A stretch of 64,000 nt of DNA. It comes from Prevotella sp. GTDB lineage: Bacteria > Bacillota > Clostridia > Christensenellales > UBA1242. A model generated the notes under the pieces. It saw nothing but the letters and a program-made list of their open reading frames with translations, did not search any database and was not told the origin of the DNA. The stretch lies in contig JAMPCO010000002.1 of NCBI GenBank assembly GCA_023666145.1, positions 2,023 to 66,022 of the forward strand, read 5' to 3'. The translations under genes and the position numbers were made by a program. Positions 1 through 64,000 of this stretch are shown in pieces (within the stretch, counting starts at the first letter, position 1; each line of letters starts with the position of its first letter).

Positions 1-1422
1 TGCTGAGCCTGCCGTTATTGTACTTCTATCCATATCATAACCAAGTGAAACATGATAAGGTTGCCAACCGGCTTCATAGCATGATTCTTCATCCTCAGCA
101 AACGTGAATGATGTAAGGTAGCCGAAAGTTCCGGCTCTGTTTTCCTTTATATAATAACCACCAATGTTTAGCATTGCAAGGTCAATAAATCTTCCAAGTG
201 CTTTGTTGGTTTCTTCGCTGATTGCACCTTGTCCAAAGTCTATACCCAACTGACGAGCAACTGGGCCATTAAGCCAAGCGTATGGCGACCAACCGTGAGA
301 ACTAATAAGTGTCCTATACCAATCACCGTGATCCATACATTCAACAAAAGCAATGCAAAGAGGCATAAACTCTGCTGGCACACCGCTCATTACTGCGTTT
401 GCTGCTACGGTGTAAACATAATTCTTTCTATTTGCCATCAATATCATGCCGTCATCACCACCAAGCACATCATCTTCTTTATATGGAGTAAATTTTAGGT
501 ATTCTTTAACTTTAGCTTGTGTTGGCAAGCCTACTGGTAAACCATCTGTCCACTCATTATATTTCATGTAGTCTTGTACTTGGTCATTATTGCCATAATA
601 AATTATTTCATCGTAAGGTCTTTCACCTTCGTTTTCATACAACTTTATTTCAGCTTTAGTAATCTGTTTTGTTAAAGCTGTCTTAATTTGTGGCCACACA
701 ACATGTCTTGCATTTTCTTTAAGTTGTTTTTCAGTATGTGATGCAAAAGCACCAGGATACTCTGCTGTACGCACCACTGGAACACCACGGCTTACACCAA
801 TAGAATGTACTTCTTCAACAAAGGTAGGAGATGCCACCATAACTGCAGGTATACCTATATACTCGGCTGCTATTGCCGAGCCTGTTTCTTTCATTGTACA
901 TATACCACAACCGCCATTACCACATATAACTGCATCAACACCTAATTCAATAAGCTTATTTTGAAATTTTTGCACTTGCGTATTGGTCTTAGTTTGAGAT
1001 TCTTGTTCATCATCCCCAACATTCTTGGTTGGAACTGCAAAATTTCCAGCAGTACCAACTTGGTTGAACATGTATATAGTTACATTTTCGAATTCTTCTT
1101 CTATACATCTCTTCAATTCGAAATGAGTAGTTGAAGCCATAAAACTACCACCAACGAGAGCAATAGTCTTATTGTCAAGTGTGTCAAGACGCGGTGCTTG
1201 TTCAATCATATCAACTTTGCAGTACCCAACGGGAGAAACTACGGCGAAAACTTCGTTTCCGTTTTCGTCATATCTTGGAATATCACATCCATCAATACAT
1301 TCAACCTCTTGTTTAGGTGGTGTGTTTATTTTTTTACAATAAACCCCCGTCAAAACACATGCTAAAACGCAAAGTATAAGCATGCAAGAAAAAATAATTA
1401 TTGCGGTCTTCTTTTTTATAAT
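1..1422 (-). CDS. Partial CDS (C-terminus beyond left edge): N-terminally membrane-anchored, Cys-rich protein of unknown function
   Basis: Absent from the ORF track because no stop lies in the window. My own reverse-strand translation is open from 1422 down to 1 (474 codons). It reads KKKTAIIIFSCMLILCVLACVLTGVYC (TM anchor), then VDAVICGNGGCGICTMKETGSAIAAEYIGIPAVMV (reminiscent of UGSC-type proteins, unverified), then TDGLPVGLPT, and ends DMDRSTITAGSA at nt 1. AGGAG lies at 1426-1430. The first ATG is at 1383, with in-frame ATT/ATA at 1422/1419, so the start is uncertain. Confidence 0.6.
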   Translation of the reverse strand, partial: MIKKKTAIIIFSCMLILCVLACVLTGVYCKKINTPPKQEVECIDGCDIPRYDENGNEVFAVVSPVGYCKVDMIEQAPRLDTLDNKTIALVGGSFMASTTHFELKRCIEEEFENVTIYMFNQVGTAGNFAVPTKNVGDDEQESQTKTNTQVQKFQNKLIELGVDAVICGNGGCGICTMKETGSAIAAEYIGIPAVMVASPTFVEEVHSIGVSRGVPVVRTAEYPGAFASHTEKQLKENARHVVWPQIKTALTKQITKAEIKLYENEGERPYDEIIYYGNNDQVQDYMKYNEWTDGLPVGLPTQAKVKEYLKFTPYKEDDVLGGDDGMILMANRKNYVYTVAANAVMSGVPAEFMPLCIAFVECMDHGDWYRTLISSHGWSPYAWLNGPVARQLGIDFGQGAISEETNKALGRFIDLAMLNIGGYYIKENRAGTFGYLTSFTFAEDEESCYEAGWQPYHVSLGYDMDRSTITAGSA

Positions 1423-1506
1423 TATCTCCTTATTTTTATTATAACAAATAAAATAAAAAATACGCAACCTATATAATTTCTAATAAGGTGCGTAAAGTTT
1501 TCTTTT

Positions 1507-1594
1507 TGGCGGAAGGGACAGGATTTGAACCTGCGGTACCTTGCGGCACACCTGTTTTCGAGACAGGTACATTCGACCACTCTGACACCCTTCC
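1507..1594 (-). tRNA. tRNA-Ser (anticodon CGA), long variable arm, CCA encoded
   Basis: The reverse complement reads GGAAGGG...CCTGTCTCGAAAACAGG...GGTTCAAATCC...CCCTTCCGCCA. It has a 7-bp acceptor stem, the anticodon loop CTCGAAA, a long extra arm and a T-loop GGTTCAAATCC. Confidence 0.9.
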
Positions 1595-1617
1595 GTGGTG
1601 TTGTATTATAACATAGA

Positions 1618-2709
1618 TTACCGACAAATATCAAATATATAATCGGCGATAATTTTTGCGCCGTCGTTGCCACCCGCGTGCAAAGTGTTGGCTAAACATT
1701 GGGATAATGTGCCAGTGTCTAACCAATTTTGGATTAACGCCCGAATTTGGAACGGATTTTCGCAACGCGCACCGCAACCGTTGGTGGTAATATATTGGTA
1801 ATTTTTCGCTTCCTGCCCTGGGATGTGCCCCGTCACCACCACCGCCGTACCGCTGCGCGTGCCTTCCAACAACATATTGGGTCCCGCCTTGGTGCATAAA
1901 ATCTGTGCCCATTGCAACAATGCGGGCATATCGGACACAAAGCCCAGCACTTCGACTTTGTCCAACGACGGATTTTGGGCTTTGGCGGACTGCAAAGCCG
2001 CGTACAAGCGTTCATCACGACCACAAACAAATTTAATGGCGACGCGTTCAATTTGGCACAGTTCACGCACAAAAGCCAAATTCTTGGGTAGATTGGTGGA
2101 CGGATTCACCATTAAAATATGCACGGGGTCGGTCACGGTTTTGGGCACCGACGGCGGCGTAATGTCTTCGCGAATCGGGAAACCCGACAGTAGGATTTGC
2201 TCCGGTCGAAAACCCAAACGCAAATATTGTGCGTGAACGGCGGCGGTTGGCACAAACGTCATTTGCGCCCGACGGTCGCGCCAGACTTTGGGCGGATTGA
2301 CCAAGTCAATCACGGTAATCAAAAACGGAATCGCCAAACGATTTTTCCGCAGTAAACGCGAAACGGCTTTGGTAAACATTCCATGCACCGAAATAATTAC
2401 ATCGGGTTGAAAGGCTTGGATTTCCCGCAACAGACCTTTTTTCACGTGGCGGTAAATCCAATCATGCATCATGCCAGTGAAAATTTGGGATGCGCCGTGC
2501 GCGATTTTCCACAGGAATGGGTGATTGATGGTCAAGGGAATGTAGCAATTTTCCATTTTTGTGCCGACCTGCCCCATTAACGGGAAGCAATTCACTTGTT
2601 TCACGGTACAGCCGAGTGCGGTCAAGCGCCGTTCCAAAGCGTTGGCGGCGGATTTGTGTCCCGTGCCCGTGCGTTCCGCCATGAGAATCATAACTTTGTT
2701 CATGGTCAT
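1618..2709 (-). CDS. GT28-family diacylglycerol glycosyltransferase (MGDG synthase / UgtP-like)
   Basis: 363-aa ORF. The N-terminus KVMILMAERTGTGHKSAANAL, then FQPDVIISVHG, ITVIDLV and a C-terminal TKAGPNMLLEG...PGQEAKN follow the layout of UgtP/MGDG-synthase glycosyltransferases. Confidence 0.75.
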   Translation of the reverse strand: MTMNKVMILMAERTGTGHKSAANALERRLTALGCTVKQVNCFPLMGQVGTKMENCYIPLTINHPFLWKIAHGASQIFTGMMHDWIYRHVKKGLLREIQAFQPDVIISVHGMFTKAVSRLLRKNRLAIPFLITVIDLVNPPKVWRDRRAQMTFVPTAAVHAQYLRLGFRPEQILLSGFPIREDITPPSVPKTVTDPVHILMVNPSTNLPKNLAFVRELCQIERVAIKFVCGRDERLYAALQSAKAQNPSLDKVEVLGFVSDMPALLQWAQILCTKAGPNMLLEGTRSGTAVVVTGHIPGQEAKNYQYITTNGCGARCENPFQIRALIQNWLDTGTLSQCLANTLHAGGNDGAKIIADYIFDICR

Positions 2710-2741
2710 TTTATATTATCGCAAATCAAGCACGGTCGCAA

Positions 2742-3011
2742 TCATTTTCCCGTCAACTGCTGCACAAGCGCAGGTGGTAACGGCGTTTTGAAACTGCGGC
2801 ACAGACTTTTTTGCAAATTGGGACTGTGCAAGCACGACGGGCATATGTGCGCCCCGCGTCCGTTCAAGCGCTGGGTGCCTTGCACTAAGAATTGACCGTT
2901 GACACGCACGACACGAGTCATGTTGGCAATGGGTTGCAATTTGCGGCAAACGCAGCAAATGCGGTTGACCGTGTGGGTGAGTTTATTCGCCACCGAGTGT
3001 AAATTCCTCAA
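2742..3011 (-). CDS. ylxR: YlxR/RnpM-like (DUF448) RNA-binding protein
   Basis: RICCVCRKLQPIANMTRVVRV...NGRGAHICPSC matches the YlxR pattern R-x-C-x-x-C...L-x-R-V-V-R...GRGAY-x-C. It lies directly downstream of nusA, as in Bacillota. The start is uncertain because the longest ORF overlaps the nusA end by 29 nt. Confidence 0.7.
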   Translation of the reverse strand: MRNLHSVANKLTHTVNRICCVCRKLQPIANMTRVVRVNGQFLVQGTQRLNGRGAHICPSCLHSPNLQKSLCRSFKTPLPPALVQQLTGK

Positions 3012-4110
3012 TGTAAGCGGCGTCTTCCGCGTTGGCTTTTTCTTCGCTCTTCACGTCGATTTTCCAACCCGTCAATTTTGCCGCCAAACGGACATTCATC
3101 CCCGCTTTACCGATGGCCAAAGACAATTTGTCGTTCGGCACGACAACGCGGGCGCGTTTTTCTTCTTCGTTGGCTTCCACGCGCAACACGGTCGCGGGCG
3201 ATAATGCCGAAGCGATAAATTCCAACGGGTCTTCACTCCACGGGATAATGTCCACTTTTTCGGGACGAATTTCGTCCAAAATCGCGTTAATGCGCGCGCC
3301 CTTAGCACCGACGCAAGCACCAATCGGGTCGATATTGGCAATCATCGAAGCCACCGCAATTTTGGTACGGTAACCGGCTTCACGCGCCACGGCTTTGATT
3401 TCGATTTCGCCTTTTTCGATTTCCGGCACTTCCAACATGAACAAAACTTTGACAAATTCGGGACGGGTACGCGTCACAAAAATGTCGTTCGTGTAGCCAA
3501 TATCTTTAATTTTCGGCACGTAAACTTTGACAAAGTCGCCAATTTTGAACGTTTGTCCCGGGAAATTGTTGCGTTCGTCCAAAATACCTTCCAAAGTGCT
3601 ACCTGGGATTTCTAAGAAATATTTGCCGCCTTCGTAACGGTTGACTTTCGCGGTCACAATTTTGTCTTCGCGGGTGGACATCTCTTGCAACGCCGCATTA
3701 CGGTTACGTTCTTTCAATTTTTGGTTCAAAACTTGTTTGACCGCCACCGCCGCCACCCGACCAAAGTCTTTGGGGTTTTCTTCTTGTTCCAACACGTCGC
3801 CGATTTTCGCGGTCTTTTTGATTTCACGCGCTTCGGACAAAGTAATCAATTTGTCGTAATCGAACGGCACGAAACCTTCTTCGTCACTGTCGAATTTTTC
3901 ATCTTCGTCCGCAACTACGGTTTTGTAACTGTAAACGCGGATGGTGTTCCTTTCGGGGTTCAACGCCACGCGCGCGTTCATGGCTTCCCCATGGGCTTTG
4001 CGGAACGCCACGGATAAAGCCTCTTCCAAGTCCTTAATAATTTCGCTGACTTCCATGCCGCGTTCGGTGGCCATCATATTTAATGCGACGAAAAAATCTT
4101 TTGATGTCAT
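2983..4110 (-). CDS. nusA: Transcription termination/antitermination factor NusA
   Basis: 375 aa. The N-terminus is MTSKDFFVALNMMATERGMEVSEIIKDLEEALSVAFRK. S1 and KH regions are present (IDPIGACVGAKGARI, LAIGKAGMNVRLAAKLTGWKIDV). Confidence 0.95.
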   Translation of the reverse strand: MTSKDFFVALNMMATERGMEVSEIIKDLEEALSVAFRKAHGEAMNARVALNPERNTIRVYSYKTVVADEDEKFDSDEEGFVPFDYDKLITLSEAREIKKTAKIGDVLEQEENPKDFGRVAAVAVKQVLNQKLKERNRNAALQEMSTREDKIVTAKVNRYEGGKYFLEIPGSTLEGILDERNNFPGQTFKIGDFVKVYVPKIKDIGYTNDIFVTRTRPEFVKVLFMLEVPEIEKGEIEIKAVAREAGYRTKIAVASMIANIDPIGACVGAKGARINAILDEIRPEKVDIIPWSEDPLEFIASALSPATVLRVEANEEEKRARVVVPNDKLSLAIGKAGMNVRLAAKLTGWKIDVKSEEKANAEDAAYIEEFTLGGE

Positions 4111-4122
4111 TTCATTCTCCTT

Positions 4123-4374
4123 TTATGCTTCCCAATCTTTACCGTCAATGCCTTCACTGCTGACCGATAAATTGTAATTTTCGCCCAGTTCACGGTCATT
4201 GGCTTCAATGATGGGGTCAATTAACCGTGTCACGGTTTCACAATCGGTGTGGTCAATGCCACCATCCTTGTCGATGTAAAAACACAATTCATGGTTTTTC
4301 CAAGTTACCCGCAACAATGTGTACCCAGCATCGGTAATCACTTTTTGGCATAAATCACGAAATTTGTTTTCCAT
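4123..4374 (-). CDS. rimP: Ribosome maturation factor RimP, N-terminal domain only (83 aa)
   Basis: It lies 12 nt upstream of nusA and has an AGGAG SD. The sequence ends LSVSSEGIDGKDWEA, which corresponds to the VSSPG-x-x-R motif closing the RimP N-domain. No C-terminal domain is encoded. Confidence 0.7.
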   Translation of the reverse strand: MENKFRDLCQKVITDAGYTLLRVTWKNHELCFYIDKDGGIDHTDCETVTRLIDPIIEANDRELGENYNLSVSSEGIDGKDWEA

Positions 4375-4395
4375 TGTCCACTCCTTTTTTGGGCT

Positions 4396-4418
4396 AAAAA
4401 AATGGACCTGACCGGCCC
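4396..4418 (-). terminator. Weak hairpin plus U7 just upstream of the rimP SD (terminator of the upstream gene and/or leader attenuator)
   Basis: The minus strand reads UGGGCC-GGUCA-GGUCCA followed by UUUUUUU. The rimP SD follows about 10 nt later. Confidence 0.4.
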
Positions 4419-4427
4419 ACCTGTTTT

Positions 4428-4456
4428 AGGTTAACACATTCTAACCCGAATTGCAA
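4428..4456 (-). promoter_or_regulatory. Putative promoter of the rimP-nusA operon
   Basis: Minus strand: TTGCAA (4451-4456), a 17-nt spacer, then TGT-TAACCT (extended -10, 4428-4433). The -10 hexamer is weak. Confidence 0.3.
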
Positions 4457-4471
4457 CTGTTTTGTGCGAAT

Positions 4472-4996
4472 TTATTTGCGCGTGACCGAGACTTCGGTTA
4501 AAATCGCCGAAATGATTGCGCAGATACCGAACCAAAATACCCCGAGATTAGGGATGTATTTCACCGAAGTTGTCAAAATTCTTTCCGATAAGACACTGCA
4601 ACCACCAATCGCCGTTGCCATAAAAATTACTGCGCACGCCGCGACCGCCATACCAACGCCAATCGCCGACCATTTGACCGCGGGATGCTTGATAAAAAAT
4701 CTTAAAACTAACAGTACCGCCATCGCAGCAAGTAACACCAATGACACAATCAACATCACACGCGCAAATTGCCAATTACCAATTTTATCAAAATTTTCCA
4801 TGTCGTTAATGTTTTCAAACCATTCGCCCAGGCCCCAATTTTCTTTCACACTGTACCCCGATAAAGATTCGCGGCTTTTCATCGTAATAAAATTGAACAA
4901 TAATCCCAAGCAAGCCAATGCCGCCGTCAGGAAACTGGCCACCAAGAGTATCAAGTTAACCGCTTTGGGTGATATTTTGCTTTTCCCTCTCCTCAT
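4472..4996 (-). CDS. Integral membrane protein, unknown function
   Basis: 174 aa with about four hydrophobic segments (LILLVASFLTAALACLGLLF, MLIVSLVLLAAMAVLLVL, IGVGMAVAACAVIFMATAIGG, VFWFGICAIISAIL). It is on the same strand as its neighbours. Confidence 0.6.
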   Translation of the reverse strand: MRRGKSKISPKAVNLILLVASFLTAALACLGLLFNFITMKSRESLSGYSVKENWGLGEWFENINDMENFDKIGNWQFARVMLIVSLVLLAAMAVLLVLRFFIKHPAVKWSAIGVGMAVAACAVIFMATAIGGCSVLSERILTTSVKYIPNLGVFWFGICAIISAILTEVSVTRK

Positions 4997-5046
4997 ATTT
5001 TATATATAGCATCAAACGGCGCAAAACGTCAAACGGGTTTTCGGGT

Positions 5047-6303
5047 TTATTTGATTTTGGTGCGACTACGTGCCAATTCTGTATTGTCTTGTTTACGGTT
5101 TTGCAATTCTTTGACGGGATGAATTTTGTCTTGATAGCGGTAATCTTGTCCCAATTTCGCAATTGTTTCCGCCACGACCACATGACTGGCGGTAGTATTG
5201 ACATCGGCAATCACTTGATCTTGGTAACGGAAGAAATCGGCGTTCGCAGGTAAATTCATGACGTCCACATAATGTTGACGATTACTGGTCAACATCACCG
5301 TTCGTTCCAAAACATCGCGGATGTATTCTTTGTTGGTACCCAATTGCAAAAGGTTCGGAAAATCGCCTTTGCCAATCACTTTTTTGGGTGCAGTTTTTTC
5401 GTATTTTTCCAACAGGCTGCACGCTAATTTCAAATGCGCGCATTCCATTTCGAAGCAATGTTCCCAAATTTGTTTGATGTACGCCACTTCTTCTTGTGCC
5501 GCCATACTGCAATACAAATATGCTTCGGTGTATTCGTGTAACACCCACTGCTCTAACCACGTACAAGTCGGGTCTTTCAAACTTTCATATTGGCTGACGT
5601 GTTGTTCTTCCACCATGCCAATTTCCGCATATAACTGACGTCCTAAATCATTTTTGTACCATTGCGCAATGTTCATGTAATAATTCATGGTTTGCTGTTC
5701 CGCCGCTGTGATAATATTCGCGACTAATTTGGAATAAAGGTCGCTTTTGTTGGCGTTCATGGCTTTGCGCAAATCGTCTTTGGGATAACGATGGTGTGCC
5801 AAAGTCGGCCGTCCTGGCATAATTTCGGTAAATTTGCCCACCAATTTGGCTGGGTCTGCCCCTGGCACATCTAACAGCATCAAATTACTAAAACGATATA
5901 AATGATCAAAATCTTCCAACAACGCAAAGTTCAAGGCTTCAATGTTGGTTTTATCCACATCGGTCTGCGCCAAAGTCGCGGTTAAATCAATCGCTAACTG
6001 TTCATAGGTAATGGTGGTTTCCAAAATACTTTCGTCCAAGGGCTTCAAACACGCAATCATTTTTTGTTGTTGCTGCTCTTGTTTGCGGACGACCGCCAAC
6101 GCGTCCTTAATTTCTTGCTGCTCACAATGGCGTGCAAATTGGTGCAAAAACCAAACGCTTTCGTATTCGGTGCCATTCATCAAAATTACACGCGTCTTGG
6201 TATACGGGTTAGTCGTCTTTTTGTTGTACGCCTTCGGGTACATGGCATTGAATGACATAAAGTATTCATCGACTGCTTTGGTAGGAAATTCTAATGGGTT
6301 CAT
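5047..6303 (-). CDS. Conserved-looking hypothetical protein, possibly ferritin-like/di-iron helical bundle
   Basis: 418 aa with an AAGGAG SD upstream. Two E-x-x-H motifs (VEEQHV and EMECAHL) sit in helix-like sequence. The assignment is only suggestive. Confidence 0.6.
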   Translation of the reverse strand: MNPLEFPTKAVDEYFMSFNAMYPKAYNKKTTNPYTKTRVILMNGTEYESVWFLHQFARHCEQQEIKDALAVVRKQEQQQQKMIACLKPLDESILETTITYEQLAIDLTATLAQTDVDKTNIEALNFALLEDFDHLYRFSNLMLLDVPGADPAKLVGKFTEIMPGRPTLAHHRYPKDDLRKAMNANKSDLYSKLVANIITAAEQQTMNYYMNIAQWYKNDLGRQLYAEIGMVEEQHVSQYESLKDPTCTWLEQWVLHEYTEAYLYCSMAAQEEVAYIKQIWEHCFEMECAHLKLACSLLEKYEKTAPKKVIGKGDFPNLLQLGTNKEYIRDVLERTVMLTSNRQHYVDVMNLPANADFFRYQDQVIADVNTTASHVVVAETIAKLGQDYRYQDKIHPVKELQNRKQDNTELARSRTKIK

Positions 6304-6365
6304 TTTTACACTCCTTTATAGTGCAATTATGTCCCGCGATCGTTTTTTTAATCACTAACTTATGT

Positions 6366-6452
6366 TGGTGGCCGGGGTGGGACTTGAACCCACACATCGT
6401 TGCCGATATCGGATTTTGAGTCCGACGCGTCTGCCAATTTCACCACCCGGCC
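6366..6452 (-). tRNA. tRNA-Leu (anticodon CAA), CCA encoded
   Basis: The reverse complement reads GGCCGGGTGGTGAAATTGGCAGAC...GGACTCAAAATCC...long variable arm...GTGGGTTCAAGTCCCACCCCGGCCACCA. Confidence 0.9.
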
Positions 6453-6465
6453 AAATCTATTATGT

Positions 6466-6494
6466 ATTATACACTACCCAATTGGCTTTGTCAA
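6466..6494 (-). promoter_or_regulatory. Consensus sigma-A-type promoter for tRNA-Leu
   Basis: Minus strand: TTGACA (6489-6494), 17 nt, then TG-x-TATAAT (6466-6471). It ends 13 nt before the tRNA 5' end. Confidence 0.7.
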
Positions 6495-6505
6495 AACAAT
6501 TCGCA

Positions 6506-6534
6506 TTGACAATGCCACCCAAAATTGCTAAATT
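6506..6534 (+). promoter_or_regulatory. Promoter for tRNA-Met(CAT)
   Basis: TTGACA (6506-6511), 17 nt, then TAAATT (6529-6534). It ends 14 nt before the tRNA 5' end. Confidence 0.6.
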
Positions 6535-6548
6535 AAAACAACCTACGT

Positions 6549-6625
6549 GGGAGTTTAGCGCAGTTGGTTAGAGCAACCGGCTCATAACCGGTCGGTCCAT
6601 GGTTCAAGTCCATGAACTCCCACCA
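6549..6625 (+). tRNA. tRNA with anticodon CAT (elongator Met or lysidine-modified Ile2), CCA encoded
   Basis: GGGAGTTTAGCGCAGTTGGTTAGAGCAACCGGCTCATAACCGGTCGGTCCATGGTTCAAGTCCATGAACTCCCACCA. There is no triple G-C run in the anticodon stem, so it is not an initiator. It resembles Bacillus tRNA-Ile(CAU). Confidence 0.85.
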
Positions 6626-6638
6626 AGATTCCGTCAAC

Positions 6639-6726
6639 GTCCATGGTTCTGTCCACTTCGTGTCCAGATGCCTCACTCACTTCGTTCTACTCGTTCGTTC
6701 GTCATCAAGTCCATGAACTCCCACCA
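6639..6726 (+). repeat. Second, split copy of the tRNA-Met(CAT) 3' half (att-like scar)
   Basis: The 11-mer GTCCATGGTTC (6595-6605) recurs at 6639-6649. The 22-mer TCAAGTCCATGAACTCCCACCA (6604-6625) recurs at 6705-6726. The two pieces are separated by a 55-nt insert. Confidence 0.8.
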
Positions 6727-6758
6727 AACAAAAACCCTGCCATAAACTGACAGGGTTT
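6727..6758 (-). terminator. Rho-independent terminator of hsp20
   Basis: Minus strand: AAACCCTG-loop(11)-CAGGGTTT followed by TTTTTGTTTGG. It lies 20 nt past the hsp20 stop. Confidence 0.8.
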
Positions 6759-6777
6759 GTGCATTGGGCAATCAATT

Positions 6778-7233
6778 TTATTTGATTTCGATGTGGCGAC
6801 GGGTTGGCTTGTGTTCTTTGGGAACCGTAATCGTCAAAACACCGTGCTGCAAAGCCGCGTTGATTTGTTTTTCGTCAATTTCACCAACATAGAAACTACG
6901 CGAGCAGGAACTGGCAACGCGTTCACGACGTAAAAGTTTGCCACGAGCACTTTGGGCGTTGTTGTTCGTTTTGTTGGCGGCAATCGTTAAATAACCATTT
7001 TCAAAACCAATGTTCAAATCACTGCGTTCAAAACCTGGTACTTCCACTTTGAATTCGTAACCGCTTTCGGTTTCTTCAATGTCGGTGCGCATCACATTTT
7101 GCAAGTTATTCATTTCTTTGCGGAACGGGCGATCCCAAAAGAATTCATCCCACAAAGGGTGAAACAACCCTGCTCCGTAGTCCGTGTACAACGTTACTTC
7201 GCGATCCTTTTTGTCTTCATGATTGTTTTTCAT
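6778..7233 (-). CDS. Small heat-shock protein, Hsp20/alpha-crystallin family
   Basis: 151 aa with the alpha-crystallin core YEFKVEVPGFERSDLNIGFENGYLTI...GVLTITVPKE. An AGGAGG SD lies upstream. Confidence 0.9.
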   Translation of the reverse strand: MKNNHEDKKDREVTLYTDYGAGLFHPLWDEFFWDRPFRKEMNNLQNVMRTDIEETESGYEFKVEVPGFERSDLNIGFENGYLTIAANKTNNNAQSARGKLLRRERVASSCSRSFYVGEIDEKQINAALQHGVLTITVPKEHKPTRRHIEIK

Positions 7234-7264
7234 TTTTTCCTCCTATTATATTTTTTGTCTTTTT

Positions 7265-7285
7265 GAATAACTTTATACGTTATTC
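7265..7285 (-). promoter_or_regulatory. Perfect 7-N7-7 inverted repeat at the predicted hsp20 transcription start (candidate operator or 5'-UTR hairpin)
   Basis: GAATAAC-N7-GTTATTC at 7265-7271 and 7279-7285. It begins 7 nt downstream of the -10 hexamer. Confidence 0.45.
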
Positions 7286-7291
7286 TGCTAG

Positions 7292-7320
7292 ATTATATTA
7301 TTGTTTGCTAGCACTGTCAA
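7292..7320 (-). promoter_or_regulatory. Consensus sigma-A-type promoter of hsp20 with an upstream A-tract
   Basis: Minus strand: TTGACA (7315-7320), 17 nt, then TATAAT (7292-7297). An A8 tract (7334-7341) lies upstream, like an UP element. The 8-bp palindrome TGCTAGCA sits in the spacer. Confidence 0.7.
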
Positions 7321-7355
7321 GTGTTTATTGCTATTTTTTTTGAATTTATCAACCA

Positions 7356-8102
7356 ATGAAGGAATCTTGCCCCAACGCATTTTGTGTGATAAAATGTAAT
7401 ATGGAATTAAACAGTACCTTGCAACGTTGTGGCGAAATGTATTTGAAATTTGATACCAACGGACGTCCCGAATACGGATTCACTTTTAACGCCGACCAAC
7501 GCGCGTTGACCAAATTTTACCACTTGCAAAATCCGTCGTTAATCGATACGGTATCACGCGGGATTAAGCAGATTGAATTACCCATTTGGGACGTACCACA
7601 AACACCAATCATTGCGGACAACCAAGCAATGTTGAACGCGCTGCGTAACAGGCAAGATCCGATAACCGAAAGGACCTTAACCGACTATGCGCAAGGCGGC
7701 ATTCGTGTTGCGAATGGTTGTTTCCAGGGACTGCATGAACTGCTACTGGTCATCCCCAGTAACTATTCTGTGAAATTGGATGAAGACTGCTTTGATCGCC
7801 ACGCCAAAATTGAGTTGGTTCTACCAGCAGAAATGGAACTGAAACAAGTGTTACGTAAATCGAACACAAAAAATAATTCCGTCCACGAAAATTGGACCTT
7901 GGTGGCGCATCGTGATTTTAATTTAACCAATAACCTTGCCCAATCCAGTTACGAAGTCCGCGACTTCCGCCCCACCGATGCACGTTGCCAATTTACCGTA
8001 ACGCACCCTGCTAAATTACAACATTGCGCCGTCAGCCCGAAATTAACAAATTTAAAGATCCGCCCCGACGTCAGTCCGTTATTGGACGAACATACCCGTT
8101 AA
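7356..8102 (+). CDS. Hypothetical protein
   Basis: 248-aa ORF with no motif I recognise. The start is uncertain: alternative ATGs lie at 7401 and 7437, and no clear SD precedes any of them. Confidence 0.5.
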   Translation: MKESCPNAFCVIKCNMELNSTLQRCGEMYLKFDTNGRPEYGFTFNADQRALTKFYHLQNPSLIDTVSRGIKQIELPIWDVPQTPIIADNQAMLNALRNRQDPITERTLTDYAQGGIRVANGCFQGLHELLLVIPSNYSVKLDEDCFDRHAKIELVLPAEMELKQVLRKSNTKNNSVHENWTLVAHRDFNLTNNLAQSSYEVRDFRPTDARCQFTVTHPAKLQHCAVSPKLTNLKIRPDVSPLLDEHTR

Positions 8103-8129
8103 CAACGCAAGCCAGTATAAACTTTGGGG

Positions 8130-8786
8130 CTAATTGTTTGATTGGAGATAATTATTTTCGACCAAATGGTAACTGGCGTCCAATAATGTCTTTAATTGTG
8201 CCATGTCGGTATCTTTGTCTAACAAGACGCTCAGCCAATTTTGCTTGTTCATGTGATAAGCGGGAAAATAATGTTGGTGGTCAATTATAGTTTGAATCTG
8301 CGCCGTCGGCAATTTAAGGTTGATGATAAAGACTTTTTCCTTGCCTGTTAACCCTAATTTTTGGCACGGGATATCCATAACAACCGCATACCACTTTTGT
8401 TTTTTGACGGTTTTGAAAGTACAATATGTGGGAAACTCCGCCCACGGATTGGCGTGCGGCGTATGATAAGTTTGTTCACAATAGGCAATGATGTCACGTT
8501 GCGCGTTACGGCAACACTTTGCCAAAATATCGTCCAATAAGTCATTGACCGCCGCTTTAACCGCACTACCCCCTTCTTTGGCTTGAAACGGCAAAAAATC
8601 ATCATTGAAAGTGCGGTCAATCACCCGCACATCAAAATGCGATGCCGTAATGTGGATGGTGGCCACTAAATTTTTGATCGGTAAATTCCGTTGTAAAAGC
8701 CAACCACCGTCTTGTGCGGTAAAACCATACTCCCGTAACTTTTCCGCAATCGGTTGGTAACTGTGCAAAACATTACTGTAATCCAT
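8130..8786 (-). CDS. MmcQ/YjbR-family protein with an N-terminal extension
   Basis: The C-terminal half (PWAEFPTYCTFKTVKKQKWYAVVMDI...FIINLKL...FPAYHMNKQNWLSVLLD) has the MmcQ/YjbR pattern. I prefer the start MDYSNV at 8786 over the track start at 8852, which runs into the upstream gene. Confidence 0.65.
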   Translation of the reverse strand: MDYSNVLHSYQPIAEKLREYGFTAQDGGWLLQRNLPIKNLVATIHITASHFDVRVIDRTFNDDFLPFQAKEGGSAVKAAVNDLLDDILAKCCRNAQRDIIAYCEQTYHTPHANPWAEFPTYCTFKTVKKQKWYAVVMDIPCQKLGLTGKEKVFIINLKLPTAQIQTIIDHQHYFPAYHMNKQNWLSVLLDKDTDMAQLKTLLDASYHLVENNYLQSNN

Positions 8787-9330
8787 GCTGTTGCTCCTGA
8801 CGGTAATTTTGCAATGAAATGAAAACATGAAAGACAGCAAAGACCAACGCACACAAAATTAACAGGATACTTGCTATCAAAATCCCCGCCACCAAGAACA
8901 GCACCGACGGAATCGTGGACAGCAATAACGTGCGCGCTAAACTTTGATGTTTGCTAAAAATCAGCCAAACCAACCAGTACGCCACAATCAAAATGGTATT
9001 CAAAACAACGTAAATGATTGGTCCCGTAGATAAATAGAAACCAAAAACTGTAGGCGGTAAATTAAACACCATGGTAAACATGACCCCATAGCGCCCAATT
9101 TGTTCCATGATACTGGCAATTTTGTTGGGAGGCTGTGGTTGGTCTTGATTTTTTATAGCGTAAATCAGGTTCGGTAACAACAGCAAGACCACGAACACTA
9201 ACCCCAGATAATTAAACCACCCTGTAATTACCCCATCGGACATCACCATACTGTACCACAGACCCTGGCATGATGTAAAATTGTAACAACTAAAATTCAC
9301 CGGGCAAGAAAACATAAGCCCATGGGCCAC
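8773..9330 (-). CDS. Integral membrane protein, unknown function
   Basis: Several TM segments (LGLVFVVLLLLPNLIYAI, YGVMFTMVFNL, IIYVVLNTILIVAYWLVWLIF, LFLVAGILIASILLILCALVFAVF). The likely start is the internal MVMSDG at 9249, because the longest ORF overlaps the upstream gene. Confidence 0.6.
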   Translation of the reverse strand: MAHGLMFSCPVNFSCYNFTSCQGLWYSMVMSDGVITGWFNYLGLVFVVLLLLPNLIYAIKNQDQPQPPNKIASIMEQIGRYGVMFTMVFNLPPTVFGFYLSTGPIIYVVLNTILIVAYWLVWLIFSKHQSLARTLLLSTIPSVLFLVAGILIASILLILCALVFAVFHVFISLQNYRQEQQHGLQ

Positions 9331-9874
9331 CCAGCAATGCCGTCACCAAATACGCCCGACCACGTACGACATTCGCTGGAGTATCGGTACGCGACGCAAC
9401 ATCACCAAATAAATCGGCGGTAATTTCCCATGGTCGGTCGTAATACGGGCGTACACTCAGTTCCAATGCCGACGGAATACCAATGACCATTAAAAATGTT
9501 ACTGGACCTAAAATCAATTGTTGGACGTTATGTCCGAACTCATGTTTGACGGCATCCGCATCAGTTTCCCCACGGGCAAGCAAAACCGCGCAAAACGAAC
9601 CTGAACGTTTGAGATGATTATTACGGAAATAAGGAACCCCCTGGTAAAAAGACACGGATTGCGAAGATACAACCTTGGCTGCGTCCGAATTAAACGGATT
9701 ATACTTAATCTGCTGCAGATCTTGCCGCAAAGTCGTGTTAAAAATTGAACCGACGCAAACCCCGACATACGACCCCGCAGAAACCAATGTTTGCAAACCC
9801 AGACCCCCAATCGGCCCGTGCATTAAAATGACAACCACGATAGCGATAACCAGCGTTTTCTTGGCTTGTTTCAT
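9290..9874 (-). CDS. Membrane-anchored putative zinc metallopeptidase (HExxH)
   Basis: 194 aa. It has an N-terminal anchor KTLVIAIVVVILM and an HEFGH motif in AVKHEFGHNVQQ. The family was not identified. Confidence 0.55.
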   Translation of the reverse strand: MKQAKKTLVIAIVVVILMHGPIGGLGLQTLVSAGSYVGVCVGSIFNTTLRQDLQQIKYNPFNSDAAKVVSSQSVSFYQGVPYFRNNHLKRSGSFCAVLLARGETDADAVKHEFGHNVQQLILGPVTFLMVIGIPSALELSVRPYYDRPWEITADLFGDVASRTDTPANVVRGRAYLVTALLGGPWAYVFLPGEF

Positions 9875-9930
9875 ACAGTATGATACTATATCACAATGTG
9901 CGCGAATTGTATCACAGTATCCTTAAGTGA

Positions 9931-11646
9931 TTAAGGGTGGATTTTCGCAGTTTGTTGTGATTGAATTTTCTTTTTCATGGTTAAAAAGACGACCCAACAC
10001 ACCAACCCACCAACAGATACGGTTGAAATGATTAAACCAATCGTTTGGATCGCCGTCCCCGTATATTTGAATTGAATAGTGCCCGCCAAGCCATCCGTTA
10101 TCACGCGTGATTTTCCTGTATCGCTTTGCACCACTTTTAATTGCCGCACTGTTCCATCGCCAAGCGTAATCGTAGCGGAATATCCTTGATAGTAAATGAT
10201 GGGTAAGTCGTAATAGGTATTTTCGTCATCGGCAACAAAAGTTATGTCGGTTGTATACGCTTTGCGTTCGTATGCCACCGTTTGGTTTTGTTCATCGAGT
10301 AAATCTGTTGATAACCACCATTTATTTTCCGCATACTTCAATTTCAATGGCACGTATTCAAACAGATTTCCCGTCTCGCCCCGCATGATTCCCTCTTGTG
10401 TTGGATTCTCGATCGTATAAGATTGTTGTAAAAATACCAGCAAGTTATTATAAACTAAACAAAAGATGGCGATAAAACATAATGTCACAACCAATAAGCG
10501 TTGTTTAATTTTGTTTTTGGAATGGAATAAATATTGCAATTCGATAACAAGCGCTATTGACAACATAACCGTCGGGATTGTGTTTAAGCGCCAAGGAAAT
10601 TGCAACATGGCAATTGGTGTCTTTTGCAAATAATGCCAAGGGAATGCCGCCGAAATCACCAAAATTAAAACACCCGAGATAATTAAAAGTTTGTCTAAAA
10701 ATTTAACGGTTGCCAAATTTTCCGCATCTTTTTGCACCAAAAACCTTAACAAAAAAGGAATTAACATGATTGCACCCATGCCGTACACTGAGCCGAAAAA
10801 GAGATCAAATAAACTGTAGGCGGCATCCGTAAGCACCGCCCAACCTTCGGCTACGCAGTAGGTATCCGCAAAATACATTTCCAAAAAACTAAAAATTTGG
10901 TAGGCACCAACAGCCACGAACACAACCAAAGCCAAAAGTGATTTCAACCAAAATTGTCTTTGCTTGCATAAGGTTTTAGCATGGCACAACACAAAGATGA
11001 TTAACACCACCGCGGCAATGACCAATGAAGTCATATGCGAATACAGCAAACCAATAAAACTTATCGAAAGCAGCCACGGCCTGGAATAATTTTCTTTTAA
11101 GAGATTGTAAATTCCCAAGAAAAGCAACAACAGAAAGATGATGCCAACGATTTCGCCGATTGCACCACGGTGAAAAATATCACCAAAAATGTAGGGTGAT
11201 AAGGTAAAAATCGTTGCGCAAATCATTGACCAATTTTTATCGAAAAACTTGCGCGCCAAAAAGAACATGGTCACAGCAATTAAAATGTAAATCGTCAGGA
11301 TAAAACCTAAATAAGTGACTTTCAGCGGTACACCCATTAAAACGAACAAGGCGGGAAGATACAAGAAGATGTCGCCATAAAATAACGAACTGATATACCC
11401 TGCTCCGTTGTACCAATCAGCGTAATACTTAACTGGGAACTGGCCGCCCCGTAAACCGTCGGCAATTGATTGAACCCGACTGGCGTGAAATTTGACATCG
11501 TCAAAATAAATATCACCATTCTTCACCCAGACCGCCAGCGTGCAGAAGATTATCATCAATAAACAGATAGCAAAGGTAAATAACGTTTTGTGCTTGGCTA
11601 AGTGTAAACCCAGTGTTGTCTTAAAATTTTTTTCACTTTTTTCCAT
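9931..11646 (-). CDS. Polytopic membrane protein, GT-C-fold (YfhO/ArnT-like) glycosyltransferase candidate
   Basis: 571 aa with more than 10 TM segments and a soluble C-terminal beta-rich domain followed by a terminal TM. The N-terminal loop FDDVKFHASRVQSIADGLRGGQFPVKYY resembles the acidic first loop of GT-C enzymes. Confidence 0.55.
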   Translation of the reverse strand: MEKSEKNFKTTLGLHLAKHKTLFTFAICLLMIIFCTLAVWVKNGDIYFDDVKFHASRVQSIADGLRGGQFPVKYYADWYNGAGYISSLFYGDIFLYLPALFVLMGVPLKVTYLGFILTIYILIAVTMFFLARKFFDKNWSMICATIFTLSPYIFGDIFHRGAIGEIVGIIFLLLLFLGIYNLLKENYSRPWLLSISFIGLLYSHMTSLVIAAVVLIIFVLCHAKTLCKQRQFWLKSLLALVVFVAVGAYQIFSFLEMYFADTYCVAEGWAVLTDAAYSLFDLFFGSVYGMGAIMLIPFLLRFLVQKDAENLATVKFLDKLLIISGVLILVISAAFPWHYLQKTPIAMLQFPWRLNTIPTVMLSIALVIELQYLFHSKNKIKQRLLVVTLCFIAIFCLVYNNLLVFLQQSYTIENPTQEGIMRGETGNLFEYVPLKLKYAENKWWLSTDLLDEQNQTVAYERKAYTTDITFVADDENTYYDLPIIYYQGYSATITLGDGTVRQLKVVQSDTGKSRVITDGLAGTIQFKYTGTAIQTIGLIISTVSVGGLVCWVVFLTMKKKIQSQQTAKIHP

Positions 11647-11726
11647 GGTAAATTTATCCCAAGTTTATCTTATCCAGCCAAAAGATAGCAAACAAATTTT
11701 TAATTTGGTGATACCGATGACAAAAT

Positions 11727-12093
11727 TGGTGGAGACGCCGGGGATTGAACCCGGGTCCGATTGGAATCATGTTCGTACTTCTACATACTTAGTCGTTAGA
11801 GAATTGCTAACCACCAATTTAACGACAAACTGTTATGGTTAGGGCCGACTTTTGGTGCCGCGTCACGTCACCGTCATGCCGTGGTTACGTTACGCCGTTG
11901 ACTCTTTGTTTGCGAACGGTCGTTGGAAAGAGTTAAAACGTGTCGTTCGCCGATACTTTAACCGCGGTTAAGCAGCCAAAGCATAGGTGTTTGCATTGTT
12001 ATTTGCATTTAATTTTTGCAACCAATTAACGTATGGTTACCCCGCCGGTATGCTTAACGAACCGTCCGCCAACCGTCGAAGCCAATCGCCCCC
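11727..12093 (-). ncRNA. ssrA: tmRNA (SsrA)
   Basis: Minus-strand 5' end GGGGGCGATTGGCTTCGACGG. The 3' end is CCGGGTTCAATCCCCGGCGTCTCCACCA, a tRNA-Ala-like acceptor with G3:U. The internal tag reading frame GCA AAT AAC AAT GCA AAC ACC TAT GCT TTG GCT GCT TAA (12006-11968) gives ANNNANTYALAA. Confidence 0.9.
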
Positions 12094-12120
12094 ACGAAAA
12101 GACCAAAACAGTCCTGTTAT

Positions 12121-12150
12121 ATTATAGCACAGTAACCGATAAAATTGCAA
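12121..12150 (-). promoter_or_regulatory. Promoter of ssrA
   Basis: Minus strand: TTGCAA (12145-12150), 18 nt, then TGC-TATAAT (12121-12126). It lies about 27 nt upstream of the mature 5' end. Confidence 0.6.
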
Positions 12151-12173
12151 CGACATCGTGCATAAACATAGCA

Positions 12174-13673
12174 ATGGTCGATTTACATAATGACGCCTTG
12201 TTAGCATTACCGCCCGAACAACTGTTACCCTACTTGCGCCAAGCCAAATGCGCTGGTGTTGACGAAATATGGTTGTCGGTGTGGACCACCGAATTAGGAC
12301 ATCCGTTAACTGTCATCGCCGAAAAGAAGGCCTTGTTGGATACGCTTGCCAATGACCCGCAATACCCCATTTGTCGCTTGCACGTGGAAGACGCTTGGTT
12401 TTTAAGCACCGATAACATCGACGACCTGCTGGTATTACATCCACACAGCGTTGGTTTGACGTGGAACGATGCAAACCCGTTGGCTGGTGGCGCCCACAGC
12501 CGTAACGGCATCACACCATTGGGCTATCAGATGATACAACGACTGGAAGCCGCCGGAGTGCAAATTGACACTGCCCACCTGAACCGTCGCAGTTTTTGGC
12601 AATTCGCCCATGTAACCACGCGACCATTGATTTGTACGCATACCGCTATGCACGCGGTTCATCGTCATGCGCGCAATCTTAATAACCGTCAAATCCGCGC
12701 CATTATCAATTCAGGCGGTTACATTGGTATCGCCTTAGTTCCGAAATTTTTAACGAAAACCACTACATCTTGTGGTATTTATGATTTAGTAAAACACATT
12801 TCATATTTCAAACGTCATTTTGACGGCACTGCACTCCGTTGGGGAACGGATTTTTACGGTACCGAACAATTACCCGATGGTATCAATGACTATCGCGATA
12901 TAAGGTATTTATTGCAAGCCCAAATTATCGGTTATTCGGTTTTACGCCAGCCCATGCTTGCTTATCAAATCGGGCGTACTACCGCCCCGCGGCGCTTACT
13001 GATTACCGCGGGGATGCACGCCCGTGAATGGATTGGCACGTTAGCCTTACAAACTTGGTTAAAGCAACCGCCGACACCGCCCGACGACCTTTGTATCATG
13101 ATGGTACCATGTTGCAATCCCGACGGCGTACGCTTAGCCACCACGGGCTGCACGCATTTACCCCGCCGCCGCCAAAAATTTCTAATTCACGTCAATCATC
13201 GTTCTCAAGACTTCAGTTTATGGAAAGCCAATCTACACGCGGTCGACCTGAATGTTAATTTTGATGCTGGTTGGGGGCAAGGACGCACCAATTTAACCAC
13301 CACTGCCCCCGCCAATTACATCGGCCCCGAACCGCACAGCGAACCCGAAAACCGCGCTTTATTACGCTTAATCAAAAATTTCCACCCTACCGCCAGCATC
13401 GCATTGCACAGCAAAGGTAAGGTCATTTATTACAGTAGAACGGAAGACCAAGCCACCGCCGAATGTTTGGCAAAACTGACCCAATTTCAAGCCGTATTAT
13501 CCACGGGGTCTTATGGTGGATTAACCGATTATCTCGCCTTACGTCACGGGATTCCGTCTTTCACAGTTGAATTGGGCGACGATGCCTTGGCACACCCATT
13601 GGGCAGTGAACATTTGCCCGCCATTATGCCGTCGGTCAATCAAATCATCAATTATTTTTTCACGGGCGAATAA
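12174..13673 (+). CDS. Fusion protein: M19 dipeptidase-like domain plus M14 gamma-D-glutamyl-(meso-DAP) carboxypeptidase-like domain
   Basis: I set the start at MVDLHND (12174), because the track start at 12033 lies inside ssrA. M19 hallmarks are DLHND and GTDFYG...PDGI. M14 hallmarks are GMHAREWIG (HxxE), DLNVNFD, ALHSKGKVIYY and TVELG. Confidence 0.75.
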   Translation: MVDLHNDALLALPPEQLLPYLRQAKCAGVDEIWLSVWTTELGHPLTVIAEKKALLDTLANDPQYPICRLHVEDAWFLSTDNIDDLLVLHPHSVGLTWNDANPLAGGAHSRNGITPLGYQMIQRLEAAGVQIDTAHLNRRSFWQFAHVTTRPLICTHTAMHAVHRHARNLNNRQIRAIINSGGYIGIALVPKFLTKTTTSCGIYDLVKHISYFKRHFDGTALRWGTDFYGTEQLPDGINDYRDIRYLLQAQIIGYSVLRQPMLAYQIGRTTAPRRLLITAGMHAREWIGTLALQTWLKQPPTPPDDLCIMMVPCCNPDGVRLATTGCTHLPRRRQKFLIHVNHRSQDFSLWKANLHAVDLNVNFDAGWGQGRTNLTTTAPANYIGPEPHSEPENRALLRLIKNFHPTASIALHSKGKVIYYSRTEDQATAECLAKLTQFQAVLSTGSYGGLTDYLALRHGIPSFTVELGDDALAHPLGSEHLPAIMPSVNQIINYFFTGE

Positions 13674-14695
13674 AACATTTCGCCTTCATGACTTTGGAAA
13701 TAAACACCAATAATGTGCGGACGTTTACTGTTAATAATGGTATACGCCGCACGTTTGCGGGCACCACCAATAATGTTACCCGCGACTTTCATATTGGTTT
13801 CAATAAACACATTGTACGCCCGAATCTGTCCCATGTTATCCACCACGGTAATACCATCAAAGTTCAACATCGTGACGAATACATCCGACATGGTGGTTAG
13901 TTTTTGTTCGTTATACTGGTTCGTTTGTGCAAACAATTTAGACAAGTTAATGGGTTCGGTCAACCAGATGCCGTCTTCAAAAAACGCATCGGGTTTATAT
14001 TCTGAGTCCACCACCACGCAAATCGTACCTTCCACCAAGCGCGACACGTTACGGAAAATATTGCGGTACATATTTTTAATTTCTTGCAATTTTTTGGCAC
14101 TGGTACGCAATTTAGAAAAACTGGCATCGACAAACTCTTTAATTTCGTCTTCCCAGTTATTCACCACCCGAATGTCCAACGCAAAATTGACGTTTACCAC
14201 CCGTCCTTTCAAACTGCGCATGGTAATCGTCCAAGTATTTTCCGCGTAAACGTAAATGCCAAACAATTTATTGCTTTTTTCTTGCAACACCTCGGATTTG
14301 AATAAAATGGTTTCCAAGTTTTCGTCTTTGATACTGTTGATAATGCGGAAGATGCCGTATTCGATTTTGTCATCGTTAATCGAAACGTAAACACACCAAT
14401 AAAGGTTACAGAACGGAATCAAACTTTTCAAACGGGAAGCAAACATATTTTCGTTGACATCGTTAAATAATACAATTTTTGTTGCGTTCGGGATACTTTT
14501 TACCACCGCATCAATGTTGTTCGTAAAGAAAATGGCGGGTTTATATTTTTGCCCTTCTTCTTCATAATTCGCGATTTGCGGAAAAAAATTCAAAAAACGG
14601 TTTTGCAATTTTAACGGGAATGTGCCCGAAAATTCTGTCGTTAAAAAATCAACGATTTTGGTCTTAGCATCAATGTAAAAGATATTTTCGTTCAC
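13652..14695 (-). CDS. DAC (DisA_N)-like domain protein with divergent catalytic motifs and an uncharacterised N-terminal domain
   Basis: 347 aa. The C-terminus FDGITVVDNMGQIRAYNVF...GGARKRAAYTII...IGVYFQSHEGEMFY follows the diadenylate-cyclase fold pattern, but with DGI in place of DGA and RKR in place of RHR. The GTG start overlaps the pheT stop (TAGTG). Confidence 0.55.
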   Translation of the reverse strand: MNENIFYIDAKTKIVDFLTTEFSGTFPLKLQNRFLNFFPQIANYEEEGQKYKPAIFFTNNIDAVVKSIPNATKIVLFNDVNENMFASRLKSLIPFCNLYWCVYVSINDDKIEYGIFRIINSIKDENLETILFKSEVLQEKSNKLFGIYVYAENTWTITMRSLKGRVVNVNFALDIRVVNNWEDEIKEFVDASFSKLRTSAKKLQEIKNMYRNIFRNVSRLVEGTICVVVDSEYKPDAFFEDGIWLTEPINLSKLFAQTNQYNEQKLTTMSDVFVTMLNFDGITVVDNMGQIRAYNVFIETNMKVAGNIIGGARKRAAYTIINSKRPHIIGVYFQSHEGEMFYSPVKK

Positions 14696-17001
14696 TATCC
14701 TAGATGTACACTATTTTGTGCCGCGAAGTCAAGAATTTCTTGATGTATTTTATTGATTTCCGTTTTGTCAAGCGTTTTTTCAGTACTAGAAAGGGTGAAG
14801 GTTAAGGTAAATTTATTGCCGTACACCGCTTTCAAGCAACGTTTGGTGACCAACGGCTGGTTATACCGCGACCATAGCGCGTCCAATGTGGCATAAGAAT
14901 CATGCCAAACGAAGGTAAAATCTAATTCGGTTTTGGGAAATTTGGATAAGATTGGGGCTTTCCCCTTTTCGGCATTTTGAAAATTCAGCGCTGACAAATC
15001 CACTTCAAAGCCCACCGCGTTTGCCATGATTTGCGGATGAATCACACCGATACTGCCTAGCACCGCCCCATCACGTAAAATCTGAGCGTGGTTGGTGGGA
15101 TGATAAATCGCAATTTCCTCGCCTTGCATTTGGTACTGAATCGGGGTCCCCAAATGTTCAAATAATGCGGTGACCATTTCACTGACGGCTTTGTAATCCA
15201 TACCAACCGCTACCCCAGCCAGATGTTCGGATTCACTACCGTCTTGGTTGATCACACGCCCAATTTCAAACACACGCACGTTAGTCTGTGTTTTATTCGC
15301 CGCCGCCACGGTCAACATACTGGGTAACATGGTACTGCGGATTTGATGATCATCTTGATTAAAGGGATTGGCAATCGTGGCATAAGACGGTGCCACAATT
15401 CCCAGATGTTTTAACGCTCTGGTATCATACCAGATGTTAGTATGGACTTCACTGAAAGCATATTTCCACGCCAATAAATTTTTCAAAGTGTCTTTGGCTT
15501 GGGTGGCGGGAGCACACGGTACTGGTGCGACTTTCACGGACGGTGCCACGGGCACAATATTTTGATAGCCATAGTTGCGGATAATTTCTTCGACCACATC
15601 GGCTGGTGTGGTAATGTCTTTCCAACGGCGCCATGACGGGACAGTGACCACAATTTTATCCGCGGTAATTTTGGGTTGGAAACCCAAAGCGGTCAATTTG
15701 CGTGTCATCATCGCATCTTGCTGGCTGAAATCTACACCAGTAAAACTGTTGAGCATTTTTTTCGTCACCGTGATTTTCAAAATTGGTTGCTGGGCGGCTG
15801 GGCTGGTTACCCGGGTAAATGCCGATTGCACGGTGGCTTGTGGTGCGTATTGACGGATTAAACGTAAAATCTCGGCCGCCGCCAACCAGTTCAATTCAGG
15901 GTCTAACGCTTTTTCGTAACGCATACTGGCGTCACTACGAATTCCAACGGCAACCGAAGTGCGACGGATGTTGGCAGCGGCAAAGGTTGCCACTTCCAAA
16001 ACTGTATCCGTGGTTGCGGTGGTAATTTCGCTGTTTTTACCACCCATAATTCCCGCCAAGGCGATGGGTTTACCGTTACTCTTAATGAACAACATCTCTT
16101 TGGTAGCGGTGACAACATTGTCTTTCAAGGTTGTAAACTGTGTGCCTGTTTTCACTGTTCCAACACTGATTTTGTCCACTTTTTGCGCATCAAAAGCGTG
16201 CAACGGATTACCGAACGCCAACATAATATAGTTCGTCAAGTCGACCAAGAAACCGTGGCTGTTGTGTCCTAATTTATACAAGCGGTTTTGCATTACATCG
16301 GGCGATGCTACTCCACCGACATTGGCGACTTTGATTGCACCATAGGCTAAACAATGTTCGTTTTCAATTTTGATATCCAGTGGCGGTAACTTGTCGTATT
16401 CATGCACCAGCGCGGTATCAAGTGCTTGTAAGGGTCGGTCAAAGATAACCGCCAATTCACGGGCGATACCGTAATGTCCCCATAAATCGGGACGGTTGGT
16501 AATGCTCTTGTTATCAATATCAATGATGTCATCTTGCAAGCCGTGCAACACTTTGGCAATTGGTGTCCCCAGTTTGGTTTTGGCGGGCAATTCTATGATG
16601 CCCTCGTTTTCGGCTTTGTAGCCCAACTCCGCGTAAGAGCAACACATCCCATAACTGACCGAACCGCGGATTTTGGCGGGTTCAATTTTCGTACCGTCGG
16701 GCATAATCGTGCCAACCGTCGCCACCGCCACCACAATGCCTGCGCGCGCGTTCGGTGCACCACAAACAATGTTCAACGGTTGTTCTTGGCCAATATCGAC
16801 CGTTAATAAATGTAAATGATCACTTTGTGGGTGGGCTTCACAAGTCAAAATTTTACCGACGACGACACTTTCCAAACCACGACCAACAGATATGACCTCC
16901 TCCACTTCACAAGTGATTTGCGTTAATTTGTCCGCAATCTGTTGTGCGGTAATTCCTTGCAAATCAACGTAATCTTTTAACCAATCAATTGAAATTTTCA
17001 T
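14695..17001 (-). CDS. pheT: Phenylalanine--tRNA ligase beta subunit
   Basis: 768 aa. N-terminus MKISIDWLKDYVDL, with tRNA-binding, B3/4 and B5 regions in the usual order. It overlaps the pheS stop by 4 nt. Confidence 0.95.
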   Translation of the reverse strand: MKISIDWLKDYVDLQGITAQQIADKLTQITCEVEEVISVGRGLESVVVGKILTCEAHPQSDHLHLLTVDIGQEQPLNIVCGAPNARAGIVVAVATVGTIMPDGTKIEPAKIRGSVSYGMCCSYAELGYKAENEGIIELPAKTKLGTPIAKVLHGLQDDIIDIDNKSITNRPDLWGHYGIARELAVIFDRPLQALDTALVHEYDKLPPLDIKIENEHCLAYGAIKVANVGGVASPDVMQNRLYKLGHNSHGFLVDLTNYIMLAFGNPLHAFDAQKVDKISVGTVKTGTQFTTLKDNVVTATKEMLFIKSNGKPIALAGIMGGKNSEITTATTDTVLEVATFAAANIRRTSVAVGIRSDASMRYEKALDPELNWLAAAEILRLIRQYAPQATVQSAFTRVTSPAAQQPILKITVTKKMLNSFTGVDFSQQDAMMTRKLTALGFQPKITADKIVVTVPSWRRWKDITTPADVVEEIIRNYGYQNIVPVAPSVKVAPVPCAPATQAKDTLKNLLAWKYAFSEVHTNIWYDTRALKHLGIVAPSYATIANPFNQDDHQIRSTMLPSMLTVAAANKTQTNVRVFEIGRVINQDGSESEHLAGVAVGMDYKAVSEMVTALFEHLGTPIQYQMQGEEIAIYHPTNHAQILRDGAVLGSIGVIHPQIMANAVGFEVDLSALNFQNAEKGKAPILSKFPKTELDFTFVWHDSYATLDALWSRYNQPLVTKRCLKAVYGNKFTLTFTLSSTEKTLDKTEINKIHQEILDFAAQNSVHLG

Positions 17002-18002
17002 CGTTTTATCCCTCGCAAAAATTCTAAGTTACCTGAATTCAATAAACGGATATCGTTAATCGCGTATTGCATCATTGCCATACGCGTTAAACCGAACCCG
17101 AACGCAAAACCTTGGTATTGATTCGGGTCAACCCCCGCCATTTGCAAAACATTGGCATGAATCATGCCACAACCGCAAAATTCAATCCAACCCGAATGTT
17201 TGCAGACACTGCAACCTTTGCCACCACAAAACGGACAACTGGCATCCAATTCAAAACCTGGTTCCACGAACGGAAAATAGCCAGGGCGTAAGCGGACTTG
17301 AATTTCTTTCTCGTAAATTTCCGACAAAATAGTTTTCATAACGTAAATCAAATTCGCAATGGAGATATCTCTCCCAACCATGACGCCTTCACATTGGAAG
17401 AACGCAAATTCGTGGCTGGCATCCGTGGCTTCGTTACGGTAGCAACGTCCAGGAAAAATCGCCGAAACTACGGGTCCGTATTTTTTCAAAATTTCATGTT
17501 GCATGGCCGATGTTTGCGTTTTCAATAATTTACCGTTAGTTAACCAAAATGTGTCTTGCATATCCCGTGCTGGGTGATCGGACGGAATATTGACCGCGTC
17601 AAAATTCTCAAATTCGTTGACAACTTCGTTACCATCAACCACCAAGAACCCCATCGAGCGACAAATATCGGACACGCGCCGTGTAAGATAAGTAATCGGG
17701 TGCAAACTGCCCTGCGGCTGGTTTATGGCAGGGATCGTAATGTCAATCAGGGGGTCATGTTTTAATTTTTCGTTGACTGCTTTAGCACGTAAGGCGGCCT
17801 GTTTTTGAAAAAATTGCGTTTCAATCGCGCGTTTCAAAGCGTTTAAGCGTTTGCCCGCTTCGGCGCGTTGTTCCGCCAACAAATCTTTCAGCCCAGCCAA
17901 CATCTGGGTCAATTTACCTGTTTTTGAAAGATAATTTTTGTGGAACACCGCCAATTCGGCTTCGGTCTGGATTTGTTCCAACTCCTTTTCCATGTCGTCC
18001 AT
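16998..18002 (-). CDS. pheS: Phenylalanine--tRNA ligase alpha subunit
   Basis: 334 aa with class II motifs (HPARDMQDTFW, FPGRCYRNE, GFAFGFGLTRMAM). Confidence 0.95.
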   Translation of the reverse strand: MDDMEKELEQIQTEAELAVFHKNYLSKTGKLTQMLAGLKDLLAEQRAEAGKRLNALKRAIETQFFQKQAALRAKAVNEKLKHDPLIDITIPAINQPQGSLHPITYLTRRVSDICRSMGFLVVDGNEVVNEFENFDAVNIPSDHPARDMQDTFWLTNGKLLKTQTSAMQHEILKKYGPVVSAIFPGRCYRNEATDASHEFAFFQCEGVMVGRDISIANLIYVMKTILSEIYEKEIQVRLRPGYFPFVEPGFELDASCPFCGGKGCSVCKHSGWIEFCGCGMIHANVLQMAGVDPNQYQGFAFGFGLTRMAMMQYAINDIRLLNSGNLEFLRGIKR

Positions 18003-18009
18003 ACAGTTT

Positions 18010-20196
18010 TCAGTATGGCATATCTTTGAAATATTGTAAATATTTATTCAAGCACGAATTGCGTTTTTTGGTGTAGGTGTTGCTGACCATTTTTTGGATG
18101 TTTTCCTGTTTGCCAACCAACATGACCAGCCGTTTGGCGCGTGTCACCGCGGTATACAACAAATTGCGCGTCATAATCATGTACGCGCCCGAGACGACCG
18201 GAATCACTACCGCGTCAAATTCGCAACCCTGACTCTTATGCACGGTAATCGCATACGACAAAGTCAATGCCGCCAGTTCGGAACGCGGATAAACCGTCAC
18301 GCGCCCGTCTTCAAGTTCAACCGTGATTTCGCCGCTAAATTTGTTGATTGCGACGATTTTACCGATGTCGCCGTTGAAAATACCTTTTCCCTCTTCGCGA
18401 TTTTTAACCCACGCCTGTTTGTAATTGTTAACCGTATGCATCACGCGGTCACCTTCACGAAAAATGGTTTCCCCGTACAATAATTCGGCCTTGTCGGGCG
18501 CGGGCGGATTAATGATCGCTTGCAAGCATTGATTCAAATTGATTACCCCCGCCGCGCCCAATTTCATCGGTGCCAAAACTTGCACTTTACTGGTATCCAC
18601 CCCAAGATATTGTGGTAATCGTGATGAACATAACCCCAATATCTCGTTTTTCATCATTTCAGGGGTTTCCGCACTGCTGTAAAAGAAATCCGAACTTTGG
18701 TTATCCAAGATTGGCATTTCGCCGTTGTTAATGCGGTGCGCGTTAATCGCAATCGTCGCATTGGCGCCCGTGCGGTAAATTTGGGTCAAGCGGATGGTCG
18801 GCACAACCCCCGAGGCAATAATGTCTGCCAAAACATTGCCCGCCCCCACCGACGGCAATTGGTCGCTGTCGCCGATGAAGACTACCTTGGTGCCCGCCAA
18901 AATTTTGCGTAATAACGCCGCTGTCAGCAAACAATCGCACATCGAAACTTCGTCCACAATCACCATGTCTTGCGTGATGAAACTGTGTTGCGAGTCGTGC
19001 GAAAATTTTTCCAAACAACGGTGAATCGTCATCGCCGACTGCCCCGTCGTCTCTTCAATCCGTTTGGCGGCGCGCCCCGTCGGTGCCAACATTTGGGTGC
19101 TGAGTTCGTTGGCGCGGTTCAAGTACAAAATGGCTTTGATGATGGTGGTCTTGCCCGTGCCAGGCCCGCCCGTGATCACGGTCACACCGCCCGTCACCGC
19201 TTGCTTGATGGCCAATTTTTGGGTCGCGTGGAAAGTTATCCCCTGTAAACTTTCGTAATGGGCAATCAAAGCGTCGACGTTATCGGGCGCTTTGGGCTCC
19301 TGCATCAATAACAACAATTTTTGCGCAATCGCTTTTTCGGCGTTGAAGAAACGGATTAACTGTAAACCCTGCACCCCGTCAACATCGACCGCGACCACAA
19401 TGCGGTCAAGGCATAATTCGTTGATAATCGTGTTGAACGTCGGGGTCAATTCTTCCATTTTGATGCGCAATAAATGGCAAACTTTGCCGATTAAATCGGG
19501 CAAAGTCACATACGTGTGGCCGTCGGTTTCCGCACTGATTTTCAAAATGTGCACCACGCCCGCGCGGACACGGAACGTGCCGTTGTAACTGACGCCCAGT
19601 TTTTTGGCCATGCTGTCGGCGGTCGTGAACCCCACCCCGTCAATGGTTTCGATTAAAGCGTACGGGTTTTTGGCAACGGTGGCGATCGTGTCTTTGCCGT
19701 ATTGCTGGTAAATTTTCAAAGATAAATTCAAACTGATTTCGAAACGGTACAGCCACATCATGACGGACTGCATTTCGCGCACCGCCAAGTAATTTTCCGC
19801 GATGCTTTGGGCTTTTTGCGGGGAAATGCCGCGAATTTGGGTTAAATCTTGGGGGCGGGTTTCGATAACGGCAATCGTTTCCATGCCGAATTTTTTGACG
19901 ATTTTGCGTGCGGTGGCGGGCCCCACACCTTTCAATAAACCACCACCAAGGAACGCCAAAATTTTGTCTTCACTGTCGGGGGGTTGCAAAGTTAATTCCG
20001 TGAATTCAAATTGCTTGCCGTGTTTGGCGTTGTTGACGAACGTGCCGACAAATTTGTATTCCGCGCCGACCGCCACCATGGGCGCCACCCCCACCGCCAT
20101 CAGGTGGTTATCCAACCGTAAAACGCGGTACCCCGTTGCTTCATTGGCGAAAACAATTGCCGACACAGTGCCTTGTATGACCATTTTTTCAATCAA
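18010..20196 (-). CDS. recD2: RecD2-type SF1 ATP-dependent DNA helicase
   Basis: 728 aa. Walker A is GGPGTGKTT, followed by DEVSM, a C-terminal SH3-like region and AITVHKSQGCEF. The ATG at 20184 (MVIQG...) is more likely the start than the TTG at 20196, which overlaps the predicted -10. Confidence 0.9.
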   Translation of the reverse strand: MIEKMVIQGTVSAIVFANEATGYRVLRLDNHLMAVGVAPMVAVGAEYKFVGTFVNNAKHGKQFEFTELTLQPPDSEDKILAFLGGGLLKGVGPATARKIVKKFGMETIAVIETRPQDLTQIRGISPQKAQSIAENYLAVREMQSVMMWLYRFEISLNLSLKIYQQYGKDTIATVAKNPYALIETIDGVGFTTADSMAKKLGVSYNGTFRVRAGVVHILKISAETDGHTYVTLPDLIGKVCHLLRIKMEELTPTFNTIINELCLDRIVVAVDVDGVQGLQLIRFFNAEKAIAQKLLLLMQEPKAPDNVDALIAHYESLQGITFHATQKLAIKQAVTGGVTVITGGPGTGKTTIIKAILYLNRANELSTQMLAPTGRAAKRIEETTGQSAMTIHRCLEKFSHDSQHSFITQDMVIVDEVSMCDCLLTAALLRKILAGTKVVFIGDSDQLPSVGAGNVLADIIASGVVPTIRLTQIYRTGANATIAINAHRINNGEMPILDNQSSDFFYSSAETPEMMKNEILGLCSSRLPQYLGVDTSKVQVLAPMKLGAAGVINLNQCLQAIINPPAPDKAELLYGETIFREGDRVMHTVNNYKQAWVKNREEGKGIFNGDIGKIVAINKFSGEITVELEDGRVTVYPRSELAALTLSYAITVHKSQGCEFDAVVIPVVSGAYMIMTRNLLYTAVTRAKRLVMLVGKQENIQKMVSNTYTKKRNSCLNKYLQYFKDMPY

Positions 20197-20224
20197 TTAT
20201 ATAATTCAATCTTGACATTGGCAA
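20196..20224 (-). promoter_or_regulatory. Promoter of the recD2-pheST operon
   Basis: Minus strand: TTGCCA (20219-20224), 17 nt, then TATAAT (20196-20201). The ATG at 20184 lies 11 nt past the -10 and no SD is present. Confidence 0.55.
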
Positions 20225-20240
20225 TGAAATGATTTATAAT
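20212..20240 (+). promoter_or_regulatory. Consensus promoter of the lipoprotein gene, abutting its ATG
   Basis: TTGACA (20212-20217), 17 nt, then TATAAT (20235-20240). The ATG at 20248 follows after 7 nt and no SD is present. Confidence 0.65.
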
Positions 20241-20247
20241 TGGTTTC

Positions 20248-21291
20248 ATGAATAAATTAAGTAAAATCAATCGGGAACAAATTAACCCCAGCAAAATTAA
20301 AGATATTTTCCAAAAAGGCGTCCAAATCGGCATGTTGGGCGCGGCGTTGGCCACGGGCGTCATGATGACGGGCTGCGCACAAGCGACCGACGGCAAAGAA
20401 TGGGTGGACGACAACGAACAAATCGATGATACCAAAAAAAGCCAACCGTACGATGTGGTGATTGGTAATGGCAATTATACGTTGCACAATTTCGGGGGGG
20501 AAGATACTTATTTTTTGGGTAGCGACGGTAAGGTGGGAACACCAACCGTTGTCGGTAATGTCAATTATTATTTAGATAAAGCCGAAACCTATATCAAAGG
20601 TTTGGTGGATCGTTTGGAAAAATCCTTGGAAGGTCGCCCCGCGGCAAAAAGTTATTTTGACGAAATTATCACCACCTTAAAAGCCAACAATTATTACAAT
20701 ATTTGGGAGGTCGACCCTGGGGGGCTGCGATTTGACAATGCTCTTGACGTAAATTACCTCTCATTAAATAAAGTTTTTACCGATATTATTAAAAATCTTG
20801 ATACCCCCGATGAACGTGGTGCTTTTTATTTATCCTATCGAGTTTTAGCCGGTGAATCTTATAAAGAAGGTTTAGGTAATCGACGCAATTACAACAGCGA
20901 ACAAATGCGCGATTACAATGCCCAAAAAGAAGCAATCACCACAATGTGGTACCAAAACAGCCTTTGTTCCAATACAAATTTGGATAAGATTTACAAACAA
21001 AATGACTTTACCATAATTACAAACAATCTTGACGGTTATTTGAATCAAGCCGTGACCAACATGAACCAAAAACAAAATCTGGGGTTACAAGCCAGCGATT
21101 TACGCCAATGCCTGAACATCGCGTTAACCTGTAACTCACTTGGTGCACTGCATGACTACACAAAAACCATTTTAACCCATACGGGTTGCTTATCCAGTAA
21201 TAATCTTAACTTTTTTGTTCAAACCATGCAAACCGCCGCTGAAGAAGCCTACCAAGCCGACCAACAAGCGCAAACTTCCTTGTCCCGTTAA
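20248..21291 (+). CDS. Putative lipoprotein, unknown function
   Basis: 347 aa with the lipobox-like sequence LATGVMMTGC after a basic N-region. The remainder is N/Y/L-rich and probably helical. There is a G7 tract at 20494-20500. Confidence 0.65.
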   Translation: MNKLSKINREQINPSKIKDIFQKGVQIGMLGAALATGVMMTGCAQATDGKEWVDDNEQIDDTKKSQPYDVVIGNGNYTLHNFGGEDTYFLGSDGKVGTPTVVGNVNYYLDKAETYIKGLVDRLEKSLEGRPAAKSYFDEIITTLKANNYYNIWEVDPGGLRFDNALDVNYLSLNKVFTDIIKNLDTPDERGAFYLSYRVLAGESYKEGLGNRRNYNSEQMRDYNAQKEAITTMWYQNSLCSNTNLDKIYKQNDFTIITNNLDGYLNQAVTNMNQKQNLGLQASDLRQCLNIALTCNSLGALHDYTKTILTHTGCLSSNNLNFFVQTMQTAAEEAYQADQQAQTSLSR

Positions 21292-21311
21292 CCCACCACC
21301 CCACACACAAC

Positions 21312-21341
21312 AAAAAAAAGACGGTCACCACCGCCTTTTTT
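21312..21341. terminator. Bidirectional terminator between convergent genes
   Basis: A8-GACGGT-CACC-ACCGCC-T6. On the minus strand it reads GGCGGU-GGUG-ACCGUC followed by U8, which is the better hairpin in that orientation. Confidence 0.55.
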
Positions 21342-21351
21342 CATGCTATTT

Positions 21352-24300
21352 TTAGAAACCGTTGGCTTTTTGACCCAAATTCTTGCCATCGATGGGTGAC
21401 TTTGTACCGTCGTAACTGTTCCAGAAATTGGTCACCAGGTAGGTTTTTTGCACCAACGTTTGGTACTCTGCATCAATACCGCTGGAATGTTCGCTGGTGT
21501 TGCAAATCCAATCGGGGCTGCCGTTTCTTGCCCAATATTTCATGTAATTGGTATAACCCGCGTAATTATTGGATTTGGAGTACACCGATTTTATCATTTT
21601 ACACGCTTTTTCAAAATAATCGTACGGGATGTACAGTTGGACGTATTCCCCATAATGCGGATAATGGTTATGATGGTCGATTTCTTTATGATCTTGGAAA
21701 TTGGATTCGTCCAAGCGTAAAATAACTTGTCCTTTGATAATGTCATGTTCATCACCTTTTTCACAAATGTACCAACCATAACGACCCAACCATTGGCGCA
21801 CTTGGTAGGCGGCGTGGGTGGTATCCTTGCATTCATAGACATTATTTTTGCCACCACACCATTCATCACAGGTTTTGGCAAATTTGGCATCATTGATGTA
21901 ACGTGTCGGATTAGCAAGAATTTTTTGCTGATCAATATATGTGCTCGACTCGTTAAATTCATCTTTACCAATTTTGCCGTCGTCACGGTATTTTTTCACA
22001 TCCAAACCACGGTCGATGGTCCAAATGGTGTAACGCTCGTTGTATTCGTAACGGTCTTTGACATCACGTTTGTGGTCGTCGTCCATGGGAGAATCTTTAT
22101 AATTTTCATAATAATCGGCACCTTTCCAACCATAACCGTCATCAAGTTCACCATAATCCTTAACCTTTCCCCAATGGTAATATTCAACCGGGAACAAATC
22201 GCCCGCATAAACCATTTGCGGCAAAACGTATTTGTTGTCGGTGACCATTCCCGTGGTTTCGTCCACGGTTTGTTCACCACTGCTGTAAATTTTGGGGAAG
22301 ACCGTGGTGCTGATTTGCCGTTTGTAAATCGGGGCGGTAATCGGGTCTTGCCCCGCGGTTTTACCCAATTTTGCCAAATATTCGACGTTGTTTTCGTATT
22401 TTTCCATGCGTTTCCACACGGCGAACGACTCCAAAGTCAACCAACCATTGGAAGAATTTTCTTCTTCGACGGTGGTGCCGTCCACTTCGGTTTCCATTGC
22501 GAAATCACCACGGGCGGCACGGTATTGTTCGTCGTACGCATAGACGTTAATCCATTCGCAATAATCGCGGTAGGTGATGAAGGGTTTACCATCGTTAATG
22601 TCGTGGTCATCATTATACCATTCGCGGCGGTACGCGACCAAATCCGTGGTACGGGATTCTTGCGTGACGGTTTCATAAAAGATGTCGGCACGAATGGTTT
22701 GATCCAATACCCAACGGTAATCCAGCGCCGTGAAATCGTCATCAATGGTCAAATCCTTTTTGACCAAATAAATGTAATGGTTCAGGCGGAAATATTTGAT
22801 GGTTCTTGTGTCACCTGAGCCAGGTGTATAATAATGGTTCTCTGCTTGTGCCCAATCAATGTAATTTGCGGCGGTATGTTTGGTGCGTAACAAATCCAAA
22901 TACGCCATACGGTCGGAGGAGAATTCAAGCGCATCCGCCAATTCGTTTTCGTCCGCAACATTACTCATAAAGGTACTTGCACTGTCAACACCCAAAACAT
23001 TGTTAAACGGATAATAATACGGCGTACCCGACGGCACACAACCTTTAATGTCGCTTTCGTTAACGGATTCCGCGTGCAATAATTTTTTGAACAACGCATA
23101 ATCGAAGTAGGTACTGTTCCATGTGCCGTCTTTGTATTGGGCGCCCAAAACAATTTCCACGTATTCGGCGGTGGTAAAGCCTTCGCTGACGAAACCCGAA
23201 AAACCGTACGACCAATCGTCCGCCAGGGTGTAACCCGCACTGCGGACGGTATATTGATTGTTGTTTTTCACGACGGCGTCCGTCGGCACAGATTGGGTCA
23301 TGGCGTGGGCTTTGATTTGGTCGAATTCCGCGGCGGTGAAACCTTGGGCGCGCCACCACAGAGCCTCTTCCAAGTAATCGGAGCGGTTGCCCGAACCTTC
23401 GTTATCGGCATTCGTGACGGTACGGTCGTTCGGCAAGATTTGGCGGACAATTTTGTAATAATGCCAACTAGAGTTATTGTCGTCGTCGGTGACAAGGCGG
23501 TAGAAATCGGCAACGTTTGCGGCGCATTCCGAAAGGAGTAAGATGTCACTGTCCGCCTTGCGCACGGCGGACTCCGCACCGCTGCTGCTGTGGGTGGCGG
23601 TACCGAACAATTTATTGCCGTCGACGTCCAAATACATGGCGGCGCCCAAGCCGTTTTGCGCGCTTAAATCAATACGATGATTCGACATAAAATTGTATTC
23701 GATGTCATCGCCATTTTTGAAAATGGAATCCTCGCCTAACGCTTGCAGGTACCACACGCCAACGGGCTCACCCGAGGTATACACATCGCCACTGGAATCC
23801 GTGTCGTTCCACCATTCGCCGCCAGAACTTACTTCTTGGGCGCTGTTTTGATAAACCGCGCGGACGTTGCCATTGGCGGTGGTATCAAGCACGACACCGT
23901 CGGTGGTCGCCGCCAAAGCGTATTGCAGATCGTACGTGTTGCCGTTAGCGTAATATTGGCGGATAAATTCGATTTGGGCGGTTGTCCAACCGTATTGTTC
24001 ACATTTCAACGCGAAAAGGTATTTATCCGTCGCGTACTTGTCATCGGCGTAATTTTGCAACAAGTCGTACAAGGTACCACCCATGCCAATCATTTCGCGG
24101 TATTTGGTGATGGTTAAGCCCAAGGTCGATTTTGCGGTCATATAGTTAGACAAGGCTTGCCATTGGGTTGTGTTGTTCGCAAGGGAAATTACGCCGTTTT
24201 CGGCTTGGACTTGGTCTTTTAGATATTTTGTCCAATCCGAGCCATTGCTTGCCCAGCCCAATTTGATGGCGCCGATGTCGCTGATTCGTGCACCGCCGTC

Positions 24301-27300
24301 GGACGCCAGGTGACCCGTTTTGACCCACGCGGTTTCATTTTCCATGATAATTTCTTGTTCGCGTTTCATCATGTCAATGAATTCGGGCACCGTCAACATT
24401 TGACCCGACGAACTTTCCAATTGTGAGTTCAGGTACAGGTAGGTAATGTAGCCTTCGTTGCCCGTGGCGGCGAAATCGGCAGGGACTTTGTAGGTCGTTT
24501 TTTCATAAGTTTGGTCGGTGCCGTAAATGTGCGCCATGTAATAGTAATATTGCGCCAAAGACATCGTCCACGCGTTATTGATTTGGAATTCGTTTGTGTC
24601 GTTATTGATGTCGGTTGCGACCACGTAGTTAATGTAAATTTGCAGTGGGTCTTGGTTGGTGAAGCGTTTGGTTTCCGTGAAGTTTTTTGACAGGTTGACA
24701 AAATCTTCGTGGCTGTAAATGTAGCCGTTTTGCTTGTCTTTGTATTCCGCAATCAAGCCGTACGGATAAACCAGATCCGCCAATTTTTCGCCGTACAGGT
24801 TTTTGAAGGCACGATAAGCGTTCGTGTATTCGGTGGTGGTCATTTTTTCGGCGGTCGCATTGGCTTGCAGCAGCAAGTAATCTTCGTATTGGCGCCAAGT
24901 GAAGTCCGCATTTTGGGCGCCCGCGATGGTGTTATTGCTGGTCGAGACTTGGTATTGGTAAGTAAATAATTCGCGTGCCATATTGTAACGATTGTTGCGG
25001 TAGGTAGCAATATTTTTCACAAATTCGTTTTCACTTTCGGTGTTGGACGGTTTCGTGCTGACCGCGCTGTATTCCAAGTAACTGATATAATTATCAATGA
25101 CATTATTTTTCAAGGCTGTACGGTCGTAAGTCCATTTTTCAAAAATTTCGTTCTTCGTCAGCCAGGCCAGCAATTCGTTTTTCGCGCTGGCGGTGAATTT
25201 TTCCACGCGCACCGTTTGGCCGTTCAAGATCGTTGTACTCAAAGTCGTGGGCAAACTGCGTAACCATGGTTCCAACATTTCAACCCGACTGACCAAATCT
25301 AAATTGTTAATCGCGGACGCCAAATAACTGCGGTATTCGTCCAAGGTCATGGTTTGCTTTTTGTAGGTTGTGTTACCAACAACGCCGAACGCGTTTTCGA
25401 TGCCTTCGTATACATAATTTGTCGTCGCGAAGTCGGTCGTCGAAACGTAACTTTGGCTACCAAAATACGGGAAATCCAATTGCAAAGTGTTCATCTTGGT
25501 GGTGCTGCTACCCGAGAAGGAACTGGTAGTGAGGCTGCTGCGACCGATAATGCGCCCGAAATAGAAGCCGATGTTTGAGGCTTGCGTTGAAGTGACTTGA
25601 ATCTGGCGATTAAAGTTACTGTGCGTATTAAGTGCGTTAGTCACAGTGCCGTAATTACCGTTGACGCCAACAACCCCGCCGATAACATACTGTAGTTTAC
25701 TGCTGCTAGGCGACAAAACGTTGACACTGACGTTCAGATTTTCGATGACACCACTGTTCAAGTTACCATTGAAACCGTCGTTATACCCTGCCACGGCACC
25801 AACCGTCATGCCCCAGAAACGATTTGCGGTATCAGTTGTTTGGGCGTCACGGAACACATACGAAGAACCAGCCGAACTTAAAACTGTCCATTGTGCTAAA
25901 TTCATAGTGGTATACGTACTGGTGGTACCGTCGACATTCTTGGTAATTCCACCAGAAATTTTTCCCAAATTGATACCGACAAGACCACCCAAATAATATT
26001 TCCCCGTCAGACTGCTTAAACTGGTCAAAGCGGGTTGACTTAATTCAATCGTTTCGTCCATGATTCCGATTAAACCACCCGCAACATTTGCGGAAACGTC
26101 TTTCGTCGCGCCCGAAACATTACGGAGTATGATTTGGTTCGTGTAATATAAGCCTTTACCGTTGGTGACACGGTCATCAATCACATTGCCCGCTTTATCT
26201 TTTAAGAACCAACTCGCTTCCGAGTTTTGGCTGGAACGTGCGGCTTGTTGCACAATGGTTCCAGCAGCGTTTTTGATGATAATTTCTTTGTTAAATTGGC
26301 GACGATAAATCGTAGCGTTACCCTTATCATCCACCACACGGTAGTTATTGGGGTTCGAGGTAATGAAACCGAACACACCACCCGCAGTACCAAAACCTTG
26401 TTCGTAATCGGCATTAAAGGCTTCGACACGGGAGTAAAGAGTCTGTTGAGTGTATTCAGTTCCCGAACTGAAAGGTTCGGCACCGATATCACTTTGTCCA
26501 TTGTGGAAGTTCGCCGTTACCGATACCGAACTGTGCAAGTTATAATTTTCCACTTTAGAATCGGTAATCACGTTCAAACCGACGAAACCACCGACAATGT
26601 TACTACCCTTAATGACTTGGCTGCTGGTAACGTTGACATCGACAAAACTGGTGTTGATGGCGATACCGGCAAGGCCACCGACGTAACGTGCGGTCGAGTT
26701 AATGTTGCCGATTTCAAAATTGGCGTTACGGATGGTTGCATATTCCATCTTACCGAACAAGCCCATAGTGGCCAAATCGTTCGTGACGGTATTCAAACTG
26801 ATGCCGCTCATCGTTAAGCCGTTACCTTCAAACGTACCTGTGTAAATGATTTTGTAGGTGTCTTGAATACCTTCCAAAGCAACGTTGTCGACCAAACGGA
26901 TGTGGTTATTTTGACGGCTGGTTTCAATGTCGGTTAAAGATGATTCAGTGTTTTTGTCGGCTTCCGTGGCTTGTGCCGTTGCCGCGTAAACATAATCGTT
27001 GAATTGATCTTTGTCCCAAACCAGGTACGGATTTTTGGCGGTACCTGGGTTATATAGATACGGTGATGAGTTCCATGAATATTTACGGAAACTGACGGCG
27101 ATATCATTAGCAGCACGCAGCATGGGTCCGACTGCGGTCATCATCCAAATCGTGTTATCGGCTGCGATACCCCAGGCACCATCGTCATCCAGAGTCTGAC
27201 CGATGGAGAAACCACTGTAATTATTGATGTCAGAATATTTAGCACTGGAATTATCACTCAAACGTTTTAACGTATCGCCCCAGTCATCGCTGATACTAAT

Positions 27301-30300
27301 ACTTTCCGTATTGCCCGCATAAATCAAATTGGACAAATTGCGAGTGACCACGTTTTCGCTGGTATCCGAGCCCGCATTGATTTTAACGAAGGGCGCATAG
27401 TAATCCAACGTACCACCACCTTGCAAGTTAATGTCGTTGTTTTCAATACAGTTACTGATGCGACCGCTGGAAGTATTTTCGTAAGCGAAACCGCCAACCG
27501 CACCTTCGGTACCAGTCTTCAAAATTACCATGTTGACCATACAATCGGTAATGGTACCATTGTTCAGGTGAACGAAACCACCCAGCGAGTTACGAATCGT
27601 TTTCACTGCACCAGCAACCGAAATAAAGTTCAAATTGTCTTCACGTTCGGTGGAGCGTCCCATGGCATAACATTGTTGAATTGTGCCATTGTTTTGTCCC
27701 ACGAAACCGCCCAGTAAACTGACACGATCTTGCAATTTATTCGCGTTGGCATTGTTGATAACACTGCCGTCGCGGAAATAAGTGGAGGTAATGGTACCAC
27801 TGTTGATACCCACGACTCCCCCCACCGATGACGCATAGATGCTGACTTCATCGCTGGCACCAATTTCGGTGCGATGTTCCGGACCATACAATTCAACGTC
27901 AATCAAGACCCGACTGTTGGTCATCATGTAAGCGTTCGTTCCCACTAAACCACCCAATGTCACGCTTAAATTTTCGTTATTCGCGTAAACATAGAAGCGT
28001 GCCATTGAATTGCTGTTCATGGGGACACTTTCGTTCAAGATAATCGGACTGTAACCGTCATAGCGTGCCACATTCGTACGATCGGGTGTAATCCAATTGG
28101 CGACGTTCATGTAAATGTCATAAACGACTTGGTCCCATTTACCCGTAACAGCATTTTTGGTAACACCATAACCATTGTTATTGTAAACGTTGACAATCGC
28201 TGGTTCGCCCGTGTCGTTCAAACCAATCTCGTAGAAATAATTGTCGTCGAACACGTACCCGTCTTTATTAAACGGTAAAGCATCATCAAAATAGGTACCC
28301 GTAACTGGGTTAATCAATTCGGTCAAACTTTGCATATTGAATTGCCATTCCGACAAAACAGCACAGTTAGTAACAATCCCCTCATTTACCCCTGCCAACA
28401 TTCCGATATTTACTGTGCCTGATTGGTAATTGTCCAAGTTGACTTCCAAAGTCGTGATTGGCGCGTTAATCGTACCGTGTTCCACAACGATTTGTAAGTT
28501 TTTCACTACTGAACCAGCGGGAATTGCGGTGAACAAACCAATGTTTGTCGGCAAATTACTTAAATCAAAACCAGCACTGTTGAAGAAGATTTTGTAATTG
28601 TTACCGTCTAACGTCGCATTTTTAGGAAAACTGACTGGCTTCCAAGCACCGTTATTGAGTTCAGTGATTTTGTACAAGTAAATATCACTCATCAAGACGT
28701 AATCAACACCTGAATTTAACGCCATTAAACGTGAAGCGTTTTCTTGCGTAATAAACACAGTGGAACGGTCGCCAGCACTGTCAGCCACGGATTTTTCCGT
28801 CGTGTTAATTGCAATTCGGCTGGTAATGCGTTGCGCGTCTGTCGTATTTGCATACGCGGTTACCGCCTGTGCCCCTTCGGCGTATTCCTTGCTGAAATCG
28901 GTGACACCATAAGCAATATTGGCCGAAACTTGCATAATGGTGGTTGAGGCGTCGGCAGTATCACGCAACAAATAAGAGGTATTGTTACTGCTGTCACGAT
29001 AAATTGTGTAATTGACTTGGTGTTCCTCTTGTGCCGTGTTATTGATGACCAGATAAGTGTAACCGTCGCTGATTTTGGGGTCGTAAGTGTTAATTTCGGT
29101 TTCCAGACGGTTAATGGCGCTGTTAATGTAATATAATTCGTCGTAGTTATAATAGGATCGGTTCAATGGACCACTGATAATTTCGGGTGAGAAATACAAT
29201 TCGACGGCACTGTCGTCTAAGGTTACCGCATCGACCAGTTCATCGCCAACCTTCAATTTCCAACCACGGATTTCAAACAAGACGGGTTTAATTTGTAATG
29301 AGTAATAAGACCAAACGACTTTACCTTCCACAAAAGTGGTATATGGGATGCGGATGTCAATCCAATCATTCAAATTTTTGGCGCTGGTACGTAAAGTAAA
29401 GCCCAAAGTCAGATGTTGTCGTCCAGGGTTAATGATATTATAAGCAAAGGATTCGTATTCGTTGGTACCGCGTTTCAATCCACCGTTAAAGACTTGGATG
29501 TATTCGTAATAGAAAACAACATTCAAGTTATTAACTTCTAACGGATAATTGCGCGACGTGCCAATTGATTGTAAATATTGTGTCGTACTACCTAACGTGA
29601 CATTGGTCCAACCTGGGAAATAACTTGTTTCGCCTTGTTGTGTGCTGACTTGAATGCGTAAATTAACCATTGCATCGGTTAACGGGTTGACGCTACCTAA
29701 CTTGGGCATACCAGCGCTGTAACCAAATTGAATGGCACTTTCAAGATAATTTAACGCCGTTAAGTCACTGATCTTTTGTATCCAAAGCAACTTACCATAC
29801 GATTCTAAACGAACGTTGACCCCACCGCTTGCGTTAACGACGTCAAATTGCAAAGTACCATTACGGATGGCGTTGTTGACCGAAGTTTCAAAACTGGTTA
29901 ACGCTAAGTTTACCATGTTACGCAATGCGACATCGTCCGCATAAGATGCATTGACACGCAATTCCAACGCAACTTCGCTGTCGGTCAATGCCAGGTTATT
30001 ATCTTCGGCTTCGGTCAAATAGAAACCTTCGACAACGTACAGGACGGGCGTTATAAAGTAAGAATAAACATAATTCGGTTCTGTCGCGTTAGCGTCGGTT
30101 GCATACGGAATTTTGATTTCGACCACTTTTTCGCGCAATTTGACCACTGGCGCCAAATCAATTGTCAACATGGCCGTCGGCGTATCGTTATCAGCCACTT
30201 CACTTTGAATCGTTACCAAATTGGCTCGTTCACCTTCGATCGCTAACGTTTTTTGCGTGACCTGGTCAACGATCGTCACGCGGTCAATGAAGATTTTAGC

Positions 30301-33300
30301 CGCGTTCGGTAGTTCCACCAGATAAACTGCCGAAGTACCCAACGCTTGCACCGCATAGTCAACACCCGCACTTAATTCCAATTTACCAACGATGGTTTTA
30401 TTCCAATCATTTTCTTCATAACCCGTCGCGATGGAAATTTGATTGGCAATTAAAGTTTTGCTGCTTGCCACCAATTTCGGCACACCATTTTCGTAAATAA
30501 TGTACGACGAAAAATTCACACGGTTTTCGGTTTTTGTTTGCTTATCAACATAACGTTGCAAAACATTACCAGCCAGGCTGATATGATTACTTGGTACATC
30601 AATCTGCAAATAATCCATGGCTTGATATTCAAGATTCTTTTTCGCCAGTTCAATGGTACGCAATATCGCTTTATCTTCAGTTTGGAAAGCATTGATGCGC
30701 GCGACATATTGAATAATCGTTCTTTCATCACTGTTTGCGGTTAACAATAAATAATCGTCGTAAACATTATTTTGGTCATCTTTACCTTGAACCAATCCAG
30801 TCGTTCCCACGCCTTCAATGGTCCAGCCCGTTAATTCAAACAATAAAGGCGTAATTTCGATACAATGACTGTACCAAACATCTTTACCATTAACATTAGT
30901 CAAGTAAGGAATATAAATGCGCATCGTATTCGACAAATACGTGGCATTGGCCGCCAATTGAATTTGCAAAGTGTTTTTCGATGGATTGACCATGACACTC
31001 AGCCCTTCGTAAACCAGGGTCGTACCATCGGCAGAATTTTCAAACGGGGTAACGACACTGCCCGCATTTTCCACCCAAATGTATTGATAATACGTTTGTC
31101 CTTTAATGTTCTTCAAAGTGTAAAGTTTGGTGCTACCAATCATTTGGTTTGCACTGGTTGTATTCATTGTCGACGGATGTTCAGGATTCGGTCTTTGGGT
31201 TGCCGACCAAACGCGGTATGGGATAATGCTTTCCACAACATTACGGCGATCTTTAGTGATTTCCACGATGACGGGATAACCCTTTTCGTCGTAATTAACC
31301 GCTGCGTCAATGATAATGTATTGGTTGCTGTCCAAAGTTATGGACACTGGCGCTACCCCGTTATTCAAATTGGCATTCAGTGCGTCAATCGCGGCTTGAA
31401 CGTTTGCCAAATCGGTTGCGGCTAAATTGGAGATATCACTGGTTAACACACGGTACTCTAAATCTTCGGTCGTATACGGCGCAATGACCCAAACCGCACG
31501 TTCGGGGTGTTGCACCGTTTCAAAGCCCACAATTTCATAATAAACCGGGTTAATTTTTAAAGTAAAATCCGCACCAAGTGCAATTTCAATCGGCGTATCA
31601 ACCGTCGCCGTACTGGATAATTTAATGGTGACATAATTTTGTTCTAAGTTAACGACTTGGTAATCCGTGCCATCGCTTAACGACGTCACACCGTCCATGA
31701 CAGTACTGTCCAAATAATAGGTTTTTGTGGAGCCGATACCTTGGTATTCTTCACGCACATAAGGTTCATCGTTGGTGACACCATCATCCTTGACCACGAT
31801 TTTGAAGGTTTGCCACAAACGGTCAGCCGTTTCATCGGTTAAACTGGCAGTACCTTGGTATGGTACATAAGAAACCGCCGTTGTAATTTGGAAATGATAA
31901 GTTTGCGCATTTTCGCGTGTACGTGTTTTCGAGACGTACGGAGAAGAAGTAAATTGTCTGGTAAATGCGTTCATCTCTGCTTGCAAACGGTCACCAGCGC
32001 CATCTTTGTTTTCTGTGGTTTGCTTTAACACGTCGTCCGAATATTCAAACACGGGTACAAAAGTTTTACCGCTGCTGATATTAGTGATTTCGTTCATGAA
32101 GGTATCAATGTTATCCACAGAGATGATATCATCAGGATAACCGCTCAAGGCAATACCAGTTACCTTAAACCATACGGGGCGAATAGTTAAAATGAACCCC
32201 ACATTATCCGTATCAGTACTGTCGGGATCATTGTTGACAAATCCCCGATTGGTATAAATAAAGACCTTCAATTCACGGTTCACTAAATCCGCGTCAGGTT
32301 TCAATGTAATACGCAGTTGATTGCCACCAATGGCTTTTACCATCCAAGCCCCAGAGCCATTGGTATAACGTTTCCATGCACTGTCGTCGTCGGCATTTTC
32401 CGCATGATTATTTTCAAATAGAGCAATCATTTCATCACTGAAACCACCTGGTAACTTGGGTGAATCCAAGGTATAAACAGCATCGTAGCCAATGGTTAGT
32501 GCCACCGTTCGGCTGCGCGGGACGTTGGGATACGCCATACCAAAGCCAGCGACTTGGTCAGAATAACGCGCGTATTGGAAGACATCGCGCACTATTTGTG
32601 TCGGTTTCGCGATTGCAAGATTCACAATGTTGGCAACACCAGTATCGCTGTATTTCACGGCGGCGCGGACAACCAAATATTCGCCACCAATGGTGTAAGT
32701 TTCCAAAAGGCTGGTCCAACCTTGTCCAGCAACCGCCAATTGTTGGTTGAAAGCATCAATTTGGGCTTGAATGGCCGTTTGCAAAGCGGCATCGCCGTGG
32801 GTAGTATAACGGGCACGAACACGGAACAACAAATCGCTAACTTTTTCCGCCGATTTATCGGAAACGATTAACCACATATGACGTTCAGGGTGCTGGACGA
32901 CGTCAAAGCCTTCCACCACGAACCAAACTGGTTTGACGGTCATCGTAAAAGTCGTATCATCATGCACAATGGTAAAGGTAATGCGATTTTCCAACAGTCC
33001 GCTGTTGGGTGCAATGTAGACTTTCAAAGCGTAACTGCTGCCATACTTAACCACTTCCGCCGTTACGGTTTCTGCACTAACATCTTTTTCGGTATTATCA
33101 CCATTATAAATATGGATTTCATCAACCGTTGCGTCAGCGAAGTCCAAACCCAAATGGTAATATTCAGTGGTACCAATGGCTTGGTAATGTGTGGCGGAAT
33201 TGTTTTCCTCCCATAATGAATATTCAATGTAACTTTCCACCACGTTTAACGGATTATTTTCCACATTTAAGAAAGTGGGAACCCTGCGGCTTAACGTTCC

Positions 33301-36300
33301 CGCCATACCATAATCAACCGCAAGGTCAATTTTCAAATACTGACCATCACTTTCAATTTCGACTAATCCACCTTTTTCCGTGTTCAAATTCGAATTGAAG
33401 GTTTCAATGTAATTGATGATACTTTCCCCGTCAAACGTGACCGCATCATTGTATTTCACGACAGCACGATATACGACGTCTTGAACTAAATCTTTGTATC
33501 CGATCAATTTTACCGGTTGTTCGGGATAAGCCGTTTCAATACCAATCACTTCAAACAGGACGGGTTGAATTGTCAGCACAAAGACTGTATCCGAACCGCT
33601 GTAAAAATTAAAGACAAGATCTTGTTTCAATAAAATATCTGCCGCGTTGGGTAATAATTCCACCGTCACCACGTTGTCTTCTAACGTTACTTTCCAGCCC
33701 CGCTTTTGCAGTTTGTCATCATCGAAAATCAAATCGTCAACGTTCATACTGACGGATTTCGCAAGGTCAATGGTGTAACTGGTGGTGGTGCCAACCGCCT
33801 GCACAACGGTGCGTGTACGCGGTCCCGAAGGCATAGGCGGATATTCGCTTTCCGTTGCGGGTTTCCCATAAATGGTGTACGTGAACTCAACATCCAAGCG
33901 GATGACAAAGGCATTGTCGGCTGCCGATGCGGCGACCAATGTCGGTTCGCCCGTGCTGTAATCCAAATAAACCGTAATCAATAAATCACCCGCCATTAAA
34001 TCCGTATCGTAATAGCGACCAATTAAATTGGCTTGCGTATTTTGCAATTTGTTGGTGAATTCTGGAAGACGGGCGGGAATATTTAAGAATGCGTTGGCCG
34101 AATATTTGCCAAACACAGCATCAAAAATCACATCCGACGGCGAATCAATCTCTTCACCATAGTACAAACGGATATCGTGGTCTTCATTGTTCTGCCCCGC
34201 CAAAGTCAAACCTTCTACGGTATAGTAGGCGGGAATAACATTCAAAATGTAAGACGGTTCAGCGTCAGCGTTATTAACGAAAATACCTAAACGAATCACA
34301 TTACCAATCAAATTCGTGGTCTCGGTTAAGTTAACTTTAATGCAGCGTGAATTGGTTGAATCACGGTCAACCCACCATTCGGCACCACTATTGCGCACAA
34401 AGGTTTGCCAAGTTTCTTTACCCGCAGCGTCTTTGCCCGTACTGTATTTAATTGATGCAAATGTGCGGTTGACGTTATAAGTTACTTCTTGTCCTAAGGC
34501 TTGGGCTTTGGTATTTTCGGGCGTGCCATCAATCAAGATATAACGGTAAGTATTTTGGATGGTCGTCGCACTGTTCACCAGATTGGTTAAACGTGGAACG
34601 CCGCCTTCGTAATTGACACCGGCAATCAGCGTAATAAAGCCAGCATCGTCAATGCGCGATACCAAACCAGAACTGTTTAACGATGTCAAAAATTCGTTGG
34701 TGGCACTGGTATAATCGAAATCGTCAAAAGCCTTATTACTGCGGCTAGACGCAAAGTCTAAATTCAATTTAGACAACCAATTTGTGACCCCCGTTTGAAT
34801 CATAACGGGAACTTCATCAATGTGGTCCGCCAATAAGATTTGTTCGACCGTGAAATACGCTGGAATGATATTCAATACGTACATCAATTCGCCTTCTTGG
34901 TTGTACGCCATGATTGACAACACTTTATCAAACAAGTTCGTGTTCGGGTCTAAAGTTACTGCAACGATCCCTTCTTTCACATTGAAAACTGCGTTCCAAC
35001 CAGCATTGCGTTCCCAAGCGTAATTGCCGTCCGTGCGGATTTCGTATTTGTCCAAAGCGGAATCATAAACTACACCCGAAAGCGCAATGTTATAGCGTAC
35101 CGTCGTACCAACCGCTTGTGCGACCGTACGGGTACGCCCGTTCGGGGCAGTCGGCAAATCGATGGAACTGTCACCAGTTTCCCCCGTATCCGAACCGAAA
35201 GTGCGTACTGGTAAATAAGTCGCAATTTGGGTGCCGTTACGGTCCAAAGTCGGGGCTCCGTTAACATAGGTGACGCCCGCGGTAATCAACAAATAACTGG
35301 TCGCTGTAATCGGTTGTGCCCCGTCGGCGCGGGTAACTTCACGGGTGCTGGGGTCAAAATTAAAGTTCAAAATACCGTCGTCGTTAGGGACACGACCGAA
35401 CGTCAATGATGTGCTGTTCGACAGGTTATTTTGTGCATTCAACAATTCGGTGTTGAAAGCGTTAATGGCAGTGGTGACATCGCTGTCATCGGCACAAACG
35501 ATACCACCGGCTTCCACCGTCAATGCAGTCGGTGTTGTCAAGGCAATCAATGGTTTGACTGGATTATTTTGCAATTTGAAATCGGTAAACGTGAAATAGA
35601 CGGGAACAATGGTTAATTCTAATTGCGGGTCACTGGCAGCGGTCGAATAAACATTCAACACAATTTTGCCAGCCTTAATCAAGGCTTTGTATGCCTCATT
35701 GTTTGTCACGGTGGCACTACGGTTTTCTAAACTGACCGTGATTGTTACCGTGTTGCGGTTTTGCGTTTTAATGTCATAGTCCCAGAACCCCGCAAGGTTG
35801 GCGTTATCGCTGTCAGTGTTAACATATAACTTAGCAACGTGTAAAGCATCCCAATTATAGAACGTAAAAGTCGATGCGGTTCCAACGGCGACGTATTCGG
35901 TACGTTTGTCAACTGGTTTGGTTTCCACCACATCATATTTGAATGTCCGCGCGTAACGGCAAGTACCGTTCTTGGTCAACACAGGTACCCCACCAATGTA
36001 AGAATAAGCCATCTGTACAGTTACTTGTCCTGCCGTTTCATAATTGCACGATACCAAATTGGACGTGAGCAAACTGTTGTTAAAGGTGGTCATTTTTTCG
36101 GTTAAACTGCTGTTGGCAAGACTGGTGTCGTAATTAAACAACGCACGATATTTTAATTGTGCTAATTCGTCACGCGTTGTTAATTGTAAACGGGTTTCGT
36201 AATGACCGATGACTTCCATACTGTCAAATTCGAAATAGACTGGTACGATAACCACACTGAGATACGGATTGACGTAATCCCCTGGGCGACGGTACGGAAT

Positions 36301-39300
36301 ACGGATTTCCAAACTGGCACCAATCGCCGCCACATCGGCTTTCAAATAAACCGAGAGAGTTTGTGCCACCGAGTTAATGGTAACCGTAGCATAAGTCAAT
36401 TCAATCAATGTGGTTGTTGTTCCAATGCCATTAAAAGTGAAACCAGCATAATTGGGTACGCAATCACTGGGCAAAGCAATATCATAAACTGCCGTGGTAC
36501 CTAAGGCTTGATATTGCGTTTGGGTCATCGTACAAACCGCATAATCTTCCGTGGTTTCATCGGGCGTAATCACAAAACTGTCACGGTATTTCGCATCCAA
36601 AATCATGGTTTCAACAATTGCTTTCGCATTGTTTTCGCCTTGAATCGAAACGCTGATCCCAAAGCGCGTACCATCCGCTAAACGGTTCGACACTTGCGTG
36701 TCACACAAAATGTAAGTTTTGAAATAATAGCGGCCATTCCATTTATAACCTTCGGCGGCCGACCACGCTGAAACCATTTTGGGAGTACTGCTGTTACTCA
36801 GATATGGTTGATAGTATTTTTCGGTCTCGTTGTAAATCATTTGCGTGAAACCAATTGAATAGGTAACCGTGTCATAGATTGGTTTGCCCGTTAAATCAGT
36901 ACCAATTAAAACATTTTCGGTATGTGCTTGTGAAGTCCAAAGATTGATATTGACAACATTGATGTAATAAGGCGTGGGATAAACCACCAAAATACCGCCC
37001 GCAGCATCGTCATCAAGATAGATAATTCCAGTATCGGTTTGCCCCGACGCCAAGGTTAAAGCGCTTTTGTTACTTTCCACGGTACTGGTATCGGCGAAGT
37101 GTGCCATAGAAATGTTGTAAATGCCTTGTTTATAAAGGTTAAAGGTCGCCGAATCGTTGGCTGGGGTTTTTGTAGCCACCAAAGGTGAACCAGTTAAATT
37201 TTCTTGCACTAACAAACGTGCCCCAGAAATGTCATAGAACGGGTCAACATCGGGTGACACAATGACGATTGCCACCTCGATTTTCAGATAATAAATGAAA
37301 TAAAAATCGGTAGAATGGACAGGATTGGCTGCGTTCAAACATGTCAATTTGAATTCTAATTTGGCTTTTCCGCCTTCCATATTGACATAGGAAACAGTTT
37401 TACCGTCTTCAAATAAACGATAATAAACCCCATCGTACAAGAAATTGTAGGTTAACAATTCTGACGACCAAGTTTCTTGATCGACACGGACGGTTAAATC
37501 ATACGTGGCCGTCGTCATTCCGTCCAAAGTTACGGAGTCTTGGGCGATATTCAAATAATTAACGCCACCCTTCACATTGACCTTAACGGTTGCCGTCAAA
37601 GCGTCCAAGTTAAAGACATCGACAGTGGCATTCAATCCCACACCGTCGGTAAGCGCGATATAAGGATGAAACGTATAAGTGCCACCTTGATAAGTCACAT
37701 ATTCGGTGCGTCCGGCTTCGGCATCGGTAAAATCAGGATTAGCCAATTGCCAACCAGAATTGCTGTATTCATCCGTCAAATTCGTGTAGAAGTTGAACCC
37801 GTTGCCGCGTTGCATGGTAACGGTATCTACCGCATTGGTATATTCGTTGGGTGACAAATTTTTGCGCGACACTAAACCGTTGCCACTCTCACTCCTGATG
37901 CTGACTTCAAAGGTGTCAATGTATTTGACCGCATAGAATCGCATCGCCATTCCGCTTCCCGTAGCATTACCAATTGCCATAAGTTCATAATAAACTGTCG
38001 TCGTATTATCGCTGTAATTGGCACCGTTACCTGTTGAATCAAAAACAAAGGTCAAATCAAGGGTTAGTCGCTTGTTACCGTCTTCGTTTTCATCTCCTAA
38101 GGAGGCAGACTCGCCTAATGTAATATCCTTACCGATTTGCTGGCCGTTCACAAATTTTCTGAACCAGAATCGATTTGCTTTCAACGGCGCCCAGCCGAGC
38201 ACGGTATACAAATCGTCGATATAGTAAACGTTGGCGTTAATTTGCGAATTGTACGTAGCGTTATCTTCGGGCGTGTAAAATAAAGCCGCCGTCCATGAAC
38301 CGTTTTGTGTGGGTAAAACCCAGTTATAACCGCCCAAGTTATTGCGCACACCACTGTTGGCATCGTGCACATTATTGCTGGTTAATTCTTTGATGGTTTC
38401 GTCGATTTCGTCCGCACTACCGATGTAAAGTGTGATGAAAGCGTAGGTATCAGGTAACACCAAATCGACGGCATCGTCATCATCGTCGTCGACCGATTCG
38501 ACGAAACGCAAACTGTCACGGGCATAAATGACCAAAGCGTAAGTGCCCAAACTGGAAACGCCTGTGGTCGGTGTGATAAAAACTTTGCCCGTTACAGAAT
38601 CTAAACGCGCGGTAGCACAATCTTCCAGATTCAAATTGACGTTATTGGCAACTGGCGTAAAGGCGGGCAAATCATATTTACCATTTTTCCATTTGGCGTA
38701 CGTAATACCGTAAGCCTGATAATTGGCATCATCGGCGGTTTTGAAATTGACTTCCGCGTTCGTAATTGCCCCGTCGGTCGAAACCAATTCCAAATAATTG
38801 CCCAAAGCGTCATTATTGTTAAAGCCATTGGTTAAGGTAATCGCGTTGGGTTTTTCATTGGTAATTGTTACATTCGTATCGACCGTTAAACCACCAATAT
38901 AATCGAATTCAAACGGTGGATTATCGGCCAATTGATCGTGTTCAGGGAATACATAGCGTTTGTAAATTTTGAAACCGACTTTGAAAGTTTCGTCCGTCAA
39001 ATATTTGGCGGTAATGACAAATTTGTTTTCCGCACTTCCCTGTTCAACCGTCACGTTTTCGTTCAGAAGTGTGGGCTCGATGTGCAAATATTGGTAATCC
39101 GTAATTGTTTTGCCGTCCAAAGTCGATAAATCCAAGGTAATTTCGTAATAGTCGGTGATACCGTCCAAATTGACATTCAAGGGTAAAGTTACGTTGCCAA
39201 CGGGGTCAACCACAATCACATAGACCGTGATGTTAGTTTGGTTTTCCGCATAAACGGCATCACTGTAGGCGTGTAGGCTGACTTGACATTCGTACCAGCC

Positions 39301-41613
39301 TTCTGGCAAATCACGGGCATCAATCATATTGGTTTTGGTATTGCTGATAATTTTACCGTTGGCGTCACAAATTTGGTCAAATACGGCATAGGCACCCACG
39401 CTGGCACCTGGGGTATCAAGCGCAAATTCATAGGTAAAACCTTTCCGCACGTAGACAGTACGAACATAATCGTAATTTGAAGCATCATTGTCGGTGAGTG
39501 TTTGATAAATTTTACCTTTACTACTGCTGACAACCGACATGGACAAGGCTTCGACAGTCGGATAGACGCGAATATAAAAAGTGTAAGATTTTCCGTTGGT
39601 GTATTCAATTGTCATGGGATAATTTTTGTAATATTCGATTAAATCAATATTGTTAGCGGTAATGGTATAAGTCATATGATAATAACCCGAGATTCCCCAT
39701 TCATTGTTAAACGGAACCGAACGATCGCAAGTTATGTTGAACGGTAACTGGTCGCTGTTATCCGAAACTTTGGCAGTGTTCCAGAATCGGCTGTAAACAT
39801 AACTGATTTGGTTGTTGGCGTCGGTCATGGCATAGCGGCCATAGACATCAATGCTTTGCGTACTGAAAGATTGGTGTCTTGTATCATAAACCAATGCAAC
39901 ACCCCATGCGTCATCATCAAATTGGGCTAAATTATCAACTTGGAATTCGTCGATTGCGCTGGTGACATCCAGTTTAATATCGCACGTGGCTTTACCTTCG
40001 ACGGTCAATTCATACAGGCTTTTGACCCGTAAAGTCAAAGACGCGACATCCATGAAAGGCAGCGCAGCATCCGTTTGCGCAAACGACACCGCAAAACGGT
40101 TCAAATAATGGGCATAATAATTATCTTCCGCCTCCGACAACATCACCCAATCATCAACCACATCCGACCAATAACCGATTTGTAAAATGTCATACAAACT
40201 GATGTTACCGGGGTTGTCGGACGCCTTCCAACCATAGACGCCCGATTTTCCGTTCGGCTTGTCATCAACAACTTCCAATTCAAATTCAATCTCGGCATCG
40301 GCGTTAACTGTTTTACCATTACCAGTGTCTAACGTGAAAACGTCATAGTAACCACCTTGATTACCTTCATAATAAAAGGCGTCAAGGCTTTTTTTACTGG
40401 GAAGTAAGTTATATGATTCGGTACCGTAAATTGCAGTTTCTTCATCAAGATAAAATTCGTTGCGGACACGAATATAAATCGTGTCGCGCACTTGCACATT
40501 AGCGTCCGAAACATCATTAAAATAAATTTCTTTGTTATTGACTTTAACAATGGGATAGGCGGTGATGTTGATGGCTACTTCACCCAAATTCTTGACCGTC
40601 GACAACAAACGTTCGTACGGAGTAACCCCGCTGTCAACACGCACCATGGTTGTGTCCGCGCTTTTGATTTCAAAACCGTAATCCGAAAATTGCGATTTCT
40701 CACAATCAAGCGCAAACGTAAAAGTCGCACTTGATGTCTCAGTGCGATTAGCAATTAAATCCCAAATATTGTTGTACGCCGCAGTAGTTTCGGCTTTATA
40801 AGCGTCCGTATCTACAAGAATTTGGTTGACCGCAGGGAAAACGTAAAACGGGACGTCGAGCCAATCCTTCATGGCTGGCAATTTGGCTTGTAACGTAATG
40901 TATTGGTCGACACAAGTGGCTTGTTCCGTCACTCGCAAGAAACCATGTTCCAAGACCACACCCGGGTAATTTTGTGGTAAACGATATTCAACGGGAAATT
41001 TGTTCGGTGTGTAACTGCGCTCGTCGTCATCGGGATGCGCATAGAACAAAAATTTACTTAAAATTTCTGCTGAGGATAAATCCAAAGTGTCACCACCTTG
41101 GCGAATCCCGAAATGTGCATCTTGGGCAATTTGCATATCCTTCGCAATCATGTTGACGGTAACATTGACCGTCACAGTTTGTCCACCCGAACGTGACGTA
41201 AAGGTTATGGCGACGGGGGCACCACCGTTCCGTCCAGTAACGGTGAAAGTCGTTGAACCCGTTTTCTGCACTTCCTCGTCGGGCGTAACTTGCGTTACGT
41301 TGACAATTCCACTGCTAATTGAACTTTTGTTTAACTCTACCCCGCGGTCAGCCGTACTCGGTAACCCACCGACCGTAATCGTAAATGATGCCGATGAAGA
41401 CGCCGTTTCCACGATACGGAATCTTTTATCGGATGATGTATCTCTTTCCAGTTCGATTTCCAAAGTGATGTTTGGTTTATCGACAGTAATCGTATTATTG
41501 GCATAAACATCTTTTTGACGTCCCGAATTATTAAAGGCGAAAACAACACCAACAACCGCGGCAATCGCAATGATGCTGACAATGAATAAACCGACAAAAC
41601 CGCGTTTTTTCAA
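21352..41613 (-). CDS. Giant (6753 aa) membrane-anchored cell-surface protein. It has an N-terminal anchor, a varied beta-rich region, at least 11 tandem modules of about 210-265 aa, a GLUG-motif beta-helix region and a roughly 1400-aa C-terminal region.
   Basis: An uninterrupted 20,262-nt ORF. It has a TTG start with a GGGGGA SD 7 nt upstream and its own consensus promoter. The N-terminus is MKKRGFVGLFIVSIIAIAAVVGVVFAF. Repeated GG[LFV][VA]G-x-N-x-G-x-[IV] motifs are present. No LPXTG or C-terminal TM is seen. Confidence 0.9.
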   Translation of the reverse strand: MKKRGFVGLFIVSIIAIAAVVGVVFAFNNSGRQKDVYANNTITVDKPNITLEIELERDTSSDKRFRIVETASSSASFTITVGGLPSTADRGVELNKSSISSGIVNVTQVTPDEEVQKTGSTTFTVTGRNGGAPVAITFTSRSGGQTVTVNVTVNMIAKDMQIAQDAHFGIRQGGDTLDLSSAEILSKFLFYAHPDDDERSYTPNKFPVEYRLPQNYPGVVLEHGFLRVTEQATCVDQYITLQAKLPAMKDWLDVPFYVFPAVNQILVDTDAYKAETTAAYNNIWDLIANRTETSSATFTFALDCEKSQFSDYGFEIKSADTTMVRVDSGVTPYERLLSTVKNLGEVAINITAYPIVKVNNKEIYFNDVSDANVQVRDTIYIRVRNEFYLDEETAIYGTESYNLLPSKKSLDAFYYEGNQGGYYDVFTLDTGNGKTVNADAEIEFELEVVDDKPNGKSGVYGWKASDNPGNISLYDILQIGYWSDVVDDWVMLSEAEDNYYAHYLNRFAVSFAQTDAALPFMDVASLTLRVKSLYELTVEGKATCDIKLDVTSAIDEFQVDNLAQFDDDAWGVALVYDTRHQSFSTQSIDVYGRYAMTDANNQISYVYSRFWNTAKVSDNSDQLPFNITCDRSVPFNNEWGISGYYHMTYTITANNIDLIEYYKNYPMTIEYTNGKSYTFYIRVYPTVEALSMSVVSSSKGKIYQTLTDNDASNYDYVRTVYVRKGFTYEFALDTPGASVGAYAVFDQICDANGKIISNTKTNMIDARDLPEGWYECQVSLHAYSDAVYAENQTNITVYVIVVDPVGNVTLPLNVNLDGITDYYEITLDLSTLDGKTITDYQYLHIEPTLLNENVTVEQGSAENKFVITAKYLTDETFKVGFKIYKRYVFPEHDQLADNPPFEFDYIGGLTVDTNVTITNEKPNAITLTNGFNNNDALGNYLELVSTDGAITNAEVNFKTADDANYQAYGITYAKWKNGKYDLPAFTPVANNVNLNLEDCATARLDSVTGKVFITPTTGVSSLGTYALVIYARDSLRFVESVDDDDDDAVDLVLPDTYAFITLYIGSADEIDETIKELTSNNVHDANSGVRNNLGGYNWVLPTQNGSWTAALFYTPEDNATYNSQINANVYYIDDLYTVLGWAPLKANRFWFRKFVNGQQIGKDITLGESASLGDENEDGNKRLTLDLTFVFDSTGNGANYSDNTTTVYYELMAIGNATGSGMAMRFYAVKYIDTFEVSIRSESGNGLVSRKNLSPNEYTNAVDTVTMQRGNGFNFYTNLTDEYSNSGWQLANPDFTDAEAGRTEYVTYQGGTYTFHPYIALTDGVGLNATVDVFNLDALTATVKVNVKGGVNYLNIAQDSVTLDGMTTATYDLTVRVDQETWSSELLTYNFLYDGVYYRLFEDGKTVSYVNMEGGKAKLEFKLTCLNAANPVHSTDFYFIYYLKIEVAIVIVSPDVDPFYDISGARLLVQENLTGSPLVATKTPANDSATFNLYKQGIYNISMAHFADTSTVESNKSALTLASGQTDTGIIYLDDDAAGGILVVYPTPYYINVVNINLWTSQAHTENVLIGTDLTGKPIYDTVTYSIGFTQMIYNETEKYYQPYLSNSSTPKMVSAWSAAEGYKWNGRYYFKTYILCDTQVSNRLADGTRFGISVSIQGENNAKAIVETMILDAKYRDSFVITPDETTEDYAVCTMTQTQYQALGTTAVYDIALPSDCVPNYAGFTFNGIGTTTTLIELTYATVTINSVAQTLSVYLKADVAAIGASLEIRIPYRRPGDYVNPYLSVVIVPVYFEFDSMEVIGHYETRLQLTTRDELAQLKYRALFNYDTSLANSSLTEKMTTFNNSLLTSNLVSCNYETAGQVTVQMAYSYIGGVPVLTKNGTCRYARTFKYDVVETKPVDKRTEYVAVGTASTFTFYNWDALHVAKLYVNTDSDNANLAGFWDYDIKTQNRNTVTITVSLENRSATVTNNEAYKALIKAGKIVLNVYSTAASDPQLELTIVPVYFTFTDFKLQNNPVKPLIALTTPTALTVEAGGIVCADDSDVTTAINAFNTELLNAQNNLSNSTSLTFGRVPNDDGILNFNFDPSTREVTRADGAQPITATSYLLITAGVTYVNGAPTLDRNGTQIATYLPVRTFGSDTGETGDSSIDLPTAPNGRTRTVAQAVGTTVRYNIALSGVVYDSALDKYEIRTDGNYAWERNAGWNAVFNVKEGIVAVTLDPNTNLFDKVLSIMAYNQEGELMYVLNIIPAYFTVEQILLADHIDEVPVMIQTGVTNWLSKLNLDFASSRSNKAFDDFDYTSATNEFLTSLNSSGLVSRIDDAGFITLIAGVNYEGGVPRLTNLVNSATTIQNTYRYILIDGTPENTKAQALGQEVTYNVNRTFASIKYSTGKDAAGKETWQTFVRNSGAEWWVDRDSTNSRCIKVNLTETTNLIGNVIRLGIFVNNADAEPSYILNVIPAYYTVEGLTLAGQNNEDHDIRLYYGEEIDSPSDVIFDAVFGKYSANAFLNIPARLPEFTNKLQNTQANLIGRYYDTDLMAGDLLITVYLDYSTGEPTLVAASAADNAFVIRLDVEFTYTIYGKPATESEYPPMPSGPRTRTVVQAVGTTTSYTIDLAKSVSMNVDDLIFDDDKLQKRGWKVTLEDNVVTVELLPNAADILLKQDLVFNFYSGSDTVFVLTIQPVLFEVIGIETAYPEQPVKLIGYKDLVQDVVYRAVVKYNDAVTFDGESIINYIETFNSNLNTEKGGLVEIESDGQYLKIDLAVDYGMAGTLSRRVPTFLNVENNPLNVVESYIEYSLWEENNSATHYQAIGTTEYYHLGLDFADATVDEIHIYNGDNTEKDVSAETVTAEVVKYGSSYALKVYIAPNSGLLENRITFTIVHDDTTFTMTVKPVWFVVEGFDVVQHPERHMWLIVSDKSAEKVSDLLFRVRARYTTHGDAALQTAIQAQIDAFNQQLAVAGQGWTSLLETYTIGGEYLVVRAAVKYSDTGVANIVNLAIAKPTQIVRDVFQYARYSDQVAGFGMAYPNVPRSRTVALTIGYDAVYTLDSPKLPGGFSDEMIALFENNHAENADDDSAWKRYTNGSGAWMVKAIGGNQLRITLKPDADLVNRELKVFIYTNRGFVNNDPDSTDTDNVGFILTIRPVWFKVTGIALSGYPDDIISVDNIDTFMNEITNISSGKTFVPVFEYSDDVLKQTTENKDGAGDRLQAEMNAFTRQFTSSPYVSKTRTRENAQTYHFQITTAVSYVPYQGTASLTDETADRLWQTFKIVVKDDGVTNDEPYVREEYQGIGSTKTYYLDSTVMDGVTSLSDGTDYQVVNLEQNYVTIKLSSTATVDTPIEIALGADFTLKINPVYYEIVGFETVQHPERAVWVIAPYTTEDLEYRVLTSDISNLAATDLANVQAAIDALNANLNNGVAPVSITLDSNQYIIIDAAVNYDEKGYPVIVEITKDRRNVVESIIPYRVWSATQRPNPEHPSTMNTTSANQMIGSTKLYTLKNIKGQTYYQYIWVENAGSVVTPFENSADGTTLVYEGLSVMVNPSKNTLQIQLAANATYLSNTMRIYIPYLTNVNGKDVWYSHCIEITPLLFELTGWTIEGVGTTGLVQGKDDQNNVYDDYLLLTANSDERTIIQYVARINAFQTEDKAILRTIELAKKNLEYQAMDYLQIDVPSNHISLAGNVLQRYVDKQTKTENRVNFSSYIIYENGVPKLVASSKTLIANQISIATGYEENDWNKTIVGKLELSAGVDYAVQALGTSAVYLVELPNAAKIFIDRVTIVDQVTQKTLAIEGERANLVTIQSEVADNDTPTAMLTIDLAPVVKLREKVVEIKIPYATDANATEPNYVYSYFITPVLYVVEGFYLTEAEDNNLALTDSEVALELRVNASYADDVALRNMVNLALTSFETSVNNAIRNGTLQFDVVNASGGVNVRLESYGKLLWIQKISDLTALNYLESAIQFGYSAGMPKLGSVNPLTDAMVNLRIQVSTQQGETSYFPGWTNVTLGSTTQYLQSIGTSRNYPLEVNNLNVVFYYEYIQVFNGGLKRGTNEYESFAYNIINPGRQHLTLGFTLRTSAKNLNDWIDIRIPYTTFVEGKVVWSYYSLQIKPVLFEIRGWKLKVGDELVDAVTLDDSAVELYFSPEIISGPLNRSYYNYDELYYINSAINRLETEINTYDPKISDGYTYLVINNTAQEEHQVNYTIYRDSSNNTSYLLRDTADASTTIMQVSANIAYGVTDFSKEYAEGAQAVTAYANTTDAQRITSRIAINTTEKSVADSAGDRSTVFITQENASRLMALNSGVDYVLMSDIYLYKITELNNGAWKPVSFPKNATLDGNNYKIFFNSAGFDLSNLPTNIGLFTAIPAGSVVKNLQIVVEHGTINAPITTLEVNLDNYQSGTVNIGMLAGVNEGIVTNCAVLSEWQFNMQSLTELINPVTGTYFDDALPFNKDGYVFDDNYFYEIGLNDTGEPAIVNVYNNNGYGVTKNAVTGKWDQVVYDIYMNVANWITPDRTNVARYDGYSPIILNESVPMNSNSMARFYVYANNENLSVTLGGLVGTNAYMMTNSRVLIDVELYGPEHRTEIGASDEVSIYASSVGGVVGINSGTITSTYFRDGSVINNANANKLQDRVSLLGGFVGQNNGTIQQCYAMGRSTEREDNLNFISVAGAVKTIRNSLGGFVHLNNGTITDCMVNMVILKTGTEGAVGGFAYENTSSGRISNCIENNDINLQGGGTLDYYAPFVKINAGSDTSENVVTRNLSNLIYAGNTESISISDDWGDTLKRLSDNSSAKYSDINNYSGFSIGQTLDDDGAWGIAADNTIWMMTAVGPMLRAANDIAVSFRKYSWNSSPYLYNPGTAKNPYLVWDKDQFNDYVYAATAQATEADKNTESSLTDIETSRQNNHIRLVDNVALEGIQDTYKIIYTGTFEGNGLTMSGISLNTVTNDLATMGLFGKMEYATIRNANFEIGNINSTARYVGGLAGIAINTSFVDVNVTSSQVIKGSNIVGGFVGLNVITDSKVENYNLHSSVSVTANFHNGQSDIGAEPFSSGTEYTQQTLYSRVEAFNADYEQGFGTAGGVFGFITSNPNNYRVVDDKGNATIYRRQFNKEIIIKNAAGTIVQQAARSSQNSEASWFLKDKAGNVIDDRVTNGKGLYYTNQIILRNVSGATKDVSANVAGGLIGIMDETIELSQPALTSLSSLTGKYYLGGLVGINLGKISGGITKNVDGTTSTYTTMNLAQWTVLSSAGSSYVFRDAQTTDTANRFWGMTVGAVAGYNDGFNGNLNSGVIENLNVSVNVLSPSSSKLQYVIGGVVGVNGNYGTVTNALNTHSNFNRQIQVTSTQASNIGFYFGRIIGRSSLTTSSFSGSSTTKMNTLQLDFPYFGSQSYVSTTDFATTNYVYEGIENAFGVVGNTTYKKQTMTLDEYRSYLASAINNLDLVSRVEMLEPWLRSLPTTLSTTILNGQTVRVEKFTASAKNELLAWLTKNEIFEKWTYDRTALKNNVIDNYISYLEYSAVSTKPSNTESENEFVKNIATYRNNRYNMARELFTYQYQVSTSNNTIAGAQNADFTWRQYEDYLLLQANATAEKMTTTEYTNAYRAFKNLYGEKLADLVYPYGLIAEYKDKQNGYIYSHEDFVNLSKNFTETKRFTNQDPLQIYINYVVATDINNDTNEFQINNAWTMSLAQYYYYMAHIYGTDQTYEKTTYKVPADFAATGNEGYITYLYLNSQLESSSGQMLTVPEFIDMMKREQEIIMENETAWVKTGHLASDGGARISDIGAIKLGWASNGSDWTKYLKDQVQAENGVISLANNTTQWQALSNYMTAKSTLGLTITKYREMIGMGGTLYDLLQNYADDKYATDKYLFALKCEQYGWTTAQIEFIRQYYANGNTYDLQYALAATTDGVVLDTTANGNVRAVYQNSAQEVSSGGEWWNDTDSSGDVYTSGEPVGVWYLQALGEDSIFKNGDDIEYNFMSNHRIDLSAQNGLGAAMYLDVDGNKLFGTATHSSSGAESAVRKADSDILLLSECAANVADFYRLVTDDDNNSSWHYYKIVRQILPNDRTVTNADNEGSGNRSDYLEEALWWRAQGFTAAEFDQIKAHAMTQSVPTDAVVKNNNQYTVRSAGYTLADDWSYGFSGFVSEGFTTAEYVEIVLGAQYKDGTWNSTYFDYALFKKLLHAESVNESDIKGCVPSGTPYYYPFNNVLGVDSASTFMSNVADENELADALEFSSDRMAYLDLLRTKHTAANYIDWAQAENHYYTPGSGDTRTIKYFRLNHYIYLVKKDLTIDDDFTALDYRWVLDQTIRADIFYETVTQESRTTDLVAYRREWYNDDHDINDGKPFITYRDYCEWINVYAYDEQYRAARGDFAMETEVDGTTVEEENSSNGWLTLESFAVWKRMEKYENNVEYLAKLGKTAGQDPITAPIYKRQISTTVFPKIYSSGEQTVDETTGMVTDNKYVLPQMVYAGDLFPVEYYHWGKVKDYGELDDGYGWKGADYYENYKDSPMDDDHKRDVKDRYEYNERYTIWTIDRGLDVKKYRDDGKIGKDEFNESSTYIDQQKILANPTRYINDAKFAKTCDEWCGGKNNVYECKDTTHAAYQVRQWLGRYGWYICEKGDEHDIIKGQVILRLDESNFQDHKEIDHHNHYPHYGEYVQLYIPYDYFEKACKMIKSVYSKSNNYAGYTNYMKYWARNGSPDWICNTSEHSSGIDAEYQTLVQKTYLVTNFWNSYDGTKSPIDGKNLGQKANGF
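28700..36550 (-). repeat. Diverged tandem protein-module array inside the giant gene (boundaries approximate)
   Basis: Eleven occurrences of a strand motif x-P-[VAL]-[YWLF]-[FY]-x-[FVI]-x-G: IVPVYFEF, IVPVYFTF, IIPAYFTVE, VIPAYYTVEG, IQPVLFEVIG, VKPVWFVVEG, IRPVWFKVTG, INPVYYEIVG, ITPLLFELTGW, ITPVLYVVEGF and IKPVLFEIRGW. I located them at roughly nt 36240, 35600, 34860, 34230, 33560, 32930, 32180, 31545, 30850, 30045 and 29285. Each unit also carries an F-N-x-x-L helix and a QA-x-GT-x-x-Y strand. Confidence 0.8.
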
Positions 41614-41655
41614 ATGTTTTCCCCCAACGTTTTTCTTTTAACCTAGTATGTATAA

Positions 41656-41684
41656 ATTATATTTTTTATATGTCTTATCGTCAA
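41656..41684 (-). promoter_or_regulatory. Consensus sigma-A-type promoter of the 6753-aa gene
   Basis: Minus strand: TTGACG (41679-41684), 17 nt, then TATAAT (41656-41661). A 42-nt leader containing GTTGGGGGAA follows. Confidence 0.7.
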
Positions 41685-41699
41685 GTGAAAAACACGCGG

Positions 41700-43334
41700 C
41701 TAATAAAGTAAAACTTGATTTGAAGAATAAACACTCAAAGTGCTGTCGCGTTCATCGCCGCCCGAAACATTGATGTAATTGGCTTTATCGGCAGTGGCCG
41801 AACCATCATGTTCAATAATTTTCATATTCTTGTCGGTGTAACCGTATTTCGCACTGCTTTTGGCGGAACGCGCACCAAAAACGTATAAATCGAAGTTATT
41901 GCAACCGCTCGCTAACTCAATTTTGACATTACCCCAATCGTCGTGTCCGCTGACATAACCACCCGCTTCAATACGGTTTTCCGTACCAACAACTCTGTTG
42001 AACTTGGCATAGATATTGGCGGCACCTGCCCCATATTTACCATCACGCACTTGGATGTCAACTTTACCATTGATACCTGCTACGTTAATCTTGCCATCAT
42101 AGCCCAGGATTGTCACGCTGTGCGCGGTCGAACCTTGCATTTCAACGTTGATGGAAGCCCCGCCGACTTGGCAACTGTTGACCGATACATTGCCATTCAC
42201 ACCGAACAAATTAACTTGACCCGTGCCGTAATTATTGACAATCGCCGTCCCTGTGACCTTCTCGTTGACCGTCACCGTTGCCGTTGCGTCCGGATTATTC
42301 GCATTACCAGCGGCAAAATTCAATCCACCATTGTCAATCGTATCAACCCATAAATCGCCGTAGCGAGTGGTCATTGTGACCCCGTTTTCTACGTGATTCA
42401 CCGCAATATCCGCATGAGTGGTATTCACCGTTAACTTCTGCACGTCGTTCATAGTAAGACTGCCCGCTGCGTTTTCAAAATTCACCACACCAGAACGATT
42501 TCCATGGAAGTGATTGTTGTTACCATCTTTAATGGTAACACTGCCCCCGATACTGGAGTTAAAGGTTTGTGAACCATGCGAGCCAGTGACTGTGACGTTG
42601 CCCCCGATACTAGCGCTGAAAGTTTGCGAACCATGTGAACCAGCGACCGCAACGTTACCCGCTACAGGCGCTTGGCAAGTAAAATTGGTATTGTCGCTTT
42701 TAATGGTGACATTTTTCACGGAGATATTTTTGCTTGACGGAATGTTGACACTGGCAGCACTTTCCACCACCAAGTTACCAATGCGCAAGGCATCCGCATC
42801 TGTACTGCGGGTATCGACAAATGAAAAGTCCACCGCGCTGTAACGATTCTGTAGCACGAAGTCATAATTGAAATCATCGGTCGGGGCACGGTGTGGTAAG
42901 TTAATGTAAATTGTGGTCGGTTTTTGGTTAAAAACGATGCCCGATGGTTCCAAAACTTTCAGGCGGTAATAGAGTTCACCGTTGTATTGCGTTTGTGTCC
43001 ATTCAATTAAAGTCCGTGACAAACTGTTGAACGCAATCCCCGTGGCACTTTCGTTGACGACAATCGTGTTTTCACCCGTATAGTCCTGGTTCGACATTTT
43101 AACTTCAATTTTGGCACCCGTACTTTCTAAAATTAATTTACCATGGGCGAAAGCGTCAACTAAGGCGGTGTCACGGTAGACAATTTGCGTATCCCGTTCG
43201 TTCACGGATTTTGCCCCGAAGATGGTAGTGTTTGGGAAGATGAATAAAATACCGACCAACAGTCCTAACACGACCGCTGCCCCCAACAACACCAAACCGA
43301 TCGTAGCAATGAAATTGACTAACTCACGTTTCAC
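41700..43334 (-). CDS. Membrane-anchored beta-helix-like protein (DUF4097/putative-adhesin-like repeats)
   Basis: 544 aa with a GTG start. The N-terminal TM is FIATIGLVLLGAAVVLGLLVGILFIF. A long run of short G-x-[VI]-x-[VI] repeats follows, for example GNVAVAGSHGSQTFSASIGGNVTVTGSHGSQTFNSSIGGSVTIKDG, GNVSVNS and GKINVAGINGKVDIQV. Confidence 0.7.
   Translation of the reverse strand: MKRELVNFIATIGLVLLGAAVVLGLLVGILFIFPNTTIFGAKSVNERDTQIVYRDTALVDAFAHGKLILESTGAKIEVKMSNQDYTGENTIVVNESATGIAFNSLSRTLIEWTQTQYNGELYYRLKVLEPSGIVFNQKPTTIYINLPHRAPTDDFNYDFVLQNRYSAVDFSFVDTRSTDADALRIGNLVVESAASVNIPSSKNISVKNVTIKSDNTNFTCQAPVAGNVAVAGSHGSQTFSASIGGNVTVTGSHGSQTFNSSIGGSVTIKDGNNNHFHGNRSGVVNFENAAGSLTMNDVQKLTVNTTHADIAVNHVENGVTMTTRYGDLWVDTIDNGGLNFAAGNANNPDATATVTVNEKVTGTAIVNNYGTGQVNLFGVNGNVSVNSCQVGGASINVEMQGSTAHSVTILGYDGKINVAGINGKVDIQVRDGKYGAGAANIYAKFNRVVGTENRIEAGGYVSGHDDWGNVKIELASGCNNFDLYVFGARSAKSSAKYGYTDKNMKIIEHDGSATADKANYINVSGGDERDSTLSVYSSNQVLLY
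42541..42654 (-). repeat. Tandem 57-bp duplication (two copies, about three quarters identical) inside the beta-helix gene
   Basis: Copy 1 spans 42541-42597 and copy 2 spans 42598-42654, with 44 of 57 positions identical by my alignment. They encode GNV[AT]V[AT]GSHGSQTF[SN][AS]SIG twice. Confidence 0.8.
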
Positions 43335-43343
43335 GTTTCCAGT

Positions 43344-43736
43344 TTACCGCTTCTTACGGAAAAAAGCCACCAAAATGTTTTGCGCTGCGACGTTCGGTTG
43401 CAATTCGATTGGGGTCTCCCAATTCAAATTAGTGGTTGACCGTGCACCGATATAAACCTTTTGCAAACGGGCATTGATGATGGCCCCCATACACATTTGG
43501 CAAGGCTCCAAAGTTACGTACATTTCACAACCATTCAAACGCCATGACTTCAATTTACGGCACGCACGATGCAACGCGACAATTTCCGCGTGCCAAAGAC
43601 AATTACGCTTCCGTTCCCGTTGGTTGTAACCTTTGGCGATGACGTGACCGCCTTTGACAATCACACAGCCAATTGGCACTTCGCCCCGCCGTTCCGCTTT
43701 GCGTGCCTGTTCCACCGCCATCTGCATGAAATCCAT
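43344..43736 (-). CDS. tadA: tRNA-specific adenosine deaminase TadA
   Basis: HAEIVAL and LEPCQMCMGAI zinc motifs are present. I prefer the start MDFMQMAVEQARKA at 43736, which shares one base with the upstream stop (TAATG), over the track start at 43790. Confidence 0.85.
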   Translation of the reverse strand: MDFMQMAVEQARKAERRGEVPIGCVIVKGGHVIAKGYNQRERKRNCLWHAEIVALHRACRKLKSWRLNGCEMYVTLEPCQMCMGAIINARLQKVYIGARSTTNLNWETPIELQPNVAAQNILVAFFRKKR

Positions 43737-44812
43737 TACCAAGTTCCCCAAATCATCGACAGTACCGTTAACGCCGCCCCGATCACCCACACGACGGTGA
43801 ACAACGCCCGCTCCAAAGGTCGTGTCGGTTGTGGTTGGTCAAAAGTTTCCACGTACGCCGCAGTGGCTTTCCATGTTGATAAGGTTTGTAACGCCGACGG
43901 TAATGCCGCTTTTAATTTATCAAAGTCTTGGGCCGTGAATTGCTTTTGCGATGCCAAATAACGCACAGTATAAGTATCCAAATTACGGTTAAATTTGTCG
44001 CGCGCCATGTGGCGAATAATTTCACCAATTACAATCACAACCACAATTATGGTCAACACCAGGGCAATCCCGTTACCAAATAAAATCATAATGAGATTAC
44101 TACCTGGTAAATTAAGTTCTTCGGCATAACTCATGTACGTTGCCAACGCGTTGTTGGTGAAATGGACAATGATACTGCCCCACAGTGACCCCGACGCCAA
44201 CGCGGTCATCGCCATGAACCAACCCAAGATGGAGGCGTAAAAGAATTGTCCCGCGTTCATGTGCATTAAACCGAATAAAAGACTGGTCCACATGATGGCT
44301 TTCCGTACACCGAACTGTTTAATCAGCCCATTCATCAAAACCCCACGGTGCAAAAATTCTTCACAAATCGCTGGTAAGACAGCCGTCAAAATGATGGTAA
44401 TTAACAGACCTGTATAGCCCGTAAAAGCGTTATCACTGTTGGAATATTGGTAACCGAATGCTTGCAATAAGGTACCAAACACACTGGCGACAAAGATGTT
44501 CAAAAGGTACAAGCAGACCCCTAAAACTAAGCACAAGCAGACGTTTTTCACCGAGATACGGTGCCAGCCAACATCTTGTGTCACTTGCTTCAAAGAAATT
44601 GGTTCGTGGTTAATTTTTTGTGCCGACAGCAACATCAACAACGGGATACCGAACATCACCACAATTTGCGGTAAAACACTGCCAACAATTTCCAAGCCTT
44701 GGTCGGAGAGGTCGTCAAAGCACCCCAACGAACCCAAAACCTGTACCAACATTAACAACACAATCGCGGTTCCGTAAACAATGATAGTGATTAAATAACG
44801 ATTATTTTTCAT
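43736..44812 (-). CDS. CPBP-family (CAAX/Abi) intramembrane glutamic protease with a C-terminal extension
   Basis: 358 aa and polytopic. It carries the motifs EEFLHR, FGLMH and HFTNN. Confidence 0.8.
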   Translation of the reverse strand: MKNNRYLITIIVYGTAIVLLMLVQVLGSLGCFDDLSDQGLEIVGSVLPQIVVMFGIPLLMLLSAQKINHEPISLKQVTQDVGWHRISVKNVCLCLVLGVCLYLLNIFVASVFGTLLQAFGYQYSNSDNAFTGYTGLLITIILTAVLPAICEEFLHRGVLMNGLIKQFGVRKAIMWTSLLFGLMHMNAGQFFYASILGWFMAMTALASGSLWGSIIVHFTNNALATYMSYAEELNLPGSNLIMILFGNGIALVLTIIVVVIVIGEIIRHMARDKFNRNLDTYTVRYLASQKQFTAQDFDKLKAALPSALQTLSTWKATAAYVETFDQPQPTRPLERALFTVVWVIGAALTVLSMIWGTW

Positions 44813-45413
44813 AATGAGGAATTCCTTTTTTGATTAAAAAAGTTACAGCCACCGTGGTTACGACAGCCAAACCCACAGATAAAATAACATTCCATGCGTT
44901 CAGATCCAAGACATCGCTACCGCTACCGACAAAATATGTATATGTCACGATAAAGGCATTATTGATAAAATGGATTAACATCGTCCAACCAATTTGGTGC
45001 GTTTTGAGAAAAATCCAAGCCAACCAAATGCCCATGAGTAATTGGTAAACGACTTGCGACCATGAATCGTGGTAAAGCATGAAAATGACCGCGCTGACAC
45101 CAATTACACCCCAAGCGGGCATTTTGGTCAATTGGAGTAATTTACAACTTACCAAACGGAAAATCAATTCTTCCAAAATGGGTGCCAAAATTGCAGCATT
45201 CAAAAATGCGTTCCAAAAACCCGCTTGAAACAAGTCATATTCGGTTCGCGTTTGCCAACCCCAAGCAATGAAAAGTTCCGCACACAAATTTTGCAGCAGT
45301 AAATATCCAAACAGGCAAACGAATGCGATGATAATACACACCACCGCCGTCCGTAAATTACTCTTAACTTTTGGCATCTTTTCTAGTATATTATTAAAAT
45401 GCTGAAAATCCAA
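44802..45413 (-). CDS. CPBP-family (CAAX/Abi) intramembrane protease, second paralogue
   Basis: 203 aa with the motifs EELIFR, FMLYH and HFINN. It overlaps the downstream CPBP gene by 11 nt. The start is either the TTG at 45413 or the ATG at 45377. Confidence 0.8.
   Translation of the reverse strand: MDFQHFNNILEKMPKVKSNLRTAVVCIIIAFVCLFGYLLLQNLCAELFIAWGWQTRTEYDLFQAGFWNAFLNAAILAPILEELIFRLVSCKLLQLTKMPAWGVIGVSAVIFMLYHDSWSQVVYQLLMGIWLAWIFLKTHQIGWTMLIHFINNAFIVTYTYFVGSGSDVLDLNAWNVILSVGLAVVTTVAVTFLIKKGIPHYEK
45364..45392 (+). promoter_or_regulatory. Possible promoter of the MBL gene, abutting its ATG
   Basis: TTAACT (45364-45369), 17 nt, then TATATT (45387-45392), then 6 nt to the ATG at 45399. No SD is present. 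It lies inside the 5' end of the opposite-strand CPBP gene. Confidence 0.35.
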
Positions 45414-46187
45414 ACGTTAAGTAGCGGGAGCGCGGGCAACATTACCTATATTGGCAGTGCGACCACAGGTATTTTAGTGGATGTTGGTTTACCTTTGTCG
45501 TTGACGTTAAAGTTAATGAGTCAAGCCGACATTGACCCCCACGCAATTACGGGCGTAGTCATCACCCATGAACACAGTGACCATGTGAAAGGTGTCGCCG
45601 ATTTCGTCACCCAATACAATGTCCCAATTTATTGTTATGAACGCAGTGCCAAAATTTTACGGCGTTGTTTGCAATTACCACCGCACCACTTTATTGAAAC
45701 CGCCAGCACTTTTGCCATCGGTGACATTACGGTCAAATGTTTTACCGTTCCCCACGACAGTCAATTTTGTTTAGGTTATACTTTTCAATGTGGGGACTCC
45801 ACCGTTGGGGTTGCGACGGACATTGGGCAAATGACCGACACGATTATTGCTAACTTGGCGACTTGCCAAATTGTGGTCTTGGAAAGCAACCACGACATTC
45901 AAAAATTGATGGCAAACCCCAAGTACCCGGACTGGCTGAAACGCCGCATTCTCGGCAACCGTGGACATTTGTCCAATCTGGATTGCGGACGTACCATCGC
46001 CAAACTTTACCAAGCCCACGTATCACAAGTTATTTTGGCGCACCTCAGTGAAAAAAACAATACCCCCACATTGGCATACCAGACCGTGAAACAATATCTA
46101 CAAACCCAAGGGATCACCGAAGGGAAAGACATTTACATTGATGTCGCCCGCCAAAGCCAAATCGGCAATTGTTATTGTTTAGAATAA
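45399..46187 (+). CDS. MBL-fold metallo-hydrolase (YycJ/WalJ-like)
   Basis: 262 aa with the HxHxDH motif in ITHEHSDHVKG, and later HLS...NN and a C-terminal H. Confidence 0.8.
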   Translation: MLKIQTLSSGSAGNITYIGSATTGILVDVGLPLSLTLKLMSQADIDPHAITGVVITHEHSDHVKGVADFVTQYNVPIYCYERSAKILRRCLQLPPHHFIETASTFAIGDITVKCFTVPHDSQFCLGYTFQCGDSTVGVATDIGQMTDTIIANLATCQIVVLESNHDIQKLMANPKYPDWLKRRILGNRGHLSNLDCGRTIAKLYQAHVSQVILAHLSEKNNTPTLAYQTVKQYLQTQGITEGKDIYIDVARQSQIGNCYCLE

Positions 46188-46189
46188 TT

Positions 46190-49100
46190 TTATTTCGTTG
46201 TCATTTTGCGACGCATACGCATGAACACCAATATACCAACACCCGCGACGCCCAACACGACGGCGAGAATAATGTAACCGAAAGTGCTCTGCTCTTCTTC
46301 GACCGTCCAACTGTCACTGTAAATTAAATCGCCTTCCGCATCAAAGGCTTTGACCGTGTACAATCCCGTGTTGGAAACATTGAATAATTGCAAAGAATCA
46401 TAATTACCGCTGCTTAATGCACTGGCATTAACCGTTACCCGTTCTTGTTCGACAAAATCCTTGTACAGATAAATGGTCATCTCACCTTGTGTTGAATAGA
46501 GCCAATACGGGTTGTAATACAAAGCGACTGCACCCACTGTGCTGGTACCACTGCCGCTGCTGAGTACGAAGTAGTTTGCGGCACTGTTGGCTTTGTGGCG
46601 GATATTGAAACGCACCTCGTGTGTGATGTAATCTTCCAAAATATTATTGTAGGTGCGTAACGTTACGACGTAACTGCCAGGATTGTCATCGGCATTGAAA
46701 TTCATGCTTTCGTTCACTTGTAATTTGTCAACGTCATGCACTTTGTATCCATCGCGCGTCACCGATACCACTTGGATGTTAGGAAGAATTGGCATACTAA
46801 ACGATTCGCGAATGGTATACGCGGGAATAATTTGGAATTGGTATTCGGCTTGCAACGTGTCCGAAATATTTGTACCCAAACTGTAAGTCAAGCGTATATG
46901 ATAAGAACCCGTATTACTCCAATAGAACACCGATTGAGAGCCATTCACCGCGATATTGTTACGCGATGTGCCGTTCGAACCCGTATATTGTACTTCCATT
47001 TTGGTAATGCAGAAATGGCTGCGGAAAAAGTTTTCATCTTGTTCCAATTCGCTGGCATAACGTTTGGTTAAAAATTCATGTCCATAATCAACCAATTTCA
47101 ATTCAACTTGGTCGTTATATACCATGTCGTTGACTGGTTCCTTGTTATTGATTAAAACTAACGGTTTTGTCATGACCGCCAACATATAACGTTCTTGTCG
47201 GTAAAGGATGTCATTTTTGTCACTCTTGTTGCTGCCGAAATACAAATAACTGTCCACTAAATCGTGCACGGTAAATTCATAGAAACCTGCATCATATTGG
47301 TTAATCGTAAAGACTTCACCGTAGGAAATCGTTTTAATCAATTTGCCATTATAATAGCAATCAACCAAAATCACATTACCCCGAACTAAATTACACGGTG
47401 CACCAAAATCATCGGTCAAAATGTCTTCACAATACAAACTGACCTCGACTTTTTTGTCGTGTGCTTCCATGAAACTGTTGGTAATTTCATGATAGGTTGT
47501 GGTACTGGGCGAAACGACAAAGTTATTACCCGAACCGACGGGGTTACCATTTAAGCGTAAACTGATGGCGGTACCCTTGTTTAATTCGTTGGGGGTTACG
47601 CCAGTCGTGGCAAAATAAATGGGGCTGGTATAGGCCGGTATCCCGTCAACTTCACCCGTTTGGAACGCCAAACGCCAAACCAATGTCGCATTAATTTCAT
47701 CGTAATAAAAGTAATCTGTCCCTAAAATGGGGTTACCAGCCAAGGTACGGTTAGTTTGCCCCACTTGAATGCGTAAATTGTGCGCTTGATAATTTGCAAG
47801 GGGGATGCTGCCGTTACTGTTTTCTTTCATTGCGAAAACATAACGCGGGATGTAGGTGTCATTGAATTTATATTCGCTGGGACTGGCTTGCAGCAATTTG
47901 TCACCGTCATAAACCAAAACCAAGGTGTCGTCAATTTGCACAATTTCAAATTTGTAGGTTTTCTTCGCCCACACCGCATTGCGCACCGTGACTTCGTAGG
48001 AACCTTCCTGATCGAAGGTGTACTTTTGGGTTCCCGCCCGCAATGTGACCCGTTCCACGTAATTACCTAAAGTACGAACATATGACACGGAGACAGGAAA
48101 TGCGGTTGGCACCAAACTTTTACTGATATCAAAGATGACCGCACTGACAAAAGTTTGGTCTTCAACTTCGATCGTTTGGTCACTGCTGTTTTTCCATTCG
48201 ACACTGGGTAAACGGGTATCAAAGACAAAGGTTTGTTCAAACAGGATTGCTCCGCTGGCACGCCCCGTCGCAACAATATGATATTGCTGGATGGTACTGG
48301 CTTCTTGTTGCGGTACAAATTGATAAGAAATCATGTTGTTACTGATGAACGATTGTAAATCACTTAACAATTCACCCGTTCCTGCGTCGTAAATTAACAC
48401 TTTATAAACCGTACTCAAATAACTGAAATTTACACCGCGTTCATCACCAATATAAAGCACACCATTTTCGGTCACGGTATTACCGTAATAATCGAAGATA
48501 ATGGTGCTTTGCGTTTGTTGGTGATATTCGGTCACACTGGTTCGTCCGAAAGGGTCAGTCACGGTAATCACCAACTCATGGGTAACGGGACTGCGAATTT
48601 GGGTACCATAAAGTGAGAAATAACCATCGAAGGATGCATCCGGCTCAGTTTTATCTTCAACCTTGATTTTGAATAAGGAAACCAAATCTTCATTAAATAA
48701 AATTGCTGGCAAATCATCGTAATTGGTTACCACCGCCATAATTATGTTACTACTCAAACTGGTTTGATAACAATCCAATTGCACCTTCGCGGCGCTTTCA
48801 CGGATGTTGTAAAAGTCAAAGACTTCAATCTCGCCGATGCGATCATACAAAGTGTACGAACACTTGGTGCCTTTTTCGGTGGAAACATTGATCCAATTAT
48901 TCAATGCATTGAGGAGTTTTTCCTCGCTGGCACTTCCCGTGCCGATATCATCGCCAATGTGCCAACTGGCAGTGCTGCCCAAGACGGTATAATGTTCGTC
49001 ACCACTTTCAAATTTGAAAGAATGGTTACGCACGAAAAATTGGTGAACGCTGGAACTTGACGCGTGCATTTCAACCCCGATTTTGGTATTGGCATCTTCG

Positions 49101-52100
49101 TATTCGGATAAAGCCCCAATAAAAGTAATGGCGTTTACGAAGTTACTGCCTTGAATTTGCACGCGATAATTGGTGGTGTGTCCCGCATAATCGGTTTCTG
49201 AGATGAAATAATATTTCATTTCATTATCACGTAAGCCGACCAATTGGGCGAAAGGAATGCGGGCTTCTCCGTCGGCACCTGTGTATAATTTGAATTGCAC
49301 GGCCGCTTGTGTCCCTTCCCCCGTGCTGTCAACTTCACGGTAAGTAATGATTTTCGCATCTAAATAGGGACTATGCTCGTGATCACTTTCAAAAACGAAT
49401 TCGTCACTTAAACCGTAGACATAATCACCAGGTAATTTTGTCATTGTGCAAGCCAAATTGTCGCCGTCTTTAATGCGATTAACGTTGTATTCTGGGTTAT
49501 GAATATCAAATAAAATCGTATAATTCGTCTGCGTATTGTCATATGTCGACAGCGTAACGGACAAACTGGCACCGTCGGAAATCGCGGTATTTTTCAAGAA
49601 ATCTTGCATTAAATCAAAAGTGTATTGGTGATTGATAGGTGTTGGCAACGCAAAAGCCACGTTCTGCGTAAAGCCGTTAGAGCGCCAACTGGCAATGGTG
49701 GCTTCCAGGTCGACGTCCGCATACATACTGGCGGGATCACTTTCAAAACGGAATTTTAATTGGTCAATTTGGGTGGGGTCGACCACGTAAACGTAACTGT
49801 CACCGTCGTATTCCATGCGTGAGTTACTGATGATTTTATCATTGTCCACCAAGATTGCGGCTTTAGTACCATAACCCGTATCCAAATTCAAAATCAAATA
49901 ATCATAATTAGCACTGGTGGGCGCGTTGGCATCGGCTTTTAATTCAACCATGTTGCCGTTAGCCAGCGAACACGAAAGACTGCGCGCGTTATCCGCCACC
50001 ACTAATTTATAAACGGTGCTATCACCGCGGCTGGCGGGGTCACCCACCGCCCAAGGTTCGGAAAGATAGCCCTCCCCCAAATTAATAGTTTGGTTTTGAT
50101 AAAGATAACTGAACCGCGGAATCAAGGCTGGGAATGTGTAATTCGGTGAGTCATAATTAGCCAAATAATTAGCGTATTCAATGGTGTAGGTGGTACTGTC
50201 GTGGTAGCAGGAATATTTGCTGTTGAAGCCCGTAATCCACGCGGTACGATTACTGCTTAATTCGTTGTGGTTCGCGGCAAAAACCGCGGCGTCGGCATCT
50301 TTGGCTTGCGGTGCTTGGGCGTTTTTGTTGTCCGCAAAATGGACTTTTAATTCGGTTTGATAGGATTTGGTTTCGTCGTTAAAATAAGCCAGCATTTTTT
50401 GGTCATCAACGATGAAATAATAATCACGCTCCTCTGTGTCCGAAAAACCAGCAGTGCCACCAGGTGTTTGTTCATAAATACGGGTAATAATATACATCCC
50501 CGACGGGGTTGTCGTTTTCGTGTTAAATAATGCCAAGCGAATGGTACCGCTGCTGTCACCTTCACTCACTGAATAAATTAACCCATTATTATCTTGACTG
50601 TTAAAGAGCCGATTGTTATTAGCGTCGCTCGGATTATTTTGGGGCTTTTCCGCAAACGGATAATTGGCGGACGTCGGATCATAGGTAAACGGATAATATT
50701 GTAAGTAAATTCGCTTCACACGGTAGTCTTCATTTTTGTCTTGTTGACAGAAAGAAAACGTGACATATGGTCGGTTGGTCATACCACCCGTATTGGTCAC
50801 TAAACTGGTTGCGGCACCGGGTTCGGTCGCAACCATCCCCCGATTACGATATTCCGAATCGGTTAAAAGACTGCAAGCGTCATAATTCGTTTCCGCATAA
50901 ACCATACCGAAGCAATTATCGTTCGTTAAAATCACATAATATTCGCCGACATTTCCCAACACGTCGGTCACACGGAAATAATATGTTCCTTCTTCCCACA
51001 GCACGACAAACCCGTTTTTGATGTCATCCAAAGGGAAAACTTCCTTGACATCACGGTAAATGGTCCCCGAACTACTGTATTCGATTTTGGACAAACCAAC
51101 ACTGACCGAAGTCGATAGACCTTTACCCGTACCACCGATTTCATCAACCAAACGTCCTGTTTCCCTTAAAGCGTTAAAGATTGCTCCATGTGTACCCGTA
51201 ATCATGACATGATTTTCGGATTGGTCGGTAATTAATTTCTGCGTACCAAAACCGATTTTAACACCTTGTTTGGCGTCCAATTTCACCGCATTGGTGGTAT
51301 CAATGGCGGATTCTGCACTTTGCACAAAAGTCGGTGTACTGGTATCAATGATCAACACGAAATAGGTTTCGTTACCAACATCATCAATCAAGGTAAAACG
51401 GTACAAACCCGCCGTGGTGAAAGTTTCGTTTAACGTCCAACCATCGTCAGTTTTAATCGGTTGATAACCATCATTGGGTCGGGAAGCGGTTTGGGAAAAT
51501 GCGTACGCGGCGTACAAATTAGTCGAAGTAGTTGTTCCGAAATTGGTGTAATTACGATCGGCATTGGGATCAACCCCATTATTCAATTTCATTTCATAAA
51601 ATTCACAAAGCACATTGTTGTAATCAATCCCACTGGATTTTTGGTCCCACGTTAAATTGACGGCCCCTGCCCCGACAATGGCAATATTTTCTGGTAAGCC
51701 CGTTAACGCTATGGCATCGGTATGGGCTTGAATACCTGTCGCCAGCGTATTATCCACCACGATGTTAAAGACCGAAGTAGATTTACCTTGGGCGCCGTAT
51801 TTAATCGTCAAACGGAACTGTCCTGGTTGCAACGAAAACGAGAATGCCCCGTTTTCGCCCATCGGGATTCCTAAATTGTGATATTCATAACTGCCAAAAT
51901 CGGCATAAGCCAAAGTTACTGTTGGTGGTACCTCAAATTGACCTAAAGTTGTGTTGCCGTCGTAATTGATTTTAATCGTTTTTCCGCTTAAAGTTTGATT
52001 CAACACTAATTCACCAACATAATATGTTTTTGGTTCGGGGTCATTTCCCGAGGTAACGTCAAAAGCGATTTTGGCAGCATTCACAATTTCAAAAAAGAAA

Positions 52101-54034
52101 GTTTGTTGACAAATTTCACCGTTCACTTTGAAGTAGACTGCAATCACATATTGACCTGCTTCTTCATACGGTGCACCAATTTCCAAGGTGGAACTGACCC
52201 ATTCGGATGTGTTGCCCGTACCGTTGGCGGCCTTAAACGCGACCGTAGACAAAACGGCAGCCGCTTCCCCATTGGTCCCCGCACCAGTAGCATGACCAAC
52301 ATTGCTGTATAATTTTACGGGCGGGAAATTCGTGCGGACGGGAACTAAACCGTTATTTGAGATGTAATTGGCCAATTCGGTCGAATAAGTCAAAGCGTCA
52401 CTAACCCGCATATTTTGGTAATCAACGACCGAACCGCTTTCTCCCGCCGTCATCTCGGCATTACGCACCCACGCGGAAATATCACTGCTGACTTCGGCAT
52501 CCAAACTGTCGTAAAAAGGTAATTGACCGTTTTTGCTTTCAGGATAAGTCACGGCATCGTACCCACCACCGTAATAGGCTTGGAAACCCAAAATATTTAA
52601 GATACTGGAATACGTCGCATAACGTTTCAAAGTGATATAACCTTTTTCTACGCCACGGTTGCGGAAATCATTTTCGCGGTTGAACAAGTACCAACTGTAA
52701 TAGCGTAGCGTTGAGGTCATATGATATTCGCCAATACGGTAAAATTGTAATTTGCGTTGCGCATCGTTTTGGTCATTTTCGGTAATTTTTTCGGTTGATT
52801 GCACCACGACATCAAAATAGTATGATGAATACGTTACCGTAGGATAGGTACTTTCGTAAGAATAATTGTAAATTTCACTGTTACCTGAGACACGATTACC
52901 CAGGTCAAAGCGCGGGAAATCGTTGTAGTTAATTTTATTGACGATCACAAACGCAATCGCAACGTCGACTTGAGAAAAAACACCATCCCCCATGGCAATT
53001 TTTTGTTTGAACGTAATTTGGTAAAAACCTTGTTCGCGGAACATACCACGTAACGCATTGGCATTATACGCGACCGCCCCAATTTTATAGTCGGTAAATT
53101 GGCTGTTTGTATAGCGGACTGTTCCTAACAAATTTTGTTCGGCTTCGGGTGTGCCATTGCGTGCATCGTAAACTTCGATCGCATTCCCCGTACGCACAAC
53201 ACGGTACAAATAAACACCTTTCTCGTCATAGAGTTGTGTTGTACCGTCGTTAATGGCCGTAATGGTTTCACCGCCCAAAAATAAATCATTGCCTGCGGCA
53301 TCTTTGATGGTGGCGGTATAACCGTTAACACTGTTGCTGTTGGGGGTACAAATTACCGTCAAGAGTACCGTACCATCGGTGTCGTCAATCGTATCTTCAA
53401 TTGTTGTCCCGCCAACCGCCGTTTGATTGGGAATCCCGGCGTAAACTTGTTCCGCGGTGTATTTGGCATCGACTTGGTAAATCTGATCGGATAAAGTCAC
53501 CCCGTCGCGGGTAATGGTCAAATCGCTCGGCATATCCGTGATATTTGTCAATTCTAACAAGACCACATCGTCGTAGTTATATGGGTCCAACATGACCACA
53601 GGAATTTCTAAATTGTTACCCAAGCCAGTGGCAATTTGGCGCATTTCAGTATTGGAAAAAATCGGGTAAGAATAACCATTTTGACTGTTAATTTGAAAAT
53701 CACGGAATTCGTCATAAGATGGTCGGTTGGTACCACTGGTTTCCATGTTCAAAAAATTGGTCAGGCTGCTGCGCGTATAACGTTCTTCCAATAAGGTTAA
53801 CGTCGTACTCTGCCCCAGCGTAACGGTTCCCGTATCGGTCGCATCAAATGGGATGCGTGCGTACAAATCGTCAAAAGTCGGAATATAATTGGGGTCAAGG
53901 ATGGGCGTTTCACTGTCGGCGGCGTTGGTATGAAAAGGACGGTAATTTAAGAATAACCCCGAACCAAACAAAGCCAGCACCATTGTCACGCTTAAAATGG
54001 TCAGCGCAATTATCCTGCCACGGCTGTATTTCAT
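46190..54034 (-). CDS. Giant (2614 aa) surface protein with an N-terminal signal/anchor and a C-terminal TM tail anchor
   Basis: An uninterrupted 7,845-nt ORF with an ATG start, a GGGGGAA SD and its own consensus promoter. The N-terminus is RIIALTILSVTMVLALFGSGLF. The C-terminus is GYIILAVVLGVAGVGILVFMRMRRKMTTK. Recurrent domain-end strands include YRFTLIDDVGNETYFVLIIDTSTP, YYFRVTDVLGNVGEYYVIL and YTVKAFDAEGDLIY. Confidence 0.9.
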   Translation of the reverse strand: MKYSRGRIIALTILSVTMVLALFGSGLFLNYRPFHTNAADSETPILDPNYIPTFDDLYARIPFDATDTGTVTLGQSTTLTLLEERYTRSSLTNFLNMETSGTNRPSYDEFRDFQINSQNGYSYPIFSNTEMRQIATGLGNNLEIPVVMLDPYNYDDVVLLELTNITDMPSDLTITRDGVTLSDQIYQVDAKYTAEQVYAGIPNQTAVGGTTIEDTIDDTDGTVLLTVICTPNSNSVNGYTATIKDAAGNDLFLGGETITAINDGTTQLYDEKGVYLYRVVRTGNAIEVYDARNGTPEAEQNLLGTVRYTNSQFTDYKIGAVAYNANALRGMFREQGFYQITFKQKIAMGDGVFSQVDVAIAFVIVNKINYNDFPRFDLGNRVSGNSEIYNYSYESTYPTVTYSSYYFDVVVQSTEKITENDQNDAQRKLQFYRIGEYHMTSTLRYYSWYLFNRENDFRNRGVEKGYITLKRYATYSSILNILGFQAYYGGGYDAVTYPESKNGQLPFYDSLDAEVSSDISAWVRNAEMTAGESGSVVDYQNMRVSDALTYSTELANYISNNGLVPVRTNFPPVKLYSNVGHATGAGTNGEAAAVLSTVAFKAANGTGNTSEWVSSTLEIGAPYEEAGQYVIAVYFKVNGEICQQTFFFEIVNAAKIAFDVTSGNDPEPKTYYVGELVLNQTLSGKTIKINYDGNTTLGQFEVPPTVTLAYADFGSYEYHNLGIPMGENGAFSFSLQPGQFRLTIKYGAQGKSTSVFNIVVDNTLATGIQAHTDAIALTGLPENIAIVGAGAVNLTWDQKSSGIDYNNVLCEFYEMKLNNGVDPNADRNYTNFGTTTSTNLYAAYAFSQTASRPNDGYQPIKTDDGWTLNETFTTAGLYRFTLIDDVGNETYFVLIIDTSTPTFVQSAESAIDTTNAVKLDAKQGVKIGFGTQKLITDQSENHVMITGTHGAIFNALRETGRLVDEIGGTGKGLSTSVSVGLSKIEYSSSGTIYRDVKEVFPLDDIKNGFVVLWEEGTYYFRVTDVLGNVGEYYVILTNDNCFGMVYAETNYDACSLLTDSEYRNRGMVATEPGAATSLVTNTGGMTNRPYVTFSFCQQDKNEDYRVKRIYLQYYPFTYDPTSANYPFAEKPQNNPSDANNNRLFNSQDNNGLIYSVSEGDSSGTIRLALFNTKTTTPSGMYIITRIYEQTPGGTAGFSDTEERDYYFIVDDQKMLAYFNDETKSYQTELKVHFADNKNAQAPQAKDADAAVFAANHNELSSNRTAWITGFNSKYSCYHDSTTYTIEYANYLANYDSPNYTFPALIPRFSYLYQNQTINLGEGYLSEPWAVGDPASRGDSTVYKLVVADNARSLSCSLANGNMVELKADANAPTSANYDYLILNLDTGYGTKAAILVDNDKIISNSRMEYDGDSYVYVVDPTQIDQLKFRFESDPASMYADVDLEATIASWRSNGFTQNVAFALPTPINHQYTFDLMQDFLKNTAISDGASLSVTLSTYDNTQTNYTILFDIHNPEYNVNRIKDGDNLACTMTKLPGDYVYGLSDEFVFESDHEHSPYLDAKIITYREVDSTGEGTQAAVQFKLYTGADGEARIPFAQLVGLRDNEMKYYFISETDYAGHTTNYRVQIQGSNFVNAITFIGALSEYEDANTKIGVEMHASSSSVHQFFVRNHSFKFESGDEHYTVLGSTASWHIGDDIGTGSASEEKLLNALNNWINVSTEKGTKCSYTLYDRIGEIEVFDFYNIRESAAKVQLDCYQTSLSSNIIMAVVTNYDDLPAILFNEDLVSLFKIKVEDKTEPDASFDGYFSLYGTQIRSPVTHELVITVTDPFGRTSVTEYHQQTQSTIIFDYYGNTVTENGVLYIGDERGVNFSYLSTVYKVLIYDAGTGELLSDLQSFISNNMISYQFVPQQEASTIQQYHIVATGRASGAILFEQTFVFDTRLPSVEWKNSSDQTIEVEDQTFVSAVIFDISKSLVPTAFPVSVSYVRTLGNYVERVTLRAGTQKYTFDQEGSYEVTVRNAVWAKKTYKFEIVQIDDTLVLVYDGDKLLQASPSEYKFNDTYIPRYVFAMKENSNGSIPLANYQAHNLRIQVGQTNRTLAGNPILGTDYFYYDEINATLVWRLAFQTGEVDGIPAYTSPIYFATTGVTPNELNKGTAISLRLNGNPVGSGNNFVVSPSTTTYHEITNSFMEAHDKKVEVSLYCEDILTDDFGAPCNLVRGNVILVDCYYNGKLIKTISYGEVFTINQYDAGFYEFTVHDLVDSYLYFGSNKSDKNDILYRQERYMLAVMTKPLVLINNKEPVNDMVYNDQVELKLVDYGHEFLTKRYASELEQDENFFRSHFCITKMEVQYTGSNGTSRNNIAVNGSQSVFYWSNTGSYHIRLTYSLGTNISDTLQAEYQFQIIPAYTIRESFSMPILPNIQVVSVTRDGYKVHDVDKLQVNESMNFNADDNPGSYVVTLRTYNNILEDYITHEVRFNIRHKANSAANYFVLSSGSGTSTVGAVALYYNPYWLYSTQGEMTIYLYKDFVEQERVTVNASALSSGNYDSLQLFNVSNTGLYTVKAFDAEGDLIYSDSWTVEEEQSTFGYIILAVVLGVAGVGILVFMRMRRKMTTK

Positions 54035-54062
54035 TCGTGTTCCCCCAACATAGTATGCCTAA

Positions 54063-54091
54063 ATTATAATTTTAATATTTGAAATCGTCAA
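54063..54091 (-). promoter_or_regulatory. Consensus sigma-A-type promoter of the 2614-aa gene
   Basis: Minus strand: TTGACG (54086-54091), 17 nt, then TATAAT (54063-54068). It starts 15 nt after the stop of the upstream ATPase gene. Confidence 0.7.
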
Positions 54092-54105
54092 TCAATTCAA
54101 ACGGC

Positions 54106-56100
54106 TTACCATTCAAACAAGTCACGACGTTCGGCGGTATTCACACGACGAATCACAATATCATTACGGCGGTGAATATCGTAATAAATCGATGCTTCGT
54201 CGAAAAACTTACCCGGGATATAAATATCGGGTGTCGGTAGCAATTTAATCGCACCCCGATTCAAGCATTCATAAAACAGCGTAACCTTACTGCGTAACGG
54301 GTGGAACGTGAAGCAATACACGAAAATATTGCCTGGCACAATATCCAACAATTCATTCGGTGGCAATAACGGACGGCTGGCGGTATTGGTGGCCGTTGAT
54401 TTACTGCCCCCTTCGGAATCGTTTTTCGCGGCTTTACCAGTGTTACGGCTGACGGTCGTACTTTCGGTGGTAATTTCCATATCCCCCATTAAATCGGAGA
54501 ACATTTTGCGCGTGTCCGTATCGTTGACACCAACAAAAACTTGGTGGTTGCAGTTATTACGTACCGTGACCGCGGTTTCTGCCCCGTACGTTGTTTCTAA
54601 CTGTTTATAATCTTGTAACACCAAGGTGAAGAAAATGCGGCGCGAACGCGAAACCGTAATCACGGTCGCGAAGTCATTGATTTTCGGCATATTACCAAAT
54701 TCGTCTAACACAAAGTACGTTGGCCACGGTAATTTGCCCCCACGTTCGTTCGCACTGGCCACCAACGATTTGTATAATTGGGAAATACACAATGTTGCCA
54801 ACGGATGGCGGACTTTAATTTGGTCGGGAATAATCAAAAAGAACGCCGTTGGTTTCTTGGCAAACTCATCGAATTTGATGTCGGTACCACTGGTAATGTA
54901 GCAAATGCCTTTATCGTTAAACATGGATAATTTTTGTGTCACAATCCCAAAGTAGTTGCGCATCGTGTTGTCGGCGTTTGATGTTACGGTCTGTGCCAAC
55001 GAAGCCGCAACCGACAAGTGGTCACGCCCTTCAAAATAATTCTTAATTGTCTTAAAGACGGCTTGGGGGTCATTATCACGAATGGATAAAATTTTATAGA
55101 TGTTATAGAAGTTAAATTTTTCGCGGGTCATTCCTAAATTGGGATTCAGGCTGTCTTCCAACATTGCCATGGCCGTACCTTGAATCATATCGCGTGCGCC
55201 CTGTTCCCAACTGGGGTCTTTTTCATTTTCAATCGGGCAAATCGCCGAACAGATGTCTTTAATATCGGCTTCCGCATCCGAAATCAATTGTTGGCGCAAA
55301 GTGCGCATTTCGTTTTCCGCCATTTCCTTGTTGGGGAAAGCAATCCCATTAAAAGCGTACCAAACGGGGGGATAACTGCTGGCGATAACACGTAAACCCA
55401 TTTTGGCGGGGTTAGCATTTTCGTAACGCTGAATTTCACGTTCCAAATGTTGCGCCCGTTGGAACATATCCCACGGCCTTTCAAACGGATTCCAACGTGA
55501 ACTGCGGATGGGGTCGTTCAAGTTAAACACCTGGACGTCATAACCTTGATGACGTAAACTTTCCGCCAAAGTATTATAAATTTCCCCTTTCGGATCGGTA
55601 ATCACCAAATTGGGCTTTTGATTGGAAAAACCCAGCGTATACAAAAACGGGAACACGTAACCTTGGGTTTTGGCGGCACCCGTCGTTCCCAAAATAATGG
55701 AGTGGAAATCTTTGGTAACCATGTTGATGTGAATATCACTGCCAATCAATTCAAAGCGCGCCAAGGGACCCGTTTGCTTTAACGATGATAATTGTGAGGC
55801 CTTGGTATAGATGTAGACTTTATCGCGTTCGGCGTCGGTCATCCAACGGTTAGAATAATATTGCGAAACGCCTTTTTTTTTCTTTTTGCCGTCGACATCC
55901 AAATATTTGAACAAAGCGAACGCCAACAGTCCCAACGGAACCAAAATCATTCCCGTACGGAAAAGACTATCATTCAAACCCAGGGGACTCATTATTTCAC
56001 GTCCATTCAACACATTTGTCGCCGCCAACAAGGCAACCACCACAACAATCAAACCACCAAGAATGATGAATGCCCATTTCCCCAATTTTTGTAAATTCAT
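54106..56100 (-). CDS. Type IV coupling protein-like ATPase (VirD4/TraG/TraD family), orphan
   Basis: 664 aa. Two N-terminal TM segments are present (WAFIILGGLIVVVVALLAA, ILVPLGLLAFALF). The P-loop is ILGTTGAAKTQG, followed by VITDPKGEIY and the Walker B sequence YFVLDEFGNMP, then FFTLVLQDYKQLE. This layout matches the T4SS-DNA_transf/TraG-D_C families as I know them. Confidence 0.75.
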   Translation of the reverse strand: MNLQKLGKWAFIILGGLIVVVVALLAATNVLNGREIMSPLGLNDSLFRTGMILVPLGLLAFALFKYLDVDGKKKKKGVSQYYSNRWMTDAERDKVYIYTKASQLSSLKQTGPLARFELIGSDIHINMVTKDFHSIILGTTGAAKTQGYVFPFLYTLGFSNQKPNLVITDPKGEIYNTLAESLRHQGYDVQVFNLNDPIRSSRWNPFERPWDMFQRAQHLEREIQRYENANPAKMGLRVIASSYPPVWYAFNGIAFPNKEMAENEMRTLRQQLISDAEADIKDICSAICPIENEKDPSWEQGARDMIQGTAMAMLEDSLNPNLGMTREKFNFYNIYKILSIRDNDPQAVFKTIKNYFEGRDHLSVAASLAQTVTSNADNTMRNYFGIVTQKLSMFNDKGICYITSGTDIKFDEFAKKPTAFFLIIPDQIKVRHPLATLCISQLYKSLVASANERGGKLPWPTYFVLDEFGNMPKINDFATVITVSRSRRIFFTLVLQDYKQLETTYGAETAVTVRNNCNHQVFVGVNDTDTRKMFSDLMGDMEITTESTTVSRNTGKAAKNDSEGGSKSTATNTASRPLLPPNELLDIVPGNIFVYCFTFHPLRSKVTLFYECLNRGAIKLLPTPDIYIPGKFFDEASIYYDIHRRNDIVIRRVNTAERRDLFEW

Positions 56101-56123
56101 ATTAACAATATAATAATTGAGAT

Positions 56124-56930
56124 TTAATCAATTAGGCAACTTGATTTTTGACAGTAAGATATTAACGCTTGCAACAAAGTCACTTTCAAAGAACGGCGTG
56201 TATCACTTTGCGCTTGTGTCCCCAGCATCTGCCAATGGGTAACATCAGTCAAAGTATCGCTGAAAAACACAAATTGTGCGAAACGGATACCCAAACGTTG
56301 CGCCGCTGCCGCAAAGCCCGCACATTCCATTTCAACCACCACCGCCCCCTGTTCACGGCGTTTCGCACAACGCACCGTGGTTTCGCGAAACATCGCATCC
56401 ATCGTCCAAGTAATTCCCCGCACCACTTTCATCCCGCCGCTTTGTAAAAATTTTTCCAGCCAAGCGGTTAACTGGGGATTAGTTGCCACATAAAGGGACG
56501 GTGGCAAATAATGATAACTGGCACCTTCGTCACGAATGGCTTTTTCAATCAACACACACGCGTCATCCGCAATCCGTGCATCCAACAAGCCCGCCGTACC
56601 ATACGCAATCACATTTTCAACCCCTAAGTACTTCAATTCCTCAATCACGGCGGCCGCGACGGGACTCCCTACCGTCATCAAAACGATGAAACATTGGTCA
56701 CGGTATTGGTAAATGGGAATTTTTCCCGAACGACCGTAAACGTAATACAATAACCGACTTTCCGCCAAGATTGGTGCTAACGCAGTACGGTCAAGATTTT
56801 CGCACAAGAACGTACAAAACGCAGTTTTGATTGGCACATCCAATTTGATTTGTCGATCGCCGTGCATAGCACTGGGTGTGATAATCGGTGCATCGTCAAA
56901 AAACTCTGCAATCGGTGGTAACTGCCCCAT
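56124..56930 (-). CDS. Nucleoside phosphorylase, PNP_UDP_1 family (uridine/purine nucleoside phosphorylase-like)
   Basis: 268 aa with the sequences AYGTAGLL, RDEGASYHY and VVEMECAGFAAAA. Its start shares one base with the upstream stop (TAATG). Confidence 0.7.
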   Translation of the reverse strand: MGQLPPIAEFFDDAPIITPSAMHGDRQIKLDVPIKTAFCTFLCENLDRTALAPILAESRLLYYVYGRSGKIPIYQYRDQCFIVLMTVGSPVAAAVIEELKYLGVENVIAYGTAGLLDARIADDACVLIEKAIRDEGASYHYLPPSLYVATNPQLTAWLEKFLQSGGMKVVRGITWTMDAMFRETTVRCAKRREQGAVVVEMECAGFAAAAQRLGIRFAQFVFFSDTLTDVTHWQMLGTQAQSDTRRSLKVTLLQALISYCQKSSCLID

Positions 56931-58429
56931 TACAAAATTTCCACATTCTTTTTATAAATCTTGGAAAATTCTTTACCCAATTTTTGCAATTGGTAAATTT
57001 CGGTTTTCGCCGCGTCCACATCAACCTTAACTTTTTTCATGTCGGTTTCGGTAATCAATTTGATAATTACGCTATCGCCTAACACATCGCACGAAATGTC
57101 TTTCACCACTTTTTGGTGACGCAGATTGATGGTATCCGCCATCGCTTCAATAATTGCCAGTTTACGCACCGCCATCAAATCTTCTTCTTCCATTAAATCC
57201 TTGTACTTGACCCATTCTGCCAACATGAAATCGTCCCAGTTACGGCAACTGGCAACGAACGCCGCCATGACAATTTCTTTGTGGCTCAGTCCGTATAAGT
57301 TTGCATTCAAAATGGCGTAATAGGTAATTTTACTGAAATTTTGTTTGTTGATGTTGACACCCAAATTCGACAATAAGGTCGCAACTTTCAAAATGCGGGT
57401 AAACGCACGTGGCAATTTGTGTAAGACCTTTAATTGTAGATACAGTGTGCTTGCCAAAAAGTATTGGTACTTGACGCTGTCTAAATCCAAATTGTTCGCC
57501 CAGATAATTGTTTCCACACTGTTTAGGCAAACGTCGTTGACGGGTTTATCATCTTCTTGCATCGTTAAACGGTGGGCGATACCCACATTACGGCCGTGAC
57601 GGTTAACGACGATTTTATTCAAATTAGTAAATTCCATAACCGCCAAAGCCAACGACATCCCGTTCATTAAATAACCAATCCCATTCGCCGTAATACCTTT
57701 CAATTTAGCACCACGTTCGACGTCCAATCCTTGCAAGAAAGTTAAGATTTCCGCGAAGTGCGTTTTGTCACTGTTGTAATTGTGGTCAACGTCAAACGGA
57801 TACTTTAATTTCTTACGGGATAAGCGCGCGAAGCCCGTGAAAATTTCACTGGAACCAATCACGGGAATTTCGGGGTCAACTTGTTTGAACGGTTCACCCG
57901 CCGCTTGCAACAAATTATTAAAATCTGCGACCGAAGTAAAATTTGCCGCGCCCATGGGAATGGTCGCACTGTTCAAAATCACACGACGACAATAATAAAC
58001 TAAACGCGTACTGGATGTTGAAACCGCCACAATTAAACCTTTGGCGATGTCAATCGTATTCACCACCGCGGTGTACAAGAGATTGACTTCCTCTTCTTCG
58101 GTTAATAATTTGAATTCCAAATCCAAGTCCGCGTTGATTTCTTCCAAGAATGAAATATAATTTTTCGCAGCGGTCAAATTAGCAGAGGCAACACAGTGGT
58201 ACTTGGTTACGCCGTTGGCAATCGCCAATTGTTTATACATTTGCAAAATATTGATACATTCTTTAATTTTTACGGTTTTAATCAATTCGCTGTTGGCCTG
58301 TAAATGTTGTTCGATACCGACATTTTCGGTGTACTCTTTTTCGACTTCAAAATACTTACTTTCTTCAATGCGCACAATCGACAATTTGATTTGATTGGTG
58401 CCTAACTCCATAATTGCAACTTTTGTCAT
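56930..58429 (-). CDS. Ppx/GppA-family phosphatase with a C-terminal HD-like domain
   Basis: 499 aa. The N-terminus VAIMELGTNQIKLSIVRI matches the Ppx/GppA pattern iDlGSNs-x-rL. The length and two-part layout are typical of exopolyphosphatase/pppGpp phosphohydrolase. Confidence 0.7.
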   Translation of the reverse strand: MTKVAIMELGTNQIKLSIVRIEESKYFEVEKEYTENVGIEQHLQANSELIKTVKIKECINILQMYKQLAIANGVTKYHCVASANLTAAKNYISFLEEINADLDLEFKLLTEEEEVNLLYTAVVNTIDIAKGLIVAVSTSSTRLVYYCRRVILNSATIPMGAANFTSVADFNNLLQAAGEPFKQVDPEIPVIGSSEIFTGFARLSRKKLKYPFDVDHNYNSDKTHFAEILTFLQGLDVERGAKLKGITANGIGYLMNGMSLALAVMEFTNLNKIVVNRHGRNVGIAHRLTMQEDDKPVNDVCLNSVETIIWANNLDLDSVKYQYFLASTLYLQLKVLHKLPRAFTRILKVATLLSNLGVNINKQNFSKITYYAILNANLYGLSHKEIVMAAFVASCRNWDDFMLAEWVKYKDLMEEEDLMAVRKLAIIEAMADTINLRHQKVVKDISCDVLGDSVIIKLITETDMKKVKVDVDAAKTEIYQLQKLGKEFSKIYKKNVEIL

Positions 58430-58435
58430 GGTGAA

Positions 58436-58464
58436 ATTTTACCATAAAGATTTGATTTTGTATA
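58436..58464 (-). promoter_or_regulatory. Promoter of the ppx-like gene, abutting its ATG
   Basis: Minus strand: TATACA (58459-58464), 17 nt, then TGG-TAAAAT (extended -10, 58436-58441), then 6 nt to the ATG at 58429. No SD is present. Confidence 0.5.
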
Positions 58465-58547
58465 GGTCTTCGTTGAAAGTTTTTTCCTTGCTAAAAGCGG
58501 CGATTTTAGTGTAGACTATCACTTATAGGTAGATGGAGAAAATGATA

Positions 58548-61214
58548 ATGAAAAAGTTCTGCAAATTGATGACACTCGTCTTAGTCATGGCCTTACTTTT
58601 GTTGACCCCAGGTGCGCCCGTGGCGGTCAATGCTTTGGCAAATTTAACCACCGTAAAGTCAACAGAGCAATATACTGCCCCCACGCAAAACGAAATGCTC
58701 AGTTTTGAATCCGTTGGTGATTATGGTTTAGATACTTGGAACGCACCAACGGGCAACTATTTGGTCAGCCAGCAGGTCACCGCCGAAACCAACAATAAAT
58801 TTCATGAAGAGTATCCTGACAATACCTTATCGACCGCTGGAATCAATAACAACTCGCCTTATGTCATTGCCACCAATACCTTGAATATGCCCGCCAACGG
58901 CGCTTACACCACCAACGCCATTACTTTAGCGGCGAATGGCTGTTACCAAATTACGGTTAATTATTATGTGGTCGAACAAAAAAATAATACCACACACAGT
59001 TCTGCCTTTGGGACTTTTTATTTGAACGATCAAGCCATCACCCTGTTACCACAAAACCAATGGGCGTCTGCGGCATTTTATGTGCGTACCGATCGATTAG
59101 CAACGGCGACCGTCACACCTGAATTGTATTTCGGTTCCCGCACGGATAACGCGTTGGGTGCAATTTATTTTGATAAGTTCACCGTTAACGCTATTAACCA
59201 AAAAACTTTTCATAACGCGGTAGCCGAATGCGATCCAACGTGCTATCTCGATTTTACCGCTGACGATGAATATGTTTTGGTAAAAGCATTTAAGAACCAA
59301 GCATTTACCACCACCACAACTACCAACGGAGAAAGTTACAACGATCTACCAACCGCCAGTATCCCAGAAAAATTAGGATTCCAAGCCGAGCAATCCTATT
59401 TCTATCCCCAAAGTGGCAACACCAATAACGTCATGTTGATGAAAGCCAATAATTCTGACACGGCTTTAACCTTGGAAGGTTACACCTTCCAACCGCGTCC
59501 GCATGAAGTTTATATGTTCCAATTTTATTCGATTGCCACCGCGGCAGAAGACTTTACTGGTTTTTATTTCATGATTGGTGACACCGCCGAAGAAATTGCG
59601 AGTTTGAGCAGTTATCCTTACCACAACGGCTGGCAACTGAATACAATTTTCTTCATTGCTGGTCATGACTTAGATCAAGAATACCAATTAAGTTTTAATT
59701 TAGGTAACGGCAGCGCGGTCACTGGTTGGGCTTGTATTGACGATTTTAACATTTATAAAGTCAACGGTAGTTACGCCGCTGATAATCGTTCCGCGGTTGG
59801 TGTACATGACACATATGATCAAAACGCCGATACCGCAACCACGGACATTGCGAATGGTTATTTTGAATCGGGTACCGCCGCGAACAACGTTAATCAACAA
59901 GACAGCAGTTACCCCTACCCGTTAATAGCCGATGATTGGGAAACCAGCAGCACAACGAATGGGATTGTTAATTTATCGTCGTCATCCTGGCGCGACCGTT
60001 TTGGCGACCATCCTGGTTTCATCAACAACAATGATGAAAATAATCACGTTTATATGATGTACAACAGCACCCCTACCACCAACGTGGTTACCAGTCCTGC
60101 CCTGTCGACGACCATTGGCGCGACTACTTACATCTCATTTGATGCCTACAGTTACACCACAACCCAAACCCGTGCTTATATTTTCTCCGCTGAAACCGAT
60201 GATGATGGTAATATCACCAACGAAATTATGTTAGGCAGTTACCTTGACATTAACAATCATGCTTGGCACCATTACGAATTTGCGATTATTGAAAGTGAAT
60301 ATGCCACCACACGATCCTATTATTTGCGCTTTGCAATGACGGGAATTGGTTATGCCTATTTTGATAACGTCCGTTCGACAACCGATGGGGCGTTCCAGTT
60401 TGCTACGGAGACACAAACCGACGCCGCTACCGTTGACTTAAACAATTTGTTATCCATCGATAAAGCGTGGCAAGCCACCGACGGTGTAACCGAATTTTAT
60501 TGTGGTGCCACCAAAAACGGCCTAACTTTGGAAAACAGTAATGGTCAAAAAACCATCGTGCAAAATACGTTCGACTACAATTTAACCACTGACAATTATT
60601 ACGAAGTTGTGATTTACGCACATGGCGTTAACGCTTATTTGGGTCTGAGCAATTACGACGGTTTACTGGCAGTCACCACGGATACGGTCAACGAAAATAT
60701 GTTGTACCCATACAAATTATATTTGCAACCAAGTGAAGAGGCGACCACCGTCAATTTTCAAGTTACCTTAGGCTACGTAACCGACGACGCGGACGACACC
60801 ACCGCCCCGATTGCTGACGGCAGCATTTTTATCAGCAGTTTTGAAATTAACAGTATTACCGAAGATGAATATAATCATGCCAGCGAAAACGCTACCAACG
60901 ATGCGCGTATGAAAGTTTTATCCCTAACTACCGAAACTGATGAAGTTGTTGATGATACCACCAGTGGCGGTTCCAGTAGTAACAATTTTTTCGGGGAAAA
61001 CTGGTGGTACTTGGTACCAACCTTAATTACCGCGTTGGCTTTGCTTTTGGCGATTGGTACTTTCTTATTCCGTAAAATTAAATTTGATAAACACATCACC
61101 AAGAAAAATACATCTTATGCCCGCGATATGCGTTTGAAAAATCAACAGAAGAAAATTGTTGCTCAAAAAGCCACAAAAGTAGATAATGTAACCGATGAGT
61201 CGCAAAGTAACTAA
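58548..61214 (+). CDS. Secreted, C-terminally TM-anchored protein with about four jelly-roll/CBM-like domains
   Basis: I prefer the ATG at 58548, which has a GGAGAA SD 7 nt upstream; the track start is 58533. The signal peptide is KKFCKLMTLVLVMALLLLTPGAPVAVNALA. Recurrent domain ends are IYFDKFTVNAI, ACIDDFNIYKV, AYFDNVRST and IFISSFEINSI. The C-terminal TM LVPTLITALALLLAIGTFLF is followed by a basic tail. Confidence 0.75.
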   Translation: MKKFCKLMTLVLVMALLLLTPGAPVAVNALANLTTVKSTEQYTAPTQNEMLSFESVGDYGLDTWNAPTGNYLVSQQVTAETNNKFHEEYPDNTLSTAGINNNSPYVIATNTLNMPANGAYTTNAITLAANGCYQITVNYYVVEQKNNTTHSSAFGTFYLNDQAITLLPQNQWASAAFYVRTDRLATATVTPELYFGSRTDNALGAIYFDKFTVNAINQKTFHNAVAECDPTCYLDFTADDEYVLVKAFKNQAFTTTTTTNGESYNDLPTASIPEKLGFQAEQSYFYPQSGNTNNVMLMKANNSDTALTLEGYTFQPRPHEVYMFQFYSIATAAEDFTGFYFMIGDTAEEIASLSSYPYHNGWQLNTIFFIAGHDLDQEYQLSFNLGNGSAVTGWACIDDFNIYKVNGSYAADNRSAVGVHDTYDQNADTATTDIANGYFESGTAANNVNQQDSSYPYPLIADDWETSSTTNGIVNLSSSSWRDRFGDHPGFINNNDENNHVYMMYNSTPTTNVVTSPALSTTIGATTYISFDAYSYTTTQTRAYIFSAETDDDGNITNEIMLGSYLDINNHAWHHYEFAIIESEYATTRSYYLRFAMTGIGYAYFDNVRSTTDGAFQFATETQTDAATVDLNNLLSIDKAWQATDGVTEFYCGATKNGLTLENSNGQKTIVQNTFDYNLTTDNYYEVVIYAHGVNAYLGLSNYDGLLAVTTDTVNENMLYPYKLYLQPSEEATTVNFQVTLGYVTDDADDTTAPIADGSIFISSFEINSITEDEYNHASENATNDARMKVLSLTTETDEVVDDTTSGGSSSNNFFGENWWYLVPTLITALALLLAIGTFLFRKIKFDKHITKKNTSYARDMRLKNQQKKIVAQKATKVDNVTDESQSN

Positions 61215-61707
61215 ATCAATCATTTGCGTAGTCATACTTGCCGCGATCATTGGTGTGGGCGTTGGTGTATATTTACATTACAATCAAGGGCCAATCGTCG
61301 GCAAGATTGTTTATGGTCAAAAGTATTATTTGCAAGATATACGTCCAACCGAACGTTTTGCGGGCGCCACAATGAACTCCGCCAGTTATTTTGAAATCAA
61401 TTACGACAAAAAGACTGGCAAACTGTATTTGGCTGGCTTGGAAGCCACTACTGCCCCCATTCCTTTCATTGTCACCAATTACAAAGAAGGCGTCAAACAA
61501 ACTACCATCGAATTTGAATATCTCATCGACCAAGGCGAAGAAACCCAATTACAACACTTACAAGCCGTCAGTGACGATTCTGGCATTCGCATCAAAGCGG
61601 TTGAATCGCACGGTGTCGAGGTCATCCAACAAAATGTGGACAAAGATTTGCAATCATTAGATTATGAAGTCACAATTTTGTTCTTTGCCAAACCGGAGGC
61701 GGCATGA
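61195..61707 (+). CDS. Small N-terminally anchored protein, unknown function
   Basis: 170 aa with the TM IICVVILAAIIGVGVGVYL. It overlaps the upstream gene by 20 nt. Confidence 0.6.
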   Translation: MSRKVTKSIICVVILAAIIGVGVGVYLHYNQGPIVGKIVYGQKYYLQDIRPTERFAGATMNSASYFEINYDKKTGKLYLAGLEATTAPIPFIVTNYKEGVKQTTIEFEYLIDQGEETQLQHLQAVSDDSGIRIKAVESHGVEVIQQNVDKDLQSLDYEVTILFFAKPEAA

Positions 61708-62126
61708 CCAAACAACGCGGAATTAAAATTGCCATTATTTGTGCTGTGATTGTGGTACTACTCGTCGGTGCTAGTCTGCTGGTTTACTTCAATTTTTTTA
61801 ATAAAATGTCATACCACTTGGTCGGCGTCGAAATTACGGATTGCACCGTCAGCGATTTTACCGACCAAACCGAATTGGAATTTTTCCAGGACGGCACTTT
61901 TCATTTGCAAATTAAACACAAAGAAAAAGGCCTATTATTAACGGGCATCGGCACTTACGTTTTTGAAAATCAAACCTATCAACTGAATTTTATCCAAGCC
62001 TACGCCCGTGACACCAACAATACGGTGGTGGACATTACCGAACAATGCAAAGACATAACTTGTGTACGCTCGGGTAACCGCATAAAATTAATGGACCACA
62101 AATCGCAAATCTATTATTTCGGGTAA
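61704..62126 (+). CDS. Small N-terminally anchored protein, unknown function
   Basis: 140 aa with the TM IAIICAVIVVLLVGASLLVYF. An ATGA start/stop overlap links it to the preceding gene. Confidence 0.6.
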   Translation: MTKQRGIKIAIICAVIVVLLVGASLLVYFNFFNKMSYHLVGVEITDCTVSDFTDQTELEFFQDGTFHLQIKHKEKGLLLTGIGTYVFENQTYQLNFIQAYARDTNNTVVDITEQCKDITCVRSGNRIKLMDHKSQIYYFG

Positions 62127-62267
62127 GCGATCACCCGACAACGCGCTGGCGTTGCAACAGGTACCACAATTTGTGCGGGTAACTCACTTTCATTACGACA
62201 GCGGTTGGCCAAGATGATGGTACACGGAGCCACACCACACATCCGCGCAATTTCGAATAACTTGCCT

Positions 62268-62296
62268 TTTACATATTTGATTTTTACAAACATAAT
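62268..62296 (+). promoter_or_regulatory. Promoter of the flippase gene, abutting its ATG
   Basis: TTTACA (62268-62273), 17 nt, then CATAAT (62291-62296). ATGs lie at 62298 and 62304, the latter 7 nt after the -10. No SD is present. Confidence 0.45.
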
Positions 62297-62297
62297 C

Positions 62298-63791
62298 ATG
62301 TGTATGCGCGCGTTTACCAAATCTGTGCTTGTGATTACCGCGTTTGCCGCCTTAACGCGCTTAATCGGTTTTGTTTTTCGGATTTTTTTGTCGCGGTTGT
62401 TGGGTGCCGAAATGTTGGGGATTTACCAAATGGCACTCAGCATTTTCATGATTTTGCTGACAGTGATCAGTAGCGGACTGCCCTTAGTAATTTCACGCGA
62501 AGTCGCCAAACGTCCCAAAAACAGTGCGGACATCCGTTCCTTGACCGTGGCAGGATTATTGATTGGTGTCATCACTTCCCTGTTGTTGTGTGGCGTAGTT
62601 TTGTTAGGTCACAATTTATTTGGCCTAATTTTTACCGACCAACGTTGTCTCGGAATTTTGTTTGCCATGTTACCTGCCTTAATCGCCAGCAGCGTATACA
62701 GCGTCTTGCGTGCCATTTGGTGGGGCGAAAAAAAATTCTTTCTGCTCGGGTTGACAGAGTTAATTGAACAAATTGCCCGTGTCGCGTTGTTTGTCCCCTT
62801 ACTGGGTTTTGCCTTTTATTTTGCCGACTTGGCACATGTCGCAGCGTGGGCTTTCACTGGGGCGTGCATTGTTTCCGCGCTGGTCGTGGTCATCATTTTT
62901 TGGCGCTGCCACCATTGGGAACGTGCGCCAATTCGTCCACAAACATTTGTTAAGCCCCTACTCAAAGCCGCCACACCAATTACGGGTGTACGTCTGTTTT
63001 CCAGTCTGACTGTCCCCGTGGTGACGGTTTTACTGCCACTGCGGTTGGTGGCAGCAGGTTGGCAAAATGCTACCGCGATTGCCCATTTAGGCGTGATTAC
63101 GGGGATGACACTGCCCTTATTGACCATTCCGTCAACCGTAATTTCTTCTTTGGCGACTGCCTTGGTTCCCGAACTTTCCAACATGATTAACGCACAACAA
63201 TGGCCCGCTGTACGCCGCCAGATTCGCACCGTGTTGAACTTTACCATCTTTATCAACTTCTGTTTCATCCCGCTCTATATCGCCCTAGGTTCCCAAATTG
63301 GCACCTTTTTGTACGCTGACGCGAACAGTGGCATTTATTTGGCCCGTTCGGCGTGGGTCATGTTACCGATGTCGTTGTCGCAAATTACCAACACAACTTT
63401 GAATGCCATGAACCGCGAAAACGTTACGATCCGAAATTACGCCATCGGCACCGTGTTATTGTTGTTCATCATTTGGTTGATGCCCGCTGTGATTGGACCA
63501 GATGCCGTTTTATTGGGTATGGGACTGGCAATGACGGTTTCCACAGTTTTGAATTTGATGACAATCCGCCAAGCCACTAACTGGCGCGGTGCCGATGCAA
63601 CTCTGCCCACGATTATCCGCTATTTAGTCATTGGCGTTCCTGTTTTCGCTCTTGGTTATTTTACGTTTCAATTGACAGCCCCTTTGCCTTTGCTGGTCAA
63701 TTTATTGTTATCTGGCGGGTTGGCGGAATTAGCGTTCTTTGGTTTATGTTGGGCAACTAATTTGATTACAATTCCCATTAAGCGTCAATAA
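62298..63791 (+). CDS. MOP-superfamily flippase (SpoVB/MurJ-like polysaccharide or lipid II flippase)
   Basis: Polytopic. The N-terminus M(CM)RAFTKSVLVITAFAALTRLIGFVFRIFLSRLLGAEMLGIYQMALSIF follows the SpoVB/MurJ N-terminal pattern. The track start at 62205 adds an implausible 31-aa extension. Confidence 0.75.
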   Translation: MCMRAFTKSVLVITAFAALTRLIGFVFRIFLSRLLGAEMLGIYQMALSIFMILLTVISSGLPLVISREVAKRPKNSADIRSLTVAGLLIGVITSLLLCGVVLLGHNLFGLIFTDQRCLGILFAMLPALIASSVYSVLRAIWWGEKKFFLLGLTELIEQIARVALFVPLLGFAFYFADLAHVAAWAFTGACIVSALVVVIIFWRCHHWERAPIRPQTFVKPLLKAATPITGVRLFSSLTVPVVTVLLPLRLVAAGWQNATAIAHLGVITGMTLPLLTIPSTVISSLATALVPELSNMINAQQWPAVRRQIRTVLNFTIFINFCFIPLYIALGSQIGTFLYADANSGIYLARSAWVMLPMSLSQITNTTLNAMNRENVTIRNYAIGTVLLLFIIWLMPAVIGPDAVLLGMGLAMTVSTVLNLMTIRQATNWRGADATLPTIIRYLVIGVPVFALGYFTFQLTAPLPLLVNLLLSGGLAELAFFGLCWATNLITIPIKRQ

Positions 63792-63799
63792 ATTAAGCA

Positions 63800-64000
63800 A
63801 TGCTTACCATTGTGATTCGTGTCATCATTATTTACGTCATTGCGATTGTCGTCATGCGTTTAATGGGCAAACGCCAAATTGGCGAAATGGAGCCATTTGA
63901 ACTGGTAATAACCTTGATTATCGCTGACCTAGCCACCATTCCCATGGCAGACCCCACCATTCCCATTTGGTACGGAATTTTACCTTTACTGGTCATTCAG
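63800..64000 (+). CDS. Partial CDS: DUF421 (YetF-like) membrane protein, N-terminus only
   Basis: My translation from the ATG at 63800 is MLTIVIRVIIIYVIAIVVMRLMGKRQIGEMEPFELVITLIIADLATIPMAD..., which is the characteristic DUF421 N-terminus. The ORF runs off the right edge. Confidence 0.65.
   Translation, partial: MLTIVIRVIIIYVIAIVVMRLMGKRQIGEMEPFELVITLIIADLATIPMADPTIPIWYGILPLLVIQ

Follow-up and report, generated by a model that had tools for sequence, protein, structure and literature searches.

Gene content of the locus

The 64-kb stretch of DNA analysed here (the window) contains two very long ORFs, G6753 and G2614, the second of which lies directly downstream of a gene for a VirD4/TraG-type coupling protein (T4CP). 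Recomputed coordinates show that both giant ORFs, P544, the T4CP, and P893 with its two small partners are real ORFs, as called in an earlier first-pass annotation, and the features of the locus are as follows.

21352-41613, minus strand: G6753, ORF of 6753 aa
41656..41684, minus strand: promoter TTGACG-N17-TATAAT upstream of G6753, sigma-70-type motif match
41700-43334, minus strand: P544, ORF of 544 aa
43344..45413, minus strand: tadA-type deaminase and two tandem CPBP (Rce1-like) intramembrane proteases (Pfam)
45399..46187, plus strand: MBL-fold hydrolase, 262 aa (Pfam Lactamase_B_2, 4.8e-20), convergent with G2614
46190-54034, minus strand: G2614, ORF of 2614 aa
54063..54091, minus strand: promoter TTGACG-N17-TATAAT upstream of G2614, followed by the leader CATACTATGTTGGGGGAA and a ribosome-binding site
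54106-56100, minus strand: T4CP, ORF of 664 aa
56124-56930, minus strand: PNP_UDP_1 phosphorylase, 268 aa (Pfam)
56930-58429, minus strand: Ppx/GppA phosphatase, 499 aa (Pfam)
58533-61214, plus strand: P893, ORF of 893 aa
61195-61707, plus strand: P170, ORF of 170 aa
61704-62126, plus strand: P140, ORF of 140 aa
62205-63791: MOP/Polysacc_synt gene

The N-terminal hydrophobic segments that had been described for both giants, P544, P893, P170, and P140 are present, and Pfam confirmed the two CPBP/Rce1-like proteins, the single MBL-fold protein, and the tadA-type deaminase. A MOP flippase gene that had been counted as part of the locus also exists, but at 62205-63791 it falls beyond where the locus had been taken to end, and the PNP_UDP_1 phosphorylase and Ppx/GppA phosphatase between the T4CP and the divergent P893 operon had been overlooked.

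The chromosomal context proposed for the locus was borne out by the presence of NusA, RimP, PheS/T, RecD2, and tadA inside the window. As had been reported, no major ORF of the window matched a relaxase, VirB4, VirB6, integrase, or SLH domain; none matched a sortase either, and across the 64 kb there were no relaxase, integrase, replication-partition, or VirB4 genes, with the essential NusA, RimP, PheS/T, and tadA interspersed. Just past the right end of the window, syntenic relatives carry YetF, DUF4363, and an ABC-F protein, and a search of the same region in these relatives for a relaxase or VirB4 found neither.

The motif TTGACG-N17-TATAAT occurs exactly twice in the 64 kb, each time just upstream of a giant ORF, with zero matches expected by chance, in agreement with the promoters that had been proposed for the two genes. 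The promoters of G6753 and G2614 have in common TATAATTTAnnCATACTA and the ribosome-binding site GTTGGGGGAA. About 14 nt separate the end of the T4CP gene, at its stop codon, from the -35 box of the G2614 promoter, close to the spacing first noted, and this promoter is conserved in every locus of the window clade (L009-L017 and L021). A terminator-like hairpin lies between the T4CP gene and the giant in distant loci. Because the giant has its own promoter and the distant loci have the hairpin, the adjacency of the T4CP and the giant is not one of co-transcription.

The coupling protein

Profile-HMM searches, suggested earlier as a check on the ATPase, identify it as a genuine VirD4/TraG-type coupling protein, with Pfam and NCBIfam scores above the cut-offs. 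The protein matches PF02534 at 1.9e-48 (165.9 bits; Pfam cut-off 20.1), PF12696 (TraG-D_C) at 8.7e-31 (106.9 bits; cut-off 22), PF10412 (TrwB_AAD_bind) at 3.7e-24, and the NCBIfam model NF045973 (CD1115 family) with 281.5 bits against a cut-off of 250. Two N-terminal TM segments start at residues about 3 and 45, and TrwB (PDB 1E9R) is the sole sequence match in the PDB. Among plasmid-borne T4CPs, identity to the window T4CP does not exceed 30%, and a scan of IMG/VR returned only T4CPs whose best-matching segment is 26-38% identical. Membership in a known defence system was considered and rejected, the T4CP having only a weak match to mad8 (PADLOC).

The Walker B motif (YFVLDEFG) is intact. The Walker A motif reads GTTGAAKT (residues 138-145) against the consensus GxxGxGK[ST], keeping the lysine and threonine and replacing the glycine before the lysine with alanine. 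The motif is canonical in one of the 13 window-clade homologues, compared to 45 of 45 homologues in distant clades, and this deviation could mean that the T4CP has lost its motor function. The protein is otherwise well conserved, with 88-92% identity among relatives whose adjacent giants are 44-66% identical (e.g., 92% for the T4CP and 66% for the giant relative to locus L009), and it is this retention of the T4CP beside a diverged giant that points to purifying selection on the T4CP.

The giant protein downstream of the T4CP

G2614 has a Sec-type N-terminal signal/anchor, a beta-rich ectodomain that is non-repetitive (no internal repeats), a C-terminal TM helix, and a basic tail ending in RMRRKMTTK-COOH. 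The family numbers roughly 37 proteins. This architecture is kept in all its complete members, every one of which possesses the TM helix and basic tail, and the C-terminal pattern R-x-[KR]-M-x-x-[KR]-COOH is conserved despite an overall identity of about 17%; a motif preceding the TM helix, EPLNT, is found in the distant clades only. No match to G2614 was found in Pfam (single scan), NCBIfam, PADLOC, or a PDB profile search, and 18 members of the giant family scanned separately against Pfam likewise gave none. An AF2 model of the C-terminal 700 aa, computed without an alignment, had a pLDDT of 35 and was unusable.

Pairing of the T4CP and the giant across genomes

The comparison set consisted of 84 fetched T4CP loci (83 non-redundant), of which 61 were informative for the position of the giant. 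In 30 of the 61, from MAGs of uncultured Clostridia/Christensenellales with T4CP identities of 37-92%, the next gene downstream of the T4CP, in the same orientation, encodes a homologue of the giant. The first-pass annotation had proposed testing whether giant genes accompany this T4CP clade across relatives, and that test was positive. By clade, the pairing was found in all nine informative loci of the window clade, three of four in the clade at 60% T4CP identity, and 18 of the 48 more distant informative loci. Four further informative loci have the giant elsewhere, six have a different family of ~2,000 aa, and about one third lack a giant in the 10 kb around the T4CP. The housekeeping genes that flank the pair vary by locus (ScpAB, rpoA-rplQ, LeuRS, MetRS, Mfd, MetK, and a P-type ATPase), and in the rearranged loci L035, L043, and L057 the giant still adjoins the cluster. 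A Rho-like gene follows the giant in other clades and is missing in the window. GC content did not separate the clades.

The rest of the locus has a different distribution. It had been described as one envelope-directed neighbourhood of 40 kb, which comparative genomics does not support: outside the closest relatives only the order T4CP then G2614, and less strictly the MBL gene, is kept. The proposed linkage of the ATPase to megaproteins holds for G2614 only; G6753, P544, and the P893 operon are without counterparts outside the closest relatives. Judged by gene order and homology, the 40 kb is not one system.

Several of the neighbouring genes have a patchy association with the T4CP. The tadA/CPBP block is also less than 10 kb from the T4CP in three other loci (L060, with tadA, L047, and L064), CPBP genes are near the T4CP in only 12 of the 84 loci, and the window CPBP proteins match Mrt-type NCBIfam models far below the cut-offs. 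Orthologues of the MBL gene, 47-55% identical, occupy the same position in L001, L002/L102, and L103, and in the ~60%-identity clade, too, the gene is found immediately past the giant. The PNP_UDP_1 and Ppx/GppA genes are syntenic only in the window clade and are housekeeping genes outside the system; the tadA, CPBP, and MBL genes are likewise housekeeping neighbours.

Type IV secretion genes in relatives

At T4CP identities of ~40%, several relatives (L006, L042, L061, L089, and others) carry a compact cluster in the order VirB4-like <- VirB6-like <- pilin(s) <> T4CP -> giant. Of the 83 non-redundant fetched loci, 15 have the VirB4-like gene beside the T4CP and giant, and so, additionally, does L089, which carries a clade-B T4CP. 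The VirB4-like protein, which has two N-terminal TM segments, matches PF19044, AAA_10, and DUF87. In a profile search, the best 120 matches listed were all 51-100% identical to the first sequence of the query, and the VirB4-like proteins of the wider clade are 51-77% identical among the matches listed. The VirB2-like pilins match PF18895 and were found in 37 loci, plus L101 and L103 of the 60% clade, such that relatives at ~60% T4CP identity keep a pilin gene beside the T4CP. The VirB6-like protein, which has no Pfam match, is so called only from its 5-7 TM segments and gene position.

HMMs built from the VirB4-like, VirB6-like, and pilin genes of these relatives found nothing in the 64-kb window, and no window-clade locus has any of these genes in the 10 kb to either side of its T4CP. 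The first-pass view that no conjugation module is local to the window T4CP is thus upheld, though the description of the T4CP as an orphan fails for the family, as the ~40%-identity relatives carry VirB4-like, VirB6-like, and pilin genes by the T4CP-giant pair. No relaxase- or integrase-like neighbour family recurs across the 84 loci, and the annotated flank genes of the clusters are housekeeping genes, with no relaxase or integrase among those annotated. Large cytoplasmic proteins encoded downstream of VirB4 in L089, L006, and L061 were considered as relaxase candidates and rejected; they have no mutual similarity, and therefore there is no conserved relaxase candidate at this position.

Lineage-specific surface proteins

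Aside from G2614, the window encodes other putative surface proteins with a narrower distribution. G6753 possesses the N-terminal anchor, and lacks a C-terminal TM helix, a basic tail, and internal repeats. It has no Pfam match and no similarity to G2614 or to the giants of other loci. Only two homologues were found for its C-terminal 1500 aa (41-49% identical), one of them syntenic, beside RecD2-PheST. On this homologue distribution, G6753 is lineage-specific and fast-evolving, and its link to the T4CP is confined to the closest relatives.

P544 has no Pfam or NCBIfam match and no homologue in any fetched locus. The beta-helix-like fold initially assigned to it is weakly suggested by an AF2 model computed without an alignment, which has a mean pLDDT of 59 and a beta-strand core (residues 180-400) at 75-90; nothing in the PDB matched at E<1, and a Foldseek search with the model gave no significant match. 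The modelled core is probably a beta-solenoid.

P893 combines an N-terminal signal with a C-terminal TM helix, and P170 and P140 are small anchored proteins; none of the three matches Pfam or NCBIfam. Orthologues of this operon, 41-66% identical, are found only where the T4CP is at least 80% identical, and on this distribution P893-P170-P140 make up a surface operon that is fast-evolving and restricted to the window clade. G6753, P544, and P893-P170-P140 are separate lineage-specific, fast-evolving surface proteins.

A candidate cell-contact apparatus

The interpretation that we favour, with moderate confidence and on comparative sequence evidence, is that the T4CP and G2614 are part of a chromosomal, non-conjugative T4SS-like cell-contact apparatus. 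Its core would be a two-gene module, in which the gene for a VirD4-type T4CP is followed by the gene for a protein of ~2,600 aa that is predicted to be exported by Sec and held in the membrane by its C-terminal helix. The module would belong to a minimal, relaxase-less T4SS-like apparatus that is inherited chromosomally in uncultured Clostridia (Christensenellales and relatives) from gut, rumen, and termites. The compact form of this apparatus would comprise a VirB3/VirB4-like ATPase, a VirB6-like polytopic channel protein, one to four VirB2-like pilins, the T4CP, and the giant. The rapidly diversifying ectodomain of the giant may contact a target surface, either another cell or host material, and the T4SS-like channel, for which the T4CP would serve as substrate receptor, may move a cargo of some kind through the envelope. 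The giant ends in an invariant, short, basic cytoplasmic tail, which is a candidate signal for docking or sorting. In the window lineage, the module would have become separated from the other T4SS genes, which would be elsewhere in the genome or lost, and, as its P-loop has drifted from the consensus, the window T4CP may have more of a scaffold or receptor role than a motor role. A more specific version, which is possible but unlikely, would have a vertically inherited, non-conjugative T4SS variant in which the hypervariable giant serves as target-recognition arm, physically coupled to the T4CP via its tail, in a Gram-positive machine for cell-to-cell delivery or of an episymbiosis type, comparable to the T4SS of Patescibacteria, with the window pair a stand-alone form with a non-canonical ATPase.

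Other explanations have to be weighed against a cell-contact apparatus. The locus may hold what is left of an ancient integrative conjugative element (ICE), domesticated or in decay, with the T4CP and the adhesin-like giant as leftovers, the pore genes lost in the window lineage, and the T4CP inactive or repurposed, a possibility that we regard as unlikely. The placement of the T4CP in the conjugation family CD1115, the lack of T4SS partner genes in the window and the window-clade flanks, the deviant Walker A of 12 of 13 window-clade homologues, and the loss from the window of the Rho-like gene seen after the giant in other clades would all fit such a remnant. However, the T4CP has been conserved at 88-92% beside giants at 44-66%, as expected under purifying selection, the G2614 promoter is conserved, the VirB4-like proteins of the wider clade remain 51-77% identical (among the matches listed), and in many lineages the clusters are surrounded by housekeeping genes, the annotated flank genes including neither an integrase nor a relaxase. 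Decayed ICE cargo, the fallback offered in the first-pass annotation, is not favoured, though it retains a low probability for the window lineage.

It is distinctly improbable that the T4CP alone, without a T4SS channel, energises the export, assembly, or hand-off of one or more megaproteins, as had originally been proposed. The substrates of T4SSs are known to carry positively charged C-terminal signals, and the conserved basic cytoplasmic tail of the giant, the conserved T4CP-giant order, and the lack of local channel genes in the window clade are compatible with the proposal. Against it, the giant has a classical N-terminal signal/anchor, for which Sec export would be sufficient; the T4CP and giant are separate transcription units, with a promoter for the giant and a hairpin after distant T4CP genes; the P-loop deviates precisely in the window clade; G6753 has neither a C-terminal TM helix, a basic tail, nor a conserved link to the T4CP; and the T4CP of the wider family is accompanied by VirB4-like, VirB6-like, and pilin genes. 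We consider it very improbable that the two genes have no functional link at all and merely share an inherited order, the giant being a general adhesin or S-layer-like coat protein. Separate promoters and, in distant loci, terminator-like hairpins between the genes, the informative loci without a nearby giant (about one third), and the presence in the window of other fast-evolving surface proteins unrelated to T4SS would be consistent with this, but the pair stays together amid differing housekeeping genes over T4CP identities of 37-92%, and the giant remains beside the cluster in the three rearranged loci.

A chromosomal T4SS gene set free of relaxases and combined with a giant across gut, rumen, and termite Clostridia would indicate that a system for contact-dependent interaction is widespread in a group to which the Christensenellaceae, of interest for host health, belong. 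It would also provide a concrete handle on the purpose served by one family, at least, of bacterial giant proteins without recognised domains. With few genes, a conserved cytoplasmic tail, and natural P-loop variants, the system should be testable when one of its members can be cultured or produced in a heterologous host.

Relation to known systems

The co-option of T4SS for non-conjugative use is well known in diderm pathogens, and to our knowledge is barely documented in free-living or commensal Gram-positive bacteria. For Clostridia, we found no published description of a relaxase-free T4SS gene set such as the one that accompanies the pair in more distant relatives. Relative to the conjugative VirD4/TraG T4CPs of Firmicutes (NF045973; prototype TrwB), the window T4CP has the same PF02534, PF12696, and PF10412 domains, two N-terminal TM segments, and Walker B, but differs in its chromosomal housekeeping context with no relaxase or oriT-type partner seen, its Walker A (GTTGAAKT), and its conserved downstream partner, an anchored protein of ~2,600 aa. 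The type IV-like system of Streptococcus suis 89K (VirD4-89K/VirB4-89K) is reportedly a minimal Gram-positive T4SS in which a VirD4 homologue functions beyond plain conjugation; by this description the minimal gene set is alike, but the 89K system sits on a mobile pathogenicity island, and we know of no giant partner protein for it.

Giant proteins near secretion genes have been described in two other settings. The Hodor conjugative megaplasmids of the human gut combine VirB4, VirB6, and VirD4 with two giant secreted surface proteins of ~7,300 and 2,640 aa (Yuan et al. 2026 preprint, PMC12934698), sizes strikingly similar to those of the window giants, and share with the window a GC content of about 45% and Bacillota hosts. 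The Hodor giants, however, carry S-layer/MBG domains and occur with sortases, Rep_3/Par, and a MOBH-like relaxase (PMC12934698), none of which the window has. A Hodor identity was rejected, as the window giants are without Pfam domains, sortase and Rep/Par genes are lacking, and essential housekeeping genes are present. In the Omnitrophota, giant genes beside secretion-system loci have been taken to encode devices for attachment or cell contact (West-Roberts et al. 2023 preprint, doi 10.1101/2023.11.21.568195). These are likewise giant surface proteins with few recognisable domains, conserved beside a secretion/pilus cluster, but they belong to another phylum, exceed 30,000 aa with many TM regions, and adjoin T2SS/type IV pilus-like genes.

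The Patescibacteria/CPR possess a chromosomal, relaxase-less T4SS derived from MPF-FATA and inferred to be non-conjugative (Quinonero-Coronel et al. 2025, PMC12102498). In gene content it resembles the apparatus proposed here, both being of monoderm type, with VirB4, a VirB6-like protein, PF18895/VirB2-like pilins, and a VirD4-type T4CP, all chromosomal and without relaxases, and there, too, the t4cp gene is often far from virB4 (PMC12102498). The system described here differs in belonging to the Bacillota/Clostridia and in the tight association of the T4CP with a giant anchored surface protein, of which the Patescibacteria study makes no mention (PMC12102498).

Gene content of the window

ORF calling recovered every ORF named in the first-pass annotation at its given coordinates, and Pfam and NCBIfam matches bore out its VirD4/TraG-type coupling protein (T4CP; the NF045973 model, 'VirD4-like conjugal transfer protein, CD1115 family', has a cut-off of 250 bits), two tandem CPBP/Rce1-like proteases, MBL-fold hydrolase and tadA-type deaminase. 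The giants of 6753 and 2614 aa (G6753 and G2614), the 544-aa protein P544 and the products of the divergent P893 operon (P893, P170 and P140) matched no family in either database, and the beta-helix-like character proposed for P544 is weakly suggested. The MOP-type gene is present but lies at 62205-63791, beyond the interval that had been assigned, and a PNP_UDP_1 phosphorylase and a Ppx/GppA phosphatase (Pfam), previously unmentioned, sit between T4CP and the P893 operon. The remainder of the window is made up of housekeeping genes (glycosyltransferase, NusA, RimP, Hsp20, PheS, PheT, RecD2 and M19/M14 peptidase), so the chromosomal context argued for earlier holds. Three membrane proteins within this housekeeping part have no Pfam family and were unmatched by the VirB6-like HMM.

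Features of the window
54106-56100, minus strand: T4CP, matching PF02534 (1.9e-48), TraG-D_C, TrwB_AAD_bind and NF045973 (281.5 bits)
55665-55688: T4CP Walker A motif, GTTGAAKT, residues 138-145
41640-41684 and 54040-54091, minus strand: promoter regions of the giant genes, with -35/-10 boxes, TATAATTTAnnCATACTA and GTTGGGGGAA
9931-11646 and 8773-9874, minus strand: 571-aa protein with ~10 TM segments, and two small membrane proteins
20248-21291: 347-aa ORF convergent with G6753

A conserved pair of coupling protein and giant gene

T4CP homologues are many in uncultured Clostridia/Christensenellaceae MAGs, with a tight clade at ≥56% identity and then a gap down to ~44%. Scanning species-representative genomes with T4CP gave 80 loci. 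Every one comes from a MAG of gut, rumen or termite origin that carries a label such as Clostridia, Christensenellales or Eubacteriales. T4CPs on plasmids are at most 30% identical to that of the window, and IMG/VR contigs held only T4CPs with a best-matching segment 26-38% identical.

When all ORFs of 84 loci were clustered all-against-all, the G2614 family was found next to T4CP, immediately downstream and in the same orientation, in 9/9 loci of the window clade (T4CP ~80-92% identical), three of the four loci of the ~60% clade and 18 of the 48 more distant loci with enough flank; in four further loci it is at another place within the locus, and six encode members of a distinct ~2,000-aa family. 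As this placement recurs across clades while the housekeeping flanks vary by locus (ScpAB, rpoA-rplQ, LeuRS, MetK and others), the linkage is real, and the check on conserved linkage to a giant gene that the first-pass annotation had proposed is positive for this family. All complete members share a single architecture of N-terminal signal/anchor, ectodomain (~2,500-2,900 aa), C-terminal TM helix and short basic tail. The family consensus has several GxYxxxxxDxAGN-type ectodomain motifs, and no internal repeats were detected in the ectodomain of G2614. The tail, R-x-[KR]-M-x-x-[KR]-COOH, is of fixed length and conserved despite an overall identity of only ~17%.

Immediately 3' of the giant gene, six independent loci across the T4CP clades encode a Rho-like protein that lacks Walker A (weak Rho_RNA_bind and ATP-synt_ab matches) and might help in the transcription of very long genes. 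The window has no such gene; its G2614 stop codon abuts that of the MBL gene.

Features of related loci
L001 20337-21242, L002 19718-20608, L103 19669-20967, L061 20810-21982, L021 19612-20502, L022 14493-15680: Rho-like gene
L002 1-6208 (at least 3,584 aa as called, locus end), L103 2-5263 (at least 1,754 aa): second giant ORF
L060 1120-3821, L047 9208-11431, L064 11636-13800: CPBP pair near distant T4CPs
L089 13090-17715, L006 1-3869, L061 1-1689: large Lys/Glu-rich proteins, from at least 563 aa (locus end) to 1,847 aa

Each giant gene has its own perfect TTGACG-N17-TATAAT promoter, as had been claimed; exactly two copies occur in the whole window, each directly upstream of a giant ORF, with 0 expected by chance. 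The similarity extends past the -35/-10 boxes: TATAATTTAnnCATACTA lies at the predicted start of transcription of either gene, and their ribosome-binding regions share GTTGGGGGAA. These matching regions suggest that the two megaproteins, though unrelated in other ways, are regulated in common. The promoter between T4CP and giant is kept in every window-clade locus, the T4CP-giant spacer is roughly 170-350 nt in distant loci (AT-rich in the ~40% clades) and terminator-like hairpins lie 3' of the T4CP gene in several of them, all of which points to genes that are adjacent yet probably separately transcribed.

Uneven divergence across the 40 kb

In loci with a T4CP 80-92% identical, synteny extends over the complete arrangement MOP-P140-P170-P893 / Ppx-PNP-T4CP-G2614-MBL-CPBP-CPBP. 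Between the window and one such locus, L009, T4CP (92%), Ppx (94%) and MBL (92%) are conserved while G2614 (66%), P893 (64%), P170 (66%) and P140 (61%) diverge. None of the other fetched loci holds a counterpart of G6753 or of P544, and the former has no similarity to G2614. For the C-terminal 1500 residues of G6753, a collection of 5.8 billion proteins yielded just two homologues (41-49% identical), one of them at the same place, adjoining RecD2-PheST, in a MAG with a T4CP 89% identical. The earlier view of the ~40 kb as one neighbourhood is therefore not supported, given these missing counterparts and the very uneven divergence; the interval is better read as several independently evolving surface-protein genes.

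The last ~350 residues of G6753 (window 21352-22400) are less Ser/Thr/Asn-rich and more charged than the rest; Cys and His residues cluster there, and 15% of the residues are aromatic. This end has no match in Pfam and could form a separate domain of enzymatic or toxin-like nature. The convergent 347-aa ORF also has no annotation, but its synteny is kept in L090. Two loci of the ~60% clade, L002 and L103, have a second giant ORF upstream of the rpoA-(rplQ in L002)-T4CP stretch. In L002 two paralogous genes for lipoprotein-like products come after this giant, which has no similarity to G6753. The tandem CPBP pair also occurs within 10 kb of T4CPs only 38-39% identical to that of the window (preceded by tadA in L060). 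This recurrence could be the trace of an ancient gene neighbourhood common to these chromosomes, or could mean that the proteases are functionally linked to the system.

Type IV secretion genes in relatives

T4CP had been described as an orphan, which is not so for the family, since pilin, VirB6-like and VirB4-like genes usually adjoin the T4CP-giant pair on its upstream side, pointing away from it, in the ~40% clades. The pilin genes encode one to four small two-TM proteins matching T4SS_pilin (PF18895; 37 loci), the VirB6-like protein (25 loci) has ~830 aa and 5-7 TM segments and is so called by topology and position only, and the VirB4-like ATPase (15 loci) has ~890 aa, two N-terminal TM segments and matches to P-loop_TraG, AAA_10 and DUF87. 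VirB4-like proteins of the family are numerous and, among the matches listed, 51-77% identical to one another. Genes for MetRS, Mfd, a P-type ATPase, Wzy, a Spo0A-like protein and PBP5 border the compact clusters, and no recurrent relaxase- or integrase-like family was seen among the clustered neighbours. In several compact clusters, large lysine/glutamate-rich proteins without TM segments are encoded 3' of the VirB4-like gene; those of L089, L006 and L061 have no detected similarity to each other and are candidate cargo or accessory proteins.

A pilin gene lies directly upstream of T4CP in two metagenome loci of the ~60% clade. No pilin, VirB6-like or VirB4-like gene is present in the window or within 10 kb of T4CP in any window-clade locus; just past the right end of the window, syntenic relatives have YetF, DUF4363 and an ABC-F protein.

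Walker A deviation

The canonical GxxGxGK[ST] is found in 45/45 distant-clade homologues and 50/60 of the 60-71% clade (the other 10 including GK-G variants), and in only one of 13 T4CPs of the window clade, the remaining 12 having lost the glycine before the lysine (AAKT, ANKT and SSKT variants). Walker B of the window T4CP is intact. In P-loop NTPases (e.g., Ras G15A) replacement of this glycine weakens nucleotide binding. The deviation occurs only in lineages with no VirB4-like or VirB6-like gene found adjoining T4CP. The deviant P-loop, together with the Sec-type N-terminus of the giant, argues against the earlier proposal that the ATPase powers megaprotein export.

Interpretation and comparison with known systems

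The reading that we favor, and to which we give about an even chance, is that T4CP and G2614 are a conserved two-gene module of a minimal chromosomal T4SS-like apparatus of these Clostridia, without a relaxase. The fast-diversifying, membrane-anchored giant would be its contact or adhesin arm, and the conserved cytoplasmic tail a candidate docking signal. Gene content, linkage, chromosomal setting and the pattern of divergence are demonstrated, while the contact role, a cargo and docking by the tail are inferred. In the window lineage the module would stand apart from the other T4SS-like parts, or those parts would have been lost. On this reading the window carries some components of the apparatus but not the full set, and the larger share of the 40 kb has no relation to it.

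A decaying ICE remnant, with which the absence of pilin, VirB6-like and VirB4-like genes from the window could be squared, is unlikely; the window-clade T4CP is strongly conserved despite its deviant Walker A. That T4CP stands alone and serves the giant is more doubtful still; the pair is kept in the window clade, and distant relatives have the further secretion genes. Least probable, by a little, is a neighbourhood without functional meaning, with flanks that vary around a pair that recurs.

A full-text search of a limited literature set found no prior description of a Clostridial T4CP-giant system. The giant genes adjoining T2SS-like loci in Omnitrophota are a looser parallel to the T4CP-giant pair. 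The 'Hodor' gut megaplasmids (PMC12934698) likewise encode VirB4, VirB6 and VirD4 as well as two giants, of about 7,300 and 2,640 aa. Their S-layer/MBG domains, sortases, Rep/Par genes and MOBH-like relaxase have no counterpart in the window, and its identity as a Hodor megaplasmid was rejected. The closest analogue is the MPF-FATA-derived T4SS of Patescibacteria (PMC12102498). Like the Clostridial set it is chromosomal and relaxase-less, and its T4CP gene, too, often lies a long way from virB4.

Follow-up and report, generated by a model that had tools for sequence, protein, structure and literature searches.

The window, i.e. the whole stretch of 64,000 nucleotides that was analysed, carries a giant gene whose product contains a long array of tandem modules (Table 1). 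As read from the sequence, the N-terminus of this protein consists of KKR followed by a 22-residue hydrophobic segment, which is kept in the orthologues and looks like a signal-anchor, and no C-terminal wall anchor is present, LPXTG and SLH both being absent. A further beta-rich stretch of about 1,500 residues separates the hydrophobic segment from the array. The protein is rich in Thr, Asn and Tyr, contains 0.3% Cys and has a net charge of -124. The first 4,350 residues gave 0 Pfam families at E<=0.1, while the region distal to the array has a weak match to the GLUG motif of beta-helices (Pfam E 0.0013, under the cut-off). According to the conservation profile across orthologues, this putative beta-helix is the best-conserved part of the protein (0.63 identity), the array is close to the protein average (0.53) and the C-terminal region of about 1,400 aa is the least conserved and most gapped (0.42-0.43, falling to 0.26 around aa 6451-6600). 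Neither the N-terminal region nor the beta-helix or the C-terminal region found a meaningful match among PDB sequences. We found 23 homologues of 3,801-7,497 aa, and the family is restricted to one lineage, a small uncultured group within the Clostridia of gut and rumen. The gene for a DUF4097-type membrane protein always adjoins the giant gene, PF13349 homologues share contigs with the giant orthologues, and the gene order at the locus is the same in L012 and L013.

Table 1. Coordinates of the giant gene, its module array and the upstream neighbour (positions in the window).
Feature	Position	Strand	Protein	Basis
544-aa membrane protein, DUF4097 type, upstream of giant gene	41700..43334	-	544 aa	homologues carry PF13349
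Giant gene	21352..41613	-	6,753 aa, TTG start	ORF list and translation
Whole module array, (A-B)x11 then B-less A-like domain	28768..36966	-	aa 1550-4282	A-only/B-only HMMs and hhalign
Unit 1	36235..36966	-	aa 1550-1793	A-only/B-only HMMs, conservation profile
Unit 2	35596..36237	-	aa 1793-2006	A-only/B-only HMMs
Unit 3	34855..35598	-	aa 2006-2253	A-only/B-only HMMs
Unit 4	34225..34857	-	aa 2253-2463	A-only/B-only HMMs
Unit 5	33556..34227	-	aa 2463-2686	A-only/B-only HMMs
Unit 6 (modelled unit); A about 33175..33558, B about 32923..33210	32923..33558	-	aa 2686-2897	AlphaFold2
Unit 7	32170..32925	-	aa 2897-3148	A-only/B-only HMMs
Unit 8	31540..32172	-	aa 3148-3358	A-only/B-only HMMs
Unit 9	30841..31542	-	aa 3358-3591	A-only/B-only HMMs
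Unit 10	30040..30843	-	aa 3591-3858	A-only/B-only HMMs
Unit 11	29278..30042	-	aa 3858-4112	A-only/B-only HMMs
Probable 12th A-like domain without B, capping the array ahead of the beta-helix	28768..29280	-	aa 4112-4282	hhalign
GLUG-motif beta-helix region, distal to array	25594..28743	-	aa about 4291-5340	sub-threshold Pfam GLUG match and conservation profile

The original prediction had described eleven forms of a strand motif recurring every 210-265 aa or so, and all eleven were located in the giant reading frame, at aa 1789, 2002, 2249, 2459, 2682, 2893, 3144, 3354, 3587, 3854 and 4108. The spacings (213, 247, 210, 223, 211, 251, 210, 233, 267 and 254 aa) thus span 210-267 aa, the first of them having been counted one residue short, as 212. 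The regular expression [IV].P[VAL][YLW][FY] has exactly 11 matches, all at these boundary motifs and none elsewhere in the 6,753 aa, compared with about 0.10 expected from composition. That the units are only 20-34% identical in pairwise BLASTP, and that the HMM of the odd units leaves units 2, 4 and 8 at noise level (units 1, 6 and 10 score 17-28 bits), could be taken to mean that the periodicity is a coincidence of composition or short motifs in a long beta-rich protein. This has next to no probability and is refuted by the same BLASTP comparisons, with E-values down to 2e-11, by the HMM from the even units, which detects every odd unit at 8.8-34 bits (reversed and shuffled controls at 1.8 bits or below), by profiles including orthologues, which give every unit 75-156 bits, and by the AlphaFold model described below, obtained with a pLDDT of 92 from a single alignment of 127 units. 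The array noticed in the original prediction is confirmed. It is not an assembly artefact either: the stretch 28700-37000 recurs without any difference in one 41.8-kb contig of an independent assembly of run X1 and in fragments from another sample, X2.

HMMs of the two halves of the unit, which we call A and B, alternate strictly 11 times in the giant protein. The array begins at about aa 1550, earlier than the aa 1700 or so first proposed, so that the initial limits of 28700..36550 had to be redrawn, and a probable twelfth A-like domain was added at its end. Compared as an orthologue profile with the A profile in hhalign, this domain gave a probability of 71% (E 3.7e-5, 103 columns, A positions 5-113), and an iE of only 0.13 by HMM alone. 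Unit 1 has the most atypical A domain of the array and is, as a unit, the best conserved across orthologues (0.68 identity). A search for further copies in aa 31-1430 and beyond aa 4300 brought up nothing above an hhalign probability of 50%, and the A-only and B-only HMMs found none in any other open reading frame of the window, including that of a second giant protein nearby (2,614 aa).

According to the predicted structure, the unit is not one domain of 210-265 aa but consists of two, which are unrelated to each other. Domain A (about 115-150 aa) is alpha+beta and bears the F-N-x-x-L helix and the Y-x-x-G-x-P-x-L motif, while domain B (about 95-115 aa), which starts with Q-A-I-G-T and ends with I-x-P, is predicted to be a seven-strand Ig-like sandwich. 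Unit 6 (aa 2676-2910) was modelled by AlphaFold2 from the alignment of 127 units with a pLDDT of 92.0 and a pTM of 0.83, the latter implying a defined A-B orientation, and domain A alone reached a pLDDT of 92.4 and a pTM of 0.85. The helix and the two strands (the second being Q-A-[VIL]-G-T) that had been singled out in every unit agree with the model: F-N-x-x-L lies in the sole long helix, Y-x-x-G-x-P-x-L at a strand end and the next turn, and Q-A-I-G-T-x-x-x-Y in the first two strands of domain B, for which DSSP assigns seven strands at model residues 131-221. The whole unit has only weak tandem-Ig matches in the PDB (Foldseek TMq 0.2-0.24). Domain B has weak matches to titin-type I-set domains and other tandem Ig pairs (PDB 8p35, 3lcy and 9n5i; titin I21, MyBP-C and Pfs230), with a Foldseek probability of 0.98-0.99 and E of about 1e-4 to 1e-3; the TM-score is however only 0.36-0.40 (target), the rmsd about 6 A and the identity 10-13%, a resemblance at the level of the fold and not membership of a family. 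Domain A alone does not match these structures, and its best Foldseek E-values were 0.93 in the PDB and 0.82 in BFVD. The earlier statement that the module is not a classical Ig domain thus stands for A but probably not for B. Since the confident model of A has no counterpart in the PDB, this domain is a candidate new fold. That A might derive from B by divergence was considered and rejected (hhalign probability 0.1%).

The expectation that the module could not be assigned to any family was borne out at the sequence level. The array, with the giant protein searched in three pieces, matched no family in Pfam, NCBIfam (0) or PHROGs (0), and the 127 units scanned singly against Pfam gave noise only, the commonest family appearing in just 4 members at E 0.005. 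A profile of the 127 units had 0 matches among all PDB sequences at E<=10, and a profile run against 1.84 billion proteins returned just 17 matches, every one belonging to the family described here. The literature search found no description of the A-B module family, and on these searches A and B appear as uncatalogued domain families.

As had been suggested from the low identity between copies, the array is ancient and fixed in number, and is neither a recent nor a variable expansion. All 24 full-length or near-full-length relatives (32-70% identical overall) have exactly 11 units, as do 10 of the 11 genome loci retrieved with the unit 9 alignment (L001-L011), the eleventh being incomplete. 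In a more distant relative of 6,053 aa (P0034), just part of the units can still be recognised. Across genomes, 262 of the 264 units find their best match in the unit that occupies the corresponding place in the array, and units within a protein share about 27% identity as against 41-63% for positional orthologues. No repeat exists at the DNA level, Tandem Repeats Finder reporting 0 arrays over the giant gene.

This positional orthology, together with the uneven conservation of the units among orthologues (0.41 to 0.68) and the recurrence of the non-Ig domain A in every one of them, would suit ligand-binding modules, in which A or the A-B pair binds a host glycan, mucin, a plant-fibre polymer or another cell, making the protein a multivalent adhesin. 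The Mub repeats of the mucus-binding protein of Lactobacillus reuteri, which are of about 200 aa with two domains each and belong to a very large surface protein of a Firmicute, are comparable in size and organisation. However, MucBP (PF06458) matches 0 of the 127 units and no lectin or other adhesive Pfam family resembles any of them, and Foldseek gives domain A neither a beta-grasp or protein-L-like structure nor a match to any binding domain, domain B being Ig-like by prediction. The positions conserved across the 127 units are moreover core hydrophobics, along with P, G and Y residues in turns and at junctions (the proline of the B-to-A junction in 99-100%, G139 in 99% and Y144 in 98%), which points to a scaffold pattern rather than a shared binding site. 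We consider the adhesive reading rather unlikely.

The array is more probably a stalk, or stiff spacer, in a very large cell-surface fibre which would be anchored in the membrane at its N-terminus and project the beta-helix and the C-terminal region. The giant protein would be exported and retained in the membrane by its hydrophobic segment. In the array, the last strand of each B would pass through the near-invariant proline (I-x-P-V-x-F-x-V) directly into the opening strand of the A domain that follows, and with no linker at this junction the 22-23 domains may be expected to form a rather stiff rod, roughly 90-100 nm long if each contributes about 4 nm. Such a rod would hold both the C-terminal region and the conserved GLUG-motif beta-helix at a distance from the cell. 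An identity of about 27% between neighbours is what would be expected where long tandem arrays must avoid inter-domain misfolding and recombination, a need that would account for the constant number of 11. Against a purely spacing role, each unit retains a sequence of its own throughout the lineage (41-63% identity), which could reflect functions specific to single units.

The array would keep the role of a stalk if the protein were a fibre for contact-dependent antagonism or delivery, presenting a variable C-terminal effector to neighbouring cells. The low conservation of the C-terminal region fits this idea, as does a lipoprotein gene of patchy distribution which lies at the 3' end of the giant gene, convergent with it. 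Its homologues are however off the contigs of the giant orthologues, which lends no support to a conserved effector-immunity pair or to the lipoprotein as a conserved partner, and toxin, peptidase or pre-toxin domains were not detected by Pfam, NCBIfam and PDB sequence searches. We regard this reading as quite improbable.

The features of a stalk agree in part with the fibrillar adhesins, a class of surface proteins with a stalk and a tip (PMC8286594, PMC9210967). These are likewise very long exported proteins (as ours is presumed to be), poor in Cys, rich in Thr and Asn and acidic, with tandem beta-sandwich stalk domains between the anchor and a distal functional region. Of the features by which PMC8286594 recognises the class, tandem stalk domains are found here as (A-B)x11 with head-to-tail junctions. 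Surface anchoring, by a sortase motif, SLH, lipobox or membrane anchor, has the N-terminal hydrophobic segment as its candidate here. For the remaining one, an adhesive domain distal to the anchor, Pfam, NCBIfam and PDB sequence searches of the whole giant protein and of its N- and C-terminal regions recognised no adhesive or enzymatic domain, with only the sub-threshold GLUG match beyond the array. The protein also differs in that no known stalk family (Big, Cna_B, SdrD_B, Rib, FIVAR, MucBP, Flg_new and others) matches the array, in that a hydrophobic segment at the N-terminus takes the place of LPXTG as putative anchor, and in that each repeat pairs two domains that are unrelated. The G5-E repeats of SasG/Aap, which belong to the Periscope Proteins (PMC8201768, PMC9704523), also combine two different sub-domains head-to-tail without linkers in a rod projecting a distal domain, as the array is presumed to do; the A-B unit is however about twice as large and has no sequence similarity to them. 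While Periscope arrays consist of near-identical DNA repeats whose copy number varies between strains (PMC8201768, PMC9704523), the A-B array has no DNA repeat, a paralogue identity of about 27% and an invariant count of 11, seen in each of the 24 homologues and in the 10 complete loci. Giant1-5 of Apilactobacillus kunkeei are, according to PMC12863079, lineage-restricted extracellular proteins of 3,000-8,000 aa with a beta-solenoid, long elongated regions and neighbouring giant genes, and our protein is likewise a lineage-restricted Firmicute giant with a putative beta-helix, a long and presumably elongated region and a giant gene nearby. The beta-solenoid of Giant1-4 is N-terminal, whereas the beta-helix follows the array here, no sequence relationship was detected with Giant1-5, and our protein comes from another lineage and habitat, Clostridia of the gut and rumen. 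What is new is the A-B domain pair, while the kind of protein that carries it is familiar.

A more far-reaching reading, which we put forward as speculative and would not expect to hold, is that domain A is a new fold and that the eleven invariant, non-interchangeable modules act as a 'molecular ruler' for a surface organelle specific to this uncultured gut and rumen clade of Clostridia, fixing its reach at about 100 nm. The DUF4097-type membrane protein, which is syntenic, and the second giant protein of about 2,600 aa would then contribute to building the organelle along with the array protein. The array alone says neither what the giant protein binds nor what its role is, and its biological impact is modest for now. 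A and B could nevertheless become new Pfam entries, together annotating about 2,700 residues per protein in a few dozen 'dark' giants of gut and rumen Clostridia, and domain A is worth solving as a candidate new fold. With its unit number frozen and its units diverged to about 27% identity, the array is a natural opposite of the Periscope Proteins, and lends itself to studies of how extended arrays of tandem units escape misfolding and recombination.

The window holds one ORF of exceptional length, a 20,262-nt gene starting with TTG and encoding 6,753 aa, and it is flanked by housekeeping genes (recD2 and pheST downstream, tadA, nusA and others elsewhere), which indicates a bacterial chromosome of the Clostridia type. 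Positions 28700-37000 were matched with no differences by an independently assembled 41.8-kb contig (run X1) and by pieces from a second sample. All eleven strand motifs listed in the original prediction were found; they fall at aa 1789-4108, 210-267 aa apart, and the pattern [IV].P[VAL][YLW][FY] matches exactly these eleven sites, while about 0.1 would be expected from the composition of the 6,753 aa. Units cut at this boundary motif (I-x-P-V-x-F-x-V) share 20-34% identity in pairwise BLASTP, with E values down to 2e-11. A hidden Markov model built from the even units recovered all the odd ones (8.8-34 bits; best reversed or shuffled control 1.8); in the reciprocal experiment units 1, 6 and 10 were clear and units 2, 4 and 8 at noise level. 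Once orthologous units were added to the profile, every unit scored 75-156 bits. Tandem Repeats Finder detected no repeat in the DNA of the gene, so the repeat is present solely at the protein level. The eleven-copy array is thereby confirmed.

Units from the window and from eleven loci carrying the giant gene (L001-L011) were aligned (127 in total), and the stretch aa 2676-2910 was modelled (pLDDT 92.0, pTM 0.83). The model has two sub-domains: the repeat of 210-265 aa stands, though not as a single module. HMMs of A alone and of B alone alternate strictly, eleven times, along the protein; in the remaining ORFs of the window, the 2,614-aa protein next to the giant gene among them, neither gave a match. 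Domain A contains one long helix (model residues 57-71), which is the F-N-x-x-L element, and its strand 84-92 terminates in Y-x-x-G-x-P-x-L. The first two strands of domain B correspond to Q-A-I-G-T-x-x-x-Y, and its last strand ends in the I-x-P of the boundary motif. The following A takes the second half of that motif (V-x-F-x-V-x-G) as its first strand, so that B passes into A without a linker; the proline at this junction is 99-100% conserved. Profile-profile comparison ruled out A and B as related domains (probability 0.1%). By the same method aa 4112-4282 are a probable twelfth A, lacking B (probability 71%, E 3.7e-5); no additional copies were found elsewhere in the protein. The first A begins around aa 1550, which sets the extent of the array.

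Coordinates of the giant gene, its parts and neighbouring features
Feature	Position	Strand	Remarks
Giant gene	21352..41613	(-)	6,753 aa
Array	aa 1550-4282, 28768..36966	(-)	eleven A-B pairs and probable twelfth A
Domain A	model residues ~11-124		strands 12-19, 40-46, 76-80, 84-92, 116-124 and short extra strands
Domain B	model residues 131-221		seven strands
C-terminal region	aa 5341-6753, 21355-25593	(-)	least conserved, most gapped part of giant protein
Conserved gene block	41700-54034	(-)	gene order shared with orthologous loci L012 and L013
Conserved order			~2,500-2,800-aa protein, MBL-fold gene, two CPBP proteases, tadA-like deaminase, ~500-aa DUF4097-type membrane protein, giant gene
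Putative lipoprotein	20248..21291	(+)	347 aa, convergent with giant gene 3' end
Coupling protein	54106-56100	(-)	VirD4/TraG-type type IV, T4SS-DNA_transf E 2e-48
tmRNA gene	11727-12093	(-)	148 bits
Dipeptidase fusion	12033..13673	(+)	M19 dipeptidase and M14 carboxypeptidase domains

The array had been described as not assignable to any family, and this holds at the sequence level: it has no match in Pfam, NCBIfam or PHROGs, the 127 units scanned one at a time matched no Pfam family, and the unit profile matched no PDB sequence. A Foldseek search with the predicted structure, also suggested originally, gave weak tandem-Ig matches in the PDB for the whole unit (e.g. Pfs230 D13-14, titin and the IL-1 receptor; E ~1e-4, TMq 0.2-0.24) as well as matches to single I-set domains over ~98 columns (TM 0.36-0.40, probability 0.98-0.99), which we attribute to domain B as modelled. 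The impression that the repeat does not look like classical Ig therefore applies to A but probably not to B, whose predicted structure is weakly Ig-like. Modelled alone (pLDDT 92.4, pTM 0.85), domain A has no match among solved structures or viral predictions (best E 0.93 in the PDB and 0.82 in BFVD), and it is a candidate new fold.

With aa 1797-4115 as the query, 23 homologues were recovered at 32-70% identity. Nearly all of them are 6,535-7,497 aa long, the MAGs they come from carry the labels Clostridia or Eubacteriales, and none contains a Pfam domain. The gene occurs in eleven GTDB species representatives, whose sources are water-deer caecum, buffalo rumen, mouse gut and further gut samples. 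The unit count is exactly eleven in every homologue and every untruncated locus, and 262 of 264 units have their best cross-genome match in the unit that occupies the same ordinal position, positional orthologues averaging 41-63% identity versus ~27% for paralogues. The fixed number and positional orthology indicate that the array was in place before the family as a whole diverged, and that it has evolved without concerted evolution, gain or loss of units, in line with the prediction of an old, maintained array rather than a recent expansion. When the profile of the eleven window units was searched against 1.84 billion representative proteins, only 17 matched (E<=0.001), all family members or fragments except two distant large relatives, P0033 (3,063 aa) and P0034 (6,053 aa), in which it is chiefly the unit's second half that can be recognised. 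Both have the N-terminal region of the family, yet few recognisable B and A domains; in a sister group the array has apparently diverged past HMM recognition or been partly replaced.

The gene order upstream is kept even in the most distant orthologues. Its second giant protein has 2,614 aa in the window and 2,521-2,827 aa elsewhere, the MBL-fold gene lies on the opposite strand, the two proteases are CPBP/Rce1-like, and the DUF4097-type gene is directly upstream of the giant gene. The putative lipoprotein, without a Pfam match, is not supported as a conserved partner: its homologues (<=58% identical, one labelled Treponema/Prevotella) were found only on unrelated contigs, different from those with giant orthologues, and its distribution looks patchy and non-syntenic. 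The coupling-protein gene is solitary, with no other conjugation genes in the window, and stands between the 2,614-aa surface-protein gene and the housekeeping genes PNP_UDP_1 and Ppx/GppA. The tmRNA gene overlaps the initial 60 nt of the dipeptidase fusion, whose true start is probably further downstream.

The giant protein begins with KKR followed by 22 hydrophobic residues, lacks a C-terminal sorting motif, and has a composition (0.3% Cys, net charge -124) that fits an extracellular protein. We propose that the array would be a stalk, with the distal regions held away from a predicted membrane anchor at the N-terminus, as suggested by this composition, the linkerless junctions and the confident A-B orientation in the unit model. 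The A domains might instead bind ligands, which we consider unlikely; the residues conserved across units are core and turn residues, as in a stalk. Past the array lies a GLUG-type beta-helix of ~1,000 aa (Pfam match sub-threshold), the most conserved region (0.63 identity versus 0.53 for the array), and this better-conserved distal neighbour also fits a stalk. The C-terminal ~1,400 aa beyond it are poorly conserved (0.42-0.43, falling to 0.26 around aa 6451-6600), and a fibre delivering a variable C-terminal effector seems improbable, even more so than ligand binding. This region also includes a conserved island (aa ~6301-6450, 0.61), and 6 of the protein's 30 cysteines are in the final 170 residues.

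As a stalk, the array would be a stiff spacer of ~90-100 nm on an exported protein. Anchor, stalk and distal regions would be laid out as in fibrillar adhesins (PMC8286594, PMC9210967) and in other giant Gram-positive surface proteins (PMC12863079). Periscope Proteins, in contrast, have near-identical repeats in variable number (PMC8201768), whereas the units here are diverged and frozen at eleven. The original interpretation is thus supported, its sole correction being that the module is a domain pair with one member Ig-like by predicted structure, and the array represents a new lineage-restricted domain pair within an already familiar kind of protein.
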